From: a virus | Lineage: Duplodnaviria > Caudoviricetes | IMG/VR virus record: IMGVR_UViG_3300032269_000163 | Span: 1 to 42,410 of that record | Length of the DNA stretch: 42,410 bases | Strand: one strand, 5' to 3' | Part shown: in pieces, positions 1-42,410 of the stretch | Numbering within the stretch: the first letter of the stretch is position 1 | Layout of the letters: every line of letters begins with the position of its first letter | Program-made: the position numbers and the translations under genes | The notes under the pieces: generated by a model | Seen by the model: the letters and a program-made list of their open reading frames with translations, nothing else | Database searches by the model: none | What the model was told of the DNA's origin: nothing

Positions 1-134
1 TCACCGTTCTCACAGCGAGTGCCATCAAAGTTGTTACGCATATACACACGGACATTGTGACCATGAGCAGAAGACTTGATAGCCAAGTCCATAGCAAACC
101 CACAGTCAAACTGATCAATGATTAAGAGCTTCAT
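1..134 (-). CDS. N-terminal fragment of a probable PurD-like / ATP-grasp family protein (runs off the window start)
   Basis: ATG at 134 overlaps the TGA of the upstream gene. Translation is MKLLIIDQFDCGFAMDLAIKSSAHGHNVRVYMRNNFDGTRCENG, a Rossmann-like start resembling phage PurD-like proteins from memory. Only 44 codons are visible. Confidence 0.45.
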   Translation of the reverse strand, partial: MKLLIIDQFDCGFAMDLAIKSSAHGHNVRVYMRNNFDGTRCENG

Positions 135-3100
135 GGGTTGTATGTTCCTTTAGCACGTTTGGTGTCACGACTCTTTTTAGCTTTAGCTTCAAGCTCTTTA
201 GCCCGTTTTTCTCTAGCCAATTCTTTTTCAGTTTTAGCTTTGATGTCAAGTTGTCTAGCAAGAAGTTTAGTTGTACCGCCCTCTTCTTCACCAACAGCAG
301 ACATAACAGGAGATACTTGTGGTATTTGTTTTACAGCGTACTCACCTACATCACCAGCAATGTCTTCAAACTCATCGTCTGGGTGGTAAATAGGTTTGCC
401 TGTAAATATTTTTTTGTTGATAGCAAGTTGACCTAGTGTTAACAACACAGGGTTAAAAGTAAACACAGGCCAGACTAAAGCGCTGACATCTTTTTTACCT
501 TCGTATACATCCATACCTGCTTTGAGCAAGTGATATGGACCAGCTCTACGTTGTTCAGCACCTTCACCAAATACGGCTTCAGCCATTTCGTCCATCATAG
601 GATACAAAACTCCCATAGCAACACCAATAGCCAGCATAGAGTCAACGCCTTCTCTAAAGTGAGCACGACCTTCTGGTGTTCTTAAGTTGCGAGGGTCAAC
701 ATCCTTCATGGTATTTACCAATGACTTAACCATGCCATAGTGATACCTAGAGAACAAAGCAATGTTAGGGTTCTTAAGAGTCCAAGCAAGACCACGACTA
801 CCTAACACCTCAGAGGGCATACGATAGTTAGGCATGTGTCTTTCAGCTTCTGCAATAGCGTCTTTTAATTCCATCTTAACGCCAGTGCTTTTCTCTTGCC
901 TAGCCATGATTTCACGAATGTATTGAACGTACATTACATCACGGGTAAACCACATAGCTTTATTAGAAGCGTTAGAAATACCGTTGTACAAATCTCCAAC
1001 AGTAGTGCCAAGTTTCTTAGCTAATTGCTTCATGCTTCTTTGCATCTCAGGAGTCTCAAACATTTGCTTCTGAGCTTCTTTTTGGATAGCTTCAAAGTGT
1101 TTGTTCCTAGGATCAGCACCAAGAATAGAACCACCTTCACGCATAATGTCTCGGTAAAACTGGGTTTGATTACCCACATCTCTCCAAGCCAACCTAGCTG
1201 TGTCAGCAAACGTACCTAACCTACGAGGGTCAACCCAACCAGTAAACCCACGAGCATTCCAAAGGTGCATTACCTCATTGAACATGTGGGGTACAGGGTT
1301 CAACATCATGTTCTTGACAAGGGCATTAGTAGCCTTCATCCACATGGTGTTGTCCCACACCTTAGCAAAGTCATCAATGATTGCTGCTGCTTTAGGGTCA
1401 AAAGCCCACCCACGCAATTCAGGTATCAAACCTATGTTTTCAGGTTGTACATAATGTGGAGGTAAAGTTTTAGGATCTTGATCTGGTCCATGAGCAATTT
1501 GCTTAAACAACTCAGACTGTTTAAGATTATTAAGCAGTTCCAACTCACGAGCCATCTTACGAAGACCCATGTTAGCTAGACGAGCAGATGCCTCTGCATC
1601 ATGCCAATAACGATACGGAGAATGCTGCTCAATGGCTGGTACTTTACCGTCAACTACAGTCAGCTCTTTGCCATCTGTAGAAGTAAAAGTATCACCCCGT
1701 TTAAAGTTTAGATCATCACTAAAACCTATCAAACGCTTTTGACCATCTTTCCATTCAAAGATTTGTGTGCCTTGTTTGATCTCACCTTTAGGTGTAGTAA
1801 CGTCTTTAGGTTGTCTATGAAACTCAATGACACGACCATCATTAGTCTGATATACCTTGCGTTCAATAGCAGCGTTAGCTTGTTCAGCAACTTTGTCCCC
1901 AAAAGACATTTTGTTGGAAAACAATTCTTTAAGAGATTCTTTCCAACCTGGTTTTTCTTTTTCGTTAAACATACGAATACGAGATTGACCTGTAGCAAAC
2001 TCTTCACCTACGTCACCACCCATAGCTCTGATCTTACGAACAAGAGCTATGTCCTCAGCATCAATAGCATCTAAAACTTTACCAAGTTCACCGCTAACTT
2101 TGCCACCATTTTCACGGATTAAAAAAGCAGCTTCACGAAGCTTGTCCATTTCTTCAAGACGTCTAGCAGCTTCTTTGTCCCATTTATAACGTTTTATAGG
2201 GTTAAGAATAGAAGGTCTTTCACCTAAATCACCAATAGAAGTTTTGTTATAACCAACAACATGTTCTGAAAGATCTTTAGTTGCAAATGTATTTACTTTG
2301 TGTAAAGCATCGTCCAGTTCTTTCATGTTATTAGGAACAGGGATAGATCGTTCGTTAAGATCTTTTTGGTAGTCATCAAAGAACTTAACAGCTTCTTCTT
2401 CTCCAAAGCGTTCGTGTATGTCTGTAGCGTGTTTAATCATCTCCTCTTCATTAGGAACAGAACGAGGATCAACTTTTTCAAACGCTTTAGCTACAGGTTC
2501 AGATGTTTTAGCAGCAAGATCTGTTTGTTTTGGATGTGTGCCTTCTTCCCACATTGTTCCATAATTTGGATGATCCATAGGATCATTAACTAAGCCAGCT
2601 ATGTCGTCATAATTTAAACCAAACTCATCAACACCCTGTTGAACATCTTTTTGACTTTTGTTCCAACTGTCAATTTCTTCTTTAGAGTACCCGCGTTTTT
2701 TAGACCACTCTTCTGGAGAAAGCTCACCCATTTGGTTCCACAATTCTTTAGGAACTTTAGTATGTTTTTCATCAAACAAAACTTGTCTTGTGCTTTTAAG
2801 AGTGTTTACTAACCAAGCATTAAAATCTTCTAGCGATTTGCCAGTAGCAGCAACTTTGTCAAGAATTGTTTTGCCCCAAAAATTGTCTTTTAGTAAAGAT
2901 ATTTGATCATCACTAATGGGGTGTGTATCACTGTTTGGATAATCTTTTTTAACAAGCTCATCAGGTGCGCTAGGTGTTTTAACTTCTCCTTTAGGAACAC
3001 CAGCAGGTTGATCTTCTGTAACAGCAAAACGTTCGTCACCAGCTTTACGGAGATCACCACTATGCAGCCCAGGTAATTCACCAGGAGGGTTTTCTAACAC

Positions 3101-4069
3101 GTGGTCTTCAGGTATTTGACCAGCACGTTTAGCTTGGTCTACAGCAGCTTCACGATCATGGAAGTTACCACGTTCGTCTACAAACCCTTGATCGTGAGTA
3201 TCAATTGTTTCTGCTTTACGTTCGGGGTCATGCTTAGGACCCATGCGTTCTATTTCACCAGTCTTTTTGTTCCTAATAGCAGCTTCTACCAGAGGAGCTT
3301 TAGCATCACGCTTAGCTTTTTCTTCTTTGACCTTGGTTTTAAAAGCATCAACCTGTTCAGGTGTAGCACCAGGAGGAGGTGGTTGAATATCTTTAACAGG
3401 ATCTTTAGGTTTTGTAGGTTCAGGAGTATGCCCCAATACTCTTTCACCAAGTTTAGTAGGCTTAGTAAATGCACCAGCAGCAGCATCAATAGCCATAGAC
3501 TTAGGATCAAGTACAGGTTGGCCTTCAACAGCACGTTGACCCATACCAATACCAGTCATAACACCAGAGCCTACAGCAGCCTCTTTAAGAGTTTCAGGTA
3601 ATCCTGGACGCATAAACGGACCAACAGAACTACCAGTAAGTGAGCCAGCTAGAGAGTAGCCTGGGTATTGTTGACGTTGTTGTTCTCGTGTACCAACAAT
3701 GTCTGTACCAAACACTTTGTCAAACACACCTTCAAGACTAGTAATGCCTTCATGAGCAAGGTAACCACCTATTACTCCACCAACAATACCTGTAACAGGT
3801 TTAGCCCACACAGGTTGAGGGATAGCCATACCAGCTCTAGCACCAACTAAAGCACCAGGGGTAGCACCCATACTCTCTAAATAAGAAGCCGTAAAAGCAC
3901 CAGCACCTGTAACACGCTCTTCTTGTTTCTTAGTGTAGTCACCAACTGACTTCTCTAAGACACCTTGTTTAGTAGCAGGTTTGGCTTCTACAGGTTGTTT
4001 ATACTGTTCCCAAGGTTTACTTGTTGGTTCAGTAGCAGGTTGTTGGTACTGCTCCCACGGGCCAGCCAT
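131..4069 (-). CDS. Large internal virion / DNA ejection protein (~1312 aa)
   Basis: Last and largest of three genes after the tail hub. Start moved to the ATG at 4069 (TAATG overlap with the upstream stop, GGAG RBS). Two N-terminal PWEQY repeats and a Gly/Ala-rich hydrophobic segment. Confidence 0.7.
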   Translation of the reverse strand: MAGPWEQYQQPATEPTSKPWEQYKQPVEAKPATKQGVLEKSVGDYTKKQEERVTGAGAFTASYLESMGATPGALVGARAGMAIPQPVWAKPVTGIVGGVIGGYLAHEGITSLEGVFDKVFGTDIVGTREQQRQQYPGYSLAGSLTGSSVGPFMRPGLPETLKEAAVGSGVMTGIGMGQRAVEGQPVLDPKSMAIDAAAGAFTKPTKLGERVLGHTPEPTKPKDPVKDIQPPPPGATPEQVDAFKTKVKEEKAKRDAKAPLVEAAIRNKKTGEIERMGPKHDPERKAETIDTHDQGFVDERGNFHDREAAVDQAKRAGQIPEDHVLENPPGELPGLHSGDLRKAGDERFAVTEDQPAGVPKGEVKTPSAPDELVKKDYPNSDTHPISDDQISLLKDNFWGKTILDKVAATGKSLEDFNAWLVNTLKSTRQVLFDEKHTKVPKELWNQMGELSPEEWSKKRGYSKEEIDSWNKSQKDVQQGVDEFGLNYDDIAGLVNDPMDHPNYGTMWEEGTHPKQTDLAAKTSEPVAKAFEKVDPRSVPNEEEMIKHATDIHERFGEEEAVKFFDDYQKDLNERSIPVPNNMKELDDALHKVNTFATKDLSEHVVGYNKTSIGDLGERPSILNPIKRYKWDKEAARRLEEMDKLREAAFLIRENGGKVSGELGKVLDAIDAEDIALVRKIRAMGGDVGEEFATGQSRIRMFNEKEKPGWKESLKELFSNKMSFGDKVAEQANAAIERKVYQTNDGRVIEFHRQPKDVTTPKGEIKQGTQIFEWKDGQKRLIGFSDDLNFKRGDTFTSTDGKELTVVDGKVPAIEQHSPYRYWHDAEASARLANMGLRKMARELELLNNLKQSELFKQIAHGPDQDPKTLPPHYVQPENIGLIPELRGWAFDPKAAAIIDDFAKVWDNTMWMKATNALVKNMMLNPVPHMFNEVMHLWNARGFTGWVDPRRLGTFADTARLAWRDVGNQTQFYRDIMREGGSILGADPRNKHFEAIQKEAQKQMFETPEMQRSMKQLAKKLGTTVGDLYNGISNASNKAMWFTRDVMYVQYIREIMARQEKSTGVKMELKDAIAEAERHMPNYRMPSEVLGSRGLAWTLKNPNIALFSRYHYGMVKSLVNTMKDVDPRNLRTPEGRAHFREGVDSMLAIGVAMGVLYPMMDEMAEAVFGEGAEQRRAGPYHLLKAGMDVYEGKKDVSALVWPVFTFNPVLLTLGQLAINKKIFTGKPIYHPDDEFEDIAGDVGEYAVKQIPQVSPVMSAVGEEEGGTTKLLARQLDIKAKTEKELAREKRAKELEAKAKKSRDTKRAKGTYNP

Positions 4070-5538
4070 TATTGTTTCTCCCAAGAACTAGGATTAGCTG
4101 GATCCCCGCCTTTGTATTTATAACCATTCTGTATAGTACCTACTTTAGGTGCAGCAGGTTTGTTACTAGGAACATCTTTAGCAGGAGCAGGAGCTGCTTT
4201 AACAGGTGGTGGTTCTTTATCCAAAGGAGGTGTATCTACAACAGCTAAACGTTGCTTTAGCTTAGTAAGGATCTGTTCTTTCCTAGGGAAGTCAGGAGCA
4301 TTCTCAAAGGTTTCAATTTCTCTTTGAGTCTGTTGTTTTCTAAAGTCATTTAGTTTGTTAACAGCAGCAGTATAAGCTTTGGTACGCTTGTCTTCTTTGT
4401 ATGCTTTGGGTTCATACCAAGATGCTGTCTTAGATTCAGTCATAAGTTTTTCAGCAGCGTTAACCTGCTCTTGCAAAACTTGCTCTTGTTTTTCACCAGA
4501 TTTAATAATTTTATCGTGTTCCCTAATATAAAAAGCAGCATCTTTGACGTCTGTTTTTTTATCAGCACGAGTAGTTTTACCAGTCTCACGAAGGTTTTCT
4601 ATTTCTTTTTTATGTTTAGCTTTTAAATTTTCAAGCTCTGTTTTGTCAACAGTTTGTTGTTTAAGCTTCTCCATTTCACCTTCATGTTTTTTCTCAAGCT
4701 TTTTTATGTCTTGATTAAACTTTGTTTCAAGTTCTTTTTCTCTAGCAGTAATTTTTTCAGTAGCAATTTTTTCAGCAGATGCAGTGGTCATTGCTTTAAG
4801 GTTTTGAGCAGCAGCTTCTTTGTTGTTTTCAATATCCAATCTGTTTTTAGTAATAAGCTTAGTCTTTTCCAACTCAACAGCTTTTAACTGTTCAGTTAGT
4901 TGGCCTTTAGCATTTAAAAACAATCTGTCAACAATCTGTTTCTTTTGTTCACCAGTAGCTTTAGCCCAATTTTCTGGACCAACTTGTTTTGTAATTAGAT
5001 TTTTAGTTTCTTCAGGAAGGCGATTAAAGTATTCTTCAACCTGTTCATTAGGCACAGCATCTAAAACTACAGCAGCTTTAGCTATAGTCTCACTGTTTTG
5101 TGCAAACTGTTTTGTTTGAGCAGCAAGTTCTTGGGCTTGAATCTTCTCTGCTCTTTCGTACAGTTTGGCTCCTTCTTCAGTTAAGCCAGCGTGCATCTTT
5201 AGAGAAGCAGCTTTTTTAGTAACATCTAAGTCACTAGCTTTTTTACCTTCATCTGATTGCAACCATTGTTGTAATTGAGCAGTAGACTCTTTGTCTCGTG
5301 TGTACTGTATATCTGTAGCAAGCTTTTGAAGACGAGCTGTTTGCAAACGCATCTGCTCTTCTTCTGCCTTAGCAGCCATCATCTCAGGAGCATATTGCTT
5401 AGCAAGACGATTCTCTTGGATCTTACGTTCAGCAGCAGTTTGAGTAAGGTCTTTTACATACGGAGCTTCAGCTACGTTTCTTTGCAACTGCTCAACAGCA
5501 CTACTGCCAGCAGCTAGGTCGGACATCATGTATGGCAT
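4069..5538 (-). CDS. Internal virion / ejection protein, coiled-coil
   Basis: 489 aa, Lys/Glu/Gln-rich and helical. C-terminus is KVGTIQNGYKYKGGDPANPSSWEKQ. Lies in the ejection-gene cluster. Confidence 0.6.
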   Translation of the reverse strand: MPYMMSDLAAGSSAVEQLQRNVAEAPYVKDLTQTAAERKIQENRLAKQYAPEMMAAKAEEEQMRLQTARLQKLATDIQYTRDKESTAQLQQWLQSDEGKKASDLDVTKKAASLKMHAGLTEEGAKLYERAEKIQAQELAAQTKQFAQNSETIAKAAVVLDAVPNEQVEEYFNRLPEETKNLITKQVGPENWAKATGEQKKQIVDRLFLNAKGQLTEQLKAVELEKTKLITKNRLDIENNKEAAAQNLKAMTTASAEKIATEKITAREKELETKFNQDIKKLEKKHEGEMEKLKQQTVDKTELENLKAKHKKEIENLRETGKTTRADKKTDVKDAAFYIREHDKIIKSGEKQEQVLQEQVNAAEKLMTESKTASWYEPKAYKEDKRTKAYTAAVNKLNDFRKQQTQREIETFENAPDFPRKEQILTKLKQRLAVVDTPPLDKEPPPVKAAPAPAKDVPSNKPAAPKVGTIQNGYKYKGGDPANPSSWEKQ

Positions 5539-5549
5539 AGTTTTATTCC

Positions 5550-6119
5550 TTAATAATCATAAATAGCTGAGCCACCAGATGTAAATTCATTTCCCATACT
5601 ATCAAAACGATTACCACCAGAACCACCGGATTTATACAAAGCTCCAGCACCTTGAAGAATGCCACCAACACCTTGAATTTGAGCTTGTTGTGTTTGGTTA
5701 GCAGCATCTATACCAGCCATACCGCCTTGAGCAGGAGCATAGCCAGCACCAGAGCCAGTAGCAAGACGGTTCATGTAGTCAGTCATAAAGCCATAGTAAC
5801 CTTGTTGAGCAGTGTTTTGAAGAGCTATTTGTTCGTTACCAGACCTCATCATTCCAGATGCAGCAGCACTCCGTTTAGAAGCTTCTAAAGAAGGATCCAT
5901 AACACCTGATTTAAATTGGCTATACCCAGGCATCTTAGTGATGTCTGTCTCAGCACCTGGTTGCAACATACCAGAATACATTTCTCCAAGTTTGGCTCGG
6001 TAAGGAGCAAAAGGATCTACAGCTTGTTGAGCTTGTGATTGAGCTTGTCCAGGACTAGAAGTAAGAGATTTTACTCCTACTGCAATACCTACTACTGATG
6101 CTGTTACTGCGGCTGACAT
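5550..6119 (-). CDS. Small DNA transfer / ejection protein (P22 gp7-like position)
   Basis: Start placed at MSAAVT (6119). Hydrophobic Ala/Gly N-terminus, PGYSQF motif, Gln/Gly-rich C-terminus. Confidence 0.6.
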   Translation of the reverse strand: MSAAVTASVVGIAVGVKSLTSSPGQAQSQAQQAVDPFAPYRAKLGEMYSGMLQPGAETDITKMPGYSQFKSGVMDPSLEASKRSAAASGMMRSGNEQIALQNTAQQGYYGFMTDYMNRLATGSGAGYAPAQGGMAGIDAANQTQQAQIQGVGGILQGAGALYKSGGSGGNRFDSMGNEFTSGGSAIYDY

Positions 6120-6997
6120 AACAATGTTCCTTTCCAAATACCGTTTAATTGCATTACTTGTCGGTAATCAAGAGTTATTTCTTCTCCAAGATCACCACCA
6201 GCCATGCCAGATATGTCTCGTATTGCTACTAGGAACATATCCCCAAAATCATTTTTAATAGCTATTGCATTAGGATTCTTAGAATGGTTAACTAGATACC
6301 CCGCAGGAGTTCTAAGACCACTAAGTCTCATAGGAGCAATGATGCTGTCTTGTTGAATTACAGCAGTAGAGAACATCCCTTTGCCTTGAATAGGAGAGTT
6401 TCCAGCACAGATGCTGTAAGTACCTTCAGGGAAAGAAATGCGATCTTTTTTGTAATTAACCGCTATCTCGATGTCTTCTAGAGTCCAACCAGACTCTTCA
6501 ACCATCTTTAAGAAGTCTTGTCGATCTTCTTCGTGCAAAGGATATTGTTCAAGCAGTTTTTGTTCTTGGTGTTGCTTAAAAATATCTGGGGACTTAAACA
6601 GTATTGACTCAAGATATTCAACGTCAGTACTATTTGTTACGTAGATATTTTGCCACACAACATCCTCTAATGTATAGCCTGTTTTGCTTCCAGCCTTGGC
6701 TATAAACATATAAGGAGCTACCAGTGTTTGTACTAATCCTGCTCCATCCACAACACAAATGCTTCCTTTAAGAAGCACGTTCATGTGTTCAGATACGTGC
6801 TCTTGACCAACAATAAGAGTACCTTTGGGGTAATGGGCTTCCCTAATATACAGACCCCCACCAAACCTATGGATAACAGAATTAGGAGCTTGTTCGTTTT
6901 CTAAAAGAACTTTGGTTAACTCTAGTTTGCTTTCGTCAGTACGTATGTCAAATCCTTCTTTAACAACAACCGAGTTAACAGCTTCTTCAAGAATCAT
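6104..6997 (-). CDS. Cupin-like domain fused to a C-terminal SET-domain methyltransferase
   Basis: N-terminal HRFGGGLYIRE..PKGTLIVGQEHVSEHMN is cupin-like. C-terminal SPIQGKGMFS, LVNHSKNPN and GEEITLDY match the SET signatures GxG, NHSxxPN and ELxxDY. Confidence 0.8.
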   Translation of the reverse strand: MILEEAVNSVVVKEGFDIRTDESKLELTKVLLENEQAPNSVIHRFGGGLYIREAHYPKGTLIVGQEHVSEHMNVLLKGSICVVDGAGLVQTLVAPYMFIAKAGSKTGYTLEDVVWQNIYVTNSTDVEYLESILFKSPDIFKQHQEQKLLEQYPLHEEDRQDFLKMVEESGWTLEDIEIAVNYKKDRISFPEGTYSICAGNSPIQGKGMFSTAVIQQDSIIAPMRLSGLRTPAGYLVNHSKNPNAIAIKNDFGDMFLVAIRDISGMAGGDLGEEITLDYRQVMQLNGIWKGTLLCQPQ

Positions 6998-8463
6998 TTT
7001 CTATACCTTCCACCGCCAACACCTTGTTCTTGATCCATCTCACCAATCCTAAAATCTATCTCAGCCCCATCAAGTCTAAGTGGACAGTTGCTTGTAGACA
7101 AAAACTCCCAAGCCCTACGTCTATCAGCACCACCTAAATAAAGTTGAGATCTAGAAGCATTCAAGTCAACAGACCTATAGCTAGACCAAGTGTTGTAATC
7201 ATCCCCAGAATGACGTACTTGCAAGGTCCCAGGTGTCTTGTCACCAACAATCTCAAGTCTTCCATAGAACTTACGCTTAGTAGTCCCGTTGTCTGCAATG
7301 TCAGTAACAGTACGACAGTAGATAGGTTGGTTGTTATCCCTGTACGTATTCACATCAAAATAATACAGGGTAGCTGTATCGTCATCTAATGTGTAGGCTG
7401 TACCATTCAATGCAGCAAAAAATGCTGGACGAAAGTAAGACTCTTGGTACGTACCAGGGTTAGGTTGATCACTGCTTTGAATAGAGAACTGAGTCCATGA
7501 ATACCAAGTCTTCTCATTTAAGTCATACACCAAAGTCTTTTGGGTGTTATGCAATGTCAAGATGTACAGGGTATGTCCATTTATGGTGTAGCAGTAAGCA
7601 GTCACCTGACCTAGGTTATCAGCCTCTAAATGACGGTCTACAGCCGATGTAGAGACACGTATGGGGGATACCCCATCCATAAGGTACACAGAACGGCTAT
7701 TGGTCTTTGTAGACCCTACCCACAACACCGTGTTACTAGTAGCAACAATACTATCCCCACTAGCACAACCAACCTCAGAAGTGTAGGTAGAAGCTACAGC
7801 CAAAGGAGAACCAGTTGGGTTAGCAGCATCGTAATAAAACTGAGTGCTAACAGCACCAAAAGCTATTAAATAGTTTAAGTGTTTAGCAATACCAACCAAA
7901 GTGTCAGTAGTCTGTTCAAAGCTTAGGTAACTAAGAGCATCCCAAGTAGTTGGGTCACCAACGTTAGAGTTGTATATGCGGTTGTTAGTAGTAGCAATAA
8001 ACAGGTAGTTGTCTAAATACACAACCCCAGACACATACGGTCCTGAAGGTAACGTAGTCATAGACACAGATGAACCAGATTGGTTATACAAGTACCCGTC
8101 TACTTTGTTGTGAAAAAACAAATAGGTGTCAAGGAACGTCTTAACAAAATAACTTTGACTAGTTGAAGAAGACGTAGTACCCAAGGTACTTACAGCATAA
8201 GAAGAGCTAGGATTGACTTGGTAGATGGTGTTATTAATAACAGCTACAAGCTTGTTGTTAAACGCAGCTAACCCTTGGCTAGGTGTGTATGCAGGAGGTG
8301 TAACAGATACGATCTGTTTAGCAGCTACAAGCCCAGGACGTTTAATGAACTCACGCTTCTGATCTCTTGTTTCAAAGAAACAATTAGATGAATAAGAGTC
8401 CTTAGCAAAACTACCCGTCCTGCTTTCAATAGGTTGGGTAAGCGGTATACGTTCTGTAGCCAT
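6994..8463 (-). CDS. Tail hub / packaged-DNA stabilisation protein (P22 gp10-like)
   Basis: 489 aa, beta-rich. C-terminal HSGDDYNTWS..LG..RRRAWEF pattern. Follows the head-tail adaptor. Confidence 0.7.
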   Translation of the reverse strand: MATERIPLTQPIESRTGSFAKDSYSSNCFFETRDQKREFIKRPGLVAAKQIVSVTPPAYTPSQGLAAFNNKLVAVINNTIYQVNPSSSYAVSTLGTTSSSTSQSYFVKTFLDTYLFFHNKVDGYLYNQSGSSVSMTTLPSGPYVSGVVYLDNYLFIATTNNRIYNSNVGDPTTWDALSYLSFEQTTDTLVGIAKHLNYLIAFGAVSTQFYYDAANPTGSPLAVASTYTSEVGCASGDSIVATSNTVLWVGSTKTNSRSVYLMDGVSPIRVSTSAVDRHLEADNLGQVTAYCYTINGHTLYILTLHNTQKTLVYDLNEKTWYSWTQFSIQSSDQPNPGTYQESYFRPAFFAALNGTAYTLDDDTATLYYFDVNTYRDNNQPIYCRTVTDIADNGTTKRKFYGRLEIVGDKTPGTLQVRHSGDDYNTWSSYRSVDLNASRSQLYLGGADRRRAWEFLSTSNCPLRLDGAEIDFRIGEMDQEQGVGGGRYRK

Positions 8464-8465
8464 GC

Positions 8466-9230
8466 TTACCGTCCATAAGAGTTGTTAGAAGTAGATCTAA
8501 AGTCAGGTTGAAAGAATGTGCTGGATACTTCAACGTTCCAATCATCCAGTTGAGTCTTGTATGCTTGTGCTCTTGTAGCAATCTCTTGCCTAGCATTCAT
8601 AGGAACACCATACTCTAAAGCTAACTGGTCAGCTAAGTTCCATACCAAACAGTTCATCCACTCATTAGGGAAGTCAGGTATGTCAGTAGCTAACGTCATG
8701 TCATTTAAAGGCATTTGAGCAACTACGTGTAGCTCAAGGTTAGCTTCAGAATAAGCATCAGGTGTTAGGTACACATACAGAATACCGTTAGTCTTTTTGC
8801 TATCGTAAAAGATTGTGTTAGCAGTACCAGTAGAAAACTTAGAACCCAAGACGTTGTACTCTTGCTTAGAGACAATCATCACAGGCGTATCTATAACTGG
8901 AGTGCTGCTAGTTTTACGGTAAAACCCTTGGATAATCTTAAGAGGTCTATCTGTAATAGCTACAGTAAGTGCTAACGTGTCATACATTAAATCACAACCA
9001 CTACCACCCAATGTATAACTTGTTTGATTAGCAAACAAAGGGATAATTAACTCAGATGTTTTCCACAACTTAAGACCATCAGTGTTAAGTTGTTTGACAA
9101 GTAAATTGAGAGACATATTGGCATTGGCAATAGTCTCAGCATCAGGTGTACTACCAACCTCAAGCGTCCCTAACTTTCTTAAAGCTAAAGAAATGATTTG
9201 GTCACGATTGATGGTGTAGTTAGACGACAT
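8466..9230 (-). CDS. Head-tail adaptor / tail tubular protein (P22 gp4-like)
   Basis: IISLALRKLG N-terminal helix and PDFPNEW..CLVWNLA..LALEYG C-terminal motif; gene order agrees. Confidence 0.7.
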   Translation of the reverse strand: MSSNYTINRDQIISLALRKLGTLEVGSTPDAETIANANMSLNLLVKQLNTDGLKLWKTSELIIPLFANQTSYTLGGSGCDLMYDTLALTVAITDRPLKIIQGFYRKTSSTPVIDTPVMIVSKQEYNVLGSKFSTGTANTIFYDSKKTNGILYVYLTPDAYSEANLELHVVAQMPLNDMTLATDIPDFPNEWMNCLVWNLADQLALEYGVPMNARQEIATRAQAYKTQLDDWNVEVSSTFFQPDFRSTSNNSYGR

Positions 9231-9236
9231 GATTGT

Positions 9237-9401
9237 TTACTGTGTTGGTTGAGTTACTACAGTTTCAGCAGCTTGTTGGTCTGCTAATTCAGCAGCCTGT
9301 TGAGCCGCCACTGCCGCATCGTATGCAGCTTGTTCTTCAGGTGTGTACTCAATGACTTTGGTTTCACCTGTTTGAACATTCATTTCAATTCTGTGTGTCA
9401 T
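9237..9401 (-). CDS. Small tail-fibre-associated protein
   Basis: MTHRIEMNVQTGETKVIEYTPEEQAA..., start at 9401, at the end of the fibre cassette. Confidence 0.55.
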   Translation of the reverse strand: MTHRIEMNVQTGETKVIEYTPEEQAAYDAAVAAQQAAELADQQAAETVVTQPTQ

Positions 9402-9411
9402 GGTGTTTACC

Positions 9412-9801
9412 TTATCTGAAAATAGCAACTGAAATGTAAGTTGCGTCAGTTGCTGCGCCAGAAGAAGAATTGTTTACAGAAAATCTAAGTGCTGATGCTG
9501 TAGGGGCAACTCCCGCTGTACTACCAATAACAGTTACAAGTGAAGTTGTTGAAAGACCAACGCTAATCAAAGAAACATAATTTGCATCTGTCATAGGAGT
9601 TGTAAAAGTAACTGTGTAATCTCCCACTGAGTTTCTTACAACAGTAGCATTACCTGAACCACGCACTGTTGCTGTTGTAACGCCGTTAAAGTTTATCCAT
9701 GCTCGACATGAGTAGTTAATACCATCTACGTTTGTAGATGGATTTACAACCCCTCCCGCATTGGTTGTTATACCTGCTGATCCATCAATTACTGTTGTCA
9801 T
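9412..9801 (-). CDS. Small tail fibre / spike-like protein
   Basis: 129 aa, Thr/Ser/Gly-rich; CRAWINFNG..GDYTVTFTTPMTDANY motif. Confidence 0.6.
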   Translation of the reverse strand: MTTVIDGSAGITTNAGGVVNPSTNVDGINYSCRAWINFNGVTTATVRGSGNATVVRNSVGDYTVTFTTPMTDANYVSLISVGLSTTSLVTVIGSTAGVAPTASALRFSVNNSSSGAATDATYISVAIFR

Positions 9802-9803
9802 GA

Positions 9804-10397
9804 TTAACCCTCGTAAAGAATGTTGACTGTGCCAGCATCAAACGTGTCAGTGCCGCCAACTGTGGTTATGCGTACTCGATCAAGAGTGCCGCTAAGAGCT
9901 ATATATCCAGCATTTGTAAGTGCTGTTAAATTAGGACCAGTAGATATAAAATTTCCGCTACAAACCCAAGTGTTTCCAGTTATATTAGTAATAACAGCAG
10001 AACCATGCACTAAATAAGTTCCAAGGTTGGAATAAATTCCAAATCCTGCTGCTTGTGCAACCACCGCTACGGTTGATCCATTTTGAATGTTTGATTGACT
10101 TCCAACATATCCTGTGCTTGTAACAGGATTTTGATAGCCAAGTTGAATTAATGGGTAATTCGTTCCGCTTGTGCTTACGCCACTAAACATCACAGTAATT
10201 TTTTTAACCCATGCTGGCAAACCAGTAAAGTCAATTGAAGTGCCAGATGTAGACGCAACAGCAGTACCCTGAGTAATCCTTTGCATTTGCGCCCGTGACG
10301 CATTGCTATCAGTGCCGTAGAACTGACCGTTGTATTCAAGCTGTCCTGTGGCGGGAGTACCAGCCAGCGTGTCAGAAGTTAAAACAAGTATTGACAT
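9804..10397 (-). CDS. Tail fibre-like protein, paralog A
   Basis: Thr/Gly-rich; TSGTSIDFTGLPAWVKKITVM and LDRVRITT..GTVNILYEG. Confidence 0.65.
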   Translation of the reverse strand: MSILVLTSDTLAGTPATGQLEYNGQFYGTDSNASRAQMQRITQGTAVASTSGTSIDFTGLPAWVKKITVMFSGVSTSGTNYPLIQLGYQNPVTSTGYVGSQSNIQNGSTVAVVAQAAGFGIYSNLGTYLVHGSAVITNITGNTWVCSGNFISTGPNLTALTNAGYIALSGTLDRVRITTVGGTDTFDAGTVNILYEG

Positions 10398-10399
10398 GG

Positions 10400-10984
10400 T
10401 TAGCCCTCGTAAAGAATGTTTATTGATCCAGCACTAATTGTGGCTGTGCCAACGGTTGTATTAACTTGAACCCTATCTAATACTCCAGCAAGTGCAATAT
10501 ATCCAGTTGCAGTAGATACAGCAGTGGTTCCTGAAAAAACAAACGTACCAGAACCAAGCCATAAATTTGTTGCTGGATTTACTAAAGTTAAAACAAATTG
10601 TCCTGAAACTGGCCCTGTATAACCACTGTGAGTTTGAATACCTGTGCCACTTCCATTGCTAGAATTGGTAGTCGTAGTATTAATAGCCGCACCAGTACTT
10701 GTATATCCAGAAGTTGTTACAGAGCCAGAACCTATCTGTATATTCATTCCAACAGTCGCTGAATATGTAACACCAGTCATCATTACAGTGATGCGTTTTG
10801 TCCAAGATGGTATGCCTGTAAATGTAACGGCTGTACCACTTGTAGGCGTAACAACAGAACTCAATGTATTGACAGACATAGTGCCTGTAGCCGCTTGCAC
10901 AGTAATAGTGTTTGACCCCGCAACAGCAGGGGCGGCAAGTGTTACCGTTCCTGATGTATCGCCTGATATGACAAGTGAACTCAT
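10400..10984 (-). CDS. Tail fibre-like protein, paralog B
   Basis: TSGTAVTFTGIPSWTKRITVM and LDRVQVNT..GSINILYEG; clearly homologous to the neighbouring gene. Confidence 0.65.
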   Translation of the reverse strand: MSSLVISGDTSGTVTLAAPAVAGSNTITVQAATGTMSVNTLSSVVTPTSGTAVTFTGIPSWTKRITVMMTGVTYSATVGMNIQIGSGSVTTSGYTSTGAAINTTTTNSSNGSGTGIQTHSGYTGPVSGQFVLTLVNPATNLWLGSGTFVFSGTTAVSTATGYIALAGVLDRVQVNTTVGTATISAGSINILYEG

Positions 10985-10993
10985 GTGTAATCC

Positions 10994-11659
10994 TTATGCA
11001 ATGACCCAACGTGAGCCAGTTGGAAGAGTGACTGATTGACCAGACGCAATAGTGATAGGCCCAACAGAGTGGGCGTTATTACCTGCTGTGATTGAGTAGC
11101 TAGTGTTTACAGTTTTACCGTTCTCATAGAACACAGCATCACTACCTGTACCAGTAGCACCACCACTAGATACCCAAGCACTAGCTGCACCGTTATAAGC
11201 TTCTAACTTATTAGTGGTAGTGTTAAAACCTATAAGACCAGCAGTAGGGCTAGCAGGTCTTGTACCAGTTGTCCAAGGACCTTGTACAGAACCTACAGAG
11301 AACGTACCACGAAGAGAAAATATATTAGCAGCAGTAAATGTGTTAGCTTCATCTAGCTTAGGCAAATCATTAAGACTGGCTGAGACTAAACGCAACTCAA
11401 CTTTATCACCTGTAATCCAAGCAGAAGCAGTTGTGTTGTCTTGAGCACGAGTAATGGTAAACGTGTCAGTACTTCTAGCAGTAACTTTAATGATCTCAAT
11501 TGTTCCAACAGCGTTAGCAAGAGTACAGTAGAAGTAGTCTCCAGCACTTAGTGTTGGAAACAATGCTCCTTGACCTGTAGCAACAGTCAAGCTAGTAGCA
11601 GAGCTGTTAATGCCAGCCGCCAGTGTTGACGAGGCATTGTTAGTAAACTTCATCACCAT
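10994..11659 (-). CDS. Tail fibre base / adaptor protein
   Basis: FTNNASSTLAAGI N-terminus, RP..PTAGLIGFNTT..LEAYNG motif, VTLPTGSRWVI C-terminus. Confidence 0.6.
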   Translation of the reverse strand: MVMKFTNNASSTLAAGINSSATSLTVATGQGALFPTLSAGDYFYCTLANAVGTIEIIKVTARSTDTFTITRAQDNTTASAWITGDKVELRLVSASLNDLPKLDEANTFTAANIFSLRGTFSVGSVQGPWTTGTRPASPTAGLIGFNTTTNKLEAYNGAASAWVSSGGATGTGSDAVFYENGKTVNTSYSITAGNNAHSVGPITIASGQSVTLPTGSRWVIA

Positions 11660-11671
11660 AAAAAATTCTCC

Positions 11672-12097
11672 TTAACCAACAGTGATTGTCCAAGTCAACA
11701 ACAGTCTGTCTTGATCCTGTTTACCAATTGTAGTAAACACAATATGAGACAACATTGTTCCACCAGAGACAACGTTATTAAAAATACCTGCTTCAGAAAT
11801 AGGACCAGTACCTACACCAGGTAGGTAGTTCTTAACCAAAGTAATTACGTTGTTAGCTATGGTTGCAGAGTCAAACGAAGTACGAAGTATTTCTGTTTGC
11901 AAAGCTGTGTCAGTAATAACAGCAGCAGTAGTGCCTGTACCAATAGCTACAGCGTTAAATGGAGTAGTGCTGTTATTAATAACAGCGTTAGCTAAAAAAT
12001 TCTTTCCGACTTGAACAATCAAGTTCTTTTTGCTAACGACAACAACATCGTTTAGCTTTAGCTCTACTTCACCTAACAGACTAATTGTTTCGTTCAT
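11672..12097 (-). CDS. Virion structural protein (beta-sandwich)
   Basis: AIGTGTTAA..DTALQTE and ISEAGIFN motifs; similar to 15692..16057. Confidence 0.6.
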   Translation of the reverse strand: MNETISLLGEVELKLNDVVVVSKKNLIVQVGKNFLANAVINNSTTPFNAVAIGTGTTAAVITDTALQTEILRTSFDSATIANNVITLVKNYLPGVGTGPISEAGIFNNVVSGGTMLSHIVFTTIGKQDQDRLLLTWTITVG

Positions 12098-12429
12098 TTG
12101 TTAAGACCCAAAAAATTTATGGCAGAGCCATTTAATGCAGACGGAGAACTATGTATTTTAAAAACATAGGCTTCTACTACGCTAACTGAATCTGTTTTAT
12201 TTGTTTCACCCCAAATGAAATGATCTGATTGTTCTGGTCTTGTAAACGGAGGAGCTTGTTTGTCAGCTACACCGTGTACAAAGTCTTGGGGCTGTCGTAT
12301 CTCCCAATCCCCACTACAAACCATTAGACCATCCCAACGCATTTGTAGTTCGCTGTTTTTATACTGACGACCACAAACGTCACAGATGACGTTCCAACTT
12401 CCGTTATCCCATCTAGGTTTGTACGACAT
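12094..12429 (-). CDS. Conserved phage protein with CxxC motif
   Basis: VICDVCG..WDGLMVC..DWE.RQPQDF; overlaps both neighbours, implying translational coupling. Confidence 0.6.
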   Translation of the reverse strand: MSYKPRWDNGSWNVICDVCGRQYKNSELQMRWDGLMVCSGDWEIRQPQDFVHGVADKQAPPFTRPEQSDHFIWGETNKTDSVSVVEAYVFKIHSSPSALNGSAINFLGLNK

Positions 12430-12743
12430 TATTGCACTTCGGTTGTACTATACACGGGCAAGTCTCCCAAAGCAACTAACGTGCTTCCAGCACTTGTAGT
12501 CACAGTCATAACAAGACGGTAGGTAACACCAGCTACACCATTCTGTACTTGTTGATATACCTTGTTCCCTACAATAGTAACTGCACCAGACAACAAACTA
12601 GACGGACTAGCATCAACACCATCTACAACAATTACAGAACAGGAAGCTGTAGACAAAGTTTCTCCTGCCGCTAACGTTTGACTAAAGTCAAAAGACAGAG
12701 GCTTTGTTTCAGCAACAAACTTGTAGGAAAAATATTCAGCCAT
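12429..12743 (-). CDS. Virion structural / fibre adaptor protein
   Basis: 104 aa beta-rich ORF; GVAGVTYRL motif. Confidence 0.55.
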   Translation of the reverse strand: MAEYFSYKFVAETKPLSFDFSQTLAAGETLSTASCSVIVVDGVDASPSSLLSGAVTIVGNKVYQQVQNGVAGVTYRLVMTVTTSAGSTLVALGDLPVYSTTEVQ

Positions 12744-12753
12744 TTACGTCATC

Positions 12754-13992
12754 CTATTTTGTAATTACTATGTTGGTCTTCTTTGGTTTGACTAGTATGT
12801 TATTAAAACTAGCAAACACTTGAACAATAACTTTCTTGGTAGGGACAATTATGGTGTCCTCAATATTAGCAACTATCAATCTATAAAAATAGACGACAAC
12901 ACTAGTATAAACGGTTGTTACTAATAACACAAACCTTGCAGTGATAGTGTTGACGTAAGAACTTGTAGTAGACACAGCAAGAAGAATTAAAGCTCTAATT
13001 TTTTGTATTGTTGCTGTAGAAGTAACCGTAGCAGCTATTGTTTTAGCAAAAGTCAATAACCTAACCATTGTGTTTGTTGTAGTTACAAAAACACTTAGTG
13101 TCCTAATAAACAAAAACCCATAAAGTAATGTTGAGGTATTACTTACAGATGCAGATACTTTTTTACCTACAACTTTAATAAACAAAACAAAGCTAACACA
13201 AGATGCAACAACTGCTTTATTAGTTCGTTTTATTAATGTTACAGAATTAGTAGATACAACACTCAAAGCTTTTAACAATAATTTAATAACACTAATAGTA
13301 ACAGTAGAAGTCGTAGTAGCAGACACTAATTTTGCAATACGTTTAATAATGTTAACTATAGAAGTACTAGCAACAGATATTACTTTAAAGGTTTTACGTA
13401 TTAATGTGCTAGTGTTTGTAGACACAACAACAATAGTTTTGCCAACAAATTTAACTACTGTTGCTGTAGAAGTAGAAGTAATAGACAACAGTTTTAAATA
13501 AGCAAAACTAGCTACTAAAGAACTAGTAATAGTACTTGCGTAACTAAGGGTTGTACTCACAGCTTTAAACAAAGAAACAATGCTATTAGTAACAACTGTT
13601 TGTGTTGTTTGAATTGCTTTAAAGACAGTGTTAGTGCTTGCAACAACAACAGACAACAATCTTAAAAACACAAAAGAGGTTATTAAAGAATTAGCAACGC
13701 TGCTTACATAACTAAAAGTTTTGTTAATTTTGTTTGTTATTGTGTTTGTACTAAGTACTCCGTTTGTTGTGCTTGCAACAGAATCATTTATAGCGTTGCT
13801 GTTTATAGCAAAGTTGTTTAAAAACCCATAGCTAATGTAACTGGATACAGTTAGTATGACGTTTACTATTCTGTTAGCTAACAGCGTTACAGTGCTAGAA
13901 CTAAGCACAGTTAAAAGTTGTTGTAGTGTTACGTTGCCACTAGTGGGAATAGAAGCAAAAGGAGTTTGAGCATAAGCAGAAATGCCAAACAT
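12754..13992 (-). CDS. Val/Thr/Ser/Lys-rich repeat protein, probable fibre
   Basis: 412 aa with ~18-residue periodicity and only 3 acidic residues; lies in the tail module. Confidence 0.6.
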   Translation of the reverse strand: MFGISAYAQTPFASIPTSGNVTLQQLLTVLSSSTVTLLANRIVNVILTVSSYISYGFLNNFAINSNAINDSVASTTNGVLSTNTITNKINKTFSYVSSVANSLITSFVFLRLLSVVVASTNTVFKAIQTTQTVVTNSIVSLFKAVSTTLSYASTITSSLVASFAYLKLLSITSTSTATVVKFVGKTIVVVSTNTSTLIRKTFKVISVASTSIVNIIKRIAKLVSATTTSTVTISVIKLLLKALSVVSTNSVTLIKRTNKAVVASCVSFVLFIKVVGKKVSASVSNTSTLLYGFLFIRTLSVFVTTTNTMVRLLTFAKTIAATVTSTATIQKIRALILLAVSTTSSYVNTITARFVLLVTTVYTSVVVYFYRLIVANIEDTIIVPTKKVIVQVFASFNNILVKPKKTNIVITK

Positions 13993-13998
13993 TTTGTT

Positions 13999-15681
13999 TT
14001 AATACGCTTCAAAAATAATTACGCCGTTTTGACCAAGGCCAACTGTTGTGCTACCAATACTTCCACCGCCTCCAGCCCCGTATCCAATACCATCAATTCC
14101 ATTGTTTATAGCAGCACCAACAGCATATCCACCTGCACTAAACATATTGCTACCGCCAAATCCAGATTGTTGTGTTGCAACTGTTGTTGCACTACCAAAC
14201 GCACTACCACCATATCCACCACGAATATTTATATCTCCACCAGTGGCACTGCCACCAAGACCGCCAGCAGTAAAAGATGCGGCATAGGCAACAGAAGTGC
14301 CAGCAGTACCTCCAGCACCCGTAATATCTGATGCTAAGGTATAAGTGCCAGATGTTACAAAATTAGGCTGACTAACGGCATTAACAGTGTAAGTAAGTGT
14401 TTGTCCAGCAGTTATAGCAAGCCATTTAATTGCAATACCACCAGCACCACCACCAGAACCTCTTTGAGATGTAGTACCACCACCATTGCCGCCTTTACCA
14501 ACTGCGGTAATTTTTAACCATTGCGTATTTGCGGGTGCTGTATAAGTTGCCCCTGTGCCAGATGTATATACCTGAGTATCTTTAGCTAATACTCCAGTAG
14601 GCGCAGCCCACGATGCTGTTGTGCCGTTGGAAGTAAGTACATATGTGCTTGTGCCAATACCAAGTCGTGTAGCACTGTTTGTGCCATTACCAACAATTAA
14701 ATCACCAGTTGTAGTAATAGGTGATAAATTGTTAAATGCACCAGATGCTGTAATTGCATTAGTACCACCTTGACCAATAGTAACTGTAGCATTGGTTGTT
14801 AATATACTACACGCTATATTTGGAAGTGTAAAAGTTTTTTGTGATGTAGCGGGGCCAGAAAAGTTAACAAATCCATTACCAGTACCGCCATTGGCAGATG
14901 GCAAGATTCCAGACACATCAGCAGTTAGAGAAACAGCACCAAATGATGGTGCGCCAGAGGCATTACCATGCAGTACCGTAGATGTTGTTCCAAGGCCTGA
15001 TACCACCGTTGGAGCCGCACCAACACCACCACCAAGCACAATGGCATTAGCAGTTAAAGAGGCAGATGTTGCCCATGTAGTACTACTTGAAAAATAAGGA
15101 ATACCGCCAGAAATTCCCGAAATAGTAAAGGCTGGTGTTGTTGTTGGATTTCCAACAGAAACAATACCACCAGTCCATCCAACACTTGTAACTGTTCCTG
15201 ATCCACCACCTGACGCAGCAATTGAAATAGAACCATTACCATTTGTGATGGTTATGCCAGTTCCTGCCGTCAAAGTGGCTTTGGTTAACGTATTACCTGT
15301 ACTGTTACCAATAAGAAGCTGACCATCAGTGTATGTAGTCTGACCAGTTCCACCTTGAGTAATATCTACTGTACTAGTAACAGCTTTACTAGCTGGATAA
15401 GTAACAAATACATTTACTGTTCCAGAAAAAGTAACTGCTGATCCAGAATTACTTGATGACAATATTGTTGTTCGAGTTAATATTGTAGCTAATGAATTAA
15501 GTGTTCCTAATCCAACTTCCCAATTACCAGAAGCGTCTGTAGAAGAATAGTATGTGGTGTTGTTTGCACCTACACCAGCACTAAAAGTTCTAAACCCCGC
15601 AACAGCACCAGACAGAGTAAAGCTTACCGTAGTGACAGCAACAGCAGTTTCTTGTACTCTATCAGCAACAACTAAAGCCAT
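13999..15681 (-). CDS. Tail fibre with C-terminal glycine-rich domain
   Basis: MALVVADRVQET N-terminus, repeated xxGGTG motifs, Gly-rich C-terminus ending GVIIFEAY. Confidence 0.7.
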   Translation of the reverse strand: MALVVADRVQETAVAVTTVSFTLSGAVAGFRTFSAGVGANNTTYYSSTDASGNWEVGLGTLNSLATILTRTTILSSSNSGSAVTFSGTVNVFVTYPASKAVTSTVDITQGGTGQTTYTDGQLLIGNSTGNTLTKATLTAGTGITITNGNGSISIAASGGGSGTVTSVGWTGGIVSVGNPTTTPAFTISGISGGIPYFSSSTTWATSASLTANAIVLGGGVGAAPTVVSGLGTTSTVLHGNASGAPSFGAVSLTADVSGILPSANGGTGNGFVNFSGPATSQKTFTLPNIACSILTTNATVTIGQGGTNAITASGAFNNLSPITTTGDLIVGNGTNSATRLGIGTSTYVLTSNGTTASWAAPTGVLAKDTQVYTSGTGATYTAPANTQWLKITAVGKGGNGGGTTSQRGSGGGAGGIAIKWLAITAGQTLTYTVNAVSQPNFVTSGTYTLASDITGAGGTAGTSVAYAASFTAGGLGGSATGGDINIRGGYGGSAFGSATTVATQQSGFGGSNMFSAGGYAVGAAINNGIDGIGYGAGGGGSIGSTTVGLGQNGVIIFEAY

Positions 15682-15691
15682 TTAAAACTCC

Positions 15692-16057
15692 TTAACTAAA
15701 CTGAGTCTTAAAAGTGAATTGAATAGAGTCGCCAGAATTTAAATTGATTGTTGAGAAGTCACCCTTGACAAACAAGTTGCCAACAGTAACAGCATCAAAC
15801 AAACCAGCATTGGTAATAGCAAGAGTACTACCAGCAGTCTGCGTACCAACTACTTGATATGTGTCATTGGTTGTAGAAGTTGTTTGTTGTGTGCTAGTAC
15901 CTGTTTGACGAGTACCTGTTTCAGTAAACAAAGTTGTATCAGCAGCAGCAGTTGTACCTGCACCAGTACCATAAGCAACGTACAAAGGTTCTGTACCACT
16001 ACCTTTAATACGGTTAGTTACGATAGCTCTACCAGTGTTAACTAAGAGAGTAGCCAT
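15692..16057 (-). CDS. Virion structural protein
   Basis: GTGAGTTAAADTTLFTE and ITNAGLFD; GGAG RBS. Confidence 0.6.
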   Translation of the reverse strand: MATLLVNTGRAIVTNRIKGSGTEPLYVAYGTGAGTTAAADTTLFTETGTRQTGTSTQQTTSTTNDTYQVVGTQTAGSTLAITNAGLFDAVTVGNLFVKGDFSTINLNSGDSIQFTFKTQFS

Positions 16058-16203
16058 TTTTTAATACTCCAAAAAATACGTTTCAAAGGGTTTTTGTGCC
16101 AGTAACTAACAACACCAAGATGCTCTATAGTGCCATCAGCACGAGTGATGACAGCACTAATTTGAGCTTCTTTGGCGTTACTAGGAACAATCATTTTAGC
16201 CAT
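16042..16203 (-). CDS. Small hypothetical protein (53 aa, not in ORF track)
   Basis: MAKMIVPSNAKEAQISAVITRADGTIEHLGVVSYWHKNPLKRIFWSIKKWLLS; fills the gap between neighbours. Confidence 0.65.
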   Translation of the reverse strand: MAKMIVPSNAKEAQISAVITRADGTIEHLGVVSYWHKNPLKRIFWSIKKWLLS

Positions 16204-16205
16204 TG

Positions 16206-16442
16206 TTAAGACTTGTCTGTTTTGTGATCTAACTTGTCAAAAATCTTATTGATCATTTCTTTAAGCTCTCGAATATCACCTTTGTAGTCGTCTTTAGTGA
16301 CGTACTCTTTAGGAAGATCTTCTCTAAGCTTAGCCAGATCAGCTTTAAGTTCTTTGACAGCAGCCCACAGTTCACGAGCAAACCAGCCCGTGACTGAGGA
16401 AATAAGAGCTAGTGCAGCGTTCAAAATAGTTTGGTAATCCAT
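16206..16442 (-). CDS. Small membrane protein with coiled coil (holin-like candidate)
   Basis: N-terminal hydrophobic helix followed by a heptad-like charged region. Confidence 0.5.
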   Translation of the reverse strand: MDYQTILNAALALISSVTGWFARELWAAVKELKADLAKLREDLPKEYVTKDDYKGDIRELKEMINKIFDKLDHKTDKS

Positions 16443-16453
16443 TTTTAAACACC

Positions 16454-16864
16454 TTACAAATTAGTACCTTGTTTAACTAACTCTAAGATAACGGAAAACA
16501 CCTGAGTACCAGATGTCCATCCAGTAGTCTTAACAAGAATAGCGCCAGTCTTACCAGCACCAGAGTTGTTAGTTAGTCCACCAAAGTTCCAAAACATCAA
16601 ACGACCACGACCAGCTAGAGGCATGATGATGACATCGGTTGTAGCATCCCACAACAGTTGTACTTCTAATTGATCGCTAATTGAATAATCAATGTGATCA
16701 ATACGTACTTGTGTAGGTGTAAACCCTATGCCACTTTGATTAATGTCAGACATTACAACAGCGTTTGTTAAAGCTAAGTCAGAGGTATCAAGTACCGCTG
16801 TTAGTTTAACAATTGCGTTGCGTTGACCTTCTTCAAGGATTTGCGTTGTAAATGAGTTAGCCAT
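16454..16864 (-). CDS. Virion structural protein
   Basis: 136 aa with AGGAGG RBS; lies in the head-tail module. Confidence 0.6.
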   Translation of the reverse strand: MANSFTTQILEEGQRNAIVKLTAVLDTSDLALTNAVVMSDINQSGIGFTPTQVRIDHIDYSISDQLEVQLLWDATTDVIIMPLAGRGRLMFWNFGGLTNNSGAGKTGAILVKTTGWTSGTQVFSVILELVKQGTNL

Positions 16865-16876
16865 AGCTACCTCCTA

Positions 16877-17602
16877 TTAACGTGCAAGTTCTTGGGCAGC
16901 TAAAACAAAGTCAGTAGTCAATGTATCAGTTGCTGTAGGAGTAATCTGAAACACTGGACTTAACAAAGCATTAGTTAAGGTAGTACCAGTAGAACCAATA
17001 GTAGGTGCTGTTACACGAGCATCAGGACCCATATCAGTAGAGCTAGTACCAGAAAAACAGATTAAATCTGTACCATCATAGTAGAAACCTACTTCTACAA
17101 AAGAGTTTGCTATGGCAGTTGCAACACCTGTTACTAATGTAGTAGCAGTGCTATTAACAGTAGACACCAAGTTAATAGATGTAGATGAAGCAGCTTTAGC
17201 AAACCACAAACCATCAGTAGCAGAAGAACCTGCACGCAAACCTGCATAATAAGAAACACTTCCTGCTACAGCAGAAACTTTAAAACGAACAACAAACCAA
17301 GCTCTATAGCCAGCTATAAGTTGTATAAAAGTACCAGCTTTGTATGCGGCAGTAGCAGTAGTAGCTCCACCTGGAGTAAGAACAGCTTGTCCACCAACAG
17401 CGTTAGCTACAGCAAAGGTAGATGATGTACCTGTTATTGTGTAGTCTGTACCAATCAATGTATTGAAATCATTACTATAGGTAGAGCTACCAACAAATTG
17501 ACCACTTCCAGTGTGGAAGGGATCAGGAAAAGGATACGAGTACAAAGGCTCGTTGGAATACGCAGTGGACAGACCACTATAGAGGCGGGTTGGATTTGAC
17601 AT
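16877..17602 (-). CDS. Virion structural / decoration protein
   Basis: Start at MSNPTR (17602) with AAGGA RBS; Thr/Ala/Gly-rich and beta-rich. Confidence 0.6.
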   Translation of the reverse strand: MSNPTRLYSGLSTAYSNEPLYSYPFPDPFHTGSGQFVGSSTYSNDFNTLIGTDYTITGTSSTFAVANAVGGQAVLTPGGATTATAAYKAGTFIQLIAGYRAWFVVRFKVSAVAGSVSYYAGLRAGSSATDGLWFAKAASSTSINLVSTVNSTATTLVTGVATAIANSFVEVGFYYDGTDLICFSGTSSTDMGPDARVTAPTIGSTGTTLTNALLSPVFQITPTATDTLTTDFVLAAQELAR

Positions 17603-17613
17603 GATAATTCCTT

Positions 17614-17650
17614 TGACGTTGTTTAAAACAACGCCCAACTAAGGGCGTCA
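17614..17650 (-). promoter_or_regulatory. Compact three-way-junction element abutting the RBS of the 17602 gene
   Basis: TGAC|GTTGTT-TAA-AACAAC|GCCC-AACTAA-GGGC|GTCA on the + strand; every stem is perfectly paired. Confidence 0.5.
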
Positions 17651-17670
17651 TTGGAAGATTGCATTCTATA

Positions 17671-17823
17671 TTACATTTTCTTTTTAGGCATCATCTTTTT
17701 AGCAGCAGCCATTTTTTTAGCAGCAGCCATTTTAGGTGATTTGTGGGGAACTTTTTCTTCACCTTTAGCTGTAGCTTTAGCATCAGGCTTCATACCCATC
17801 TCTTTGCGTTTTTCGTATCCCAT
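17671..17823 (-). CDS. Small Lys/Ala-rich histone-H1-like protein (50 aa, not in ORF track)
   Basis: MGYEKRKEMGMKPDAKATAKGEEKVPHKSPKMAAAKKMAAAKKMMPKKKM; GGAG RBS. Confidence 0.7.
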   Translation of the reverse strand: MGYEKRKEMGMKPDAKATAKGEEKVPHKSPKMAAAKKMAAAKKMMPKKKM

Positions 17824-17840
17824 AATCCACTCCAATTTAT

Positions 17841-17870
17841 AAAAAGAACCCTCTCTTTTTAGGGAGAGGG
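17841..17870 (-). terminator. Intrinsic terminator after the major capsid gene
   Basis: Minus strand reads CCCTCTC-loop-GAGAGGG followed by TTCTTTTT. Confidence 0.75.
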
Positions 17871-17887
17871 CATGTTACTAATAACAA

Positions 17888-18808
17888 TTACGGACCGTTA
17901 GAACCGTAGATAGCACGAGGATCAGACCATCCAAAGCTATAACGCTCGTAGCCTTTGGCTTTAACGTTCATAGTGTCAAAGTCATTGTCTTGATCAAACG
18001 TGACAGCGTGACGCTCGTAGTACTTCAAACCAGTACCACCAGGGATGGTGTTACGGATAAACCAAGCGTGTGGGCTTGTGAAGTAGTGATTCACTTTAAA
18101 ACCACCAGGGATGTAATTGCCAGACTTAATGACGTTGATGTCATTGTTGGCATTACCTGTTTGGTAGCTAGAGTGAAGGATACGCTGAGCGTTAAAGATC
18201 TCTTGACGAGCAATGTGCAAGCTGTTTGGTTGAATAGCAACTAACAAACCACGGTCGTTTTGAAAGCCCATGATTGCGATAACTGCGTCTTCCAAAGAAG
18301 CTTCAGACAAGTCAACATCAACTGCTGGCTTGTTAGAGTATGTACCACCAGATGTATTGGGGTGTGCGGTAGAGCACAAAGCTACACCATCACCACCCAA
18401 ATATGTGCTATTGAAAGCACGGTTGTACACGTTAGCAGCAATGTTTTCTTTCGTTTGACGGAAAGACATTGCCAAAGCAGCAGCACGCTTCTTAGACACT
18501 TGCTCATACAAGTTGTCGTCCATTTCTTCTTTGGTCACGATATAACCCATTGCGTAAGCAACGTGTGTATAACGAGTTGTGAAGCCTTGGATTTCAGAGT
18601 CGTATGCAGTACCTTGACCTTCAGACTTGATAGGAACCAGACCGAAGCCAGACAATTGAACGTCTTCTTCGTAGTTCATAGTAGAAGTGTCTTTGTCAAA
18701 CAAGTCTACGTACTCTTCTGGGTGCTCATTGTAAGTTTGACCCCACCAAGCTTTAATGCCAGGCCACAATGCTTTGGGATGTGATGCGGTAGTAATTACG
18801 CCAGCCAT
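17888..18808 (-). CDS. Major capsid protein
   Basis: 306 aa; KALWPGI, K.EG....YD, GGDGVALCSTAHP and ERYSFGWSDPR motifs; strong AGGAG RBS; followed by a terminator. Confidence 0.88.
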   Translation of the reverse strand: MAGVITTASHPKALWPGIKAWWGQTYNEHPEEYVDLFDKDTSTMNYEEDVQLSGFGLVPIKSEGQGTAYDSEIQGFTTRYTHVAYAMGYIVTKEEMDDNLYEQVSKKRAAALAMSFRQTKENIAANVYNRAFNSTYLGGDGVALCSTAHPNTSGGTYSNKPAVDVDLSEASLEDAVIAIMGFQNDRGLLVAIQPNSLHIARQEIFNAQRILHSSYQTGNANNDINVIKSGNYIPGGFKVNHYFTSPHAWFIRNTIPGGTGLKYYERHAVTFDQDNDFDTMNVKAKGYERYSFGWSDPRAIYGSNGP

Positions 18809-18823
18809 AATGTATCTCCTTTA

Positions 18824-19489
18824 TTAGACTGCAAGGTAGTTCACGACAGAGCCAGAAGCTGCGCCGATAGTACCGTATTCGTGATAGTTGAACTTGCACA
18901 AAACACGGACATAAGGACTAGCTGCGCTGGTCACTTGGTTGTCGCCTTTTTGCACAGCACCCAACAAACGGATTGGCAAAGTAGCCGTAACAGCAGGACC
19001 TGTAAGGACCATGTCTGAATACGGAGCACTGTTGCTCAATGACGATTGGTTTGCAGCAGAGATAGTCACAGCAGCGTTTAATGACAACTGAGCTTGAGTA
19101 GCACCAGTGCTATCAAACTGAGCTTCAAACAACACAAAAGGATCATCCACAACATACAAGTAACGAACGCTAGTACGAGTACCAGCAGCAATGTATGCCT
19201 TTTCCAAAGACAAAGAGTTACCAACCAAGCTCACACCTGGATCAGCAACACGAATGCCCACAATAATGCCCAAGGGCAAAGCTGATGTAGTAGTTGCGCC
19301 ACCCCACTTCTGAACATAGCGAACACCGTTCGCATCTGAACCAGAAGCAGACATCACGCAATCACCGATTGCATAGCTATTGGAAGTGTCAGAGGTAGGG
19401 ATAGCGTACAGACGACCCTGCTCGTTCCACTTGCCACCTAGCAAGTTACCAACAGGGCTAAACCCGTTGGCTTTGTTCACGTTAGCCAT
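18824..19489 (-). CDS. Capsid-associated / decoration protein
   Basis: MANVNKANGFSPV N-terminus and VVDDPFVLFEAQ; directly upstream of the capsid gene. Confidence 0.65.
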   Translation of the reverse strand: MANVNKANGFSPVGNLLGGKWNEQGRLYAIPTSDTSNSYAIGDCVMSASGSDANGVRYVQKWGGATTTSALPLGIIVGIRVADPGVSLVGNSLSLEKAYIAAGTRTSVRYLYVVDDPFVLFEAQFDSTGATQAQLSLNAAVTISAANQSSLSNSAPYSDMVLTGPAVTATLPIRLLGAVQKGDNQVTSAASPYVRVLCKFNYHEYGTIGAASGSVVNYLAV

Positions 19490-19510
19490 TTAAGACTCCT
19501 TTAAAAACAT

Positions 19511-20026
19511 TTAAGAGGTAACTTTGATTCCGTCCCTAGGGCTGTAGAACGATGGATTTTCTCCAGTGATCTTGCCCTTACGAATAGAAGCGTCAATGCG
19601 ATTGTTCTTAGCCTGAAGTTCAGCTTGATCTTCCTCGTACCATTCTTGCCGAATCTTCATTAGGTAGCCGTATTGCTCAGTGCCTTCAGCACGAGGGTTT
19701 ACGAGGAACCTAATTCTTTCTCCAAGGTCACCGTTACGGCTAACCACATTCTCACTCACGCCTCCCACTTCATCAGGACGGACAAACTCGTAGCCACTAT
19801 CCATAGCTGCTTGTATGCGTCCACCTACATCAGTAAGTACATGTAGATGGTATCCAGGTATCTGTGATTGGACACTAATCTTTGCTTCCGTGCCGTTAAA
19901 CACGTTACGTTTTTTTCGAGTTGTACCGTCTACCGCTGGAACAGGTGCAGTAGCTACTGCTTCTCGTTCTGCTGCTTTCTCAATAAGACGATCACGTTTT
20001 TCAAACTCATTTAGTGCTCTTGGCAT
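19511..20026 (-). CDS. Conserved head-module protein
   Basis: IPGYHLH..D..GRI..A...GYEFV and YLMKI..EWYEED motifs; between scaffold and capsid genes. Confidence 0.6.
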   Translation of the reverse strand: MPRALNEFEKRDRLIEKAAEREAVATAPVPAVDGTTRKKRNVFNGTEAKISVQSQIPGYHLHVLTDVGGRIQAAMDSGYEFVRPDEVGGVSENVVSRNGDLGERIRFLVNPRAEGTEQYGYLMKIRQEWYEEDQAELQAKNNRIDASIRKGKITGENPSFYSPRDGIKVTS

Positions 20027-20057
20027 AGTGTATTCCTTTTTTAAGTTAAGTTAAGAA

Positions 20058-20888
20058 TTAATTCCAGTCAAAGTCAGCTACGTATTGTTCACGGGTCATA
20101 AGCTTTTGCTTAACAAACCGATCACAAGCTGCCTTTGCATCAGAGGGAAGATTGTCATAAGTCTTGGCACTACCGCTACTGCGGCCTGTACGACCTGACC
20201 CAGACTCCACTCGACTGGCTGGACTTTGTTTTTTACCAAACTTATTGGGGAATTCCTCTGCTAACACTTCATCAAGCTTTTCTAGAAATTCGTCACCTTT
20301 AAGCGAGGGATACTCTAATCGAAGACTTTCGCCAATACCGTTAGCTACAGCAGTCAAACGTTTATCCTGACCAAACCATGTGTTGCGATCTAACCACACT
20401 TGCAGACCTGGGTCAACAGCGGGAGCACTTGGTTCTGGGGTAGCAGGAGCTTTGTCTGCATCCTTAACAGCTTGCTTAGCTTCTTTGAGTTCGTCTTTCG
20501 CTAGGTCTAACGCATCATCTAGGGCGTTGACTTTCTGCCCGTCCCCATCGCTAATAGCTTGAGCACGGCTTTGTTTAATCTCTTGAATACGCTGTTCGTA
20601 TTCTTGGGCTTTACGCTCGTAGGCTTCTCTTTGAAACTTTTTAAACTCTTCTGCGGCTTCCCGAAATTCCTTTAGTTGCTCTTTTGTAGAGTTTAAGTCT
20701 TTAATCAGGTTCTCATTATTCTTACGCAGAATAGGAAGAATTTCACGACCACGCTTTACAAAAGTATCAGCATCAACCCAGTCAGACTCGTTTCCTCGGA
20801 AGCGTTCTTTTGGAACCCAACCTTGAGACTCAGCTTCCCGAACTACTTCTGGGGCAACTTCGTTACTAGTAACATTTTCTTCGCTCAT
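20058..20888 (-). CDS. Scaffolding protein
   Basis: Coiled-coil; GWVPKE, WLDRNTWFG and C-terminal TREQY motifs; gene order agrees. Confidence 0.7.
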   Translation of the reverse strand: MSEENVTSNEVAPEVVREAESQGWVPKERFRGNESDWVDADTFVKRGREILPILRKNNENLIKDLNSTKEQLKEFREAAEEFKKFQREAYERKAQEYEQRIQEIKQSRAQAISDGDGQKVNALDDALDLAKDELKEAKQAVKDADKAPATPEPSAPAVDPGLQVWLDRNTWFGQDKRLTAVANGIGESLRLEYPSLKGDEFLEKLDEVLAEEFPNKFGKKQSPASRVESGSGRTGRSSGSAKTYDNLPSDAKAACDRFVKQKLMTREQYVADFDWN

Positions 20889-20918
20889 ATCTTACTCCTG
20901 TTTTTTAAAACGTGTCAA

Positions 20919-21266
20919 TCAAACTTTGGCTAAGTACGGATCAACAAGGTCTACGTCAGCATCTAAAGTGCCTGTAACGTCCTTGTCGTTGATCATTCGG
21001 TATTCGCTTCCATCCTTACCAAGGTAAAGCAAACCAGCATACTTAGCAAAAATAATCTTGTCCCCAACATTGCACCAAGGTGCAGGTTCATCGGCAAAAC
21101 ATTCATTGCCCATAGCAATGACTATTCCTGTGGTGTTAGCCATCTGTTCACGTTCTTTGTATTTACCACTGGTAATAACAATACCGCTTTCAGACATCTC
21201 TTTGATCTCTTGGGGTTTAACCAAAATTCGCCAACCAACGGGGTTTATTCCTGACACATTACTCAT
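20919..21266 (-). CDS. groES: GroES/Cpn10-like co-chaperonin
   Basis: PVGWRILV, SGIVI, G.VIAMG, VGDKIIFAKYAG and YRMINDKDV motifs; start at MSNVSG (21266). Confidence 0.88.
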   Translation of the reverse strand: MSNVSGINPVGWRILVKPQEIKEMSESGIVITSGKYKEREQMANTTGIVIAMGNECFADEPAPWCNVGDKIIFAKYAGLLYLGKDGSEYRMINDKDVTGTLDADVDLVDPYLAKV

Positions 21267-21492
21267 AGCTAGATTCTTTCTTTTGGATAGGTTCAAACAG
21301 GTCTTCGTACTCAAGGTTAAGAATAATTGCGATTGCTCGGCATCTACCTTTAACTTCAGCTTCGTCTTCAAACGAACCGTTAATCAAACCTTCTTTCATT
21401 GCTTCTCTGTCGTTCGATAAAGACTTCATCAAACGTTTAGTAACTGGGTGATGTTTCCATTCATCAAAGTTACTATGGCTTACTGGCTCCAT
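21259..21492 (-). CDS. Small conserved protein downstream of portal
   Basis: FDEWKHHPVTK motif; AGGAG RBS. Confidence 0.65.
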   Translation of the reverse strand: MEPVSHSNFDEWKHHPVTKRLMKSLSNDREAMKEGLINGSFEDEAEVKGRCRAIAIILNLEYEDLFEPIQKKESSYE

Positions 21493-21505
21493 TCTTTCTC
21501 CTTAG

Positions 21506-23593
21506 TTACATGGGTAGTTGCGGCATTCCTTGTTGAGGCATTTGTGGTTGCCCTTGAGGTTGCTGCTCTTCTTGTCCTTGCGCCATTTTGTCGTAAACAG
21601 AATCCATAAGTTTGATAGCACTTAGGACACCTTCACGCCGTTCACGTTGCAAAGCAATTTGGGTATTAATCTCTTGGATACGCATCTTTTCGCCTTCAGT
21701 AGCAATACCTATCTTGATTGCTTCTGCTTCGGCTTCTAACTTCTGGATTTGAGCTTGGTTCAGTTCTGCTTCGCCCATCAGCTTCAACAGAGCCATCTTC
21801 ATAGTCAACTGGTCAGAAGCTTGTCTAGCTTGTTGTCTAAGTTGTTCAATCTGAACTTTGGGATTAACAGGAGGAGGTACTGCGTTAGGTCCTTTGGGAT
21901 CTGGCAGTATTTTGTCAATGTTTGATACCTTGATAGCTTTTAAGAAAGCGTGTTCTGCTTCATAACGGTTGTATAAACCAGGGGTTGCAGCCACTCGACC
22001 AGCAATAGCCATAGCTTGATTCAAACGTTGGGCATCAGATGTGATGCTTGGATCAGCAGTAGGCATAACATCAGTTACGGGACCTTCGTAGTCAGTAGCC
22101 AACACAATACCAGTGCCTTTGGCATTAGATACGTAAGGAGTGTTCTCTGTAACAAAGATCTGATTCAAACGATACAGCTTACGGAATTCTTGTTTCAAAC
22201 TACGGTGAGTACGTTTAAAGATACCGTTAAATATCTTCATACCTTGTTCAGCCATAGTGCGGGTAGTTTCAGCAGGAGTGTTTTGTCCTGGATTTTGACC
22301 AGACAAAATATCTACAGATCCACCAATACGTTCACCATAGTTGATTAACAGATTTAACAGAGTGAACATAACCTGAGAAGGTTCACGAACTGGGAGAGGA
22401 ACAATACCTTTACGCAGGTCATCCCCAGTGGTGTCTACATGCTTCCACTCCATTGGGTTGAAGGAGTAGTTACCACCACGAAGCTTAATACCACGGCTAA
22501 GAAATCCACCAGCAGTGTTAGCCATAGTGCCAGCATCCACCAACTGGTTGATGATTGTGTTGATTGATTCGTTGAGTGGTCCAAGTAAAACTCCAAAGCC
22601 TAAATCGTAAAAACCGCCATCAGGAGAGGGAACAAAAGGATACTTAGTAAAGTACTGCTCAGCTTTGATACTGAGAACTACATCGCTCTTGTTGCGTTCA
22701 ATATCACCTGTACTGTATCTAGCAACAATACGAGCAACTTGTTTATTGTCTCTACGCACGTACACAATGTAAGGTTCAGCATATCCATCATCATCAAAGT
22801 CAATATAGCAATGTTGCTCTAAGATTTCAATTGGAGTGCTAGAGTCATTAGGCTCAGGTGGTTGCAAGCCTTGAGCTTTGTCTTGGGCATTTTGCAACGG
22901 GTTACCCATAGCAATAGACGAGTATTGCTGTTGACGACCTTCAGATATATCTAACCACAATCCACGAGCAACACGCTCATAGATTTCATTCTTAGACATT
23001 TGAAGAACGTGAGTAACACGAGGAGCTGTTTCTAAGCTCTTAGCCCAGTAGTTGACTACCAAGTCTTTGGCTAACACGTTTTCAGAGATGTTGTGCTTTT
23101 TGATAGGATCATAGTAAGTCTTCTTAAATGCACAACCAATAATAGGTTGGGTAATAAGAACCTTGTCCATCTCTGATTCCCAATCCTCGTCTTCTTCAAG
23201 GAGTTGGTAGCTCATGTGTTGTTCAACACGGGTAGAACGCAAAGCACGTTCACCGTCTTTGTCATCTCCAACAACACGGCATTTAACTGGCAAGTCGCTA
23301 TCAATCAAGACGGGGTAGCTACGAGCATGATATTGCAGTGCAGCAATAGTGATAAGAGGGAACTTAACGTTAGAAGCATTAGCCCAAGGAAAGTTTTTAG
23401 TCTCGGCTACTTGCAAAGCAAGCTTTAAAGAAGCTTCAGTACGTTTTTCCCAACTAGATCTGGACAATAAGTCATTGTCAAAGTCTCGTACACACTGAAC
23501 CCCAATAGTAGTCAAGTCTTCTTTAGAAAGCTTGTCAGCAATGTTAGCCTCATACACGAGGTCATTAATATCGAATTTATCTTTGAGATTCAT
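21506..23593 (-). CDS. Portal protein
   Basis: ~695 aa directly after TerL; KNFPWANASNVKFP, GCAFKKTYYD and FYDLGFG motifs; coiled-coil and Gln/Pro-rich tail. Confidence 0.88.
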   Translation of the reverse strand: MNLKDKFDINDLVYEANIADKLSKEDLTTIGVQCVRDFDNDLLSRSSWEKRTEASLKLALQVAETKNFPWANASNVKFPLITIAALQYHARSYPVLIDSDLPVKCRVVGDDKDGERALRSTRVEQHMSYQLLEEDEDWESEMDKVLITQPIIGCAFKKTYYDPIKKHNISENVLAKDLVVNYWAKSLETAPRVTHVLQMSKNEIYERVARGLWLDISEGRQQQYSSIAMGNPLQNAQDKAQGLQPPEPNDSSTPIEILEQHCYIDFDDDGYAEPYIVYVRRDNKQVARIVARYSTGDIERNKSDVVLSIKAEQYFTKYPFVPSPDGGFYDLGFGVLLGPLNESINTIINQLVDAGTMANTAGGFLSRGIKLRGGNYSFNPMEWKHVDTTGDDLRKGIVPLPVREPSQVMFTLLNLLINYGERIGGSVDILSGQNPGQNTPAETTRTMAEQGMKIFNGIFKRTHRSLKQEFRKLYRLNQIFVTENTPYVSNAKGTGIVLATDYEGPVTDVMPTADPSITSDAQRLNQAMAIAGRVAATPGLYNRYEAEHAFLKAIKVSNIDKILPDPKGPNAVPPPVNPKVQIEQLRQQARQASDQLTMKMALLKLMGEAELNQAQIQKLEAEAEAIKIGIATEGEKMRIQEINTQIALQRERREGVLSAIKLMDSVYDKMAQGQEEQQPQGQPQMPQQGMPQLPM

Positions 23594-23595
23594 TT

Positions 23596-25110
23596 TTAAT
23601 ATCCACAAACAGCAGAACGACCAGAATCTAACACATTATTGTCTCGAACAAAAGCCTCGTACTCTTCTTCTTCCAACTCTTTTTCGGTTGGAGCTTCCCA
23701 CATCCTATCGAGCATTAACCCCAAGTATGCCCAAGCATCTACCTGGTCGTCATGCTTATCCCTAGGAAATCTAAGAAGCTCATCCTCAAAGCTTTGATAC
23801 CAATCAGCGTCCTTATCGAACTTACAAGCCCCACTTCTCATTCGAGCTTGAATACTTCTAGCACGGGTAAGTTTGTCTCCACTAGGCTTGAGCAACACAG
23901 TGTTGATGAACTCTCCACGCTTAAGCATCTCCTCATTGAGATAGGGGCCAATGGCTTTTTGGATCGTTCCCTGTTCGAGTCCAAAGAGTACGGGCTTATA
24001 AATCTTTTGCAACATCAGAATTGTATCCACGATTTCTAAAGCATCCATACGTGCTTTGACAACGTGTTTACAGTACAGCTTTCCTTCTTCGTCCATACCA
24101 CCAACCACAAAGGCAGAGTAGTCAGCCCGTTGGGATTGAGATACAGCCAAGTCACAGGTAGCGTAGTAGACCAACTTCTTCTTGTGGTCTTCTGCTTTCA
24201 TGGCAACAAAGTCTGTGCTTTTAAAGAAAGTGTCAGTAATGTCCAAAGGAACATTAAGCATCTCTTGGGAGTAGACATCAGCTAAACCTTGGCGTACATA
24301 GTCTTCTTTGAGCATCCTGAACTCAGCAGCAGACTTCATTTCAGGCCAAAGCAAAGTCTTAAAGTCATCCGTGTGAGCACGGTACTTAACTGATCTCCAC
24401 GGCAGAACATTTGTAGAAAACTCTCGTAAGTCTTCTCGAACTAATTGCTTGATACCTTTGTGAGCACCTAACTGAGAAGCTGGCATTAAGTTCTCAAGTA
24501 GACTATCCAAATGAAGGATAGTGCCTACTATACGTATCTTTCCAGTTGAAGAGACACAGGGAATAAGAGCACCATAGAACCAACGCTTAAACTTTTGACG
24601 TCTGTCTTTGTTCATAACGATCTCGTCATTCTCCATATCATCCCCGATAATTAAGTCTGGACGGAGGTTAGCCCATTTCAATCCACGAAGCTTCTGCTCA
24701 GAACCTTTGGCTTGGATACGGAATGTCCACCCATCTTCCAACTCAACAATTAAGTCATCTTCGGTATCTTTGGGGAATTCTTTGATACCAAACAGAGAGC
24801 GTAGATCATCGTTCTCTAGCAGTTCTTTCTTGATGTCTCCTAGGAACTGTACAGCTTGGGTAACAGTATCCGAAACAATAAGAACGTATCTAGACTCCCT
24901 AAAGAGGACAGATGCTAGGGTGTAAGCATGGGTTACAGCAGTAGATTTAGCGTGATAACGAGGAGCAGCTATGGCTACTTGCTTGCTGTTACTAGTAACA
25001 AGATCCCAGATTTCCTTATGAAACTGGGGGGTAGCAGCAGGTTTATCGAAGTTCTTTCTCAACACGGAGTTGACAAAGCCCTCCATAACATCAGCATTAA
25101 GCCGAGACAA
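23596..25110 (-). CDS. terL: Terminase large subunit
   Basis: Walker A APRYHAKST, Walker B IIGDDMEND, VGT motif, nuclease CDLAVS and HDDQVDA. Confidence 0.93.
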   Translation of the reverse strand: MSRLNADVMEGFVNSVLRKNFDKPAATPQFHKEIWDLVTSNSKQVAIAAPRYHAKSTAVTHAYTLASVLFRESRYVLIVSDTVTQAVQFLGDIKKELLENDDLRSLFGIKEFPKDTEDDLIVELEDGWTFRIQAKGSEQKLRGLKWANLRPDLIIGDDMENDEIVMNKDRRQKFKRWFYGALIPCVSSTGKIRIVGTILHLDSLLENLMPASQLGAHKGIKQLVREDLREFSTNVLPWRSVKYRAHTDDFKTLLWPEMKSAAEFRMLKEDYVRQGLADVYSQEMLNVPLDITDTFFKSTDFVAMKAEDHKKKLVYYATCDLAVSQSQRADYSAFVVGGMDEEGKLYCKHVVKARMDALEIVDTILMLQKIYKPVLFGLEQGTIQKAIGPYLNEEMLKRGEFINTVLLKPSGDKLTRARSIQARMRSGACKFDKDADWYQSFEDELLRFPRDKHDDQVDAWAYLGLMLDRMWEAPTEKELEEEEYEAFVRDNNVLDSGRSAVCGY

Positions 25111-25627
25111 CTTTAGCCTCTACGTCTATAGGTACGGCATTGCTCATCTTGTTACTGGCAAACTTAGCAAACTCTTCAGACAACTTGAGGAGCCTATCGT
25201 CAATTGTCTTTTCCAATTCTTCTTTGATTGGGTTCTCGTTGAGCTTTTGTTGCTTAGTCAGTAGCTCAGTTGTAATCTTTAAAGCCACATGAGCCTTGAC
25301 TGGAACACGAACAATCTCCCCAGTTTTTTGGTCAAATTGAGCATCACCTAAGTCAAGTCTGTCTTCAGTAGCTTTGAGAGCTTTGTTGATAACCCGCTTG
25401 AGGTTAGAGTCCATTTGTTGGACATCTTCAGTTTGAAGCTGAAGAGCGTATTCTTTAAACCAGTCTGTCTGTTTCCAAAGCTTAAGGGTAGGTAAGGGTA
25501 TACCCGTAACAATAGCTGTCTCAGACATATTGCCAAGCATCAAGTAAGTACTGACAGCTTGGAGCCTTTGGTTCTGTGACCAAACAGATTTCTTGTATCT
25601 CTTGTCTTTGGAAGCTCGTCTTTGCAT
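25097..25627 (-). CDS. Probable terminase small subunit (N-terminal HTH)
   Basis: HTH-like GNMSETAIVTGIPLPTLKLWK; immediately upstream of and overlapping terL. Confidence 0.65.
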   Translation of the reverse strand: MQRRASKDKRYKKSVWSQNQRLQAVSTYLMLGNMSETAIVTGIPLPTLKLWKQTDWFKEYALQLQTEDVQQMDSNLKRVINKALKATEDRLDLGDAQFDQKTGEIVRVPVKAHVALKITTELLTKQQKLNENPIKEELEKTIDDRLLKLSEEFAKFASNKMSNAVPIDVEAKVVSA

Positions 25628-25628
25628 A

Positions 25629-25793
25629 TTACTTTTTAGCAGTCTTGGCAGATTGTTTAAAAGCTTTAGCCGTAGGAGCACCTTTGGTTCCTGGGGTACG
25701 CATTTTTTCCCCAGATCCTTTGGCTATACGTTTCTTTTTGGCATGTATGTTGGCATACAAACCTTTGGGTTCTTTACCTGTATTGATAGTCAT
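25629..25793 (-). CDS. Small basic protein (54 aa, not in ORF track)
   Basis: MTINTGKEPKGLYANIHAKKKRIAKGSGEKMRTPGTKGAPTAKAFKQSAKTAKK; tightly packed between neighbours. Confidence 0.75.
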   Translation of the reverse strand: MTINTGKEPKGLYANIHAKKKRIAKGSGEKMRTPGTKGAPTAKAFKQSAKTAKK

Positions 25794-25794
25794 A

Positions 25795-26049
25795 TCAACA
25801 CTTCCACTTCTTAAGAGCTTTGTTAATCCTTGAATCAGGATCTTTGGCTTTCTCTGTGCCAGTCAATTTCTTTTTCATGCCACCCATACGAGCACAGAAG
25901 GAATCTTTACGAGAACCACCTTCGGGTTGAGGAGGTTTAAGGTCATGTCCTTGCTTCTTAGCTGAAGCTCGACCTTTAGCGTTTAAGCCACCTGACTCAG
26001 ACTTACCTTCTTTACGTTGCCAAGCAGGACTTTTTTTACCAGTTGCCAT
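25795..26049 (-). CDS. Small basic conserved phage protein (DUF6321-like, from memory)
   Basis: SPAWQRKEGK..GGLNAKGRAS..SFCARM..W.C pattern. Confidence 0.7.
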   Translation of the reverse strand: MATGKKSPAWQRKEGKSESGGLNAKGRASAKKQGHDLKPPQPEGGSRKDSFCARMGGMKKKLTGTEKAKDPDSRINKALKKWKC

Positions 26050-26063
26050 GTTTTTCCTTTAGT

Positions 26064-26138
26064 TGGAAGCGGGGGCCAGATTCGCACTGACGACCTGATG
26101 CTTATGAGACATCCGAGATACTCCTTCTCCACCCCGCT
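26064..26138 (-). tRNA. tRNA with CAU anticodon (Met; initiator-derived, atypical)
   Basis: AGCGGGG TG GAGA AGGAGTA TCTC G GATGT CTCATAA GCATC AGGTC GTCAG TGCGAAT CTGGC CCCCGCT T CCA folds into a full 75-nt cloverleaf with encoded CCA. Confidence 0.9.
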
Positions 26139-26139
26139 A

Positions 26140-27081
26140 TGGACGGGACTATAACAGCTATTCAATACTATGTGTCTGTCACATACGTGACTAGATAGGA
26201 TATTTATTTTCAGTTTGTGTACCTTCAGTGGACTTGACAAGGTTTTTGAAAACTTGGACACTGAGGGCTTCTTTCTTTTACTGTTTTCTTTCTTAGGTTC
26301 AGGTATTAACAACCACATGTTTGATGCGAGTCTTAGTAAAGACGAGCATCTATATATAACCTAGTAGTAACCCCCCTTTGTTTAAAAATATGCAGCAGGG
26401 TTATAAACCTTGATAAATCAATTCAAACATAAAACAATTTGCTCCCCCTCCCCCTCTAAATAACTATAAAGCATATACACATATAAATATATACATACCT
26501 ATCTATATAGCTATTAGTAGTAAGCGTTATAGAGCAGCTATATACATCAATAACTTAGGCCACTGTTGTATCTCGTTGTTCATCATCTAGGCTATTCGTT
26601 GTTTATGTATTTAATACGGATACGGATACAGCATCTACCTCGCACAATCCTAACATTGTGTTCGTCACTTCGTCATCGTTGTACTAATAACTGTGCTTGC
26701 CTCACACAGACGATGAAGGGCTAACCGCTTGGTCTAAAGCTGACTCTTGTACGTCTGTATCGGCTATCCCTCCGAGTATTGTGTTGGATACGCTCCGACT
26801 GACATAGTGCTCCTCGTTCCTCAAAGGGCTCCGTGACTAACCATGGTACTTTGGTACTCAACTTGTAAAGACGAATTTTCTATTGTTGTCAGTTGCGTAG
26901 CAACTATCCTAGGTCGCCTCGTCAAGGCTGTTCGTTGTGTGCCACAACCTGTGGACAACAATACAAAATCCCCGCCTTCGGCGGCTAAAGGTCTTGACAA
27001 GTCGAGGCTCCCCAAAGTTCCCTGCTTAGGTCACGCAGCGCATAGGGCGTTGGGTGATACAACCAACTTAGGAGTTCGACC
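26140..27081. promoter_or_regulatory. Divergent non-coding control region between late and early arms
   Basis: No convincing ORF. Contains an AT-rich tract at 26460-26550, a candidate + promoter TTGACA-N17-GACACT (26234-26262) and a candidate extended -10 TGTTATAGT on the - strand just upstream of the tRNA. Confidence 0.6.
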
Positions 27082-27402
27082 ATGCAATTATCCTTTCATT
27101 CCCTCTTAGCTTCAGCTCAGGAAGTAGACTTCTTCACTGACATCATTCTCGACACTGGCTTGTCTGGTGACCTCGAACCAGACACTTCATTCGTTACAGA
27201 GTTAGAGAGTATTCCTCAAGCAGCTCTTCTGGAAGAAGAGTTAGCTGCTACCGAGGAATGGTTTGAGCTAGAGTTAGCTATCGAGCTTGAGGCAGATGTG
27301 GGTACAGGACCACATCCTGAGTTCGAGATACATTCTGCTTGCGAGCTTCGCAACATGGCTAAGCACCTTGCTCAAATGATGGTGTACGACCTAGACTTTT
27401 AA
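27082..27402 (+). CDS. First early gene; strongly acidic protein
   Basis: AGGAG RBS; 24 Asp/Glu versus 2 Lys/Arg in 106 aa; followed by a terminator. Confidence 0.75.
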   Translation: MQLSFHSLLASAQEVDFFTDIILDTGLSGDLEPDTSFVTELESIPQAALLEEELAATEEWFELELAIELEADVGTGPHPEFEIHSACELRNMAKHLAQMMVYDLDF

Positions 27403-27408
27403 CTACCG

Positions 27409-27430
27409 CCCGCTTCGGCGGGTTTTTTTT
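27409..27430 (+). terminator. Intrinsic terminator
   Basis: CCCGC-TTCG-GCGGG followed by T8. Confidence 0.85.
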
Positions 27431-27463
27431 CTACTCCGCTATGTTCTTAGTAACAACCTTGGT

Positions 27464-27492
27464 TTGCAACAGTATGGTCTTAGCATTATCTT
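27464..27492 (+). promoter_or_regulatory. Candidate sigma70 promoter
   Basis: TTGCAA-N17-TATCTT, between a terminator and a structured leader. Confidence 0.4.
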
Positions 27493-27771
27493 GTCGTATG
27501 AGCTGAGCCAAGCTCTTTTGGTAGCTGTGCGCTTGTGGATTGCGCCCCCCGCTTCTCGTGCGGGGTGACCATCGGTCGCTCTCTACGTTCGCTCCCTTGC
27601 ACAAACCACGCCAGTCGCTGCGCTTCGCTTGCTTTGTGTCATGGCTGCGGGGCTTCGCCCTTTGTGCCTTGGTCATCCTTCGGACTGCGCCCCTGCGGGG
27701 CTTGCCCCTTACTCTCAGCTTCTTTGAGGGGGGCGAATCCCCTTCACTTCATCAACCTCAAGGAGCTAAAA

Positions 27772-27990
27772 ATGGCACAGCAAAACGACTTCGACTTCAA
27801 CGCTTTCAACAATCTTACTGAACGCAAGCCCGCTGGCTTACAAATCTTCCTCGCTCAGCAGCTTCTGTCCAACGCTCTCTGGAGCATGGAGAAGTTCGAC
27901 AACCCACGTGGTGCTGATCTCAACAGCATCGTTGTTGACATCAAGGAGCTGCGTGCGTTGCTCAAGCAAGATGCTGCTGATCGTAAGTAA
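27772..27990 (+). CDS. Early hypothetical protein (72 aa)
   Basis: AAGGAG RBS before MAQQNDFDF; followed by a terminator. Confidence 0.75.
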   Translation: MAQQNDFDFNAFNNLTERKPAGLQIFLAQQLLSNALWSMEKFDNPRGADLNSIVVDIKELRALLKQDAADRK

Positions 27991-27997
27991 CTTGTAC

Positions 27998-28030
27998 AAG
28001 GTAGTAGTTCACTCTACTACCTTTTTTTTT
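27998..28030 (+). terminator. Intrinsic terminator
   Basis: AAGGTAGTAG-TTCACT-CTACTACCTT followed by a T run. Confidence 0.85.
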
Positions 28031-28058
28031 GTTCCTAGTAACTTTCAAGGGGTTCATC

Positions 28059-28235
28059 ATGAAGACAGTTCACATCGTAATGATTATTAATTTCGTAGTA
28101 CTTTCTATCTGGGGTGGTTGGGTTTATACATTAGTTGCTAATGAACAAGCACTCAATCAACATCAATATCAATGCACCACTGATGCTGAGTGCGAAGAGG
28201 AAGAACTTCTCGTTAAGGAAGGTAAACAATCATGA
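28059..28235 (+). CDS. Small membrane-anchored protein
   Basis: MKTVHIVMIINFVVLSIWGGWVY hydrophobic helix followed by CTTDAEC. Confidence 0.6.
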   Translation: MKTVHIVMIINFVVLSIWGGWVYTLVANEQALNQHQYQCTTDAECEEEELLVKEGKQS

Positions 28236-28360
28236 ACGACATTACCAACATTTACCAGGTCAAAACTGAAGTTAAGTATTCATTCTCAGATTATCTGGGT
28301 GCTGTACTTATGGCTTTAGCCATTGGTATTCCTTTTGCAATCTATTTCTGGAGAATGTAA
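28232..28360 (+). CDS. Small membrane protein (42 aa, not in ORF track)
   Basis: MNDITNIYQVKTEVKYSFSDYLGAVLMALAIGIPFAIYFWRM; ATGA overlap. Confidence 0.6.
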   Translation: MNDITNIYQVKTEVKYSFSDYLGAVLMALAIGIPFAIYFWRM

Positions 28361-28362
28361 TC

Positions 28363-28650
28363 ATGCTATTCCAAGCTATTTATCTTGACAACAATATGAT
28401 TGTCAGACCTGTTGTCGATGGGATCACTGAGATCGAATGGTTACATGGATGCCGCTGCTGGTCAATCTCTCAATCCCAGTTTCAACTGAAGACTCAAATC
28501 GCTTCTGATCCAGACTTTAACCTCTTGACCTTTGAAGAGTGGAGCAACTTCATAAGCTCACTGGATGATCCTGGGATTGTTCCTAGTAACAGTTTTAGAT
28601 CTACCCGTGTCATTCGTGACAAGTGGGACGCTAACAGAAAGGTGTATTGA
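28363..28650 (+). CDS. Hypothetical protein
   Basis: GGAG RBS; tightly packed. Confidence 0.6.
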   Translation: MLFQAIYLDNNMIVRPVVDGITEIEWLHGCRCWSISQSQFQLKTQIASDPDFNLLTFEEWSNFISSLDDPGIVPSNSFRSTRVIRDKWDANRKVY

Positions 28651-28651
28651 C

Positions 28652-28864
28652 ATGAACGAGAACTATCTACCTATTTGTACCAATTGTTATGGTGTTCGGG
28701 TTGAACCACAACGTAGACACATGGCTCGTCCAACGTGTATGTCTTGTGGAGAAACCTTGGCACGGAAGGTGCAACACACCATAGCTCCAATCAACAAGAG
28801 CAACTATATGCTCATTAGCAACATGGACGAACTCAAACAACTCAACCCAAAGAGGACAACATGA
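28652..28864 (+). CDS. Small zinc-finger protein
   Basis: CTNC..CMSC; start at MNENY (28652). Confidence 0.65.
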   Translation: MNENYLPICTNCYGVRVEPQRRHMARPTCMSCGETLARKVQHTIAPINKSNYMLISNMDELKQLNPKRTT

Positions 28865-29070
28865 GAATGAAAGACTTTCTTTTAGGCATTGAAGATGATC
28901 TACGTAGTAAGGGTAACTACTGCTGTTATTGCTTACAGCCTCAAGATGGCAAGATCTCTTGCTGTCAAGAGAATCATTTTGTTCCGTTTGATGATCTCTA
29001 CGAAGAAGATCAAAAAGCTTTGATTGAAGAAGTTACTACTGAGTACGAAGCTTGGAGCAAGACTCAATAA
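28861..29070 (+). CDS. Small Cys-rich protein
   Basis: YCCYC..SCCQENHF; ATGA overlap. Confidence 0.65.
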   Translation: MRMKDFLLGIEDDLRSKGNYCCYCLQPQDGKISCCQENHFVPFDDLYEEDQKALIEEVTTEYEAWSKTQ

Positions 29071-29220
29071 CGCTCGTCCTGGCAAGCCTTATCCCGCCAC
29101 CAGAGGTGGCAGGGGCTTGCGATAGGACTCGCTTATGTTCTTAAGCGGGACTTGTCGCCTGCCCAACCGCAAGCGGGGGCAGTCGCCTTCGCCCTTTGTT
29201 CTTTTTACAAGGAGATAGTC

Positions 29221-29415
29221 ATGCAATTAGATTTAGTTGATGAGATGAATTGGGAAGACAGTGACAAGGTTGAAATCATTTCTTTAGAGGAAGCTGGTCT
29301 TGAAGAAGCTCCTTTAGCTGAAGAGACACATCGTCACGGTCATGTGTTTCGTAATGGTATTCACGCATACCTTGATTGGTTTTTTGATGGATCAATAGAA
29401 AATGACGATTACTAA
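29221..29415 (+). CDS. Small acidic protein
   Basis: AAGGAG RBS before MQLDLVDE. Confidence 0.7.
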   Translation: MQLDLVDEMNWEDSDKVEIISLEEAGLEEAPLAEETHRHGHVFRNGIHAYLDWFFDGSIENDDY

Positions 29416-29560
29416 ACACTGGTTCATAGAATCAAATGATTACGATGACACGCTGACTAGCGTTAACATCGACACCCCTTTTGAAGAAGAGGGGGATAGC
29501 CACAAGCAACTGGAGCTGTTCACAACAGAAGAACCACAGCTTGAAGACATCAGTTATTAG
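29402..29560 (+). CDS. Small acidic protein (52 aa, not in ORF track)
   Basis: MTITKHWFIESNDYDDTLTSVNIDTPFEEEGDSHKQLELFTTEEPQLEDISY. Confidence 0.55.
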   Translation: MTITKHWFIESNDYDDTLTSVNIDTPFEEEGDSHKQLELFTTEEPQLEDISY

Positions 29561-29583
29561 TAACAAACTTGAAAGAAAATTTT

Positions 29584-29703
29584 ATGTTTCGTGTATATCT
29601 TTCTCAATTCAAACGATGGATCGAAAACGTTCCTGTTGAAGAAGCCTTAGTTTATAAAGAAGAAGGTTATATTGTAGAACGTATGAACTGGAGCACGCAA
29701 TGA
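29584..29703 (+). CDS. Small hypothetical protein (39 aa)
   Basis: MFRVYLSQFKRWIENVPVEEALVYKEEGYIVERMNWSTQ; ATGA-coupled to the next ORF. Confidence 0.55.
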   Translation: MFRVYLSQFKRWIENVPVEEALVYKEEGYIVERMNWSTQ

Positions 29704-29822
29704 AATACATTGTCATAGCAAGTTACCGCAAACCAACTGAACCAATGAGTCGTCAGGATGCTGTGTACTTAGTCAAACAACTTCGCTCACAAGACATCAA
29801 CTGTCATATCCAAGAGGTTTAG
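29700..29822 (+). CDS. Small hypothetical protein (40 aa)
   Basis: MKYIVIASYRKPTEPMSRQDAVYLVKQLRSQDINCHIQEV; GGAG RBS. Confidence 0.55.
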   Translation: MKYIVIASYRKPTEPMSRQDAVYLVKQLRSQDINCHIQEV

Positions 29823-29900
29823 TCCGATAAGGTAGCATTTTTCCACAGTACTTTCTTAGAGAGTATTGTGTAGGCGATGTTGCCTGTGAGGGAGAAACAA

Positions 29901-30350
29901 ATGGATGCTCACATGATGTCCACTTTGTATGCTGCTGCTACTGAGAGTCTTGTCTCAGATGCTTCAGCTACAAGTACATTCGAGAAGATGATAGCTGTAG
30001 CGTTTACGCACAGTTCAGTTGATACGTTTGCTAAAGACCTGCGTGACACTGAGAAACAAATCAAGAAAGAGTATGAAGTCAGTTCGATGCCTGGTCCTTG
30101 GAGATCAGCCAAGTCTGTAATCCACGGTGCTATGAAGCTCAGCATCAAGCTCATTGATGACAACGGAAACTATTGCGGTAAAACATTTCTTCAAAACAAA
30201 ATCCGAGAACTGAAGACTCCCAAGGAAGAAATCAGTGCTGAAGACTACGCCAACAAAGTTATTAAGAACTTGATGAATGTCCCTGAAGGTATGGATGCTC
30301 TCAAAGTGTTCAAGCTTGTGAAGGAATTTGTGAATGCGAGTGGTAAGTAA
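29901..30350 (+). CDS. Hypothetical protein coupled to the VWA gene
   Basis: GGGAG RBS before MDAHMM; TAATG overlap with the next gene. Confidence 0.7.
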   Translation: MDAHMMSTLYAAATESLVSDASATSTFEKMIAVAFTHSSVDTFAKDLRDTEKQIKKEYEVSSMPGPWRSAKSVIHGAMKLSIKLIDDNGNYCGKTFLQNKIRELKTPKEEISAEDYANKVIKNLMNVPEGMDALKVFKLVKEFVNASGK

Positions 30351-32140
30351 TGCTGACTAAAGGCATTGAGGTAATGAGATACATACGTGCAAGTGCTGGC
30401 AGAGCTGGCATTTCCGTTGTATTTGAAGACGCTAACCAACCTAGACATGATGGCAAAACCATCTATTTGCCTAGGATTGTTGCTAAAACCACAGAGCTTG
30501 AACTCAAACAGCTAATGGCATCAACGGATCACGAAGTGGCCCATGATCGTTACAGCTCGTTTGAGGTTCTCAAGAAAAAAGAACTTCATCCGCAAGGTAT
30601 GTTGATGTTCGTATGGAACTTCTTAGAAGATTCCAGAATCAACTACATCGAAGCTTTGGAGTATCGTGGTTTTAAAGACAACTGGGATGATTGCAGCTCT
30701 ATCTTGATTGAGGACATCCTTAAGAAAGCTAAGGGTCAAACATCACCAGCAGCAGTGATGATGACAGCTCTGTTTTGTTGGGAGGTAACCTTAACAGGTT
30801 CTATCTTCCCTCAGATAGAACTTGCTGTAAGCAAAGCAACTCCCAATAAAAAGGTTCTGGATGTTCTTAATAACTTTACTGATCGTCTTGCTGATTGCTA
30901 TTCGATCTTGGATAAAGAATTAGGCTCTGAATCAACCTACCAATTGGCTCTAGACATCCTCAAAGAACTTGGTGAGGAATGCAAGGAAGAACTGAAGCCT
31001 AAGCCTGTCAAGGGTGATGGTGACGGTAAAGTTGCTAAACCTGGTGGCAAAGAAAAAACAGAAAGCTCTGGTTCATCTGAAGAAAAAGGTGATGGTGGAG
31101 AGAAATCTCCTCCTAAAGACAAAGAGTACAAAGTCATCAACATCAAAGTTTCTGAGGAAGACTTGGAAAAGTTTTCTCTTTCTATGCACAACGAAGATGG
31201 CACAGACATGGGTAAGGTCGGCATCAACTTTGAGCCTGTGAAAGAGAAAGGCGGTTGGGATCTAACTGATTACGACAATTTTATTGTTGTGGATTACCCC
31301 AAACAAACAAGTCCAGCAGACTATTTCTTAGTATGTAAAAAAAGCAACTTTCTCAGAGAGTATCGTAATGAAGTAGAGCCTAAGCTTGTGTCTCAAGAGA
31401 ACTTTGCTCAACAGGTTCGTAAGCTGATCCAAATCAAAGCAAGAGTGCAACGACAGTACGGTGTTAAGAAAGGCAAACTAGATCAATCTAGGTTGTCTCG
31501 TATTTGTTTTGATGCACCTGGTTTCAACGAGCGTGTGTTTAAGAACAAAATTGACAACAAGACACTGGATGCTGCTATCACAGTATTGGTTGACATGTCT
31601 GGCTCTATGCAGGGCATGAAAGCATACTATGCACTGGCTTCTACATTGTTAGTTAATGAAGTTTGTTCAACTTTAAACATTCCTCTTGAAATTGTGGGCT
31701 TTACTGATGGAAAACTTAACTTATATACTGATTGGTGTCCAGTCATGTATATTTACAAAAGTTTTTCTGATTTAAAAGTTACTCCTGATAAATTGAAAGA
31801 GTATTTTGAGATAAGTAGTCAATGGATGCTTGGAAACCCTGATGGCGAAAACATTCTTTGGGCGCATGATCGACTGGTCAAACGCAAAGAGAAGAAACGC
31901 TTGTTAGTGGTTATGTCTGATGGTAGTCCAGCAGCTTCTAAAGCATCATCAGGAATAGGTAGGTTTACAGAGAAAGTAATCAGAGAGATAGAAGCTGCAA
32001 AGATTGTTGACATCTATGGTTTGGGTTTGTGTAGTACGGCAGTACAGACTTACTACAAAACACACAGCGTAGTCAATCAACCGCAAGAAATACCAAGCAA
32101 GTTGTTAGAACTCATAGAAAGGAAGATCATTAATGTCTGA
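30350..32140 (+). CDS. CobT-like protein: N-terminal HExxH domain and C-terminal VWA domain
   Basis: DHEVAH and NFLEDSRI; charged linker; GKLD..RL; MIDAS LVDMSGS; VMSDGSP. Confidence 0.85.
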   Translation: MLTKGIEVMRYIRASAGRAGISVVFEDANQPRHDGKTIYLPRIVAKTTELELKQLMASTDHEVAHDRYSSFEVLKKKELHPQGMLMFVWNFLEDSRINYIEALEYRGFKDNWDDCSSILIEDILKKAKGQTSPAAVMMTALFCWEVTLTGSIFPQIELAVSKATPNKKVLDVLNNFTDRLADCYSILDKELGSESTYQLALDILKELGEECKEELKPKPVKGDGDGKVAKPGGKEKTESSGSSEEKGDGGEKSPPKDKEYKVINIKVSEEDLEKFSLSMHNEDGTDMGKVGINFEPVKEKGGWDLTDYDNFIVVDYPKQTSPADYFLVCKKSNFLREYRNEVEPKLVSQENFAQQVRKLIQIKARVQRQYGVKKGKLDQSRLSRICFDAPGFNERVFKNKIDNKTLDAAITVLVDMSGSMQGMKAYYALASTLLVNEVCSTLNIPLEIVGFTDGKLNLYTDWCPVMYIYKSFSDLKVTPDKLKEYFEISSQWMLGNPDGENILWAHDRLVKRKEKKRLLVVMSDGSPAASKASSGIGRFTEKVIREIEAAKIVDIYGLGLCSTAVQTYYKTHSVVNQPQEIPSKLLELIERKIINV

Positions 32141-33257
32141 ACCAGAAACAAAATCAAAGGTCGAAGACCTTGTTAAATCAAAAATCAAAGAGGCAATGGA
32201 AAAACGTAAAGTCTCAACAACAAAAGTGATGGTTGATGAACTCCACGATAGCGCTGTAGACATAGTTGTTGCAGCTCCTCCTCCTTTTGAACGTCCTACG
32301 CTCAAACCAGGTCAAATCTATTTCTCTGACTTGTTCAAAGAGTTTTGGATTACTGACAAAGATGACTTTGGTGTTACTACGTTCAATGAAACTACTTGGG
32401 ACGAACGTATTGCTTCATTTGTTCCTAGTAGCAATTCTGCCTACGTCTTTGACGAGAAATTGGCTGCAAACATTCTTAGAGCATGGGAGTTAAATGAAAA
32501 AGTACTCTGTTACGGGCCTACGGGGGCTGGTAAATCTAGTCTTATTGAGCAGCTTTGTGCTCGTACTGGTCGCCCTTTCGTTCGGGTTAATTGTACTGGG
32601 GACATGGATACCTCAATGATCTTTGGTCAGTTAACGGCTAAGGATGGTTCAACAATCTGGGTAGACGGTGCTGTAACAGAAGCTGTACGTTACGGTGCTG
32701 TGTTTGCTTGGGATGAGTGGGACGTAACTCCTCCAGAGATCTCTATGGGTCTTCAGTGGCTCTTAGAGGACGAAGGCAAACTCTTCTTAAAAGAAATGCC
32801 TGGAAGTACCAAAGACAAACAAATTGTCCCTCACGAGCATTTCCGTATCGTAGCTATTGGCAACACACAAGGTCAAGGCGATGACACAGGAGCACATGCT
32901 GGTACTAACGTTCAGAACTCTGCAACTCTTGATCGCTTTGGCACAGCAGTCTTTGTTGACTACCTCGAAGCTTCTATCGAAGAGAAGATGTTGACCAACA
33001 AGTTCCCAGACACTATCACCAAGAAAGCAGCTAAGGAGCTTGTCAAACTTGCTAACCTGATCCGTCAAGGTTACAAAGCAGGTCAGTTCAACTTAACGAT
33101 GTCTCCACGTTCATTGTTTGGTATCTGCAACAAAGTTTCTTTTGGCATGACCTTAAGAACTGCATTCAATCTTGTTTACGTGAACAAGTTAAACGACACA
33201 CAAAGTAAGGTTGCTGACGAGTTGTTTACCAAGATTTACGGCAACAAAGAAGTCTAA
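32133..33257 (+). CDS. CobS/CbbQ/MoxR-type AAA+ ATPase
   Basis: Walker A GPTGAGKS, Walker B FAWDE, ATLDRF arginine finger, MSPR sensor. Confidence 0.9.
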   Translation: MSEPETKSKVEDLVKSKIKEAMEKRKVSTTKVMVDELHDSAVDIVVAAPPPFERPTLKPGQIYFSDLFKEFWITDKDDFGVTTFNETTWDERIASFVPSSNSAYVFDEKLAANILRAWELNEKVLCYGPTGAGKSSLIEQLCARTGRPFVRVNCTGDMDTSMIFGQLTAKDGSTIWVDGAVTEAVRYGAVFAWDEWDVTPPEISMGLQWLLEDEGKLFLKEMPGSTKDKQIVPHEHFRIVAIGNTQGQGDDTGAHAGTNVQNSATLDRFGTAVFVDYLEASIEEKMLTNKFPDTITKKAAKELVKLANLIRQGYKAGQFNLTMSPRSLFGICNKVSFGMTLRTAFNLVYVNKLNDTQSKVADELFTKIYGNKEV

Positions 33258-33271
33258 AACCACAAAACCAC

Positions 33272-33302
33272 AAGGCTCTCCTGCGGGAGAGTCTTCTATT
33301 TT
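33272..33302 (+). terminator. Probable intrinsic terminator
   Basis: AAGGCTCTCC-TGCG-GGAGAGTCTT followed by CTATTTT. Confidence 0.6.
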
Positions 33303-33313
33303 GGGCTTTAACT

Positions 33314-34105
33314 ATGATCAAACACAAAATACTCCTTGACAACGCTCCGTCCGTAGTAGGACAGCAAGTACACATCAATCACGCAGACTGCGAAGCAGGT
33401 ATAGACACCAAACGTAGGCTGTATATCAAACGTGAAGCTACTGCAATCGTGGCATATTGCCATCATTGCAATCAAAAAGGCTTTGTTAAAGATGTTGACG
33501 ACAGATTGTCTACCTGGATCAACAAACCAGCAGCAACTGTTACTAGTAGCAATAAGCCTGTGATAGCTTCCCTTACAACTGAAGGTAGGGTATGGCTGCA
33601 CAGTCACTATTGCGACACAACACACAGCAACTTCAACGGCATAGCAGGGGAGCGACACAAAGTCGCTCTCACATTACACGACACAGACAACCAGCCGATA
33701 GGCTGGCAGATCAGGAACCTTGCACCTAACGCAACACCCAAGTACACAACACATTACACCAGCAGCAGCTCCAAAGGAGATGCAGCTTGGTTTAAGGGCA
33801 ACAACACACTAGTCATAACCGAAGACTACCTCAGTGCTTACCGAGTGAACAACGACACAGGCTATACATCTGTGGCGTTACTAAGAACAGCACTGTCAGA
33901 TAAAACACTAAGACAAATACATGACTCAAACTTTGAGTACGTTGTTATTTGGCTTGATCCCGATGAAGCAGGTATACAAGGAGCAGCAAAGGCATACAAA
34001 AAACTAAACCACTTCCTACCATCAACAACAAAGATTATCGTGCTTGGCATAGATAAAGAACCCAAACAATGCACACCAGCAGAGCTGGAAAGCATACTCA
34101 TTTAA
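33314..34105 (+). CDS. DNA primase (zinc-binding + TOPRIM)
   Basis: H..C..YCHHC zinc site, VITEDYLSA and WLDPDEAG TOPRIM motifs. Confidence 0.85.
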   Translation: MIKHKILLDNAPSVVGQQVHINHADCEAGIDTKRRLYIKREATAIVAYCHHCNQKGFVKDVDDRLSTWINKPAATVTSSNKPVIASLTTEGRVWLHSHYCDTTHSNFNGIAGERHKVALTLHDTDNQPIGWQIRNLAPNATPKYTTHYTSSSSKGDAAWFKGNNTLVITEDYLSAYRVNNDTGYTSVALLRTALSDKTLRQIHDSNFEYVVIWLDPDEAGIQGAAKAYKKLNHFLPSTTKIIVLGIDKEPKQCTPAELESILI

Positions 34106-34114
34106 AGGAAATAG

Positions 34115-35380
34115 ATGGACTACGATGTTCTCTACCTTTGCTCTCAAAGCAAAGAGAACCTAAACAAATACAGGCGGTACATCAAACCGCATGTAGTGGT
34201 CAAAGAAACCAATGTCATCTTAGATGGCATGGACAAATACTACAAAACATTCCCAGGTGTAACTGAGTTCAACTGGGAATCTTTCTCTGCGTTCCTAATA
34301 GCAGATCAAAGCAAACGACTCACAGATGACTCAATCGTCAAGCTTCGCATGACATTGACCAAAGCTAAGACGTTTGTCCCGCACCATGCTCACGAAGAAG
34401 TAATCAAGACTCTTATAGAGTTGGACTACCTTGCTCAGATCATGGAGGAATGTGAGAAGGTCAAGGAAGGCTCTAGCGACCTTGAACACGTACACATACT
34501 TGCAACCAATGCTCTTAAAGATGTGGAGAGATACATTGAAAAAGACGAGTTGTTTGTTTCTGCTGATTTGTCTAGTATTGCTGATCGAATTACTAGCTCT
34601 GGCTATGAGTGGCGATTGGATGTTCTTAATCGTAGCCTCGGTCCTTTACGGACTGGTAATTTTGTTATTGTGGCTGCTAGAGTTGAGGTAGGCAAGACAA
34701 CGTTTTTGGCTAGTGAGGTTAGTTACCTTGCACAGCAACTACCTGTAGACAGGCCAGTTGTATGGGTCAACAACGAAGAGGAATCTTCTGTTGTGTTCTT
34801 CAGGATTGTTCAAGCTGCATTAGGTCAAGAATCTAAAACAATCATTGCTGACTCTAAAACAGCTATGGACAGCTACACATCTCTCATGGGTGGTAACAAA
34901 GACAAGATACGTGTTACTAAAGACATGAACCATGTTCGTGACTTAGAAACGTTGTTTCGTGAGGTTAACCCAGGTTTGATTGTGTTTGACCAGCTTGACA
35001 AAGTAGATGGCTTTAACAAGTCTGACGACAGGGAAGACATCAAGCTTGGCAAGATCTACAAGTGGGCAAGGGAACTTGCTAGAAACTATGGCCCAGTTAT
35101 TGCTGCATCACAGTTGTCTGCAACAGCAGTGGATATGAAAGACCCTCCGTTTATTGGCTTAGACGCTTTGCGTGGCTCTAAGACTGACAAACCAGGTGAA
35201 GCTGACGTAGTTCTAACAATCGGCAAGTACAAAGAACCCAAAAGTCCAGAGGAAGAAATGATCCGCACAATCAATGTTCCTAAGAACAAACTACCTGGTG
35301 GTGGTCCTAAGCACATGGAATCCGAACGTCATGGACAGTTTCTTGTCACTATTGATCCTATTCGTGCAAGGTATGAGTGA
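34115..35380 (+). CDS. DnaB-like replicative helicase
   Basis: AARVEVGKTT, NNEE, VFDQLDK, AASQLS and EADVVL motifs. Confidence 0.9.
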   Translation: MDYDVLYLCSQSKENLNKYRRYIKPHVVVKETNVILDGMDKYYKTFPGVTEFNWESFSAFLIADQSKRLTDDSIVKLRMTLTKAKTFVPHHAHEEVIKTLIELDYLAQIMEECEKVKEGSSDLEHVHILATNALKDVERYIEKDELFVSADLSSIADRITSSGYEWRLDVLNRSLGPLRTGNFVIVAARVEVGKTTFLASEVSYLAQQLPVDRPVVWVNNEEESSVVFFRIVQAALGQESKTIIADSKTAMDSYTSLMGGNKDKIRVTKDMNHVRDLETLFREVNPGLIVFDQLDKVDGFNKSDDREDIKLGKIYKWARELARNYGPVIAASQLSATAVDMKDPPFIGLDALRGSKTDKPGEADVVLTIGKYKEPKSPEEEMIRTINVPKNKLPGGGPKHMESERHGQFLVTIDPIRARYE

Positions 35381-35837
35381 ACGTTACACATTTGGTTGGT
35401 CAGATCCTAGAGGAGCAAGCATGACAAGTCCTACGTACAAAACAGCAATTGATGAAGCAGCAAAACAAATGCAACTGACTTTCTACAGCCCGTTTGAAGA
35501 GAACGTTCTTAAGATGGATTATGTTGGCAGCAGAGTAACTTGTGTACCAGCTCCCACAGATACAGATGAAGATGTGTTGGTTCTTACAGACAATGTAGTT
35601 AAGTTTATAAACAGTTGTACTAAAGCAGGGTTTGAAGAAACAGGTTCTTATGCAGGACCTGCTTTTTATTCTCTAAGACAAGGGGAAGTTAATTTAATCA
35701 TCACAGACGAGGAGGAGTTTTACGAGAAGTTTATGCTTGCAACCCATGTGTGCAAGTCCTTAAACGTGTTAGACAAGCAGCACAGGATAACTGTGTTTCA
35801 AGCAATTCTTTATGGAAAGGCCTATGGAAAACCATGA
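35373..35837 (+). CDS. Pol-beta-fold nucleotidyltransferase-like protein with N-terminal capsid-derived peptide
   Basis: VGSR..DTDEDVLV (GS..DxD) motif. ATG at 35373 overlaps the helicase end; an alternative ATG at 35421 has an AGGAG RBS. Confidence 0.65.
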   Translation: MSERYTFGWSDPRGASMTSPTYKTAIDEAAKQMQLTFYSPFEENVLKMDYVGSRVTCVPAPTDTDEDVLVLTDNVVKFINSCTKAGFEETGSYAGPAFYSLRQGEVNLIITDEEEFYEKFMLATHVCKSLNVLDKQHRITVFQAILYGKAYGKP

Positions 35838-37759
35838 CCATAGCATTTGCAGCAATTGACGTTGAGACAACACTCAACGGCAACGAAGACGTAGGACTAG
35901 CTCATCCTATGCACCCTGACAACAAAGTCGTAGCTTATGGTATGTGTCTAAAATCACCACACACTACATATGATTGTGATACGTTTGATCTTTACATAAA
36001 CACTCTTGATAAAGAGACCATTCTTTGCGGGCATAACATTTCTTTTGATCTGATGTATCTGTACAAAGAAAGCACAGCCTTAAAGTACAAACTACAAACA
36101 CACAAGATCTGGGACACACAACTAGCAGAGTACATCCTGTCTGGTCAACGTACCAAATTTTCTAGTTTAGACGAGTTATCAGTAAAGTATGGTCTACCTA
36201 TCAAAGACGATGGAATTAAAAAGTATTTTCAAGCAGGTCTTGGCTCTGACAAGATTCCTTCTGAAGAACTAATCCCATACCTAGAACAAGACGTAGCTAA
36301 CACCCGTACTATTGCTAAAAAACAATACGAACTAGCTGTTGCTAGTGAACAAATTTGGCTGATTGAAAGCCAGATGGAAGCACTCCATGCAACCACAGAG
36401 ATGCAATTTAACGGGCTGCACATAGACAAAACAAGGCTGGACACATACACAGTTGAAGTCGTAGACAAGTATGTGGAAGTCAAGCTTGACCTAGAAGCAC
36501 TAGCAGCAGGTCATGTAGAAGACATCAACAGCCCTAAACAATGGTCACAGTTTTTCTTTGGTGGCAAGAAGAAAGTCAAAGTCAAAGAAGAAGTGGGTGT
36601 CTACAAGAACGGTAACACCAAATACAAGCTTGTAGAGAAGACAGTTGCTATCAAGCCGTTTATTGCTTACGTACCAGACCCAGAGAAAGTATCTGCAAAA
36701 ACAGGTCAGATCTCAGTTGATGACACAGTACTCAACGACATGTTGAAGCACACGTTTGATGCTAAAGCAATTGCAATCATCAATGGTTTGTTGAAGTACA
36801 GAGAGTTGTCTAAGCAGTTGTCAACGTATGTGCAAGGTTTAAGCAAACACATCATTGGTGACTTCATACACGGCAAACTCAACCACACAGCAACAGTCAC
36901 AGGTCGTTTATCGTCAACCAACCCTAATTTACAAAATATCAGTAATAACCCGATTAAACAAATTTTTAATTCGAGATATACTGATGGTGTAATTATTGAG
37001 GTTGATTTTAATCAACTAGAGGTTGTGGCTCTTGCTCATGTTACTAAGGACAAACAGTTGATAGCTGACATTAGTAGCGGGGTAGACATTCACAGTGCTC
37101 TGTACAAAGACATGTTTGGCAGGATGCCAACCAAGGAGGAAAGGAAGCCATTCAAGTCTCGGACGTTTCAGTTGATCTACGGTGCAGGTGCTAAGGCTAT
37201 TGCCAAACAAGCAGGTTGTACCTTAGAAGAAGCCACAAAGTTTGTAGATGTGTTCTATGGTCGTTACAAATCAGTAGCTAAATGGCACGTAGAGTTTGCA
37301 AAAATGGTTGAAATAAATGCGATAAACGGTGTGAACGAAGAAGGGTTTATGGAGAAGTTCAGAACCTACGTTCATCAGACTGAGACAGGCAGGAAGTATT
37401 GCTTCTCAGAGTATTACAACGAGAGTAGTTGGTCAACAAGAATGTACACGTTCAGTCCTACAGAGTTGAAAAACTACCCAGTGCAAGGTTTAGCTACTGG
37501 AGATATTGTCCCAATGATGTTGGGCATTATCTTTAGGCGGCTAATAGGCAGAGATGATGTGAAGATGGTTAACACCATTCACGATTCTCTAATGTTCGAT
37601 GTCAAGTCTGAATCAGCAGACACTTTTATTACGGAGATCACAACAATTCTTCAATGTACCCACATCTACTTTGAAGAAACATTCAAGAAGCCACTGGCTC
37701 TCAAGCTCAATGCAGGAGCATCAGTTGGTAAAAATTGGTTTGATATGAAAGAACTTTGA
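35834..37759 (+). CDS. polA: Family A DNA polymerase with 3'-5' exonuclease
   Basis: ExoI DVETT, ExoII HNISFD, ExoIII YLEQD, TGRLSS..PNLQN, motif A DFNQLE, motif B RKPFKSRTFQLIYG, motif C IHDS. Confidence 0.95.
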   Translation: MTIAFAAIDVETTLNGNEDVGLAHPMHPDNKVVAYGMCLKSPHTTYDCDTFDLYINTLDKETILCGHNISFDLMYLYKESTALKYKLQTHKIWDTQLAEYILSGQRTKFSSLDELSVKYGLPIKDDGIKKYFQAGLGSDKIPSEELIPYLEQDVANTRTIAKKQYELAVASEQIWLIESQMEALHATTEMQFNGLHIDKTRLDTYTVEVVDKYVEVKLDLEALAAGHVEDINSPKQWSQFFFGGKKKVKVKEEVGVYKNGNTKYKLVEKTVAIKPFIAYVPDPEKVSAKTGQISVDDTVLNDMLKHTFDAKAIAIINGLLKYRELSKQLSTYVQGLSKHIIGDFIHGKLNHTATVTGRLSSTNPNLQNISNNPIKQIFNSRYTDGVIIEVDFNQLEVVALAHVTKDKQLIADISSGVDIHSALYKDMFGRMPTKEERKPFKSRTFQLIYGAGAKAIAKQAGCTLEEATKFVDVFYGRYKSVAKWHVEFAKMVEINAINGVNEEGFMEKFRTYVHQTETGRKYCFSEYYNESSWSTRMYTFSPTELKNYPVQGLATGDIVPMMLGIIFRRLIGRDDVKMVNTIHDSLMFDVKSESADTFITEITTILQCTHIYFEETFKKPLALKLNAGASVGKNWFDMKEL

Positions 37760-37760
37760 A

Positions 37761-38267
37761 ATGACTATGCAGACAGGTATCGTAGAAGCAGTTTCTACAA
37801 AAGACGTAAGTACCAAGTTTGGTACAAAGCCAACTTTCTCAATGAAAGTAAACGGCACTTGGGTCAAATGTGGGTTTAAGAACCCCAACGTTGCAGTTGG
37901 CTATGAGGTTGAGTTTGATGGTGTAAGCGGTACTTACGGAGTGGAGACTAAAAGCGTCAACATTCTCCGCAAAGCAGACGCAGCACCTACAACAGCGACC
38001 GCTGTAGCGGCTCCCAAAGCCGCCTACAGTGGCTACAAAGAGAAGGTATTCCCAATCCCTCCTCTGCATGGTGACAGGGCTATTGTTCGTCAGAACGCTT
38101 TAGCTCGTGCCACAGACCTCTACATTGCAGCTCGTGGTGGTAAACCCTTTGAGTTGGAAGCAAGTACTTTGGATCTTGTTATTAATCTTGCTCGTAAGTT
38201 TGAGGCTTACACAGCAGGTGATATTGACATGATGGAAGCAATGGAAGAAACACAAACACCAGAGTAA
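37761..38267 (+). CDS. Probable single-stranded DNA-binding protein
   Basis: OB-fold-like beta N-terminus, IVRQNAL..A helix, acidic tail; follows the polymerase. Confidence 0.55.
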   Translation: MTMQTGIVEAVSTKDVSTKFGTKPTFSMKVNGTWVKCGFKNPNVAVGYEVEFDGVSGTYGVETKSVNILRKADAAPTTATAVAAPKAAYSGYKEKVFPIPPLHGDRAIVRQNALARATDLYIAARGGKPFELEASTLDLVINLARKFEAYTAGDIDMMEAMEETQTPE

Positions 38268-38274
38268 ACCTTTT

Positions 38275-38303
38275 GTGAGAGCCGTAAAAAGCTCTCACTT
38301 TTT
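38275..38303 (+). terminator. Intrinsic terminator
   Basis: GTGAGAGC-loop-GCTCTCAC followed by TTTTT. Confidence 0.75.
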
Positions 38304-38316
38304 AAGAAAGAAACAA

Positions 38317-38523
38317 ATGGAAACACGTAAACCAGGTCGTCCTAAAAAGGTAGACGGAGCAACACCGCCACCTAAACCTAAAACCAAGATCTACAAAGCA
38401 ATTGGTTTAGAAAAAGAAGTGTACGAAAAGCTTGATGTTATTAGGAACAGGTACGCTGTTGAGTTGGGGTTTGTAATGTCCTTCTCACAAACAATCTCTT
38501 ACTTAACCAGGGACCTTAAATGA
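38317..38523 (+). CDS. Small DNA-binding protein (AT-hook-like + ribbon-helix-helix-like)
   Basis: RKPGRPKK followed by KAIGLEKEVYEKL..SFSQTISYL. Confidence 0.55.
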   Translation: METRKPGRPKKVDGATPPPKPKTKIYKAIGLEKEVYEKLDVIRNRYAVELGFVMSFSQTISYLTRDLK

Positions 38524-38696
38524 GTGCTGTATTAGTTCCAAAAGAAGCTTTAGAAAAAGTTCTTGATTACTTGTGGGAAGACGAACAAAAAGACTATCAA
38601 GAATGCGCTGCTATGGATTGGTCTAAAGAAGATTTAGAACAACACATCTTTTCTTTTGTAAAACAATTGAAGGATGTTGTAAATGACCAATACTAA
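38520..38696 (+). CDS. Small hypothetical protein (58 aa, not in ORF track)
   Basis: MSAVLVPKEALEKVLDYLWEDEQKDY...; ATGA overlap. Confidence 0.65.
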   Translation: MSAVLVPKEALEKVLDYLWEDEQKDYQECAAMDWSKEDLEQHIFSFVKQLKDVVNDQY

Positions 38697-38705
38697 AGAA
38701 ACAAT

Positions 38706-39398
38706 ATGAGAGCACTCATTGACGGAGACATTGTTGTTTACCGTGGAGCTGCGTCAGCAGAGAAAGAAGAACAATGGGTAGCCCTAGCAAGGGCTGACCA
38801 AATGGTTCAAGACATCCTTGCAGACACAGGTGCTACGTCTTACAACGTGTATCTCACAGGTACGAGTAACTTTCGTAGGGAGATTGCTCCTAGCTACAAA
38901 GCTAATCGTCCTGATGAAAGACCTACACATTGGCAAGCAGTGCGTGAGTTCTTAGTAACACACCACAAAGCACAGATATGTGATGGGTTTGAAGCAGACG
39001 ATGAGATGGGTGTGCAGCAAGACAAGGAAACAATGACAACAGTAATTTGTTCTATAGACAAAGACCTGTTGCAGATCCCAGGTAGGCACTACAACTTTGT
39101 GAGGAAAGAACACAAGGTCGTAGATCGTGACCAAGGTCTAAAGCACTTGTATCTACAGAGTCTCATAGGTGACAGGAGTGACAACATCATTGGTGTAGCT
39201 GGCATTGGACCAGTAAAGGCAGAGCAAGCTTTAGCAGAGCTGCTGCCTGAAGAGTGGTACGACAAGTGCCGAGAACTCTATAACGATGACGAACGCTTTC
39301 ATCTCAACATGAAACTGCTGTACATCTGGCAGAAACCTAACGACATGTGGGAACCCCCTAACAAGGACAACAATGATCAACAGATCCATACTGCCTAG
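38706..39398 (+). CDS. 5'-3' exonuclease (T7 gp6 / FEN-like)
   Basis: LIDGD, YKANR, EADD, DKDLLQ and GDRSDNI.GV.GIGPVKA motifs. Confidence 0.92.
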   Translation: MRALIDGDIVVYRGAASAEKEEQWVALARADQMVQDILADTGATSYNVYLTGTSNFRREIAPSYKANRPDERPTHWQAVREFLVTHHKAQICDGFEADDEMGVQQDKETMTTVICSIDKDLLQIPGRHYNFVRKEHKVVDRDQGLKHLYLQSLIGDRSDNIIGVAGIGPVKAEQALAELLPEEWYDKCRELYNDDERFHLNMKLLYIWQKPNDMWEPPNKDNNDQQIHTA

Positions 39399-39513
39399 AC
39401 TGCCACAACGCTTTGCACATTGGTTATGTGCAGGTGAAGATCCATTTAAATTGAGCAGCGACCAATTACTTTGGTTTGCTGCATTTGTAAAAGAAGCGGA
39501 GAAAACAGAATGA
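39373..39513 (+). CDS. Small hypothetical protein (46 aa)
   Basis: MINRSILPRLPQRFAHWLC...; AAGGA RBS; ATGA-coupled to the next ORF. Confidence 0.5.
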   Translation: MINRSILPRLPQRFAHWLCAGEDPFKLSSDQLLWFAAFVKEAEKTE

Positions 39514-39698
39514 GAGATCCAAAAGCCTTTATTGACAACGCTAAACAAAGATCAGATGTTATGTACCGTGATGGTACGGCTGAAGACCGTTTATCTTTTA
39601 GAGTGGGTATGTTGGAGTCGTACATCAAAGGGTTGTGCGACATTATCAACGAGTACGAAGAAGAGATTGACAAAGTTACAGCAGTTTTTGACAAATAA
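39510..39698 (+). CDS. Hypothetical protein
   Basis: Start at MRDPKAF; GGAG RBS. Confidence 0.6.
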   Translation: MRDPKAFIDNAKQRSDVMYRDGTAEDRLSFRVGMLESYIKGLCDIINEYEEEIDKVTAVFDK

Positions 39699-40099
39699 TG
39701 CCTAGACCTAAACGACACAACCCTGCGGGGTATCGCAGCGGCTTAGAGATTAGGTTTCAAGCTGCTTGCGAAGCAAAAGGGTGGAAGCTTGCTTACGAAC
39801 AAGACAAGATCAAGTACGTAATACCAGCAAGCAATCACACCTACACACCAGACTTCACTGTTACTAAGAACGTCTACATAGAAACCAAAGGTCTATGGAC
39901 AGGAGCTGACAGAAAGAAGGCTGCACTCATCAAAGAACAACATCCAGACATCACCATTCTTTACGTGTTGCAACGCAACCAGGGCATAACCAAGAAGAGT
40001 AAGACCACTTACCTTGATTGGGCAGCTAAGAACGGATTGGATGCTTGTGTGTTTTCTAACACAGAACATTGGCAAAACTTTATTATGAGGCACTTATGA
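39698..40099 (+). CDS. T7 endonuclease I-like Holliday junction resolvase
   Basis: YRSGLE, YTPDF, IETKG and TTYLDWA motifs. Confidence 0.9.
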   Translation: MPRPKRHNPAGYRSGLEIRFQAACEAKGWKLAYEQDKIKYVIPASNHTYTPDFTVTKNVYIETKGLWTGADRKKAALIKEQHPDITILYVLQRNQGITKKSKTTYLDWAAKNGLDACVFSNTEHWQNFIMRHL

Positions 40100-40356
40100 A
40101 AATATCCCAAGAAGCAAACGAACACAATCTTAAACAGATTAACGCTATGCAAGAACGTTGGAAACAAATCTCTGAAATAACTTTAGCAGCACTTGCTAAG
40201 CCAGCAACACCGCCTACCAGTACGTTTAACAACGGTTCGTATAAGACTGGGGATGGTGAAAAACTTCAGCCTGTACGACCTGGTAGCGAAGACCACAAAA
40301 GATGGCCCTCAAAAGGATTGCTCTCGGATGTTCCTAATAACAGAGGTGAAGCATGA
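40096..40356 (+). CDS. Hypothetical protein
   Basis: ATGA overlap; RPGSEDH..WPS motif. Confidence 0.6.
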   Translation: MKISQEANEHNLKQINAMQERWKQISEITLAALAKPATPPTSTFNNGSYKTGDGEKLQPVRPGSEDHKRWPSKGLLSDVPNNRGEA

Positions 40357-40568
40357 CACAAGATGAAATCATTGAAATGGCTTGCCAAGCATTTGATGGA
40401 GTTATTAAAAAAGAAGAACGCGACAATTTCATAACCTTTGCAAAACTGGTAGCCGCCAAAGAACGTGAAGCCTGTGCTGTTGCTTGTGAAAAAGAGCTAG
40501 AGTATTGGGGCTGGAACATTGTTTTTGATTCTTCAAAACTCATCAGAGCCAGAGGTGAACAAACATGA
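40353..40568 (+). CDS. Hypothetical protein
   Basis: FAKLVAAKEREACA..CE..IRARG motif; coupled to neighbours. Confidence 0.65.
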   Translation: MTQDEIIEMACQAFDGVIKKEERDNFITFAKLVAAKEREACAVACEKELEYWGWNIVFDSSKLIRARGEQT

Positions 40569-40771
40569 CCAAGTTGACAGGAGCCGCTCTTGACAAAGCC
40601 GTTGCAAACGTGCTGGGAATTAAAAGCGTACACAACTGTGAGAAGTGGAAAGGAGGTGAGCGCACATGGGTAGAGCTGACTGATGAGGAACGCCAAGTGT
40701 GTACGCAGTCGCCATTCACAGCGGAAAACTACCTGGCTATTGAGGCCAAACTTAAGGAGAAAAACACATGA
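40565..40771 (+). CDS. Hypothetical protein
   Basis: WVELTDEE..AIEAKLKEKN motif; coupled to neighbours. Confidence 0.65.
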   Translation: MTKLTGAALDKAVANVLGIKSVHNCEKWKGGERTWVELTDEERQVCTQSPFTAENYLAIEAKLKEKNT

Positions 40772-40962
40772 TGACGCCAAAATTCATGCAATTACTTGAA
40801 CGGTGCATCGAGGACGGTGTTGTTATTGGTCATAATAGGGCATATAAGCACACCAATAACCCAAGTAAAACGCAAATTAACGAGTCAATTGTCAACGAAG
40901 TGTTTATTCAAATACATGAGTGGTTTGATTTTGATGACGCAAAAGAGAAGAACAATGCTTGA
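40768..40962 (+). CDS. Hypothetical protein
   Basis: AGGAG RBS; G..RAYKH..P..EWFDF motif. Confidence 0.65.
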   Translation: MMTPKFMQLLERCIEDGVVIGHNRAYKHTNNPSKTQINESIVNEVFIQIHEWFDFDDAKEKNNA

Positions 40963-41122
40963 AGCAATTAGAACATTCTGGGGTAAGGTGCGTGGCTTGC
41001 GTGGTGAACGCCAGACAATCGTAGAGCAGGGGCTGGTATACAGATGTACCAAGTGCCAACTTATTTTCTTAACCAAATCAGCAGGGGAGCAACATCAATG
41101 CCAAGACCAAAAAGTGAACTAA
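40955..41122 (+). CDS. Small C2H2/C2HC-like zinc-finger protein
   Basis: YRCTKCQLIFLTKSAGEQHQC; start at MLEAIR. Confidence 0.6.
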   Translation: MLEAIRTFWGKVRGLRGERQTIVEQGLVYRCTKCQLIFLTKSAGEQHQCQDQKVN

Positions 41123-41292
41123 CAGGCGTAGGTACAAACATAGCTGTACGACTAATACCCGCACACTACGAAGAGTGGAAACGTTTAGGAGGACCCAAAT
41201 GGTTACGACAACAACTATCTCAAAGCATCAAAAACAAAAATGAAGAAACAAAACCAGTAAAACAATCCTTGTCCTATAGAACCATAGTTTAA
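41098..41292 (+). CDS. Small ribbon-helix-helix-like DNA-binding protein
   Basis: MPRPKSE..IAVRL..EEWKRLGGPKWLR; GGAG RBS. Confidence 0.55.
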   Translation: MPRPKSELTGVGTNIAVRLIPAHYEEWKRLGGPKWLRQQLSQSIKNKNEETKPVKQSLSYRTIV

Positions 41293-41364
41293 TATTTGAT
41301 TTGTCATAGATCTGGGGTACAGTTTGTTTGCGGGCTGTTCCGCATCTAATTTTAGGAGTAGGTT

Positions 41365-41643
41365 ATGTACAAATTGGTTATTGACATTGGCGATTGGGAT
41401 TGGTCTGAAGAAGACAAAGTGACCATTGAAACTTTTGACTTTGAAAAAGCTCAGATTATTCAAGAATTCATCGAGTTCCAAAAAGAAAACGGTTGGGATG
41501 CCGACTATGCTTTGGTTGAGTATGAAGATGCTCAGTGCGAGGAAGAAGCCGAAGAAGAAGAAGTTGAAGACGAATTAGCCGACTACGTTGTTGGTGACAT
41601 TGTTGAAGACGAAGACGGTCTTGTTTGGGAATTGGTCGGCTGA
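41365..41643 (+). CDS. Highly acidic protein
   Basis: AGGAG RBS; roughly one third Asp/Glu. Confidence 0.7.
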   Translation: MYKLVIDIGDWDWSEEDKVTIETFDFEKAQIIQEFIEFQKENGWDADYALVEYEDAQCEEEAEEEEVEDELADYVVGDIVEDEDGLVWELVG

Positions 41644-41670
41644 TATAATTGCTTTGCAGTTGTCCTTAAG

Positions 41671-41708
41671 GGGAGACAAGTTACTAATAACTTGCTCCCC
41701 TATTTTTA
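41671..41708. terminator. Terminator between convergent genes
   Basis: GGGAG(A)CAAGTTA-CTAA-TAACTTGCTCCC followed by TATTTTT. Confidence 0.65.
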
Positions 41709-42410
41709 TACGTCATAAATCTTGCCACGAAATTCAATTTGATTGTCTGACCAAGTATGTACCAGTTCAGGCCATAATAAATTTCCATCATGGAATGTCA
41801 GGATAGCAAATCCACTGCGCCAATTGGTAGGTGAAAGTTCCAAATAATTTTCAAATTGGGGACCTGTAGGTTCCGCTAACGTTCCTGTATCTACACCATA
41901 ACGTGTTCCGTTATAGTCATCAAAAGGTGTAACCTTGAGGCTGTGTAAGTGTCCTGTAATTATGTTTACACCTGAGTTAACTGTGTTGTTATGAGTAGCA
42001 TGGATGCCACCTTTCCAACGGTGTTTAACAATTGTTCCTTCAGCGGGCCAACAAGCCCAACATGGATGCCAAGCAGGGAAATGGTCTTTCAGGCTGAACC
42101 CTTTGACGAATTCGTACTGCGGCGCATTTGCCGCTAAACGGTTCTCAAAACGAGCATCATGATTACCCAGCGTCCATATTAATTGAGTACTTTTGTTAAC
42201 TCTTTTTGCGGTGTCCTCAATCTCGCCCATTGCAATTTCACAGGCTTTGAGTTCTTGTATGACGGATGGTGTGGAGTCAAAGCCGTGCCTGTCATACCTT
42301 GAAATAGAAGCACCATCAAATATGTCGCCATTAGCGATCACAGACTTTGGCTTAAACTCTTTAATCGCCCATAAAAGTCCTTTAAACGCCGTGGTGTGGA
42401 TGCCGGGCCA
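41706..42410 (-). CDS. Calcineurin-like metallophosphoesterase (N-terminus beyond window)
   Basis: NGDIFD, GNHD and GHLH motifs; the frame stays open to the window end. Confidence 0.85.
   Translation of the reverse strand, partial: WPGIHTTAFKGLLWAIKEFKPKSVIANGDIFDGASISRYDRHGFDSTPSVIQELKACEIAMGEIEDTAKRVNKSTQLIWTLGNHDARFENRLAANAPQYEFVKGFSLKDHFPAWHPCWACWPAEGTIVKHRWKGGIHATHNNTVNSGVNIITGHLHSLKVTPFDDYNGTRYGVDTGTLAEPTGPQFENYLELSPTNWRSGFAILTFHDGNLLWPELVHTWSDNQIEFRGKIYDV

What the first reader, a model, noticed from the sequence alone, without database searches (positions are those of the whole stretch)
2327..41691. Genome-wide dispersed palindrome (T)GTTMYTARKAAC(A), mostly embedded in coding sequence
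Seen: a self-complementary 12-mer GTT[AC][CT]TA[AG][GT]AAC (ideal form GTTACTAGTAAC at 20862 and 24988) occurs at least 22 times: 2327, 4162, 8230, 11972, 12917, 16177, 17874, 20862, 24988, 27443, 28031, 28579, 29553, 30258, 30863, 33877, 35276, 38437, 38948, 39860, 40330, 41680. One-off variants occur at 1103, 3269, 6225, 7732, 13582, 32421, 33539 and 37040. Most are flanked by T and A, giving a 14-bp palindrome. A hand estimate at ~40% GC gives about 0.1 expected copies, though I derived the consensus from these same sites. Most copies lie inside unrelated genes on both arms, and density is highest in the early region (six sites in 27.4-30.9 kb). Established: symmetric degeneracy is typical of a dimeric protein site, and dispersed intragenic palindromes are used by chromosome organisers (matS/MatP, SBS/SlmA, NBS/Noc, parS/ParB). 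Inference: this phage marks its whole genome for a phage or host protein, possibly for protection, localisation, ejection, packaging or sequestering a host regulator.
Basis: partly seen in the sequence, partly recalled or inferred. Interest (0 to 1): 0.9.

Follow-up and report, generated by a model that had tools for sequence, protein, structure and literature searches.

The report
Phage DNA lattice with novel reader
This phage and dozens of distant relatives keep the same short palindrome about every 1-2 kb, even inside genes, and it is likely the docking site of a small phage protein of no known family that is predicted to be a dimer and would coat the phage's own DNA.

Summary
The palindrome is real: 22 exact and 9 one-off sites, far above protein-preserving shuffles (20 vs 0.64), with silent positions under selection (0.90 vs 0.52). 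Sites are spaced more evenly than random, ignore promoters, and their halves do not co-vary, so this looks like a double-stranded protein site, not a hairpin. It occurs in 80 of 80 terminase relatives and in distant phages with other virion modules. One gene tracks it: ORF 29901-30350 (149 aa, conserved RSAKS motif), directly upstream of a vWA-peptidase/MoxR ATPase pair. It is the only tested family found in 7 of 7 distant motif-bearing genomes and in none of 7 motif-free comparators. It is predicted to be a homodimer (0.79 vs 0.01) and has no known fold. DNA binding is inferred, not shown. A host reader stays open: the host is unknown, and one unrelated incomplete phage contig (G054) has arrays of the motif without the gene. 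The scan has noted phage lattices on other DNA, mostly with ParB-like readers; no ParB was found here.

The parts
29901..30350 (+). Candidate reader: 149-aa helical protein with conserved RSAKS and GK motifs (an upstream ATG at 29877 would give 157 aa); predicted homodimer; no known family
30350..32140 (+). CobT-like vWA protein with an N-terminal HExxH motif; its start codon overlaps the stop of the candidate reader
32133..33257 (+). CobS-like MoxR AAA+ ATPase; overlaps the vWA gene by 8 nt
2327..2338 (.). exact site, in 131-4084
4162..4173 (.). exact site, in 4069-5538
8230..8241 (.). exact site, in head-closure gene; same position in 10 of 13 genomes
11972..11983 (.). exact site, in 11672-12097
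12917..12928 (.). exact site, in 12754-13992
16177..16188 (.). exact site, in 16042-16203
17874..17885 (.). exact site, intergenic, just after the major capsid stop
20862..20873 (.). perfect palindrome, in 20058-20888; same position in 8 of 13 genomes
24988..24999 (.). perfect palindrome, in terminase large subunit; same position in 11 of 13 genomes
27443..27454 (.). exact site, intergenic, just downstream of a terminator-like hairpin
28031..28042 (.). exact site, directly after a terminator-like hairpin and T run
28579..28590 (.). exact site, in 28363-28650
29553..29564 (.). exact site, over the stop of 29402-29560
30258..30269 (.). exact site, inside the candidate reader gene
30863..30874 (.). 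exact site, in vWA gene; same position in 10 of 13 genomes
33877..33888 (.). exact site, in primase; same position in 10 of 13 genomes
35276..35287 (.). exact site, in helicase; same position in 13 of 13 genomes
38437..38448 (.). exact site, in 38275-38523
38948..38959 (.). exact site, in exonuclease; same position in 11 of 13 genomes
39860..39871 (.). exact site, in endonuclease I; same position in 12 of 13 genomes
40330..40341 (.). exact site, in 40069-40356
41680..41691 (.). exact site, between 41365-41643 and 41706-42341
1103..1114 (.). one-mismatch site
3269..3280 (.). one-mismatch site
6225..6236 (.). one-mismatch site
7732..7743 (.). one-mismatch site
13582..13593 (.). one-mismatch site
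32421..32432 (.). one-mismatch site
33539..33550 (.). one-mismatch site
37040..37051 (.). one-mismatch site

Best explanation
The palindrome is a selected, genome-wide set of sites that is likely bound by the phage's own RSAKS protein (ORF 29901-30350), a predicted dimer that would coat the phage DNA every 1-2 kb to mark, organise and shield it rather than to switch promoters. Shown: the sites, their selection, spacing and co-occurrence with the gene. Predicted: the dimer, with conserved R68, S69, K71, G93 and K94 left outside its interface, so each subunit could read one half-site. Inferred: DNA binding (about 0.6), a coverage/self-marking role, and that the co-translated vWA-peptidase/MoxR pair would load or strip the dimer (weakest step).
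For: Silent positions in sites are conserved 0.90 vs 0.52 expected; 8 of 27 aligned site positions are kept in 8-13 of 13 genomes while 16 are private, i.e. both retention and turnover. Smallest gap 338 bp (P=0.0003) and gap CV 0.71 (P=0.03) against random placement. No promoter bias over 609 sites in 20 genomes: 97 vs 80.5 upstream of starts, 538 vs 566 inside ORFs. The motif is in both arms of phages with different virion modules. Loci fetched by the protein alone carry it: 17 of 17 and 2 of 2; 62 of 62 distinct family members in loci of 5 kb or more have a site, 435 vs 1.4 expected (not independent, many close kin or motif-selected). The family is the only tested one in 7 of 7 distant motif-bearing genomes and 0 of 7 motif-free ones; ICP2 has the vWA, MoxR, primase, helicase, polymerase and SSB-like genes at a distance like that of motif-bearing G055/G056 but neither gene nor motif. 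MW202796 and QDWS535 share the virion module but have neither. Homodimer score 0.79, best control 0.01, runs agree in at least 95% of contacts, pLDDT at least 87; the mark was reached by 20 of 30 known pairs and 1 of 23 single chains. K94 invariant, R68/S69/A70/K71 at least 90% conserved in 105 members; residues 61-108 have 9 K/R vs 3 D/E.
Against: No binding data. No Pfam, PHROG or PDB family and no DNA-binding fold found; the whole protein is neutral (21 K/R, 20 D/E). G054 (66 kb, 63% complete) has 51 sites in intergenic arrays and a vWA/MoxR pair but no RSAKS hit. The motif barely changes where the supposed reading helix does (YSSAKS in G055, YTSAKG in G056), and the A/C choice at position 5 follows GC content, so no helix-site covariation was shown. 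The gene is co-inherited with the replication module, so the pattern may reflect shared ancestry or shared hosts. In the L093 group the gene lies about 1.1 kb upstream of the vWA gene, with small genes between. The host is unknown.
Confidence: 0.5

Rival explanations
1. The sites recruit or titrate a conserved host DNA-binding protein (a nucleoid-occlusion, partition or SOS-type factor), and the RSAKS gene merely travels with phages of those hosts.
For: The motif is nearly constant across phages of 37-59% GC with very divergent RSAKS proteins. Unrelated contig G054 carries the same word 43 times exactly. The C variant equals the pattern I recall for Verrucomicrobia LexA (paper not held). An earlier scan note (e1-10067683) describes such a case on other DNA.
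Against: Zero sites in two Burkholderiales megaplasmids and one plasmid (5.3 Mb in all), 1 in E. coli against 6 for the control; at most 2 per genome in 151 genomes of G001's phylum; no bacterial-looking multi-copy contig among the 80 of 117 metagenome loci that came with flanks. The site breaks the E. coli SlmA rules (PMC3020112). Only 1 window site fits the recalled LexA pattern. None of these tests used the true host.
Confidence: 0.25
2. RSAKS reads the sites but as a transcription roadblock or repressor, like mycobacteriophage stoperators.
For: Small excess of sites near terminator-like hairpins: 9 vs 2.8 downstream, 12 vs 3.4 upstream (conserved sites, not independent). Sites lie in or beside the RSAKS gene in several genomes. 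Integrase-like ORFs in G035 and G036 by inspection.
Against: Stoperators are asymmetric, oriented and in promoters or intergenic gaps (PMC9283540); these sites are symmetric and mostly intragenic, with no promoter bias. No integrase or repressor hit in the window (94% complete).
Confidence: 0.14
3. Another protein of the early module (vWA-peptidase, MoxR, primase or the SSB-like 37761-38267) reads the sites.
For: vWA and MoxR are in 7 of 7 distant motif-bearing genomes and also in G054.
Against: ICP2 and SSU5 have both genes and no motif; these families are not known to me as sequence-specific dsDNA binders (own knowledge).
Confidence: 0.09
4. The word is a by-product of codon or amino-acid usage, or an RNA/DNA hairpin.
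For: Most intragenic sites sit in one frame (Val-x-x-Asn).
Against: Protein-preserving shuffles give 0.64 vs 20; silent positions are constrained; the degenerate positions are complementary in only 9 and 10 of 22 sites.
Confidence: 0.02

Closest known systems
SlmA-SBS and Noc-NBS nucleoid-occlusion systems (PMC3020112, passages read)
   Same: A 12-14 bp palindrome dispersed over a replicon, outside promoters, read by a dimer for a structural purpose.
   Different: Host chromosomal systems; SBS needs a purine at position 3 and G at 5 (here T and C/T); no SlmA or ParB/Noc gene in the phage; density here is about one per 1.4 kb.
Cluster A mycobacteriophage repressor and stoperators (PMC9283540, passages read)
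   Same: More than twenty sites across a phage genome for a phage-encoded protein.
   Different: Stoperators are asymmetric 13-mers, oriented with transcription, in promoters and intergenic gaps, bound by an HTH monomer; here symmetric, mostly intragenic, candidate reader a dimer of unknown fold.
Phage MoxR AAA+ / vWA-metallopeptidase pair of jumbo phages (PMC7824862, passages read)
   Same: Same two-gene architecture (30350-33257), with an HExxH motif before the vWA part.
   Different: Proposed there for virion assembly; no third gene or DNA-site lattice in the passages read.
ParB/KorB-like phage lattices noted earlier in this scan (e1-9786039, e1-6291562, e1-9737828; unreviewed AI notes)
   Same: Dispersed intragenic palindromes in phages with a phage-encoded candidate reader.
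   Different: Those readers are ParB-like and the palindrome changes between phages; here no ParB domain was found and the word is nearly fixed across very distant phages.

Membership tests
SlmA-SBS | 12-bp palindrome dispersed outside promoters | tested here: met
SlmA-SBS | purine at position 3 and G at position 5 needed for binding (E. coli) | tested here: not met
   PMC3020112; the site has T at 3 and C/T at 5
SlmA-SBS | TetR-like SlmA gene in the element | tested here: not met
   NF007015: no match in G000
SlmA-SBS | sites on the host chromosome, absent from the terminus | tested here: inconclusive
   host unknown; proxies negative
ParB-parS / Noc-NBS / KorB | ParB/Srx domain protein encoded | tested here: not met
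   no ParB hit among 64 ORFs (PHROGs) or 49 ORFs (Pfam); 1 of 105 RSAKS members hit a ParB PHROG at E 0.008; the window is 94% complete
   best Z 6.7 (rmsd 3.5, 78 aligned) for the whole model and 4.3 (rmsd 3.7, 65 aligned) for residues 36-110, to unrelated helical bundles
Stoperator repressor system | more than twenty sites across the phage genome | tested here: met
Stoperator repressor system | asymmetric, transcription-oriented sites in promoters or intergenic gaps | tested here: not met
   palindromic; 19 of 22 in ORFs; no promoter bias
Stoperator repressor system | blocks transcription elongation | not testable with these tools
   needs a transcription assay
LexA SOS box, Verrucomicrobia type (pattern recalled, paper not held) | TGTTC-N4-GAACA in promoters | tested here: not met
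   1 match in the window; distant relatives fit the letters but sites are not promoter-biased
MatP-matS (13-bp form with 3-base spacer, recalled) | 3-base spacer | tested here: not met
   0 matches in the window
MoxR AAA+ / vWA-metallopeptidase pair | adjacent MoxR-type ATPase and vWA protein with N-terminal HExxH | tested here: met
   PHROG 249 and 17276/1576; HExxH visible in the translation
MoxR AAA+ / vWA-metallopeptidase pair | remodels a protein substrate | not testable with these tools

The most novel reading that the evidence does not exclude
A three-gene phage module - a new-fold DNA-binding dimer, a vWA-peptidase and a MoxR ATPase - works as an ATP-driven, site-programmed system that marks the whole phage genome as self. 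It rewrites any newly acquired virion genes with its 14-bp site, and it loads and clears the dimer to protect or organise the DNA during infection.
Probability: 0.25. Interest if true: 0.85.

Novelty: new variant of a known kind. Interest (0 to 1): 0.66.

Why it matters
If right, it names a new DNA-binding fold with its exact site, and shows that a widespread group of roughly 45-kb phages pays a coding cost to keep a chromosome-organiser-like lattice, re-seeding it after virion-module swaps. It would also offer a first candidate substrate for the 'CobS/CobT' (MoxR/vWA) pair that is common in phages and usually annotated as cobalamin synthesis. The binding claim can be tested directly with one 149-aa protein and one oligonucleotide.

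Tried and rejected
Hairpin or cruciform: halves do not co-vary. Longer repeat or mobile element: flanks carry no shared sequence beyond 14 bp. A MerR-like or winged-helix fold for residues 36-110, suggested by eye: no such match surfaced (absence is not exclusion). ESM Atlas: only unnamed viral clusters at 0.93-0.96, DUF3102 at 0.80 is a weak lead. PPpW-3 gp59, a weak Foldseek hit: no profile support (probability 0.6%), and its apparent palindrome and that of VP41s3/ICP2 are codon and collagen-repeat effects. No cultured phage with the RSAKS gene was found. Host identification failed: the one genome scan gave a single 2.5-kb MAG contig. Literature searches for the motif or such a system found nothing relevant; the library lacks most subscription papers, and no supplements were read. 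Sequence look-ups in earlier findings were empty.
Full report
What the window is. The window is a whole IMG/VR record (G000, linear, 94% complete) of an uncultured tailed phage with two arms: virion genes on the minus strand (portal, capsid, GroES, terminase, head closure, fibres) and early/replication genes on the plus strand (vWA 'CobT', MoxR 'CobS', primase, DnaB helicase, family A polymerase, exonuclease, endonuclease I). No phage record matches at DNA level. The portal is closest to MW202796, Alcaligenes phage QDWS535 and HTVC023P-type phages; the polymerase and vWA are closest to Vibrio phage ICP2. Host and habitat were not determined.

Observation. Synonymous shuffles that keep every protein give 0.64 on average and at most 4 in 1,000, against 20; altered patterns (backwards, longer spacer, swapped centre) give 0. 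The smallest gap among the 31 sites is 338 bp (P=0.0003) and the gap CV is 0.71 (P=0.03). A matrix from 529 distinct site contexts in relatives shows information only over 14 bp. The two degenerate pairs are complementary in only 9 and 10 of 22 sites, so base pairing within a strand is not what is kept.

Selection. In 22 core genes of 13 genomes, codons whose third base lies in a site are identical in 0.90 of 3,964 pairwise comparisons with the same amino acid, against 0.52 expected from the same codons elsewhere (comparisons are not independent). Of 27 aligned site positions, 8 are shared by 8-13 genomes and 16 are private. Over 609 sites in 20 genomes there is no bias to gene starts and only a slight intergenic excess; a small excess lies near terminator-like hairpins (9 vs 2.8 and 12 vs 3.4). 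The early arm is denser, 0.84 vs 0.57 per kb.

Range. 80 of 80 terminase-related loci have the site; 19 of 19 near-complete relatives have 9-25. They also revealed groups with other virion modules (Zobellviridae-like by inspection and by terminase) and 39-59% GC that carry the same word, with A or C at position 5 following GC content. The motif is present in both arms of those genomes, so it follows the early module or the host, not the virion genes. MW202796 and QDWS535, which share the virion module, have none.

Candidate reader. The family has 323 representatives at 50% identity, with near-invariant E51, K55, P64, R68, S69, A70, K71 and invariant K94. Loci fetched through the protein, not the motif, all have sites: 17 of 17 and 2 of 2. 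All 4 complete genomes checked with the profile have the gene; the 6 incomplete ones gave no hit. With profiles for every window ORF conserved in at least 12 of 14 close genomes, this is the only family found in 7 of 7 distant motif-bearing genomes (by the broad profile A2; 5 of 7 by the narrow one) and in none of ICP2, MEP401, VP41s3, QDWS535, MW202796, PPpW-3 and SSU5, which have 0-1 exact sites. ICP2 is the useful control: its vWA, MoxR and polymerase are as far from the window as those of motif-bearing G055 and G056. AlphaFold gives a confident helical model (pLDDT 87.5) with viral uncharacterised neighbours only and no clear PDB match. Two copies are predicted to pair (0.79; best control 0.01; runs agree in at least 95% of contacts; pLDDT at least 87; mark reached by 20 of 30 known pairs and 1 of 23 single chains), through the N- and C-terminal helices, leaving R68, S69, K71, G93 and K94 outside the interface. 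Some members carry a basic insertion just before the RSAKS helix. A two-fold protein with conserved exposed basic residues fits a two-fold site; this step is inference.

The operon. The stop of the RSAKS gene overlaps the start of the vWA gene, which overlaps the MoxR gene by 8 nt. Iyer et al. describe a MoxR/vWA-metallopeptidase pair in jumbo phages and propose a role in virion assembly (PMC7824862, passages). MoxR/vWA pairs remodel protein substrates (own knowledge), so the RSAKS dimer is a natural candidate substrate, but this is untested, and in the L093 group the gene lies about 1.1 kb further upstream. G034, G035 and L588 have two family members.

Against this reading. There are no binding data. 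G054, a 66-kb, 63% complete contig with no tblastn link to the clade around its sites, has 51 sites, 50 of them in intergenic arrays within 12 kb, plus a vWA/MoxR pair, and no RSAKS hit. It is the only viral record with extended arrays. It may be coincidence, since SSU5, which I judge similar in gene content, has its own different palindromes, or it may point to a host factor. The word hardly changes where the RSAKS helix does, so covariation was not shown. Host tests were proxies only: none in three Burkholderiales plasmid records and one in E. coli, at most two per genome in 151 genomes of another phylum, and no bacterial-looking multi-copy contig in 80 of 117 metagenome loci; a sparse chromosomal system would escape the last test.

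Comparison with known systems. It works like SlmA-SBS or Noc-NBS in being a dispersed palindrome outside promoters, but the site breaks the measured E. coli SlmA preferences (PMC3020112, passages) and no such gene is present. It resembles stoperators in number but not in symmetry or position (PMC9283540, passages). The Verrucomicrobia LexA pattern is recalled; that paper was not held and PMC8565304 (passages) only cites it. My searches found no paper on this motif or system; no supplements were read. Earlier unreviewed notes of this scan report phage lattices on other DNA, mostly with ParB-like readers; they prompted the search for ParB and the host test and are not evidence here.

Verdict. 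A real, selected, clade-spanning lattice with a specific, testable candidate reader of unknown fold. Reader identity about 0.6; the full self-marking model 0.5 at most; host reader 0.25. New variant of a known kind, interest 0.66.

Noticed in passing
L082 (Alcaligenes phage QDWS535, OK172329.1) 25208-48105: A different 14-bp palindrome, TCCTAAYRTTAGGA, 10 exact copies plus variants, mostly between early genes and just upstream of starts.
   Followed up: partly
G054:C1 54484-66000 (L422): 50 copies of the C form of the motif in intergenic clusters of 2-9 between small genes of an otherwise unrelated large phage contig with a vWA/MoxR pair and two adjacent repressor-like ORFs.
   Followed up: partly
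W07 (Salmonella phage SSU5, NC_018843.1): Own multi-copy palindromes, AAACAA-N-TTGTTT (11 copies) and TAAGT-N4-ACTTA (8 copies).
   Followed up: no
window 38275-38523 and 41044-41292: Two small ORFs that look by eye like AT-hook/ribbon-helix-helix regulators; patchy in relatives, no Pfam hit.
   Followed up: partly
window 26320-26560: AT-rich gap between the two arms with TA repeats, a C run and partial half-sites; a candidate genome end or origin region.
   Followed up: no
window 6104-6997: Two-part ORF (tail-fibre-adhesin-like N-terminus by PHROG, C-terminal part that looks SET-like by eye) among virion genes, full length in only 4 of 12 relatives.
   Followed up: no
G034:C1 1157-1660 and 4536-5096; G035:C1 27593-28111 and 31459-31992; L588: Two paralogues of the RSAKS family per genome, one as the first early gene with an altered helix motif.
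   Followed up: partly
G035:C1 35138-36490; G036:C1 44350-45375: Integrase-like ORFs (with a small excisionase-like ORF in G035) between MoxR and primase, by inspection only; possible temperate members useful for finding the host.
   Followed up: no
window 17888-19489 and 21506-23608: Major capsid, the following gene and the portal have no exact site in any of 13 genomes.
   Followed up: no
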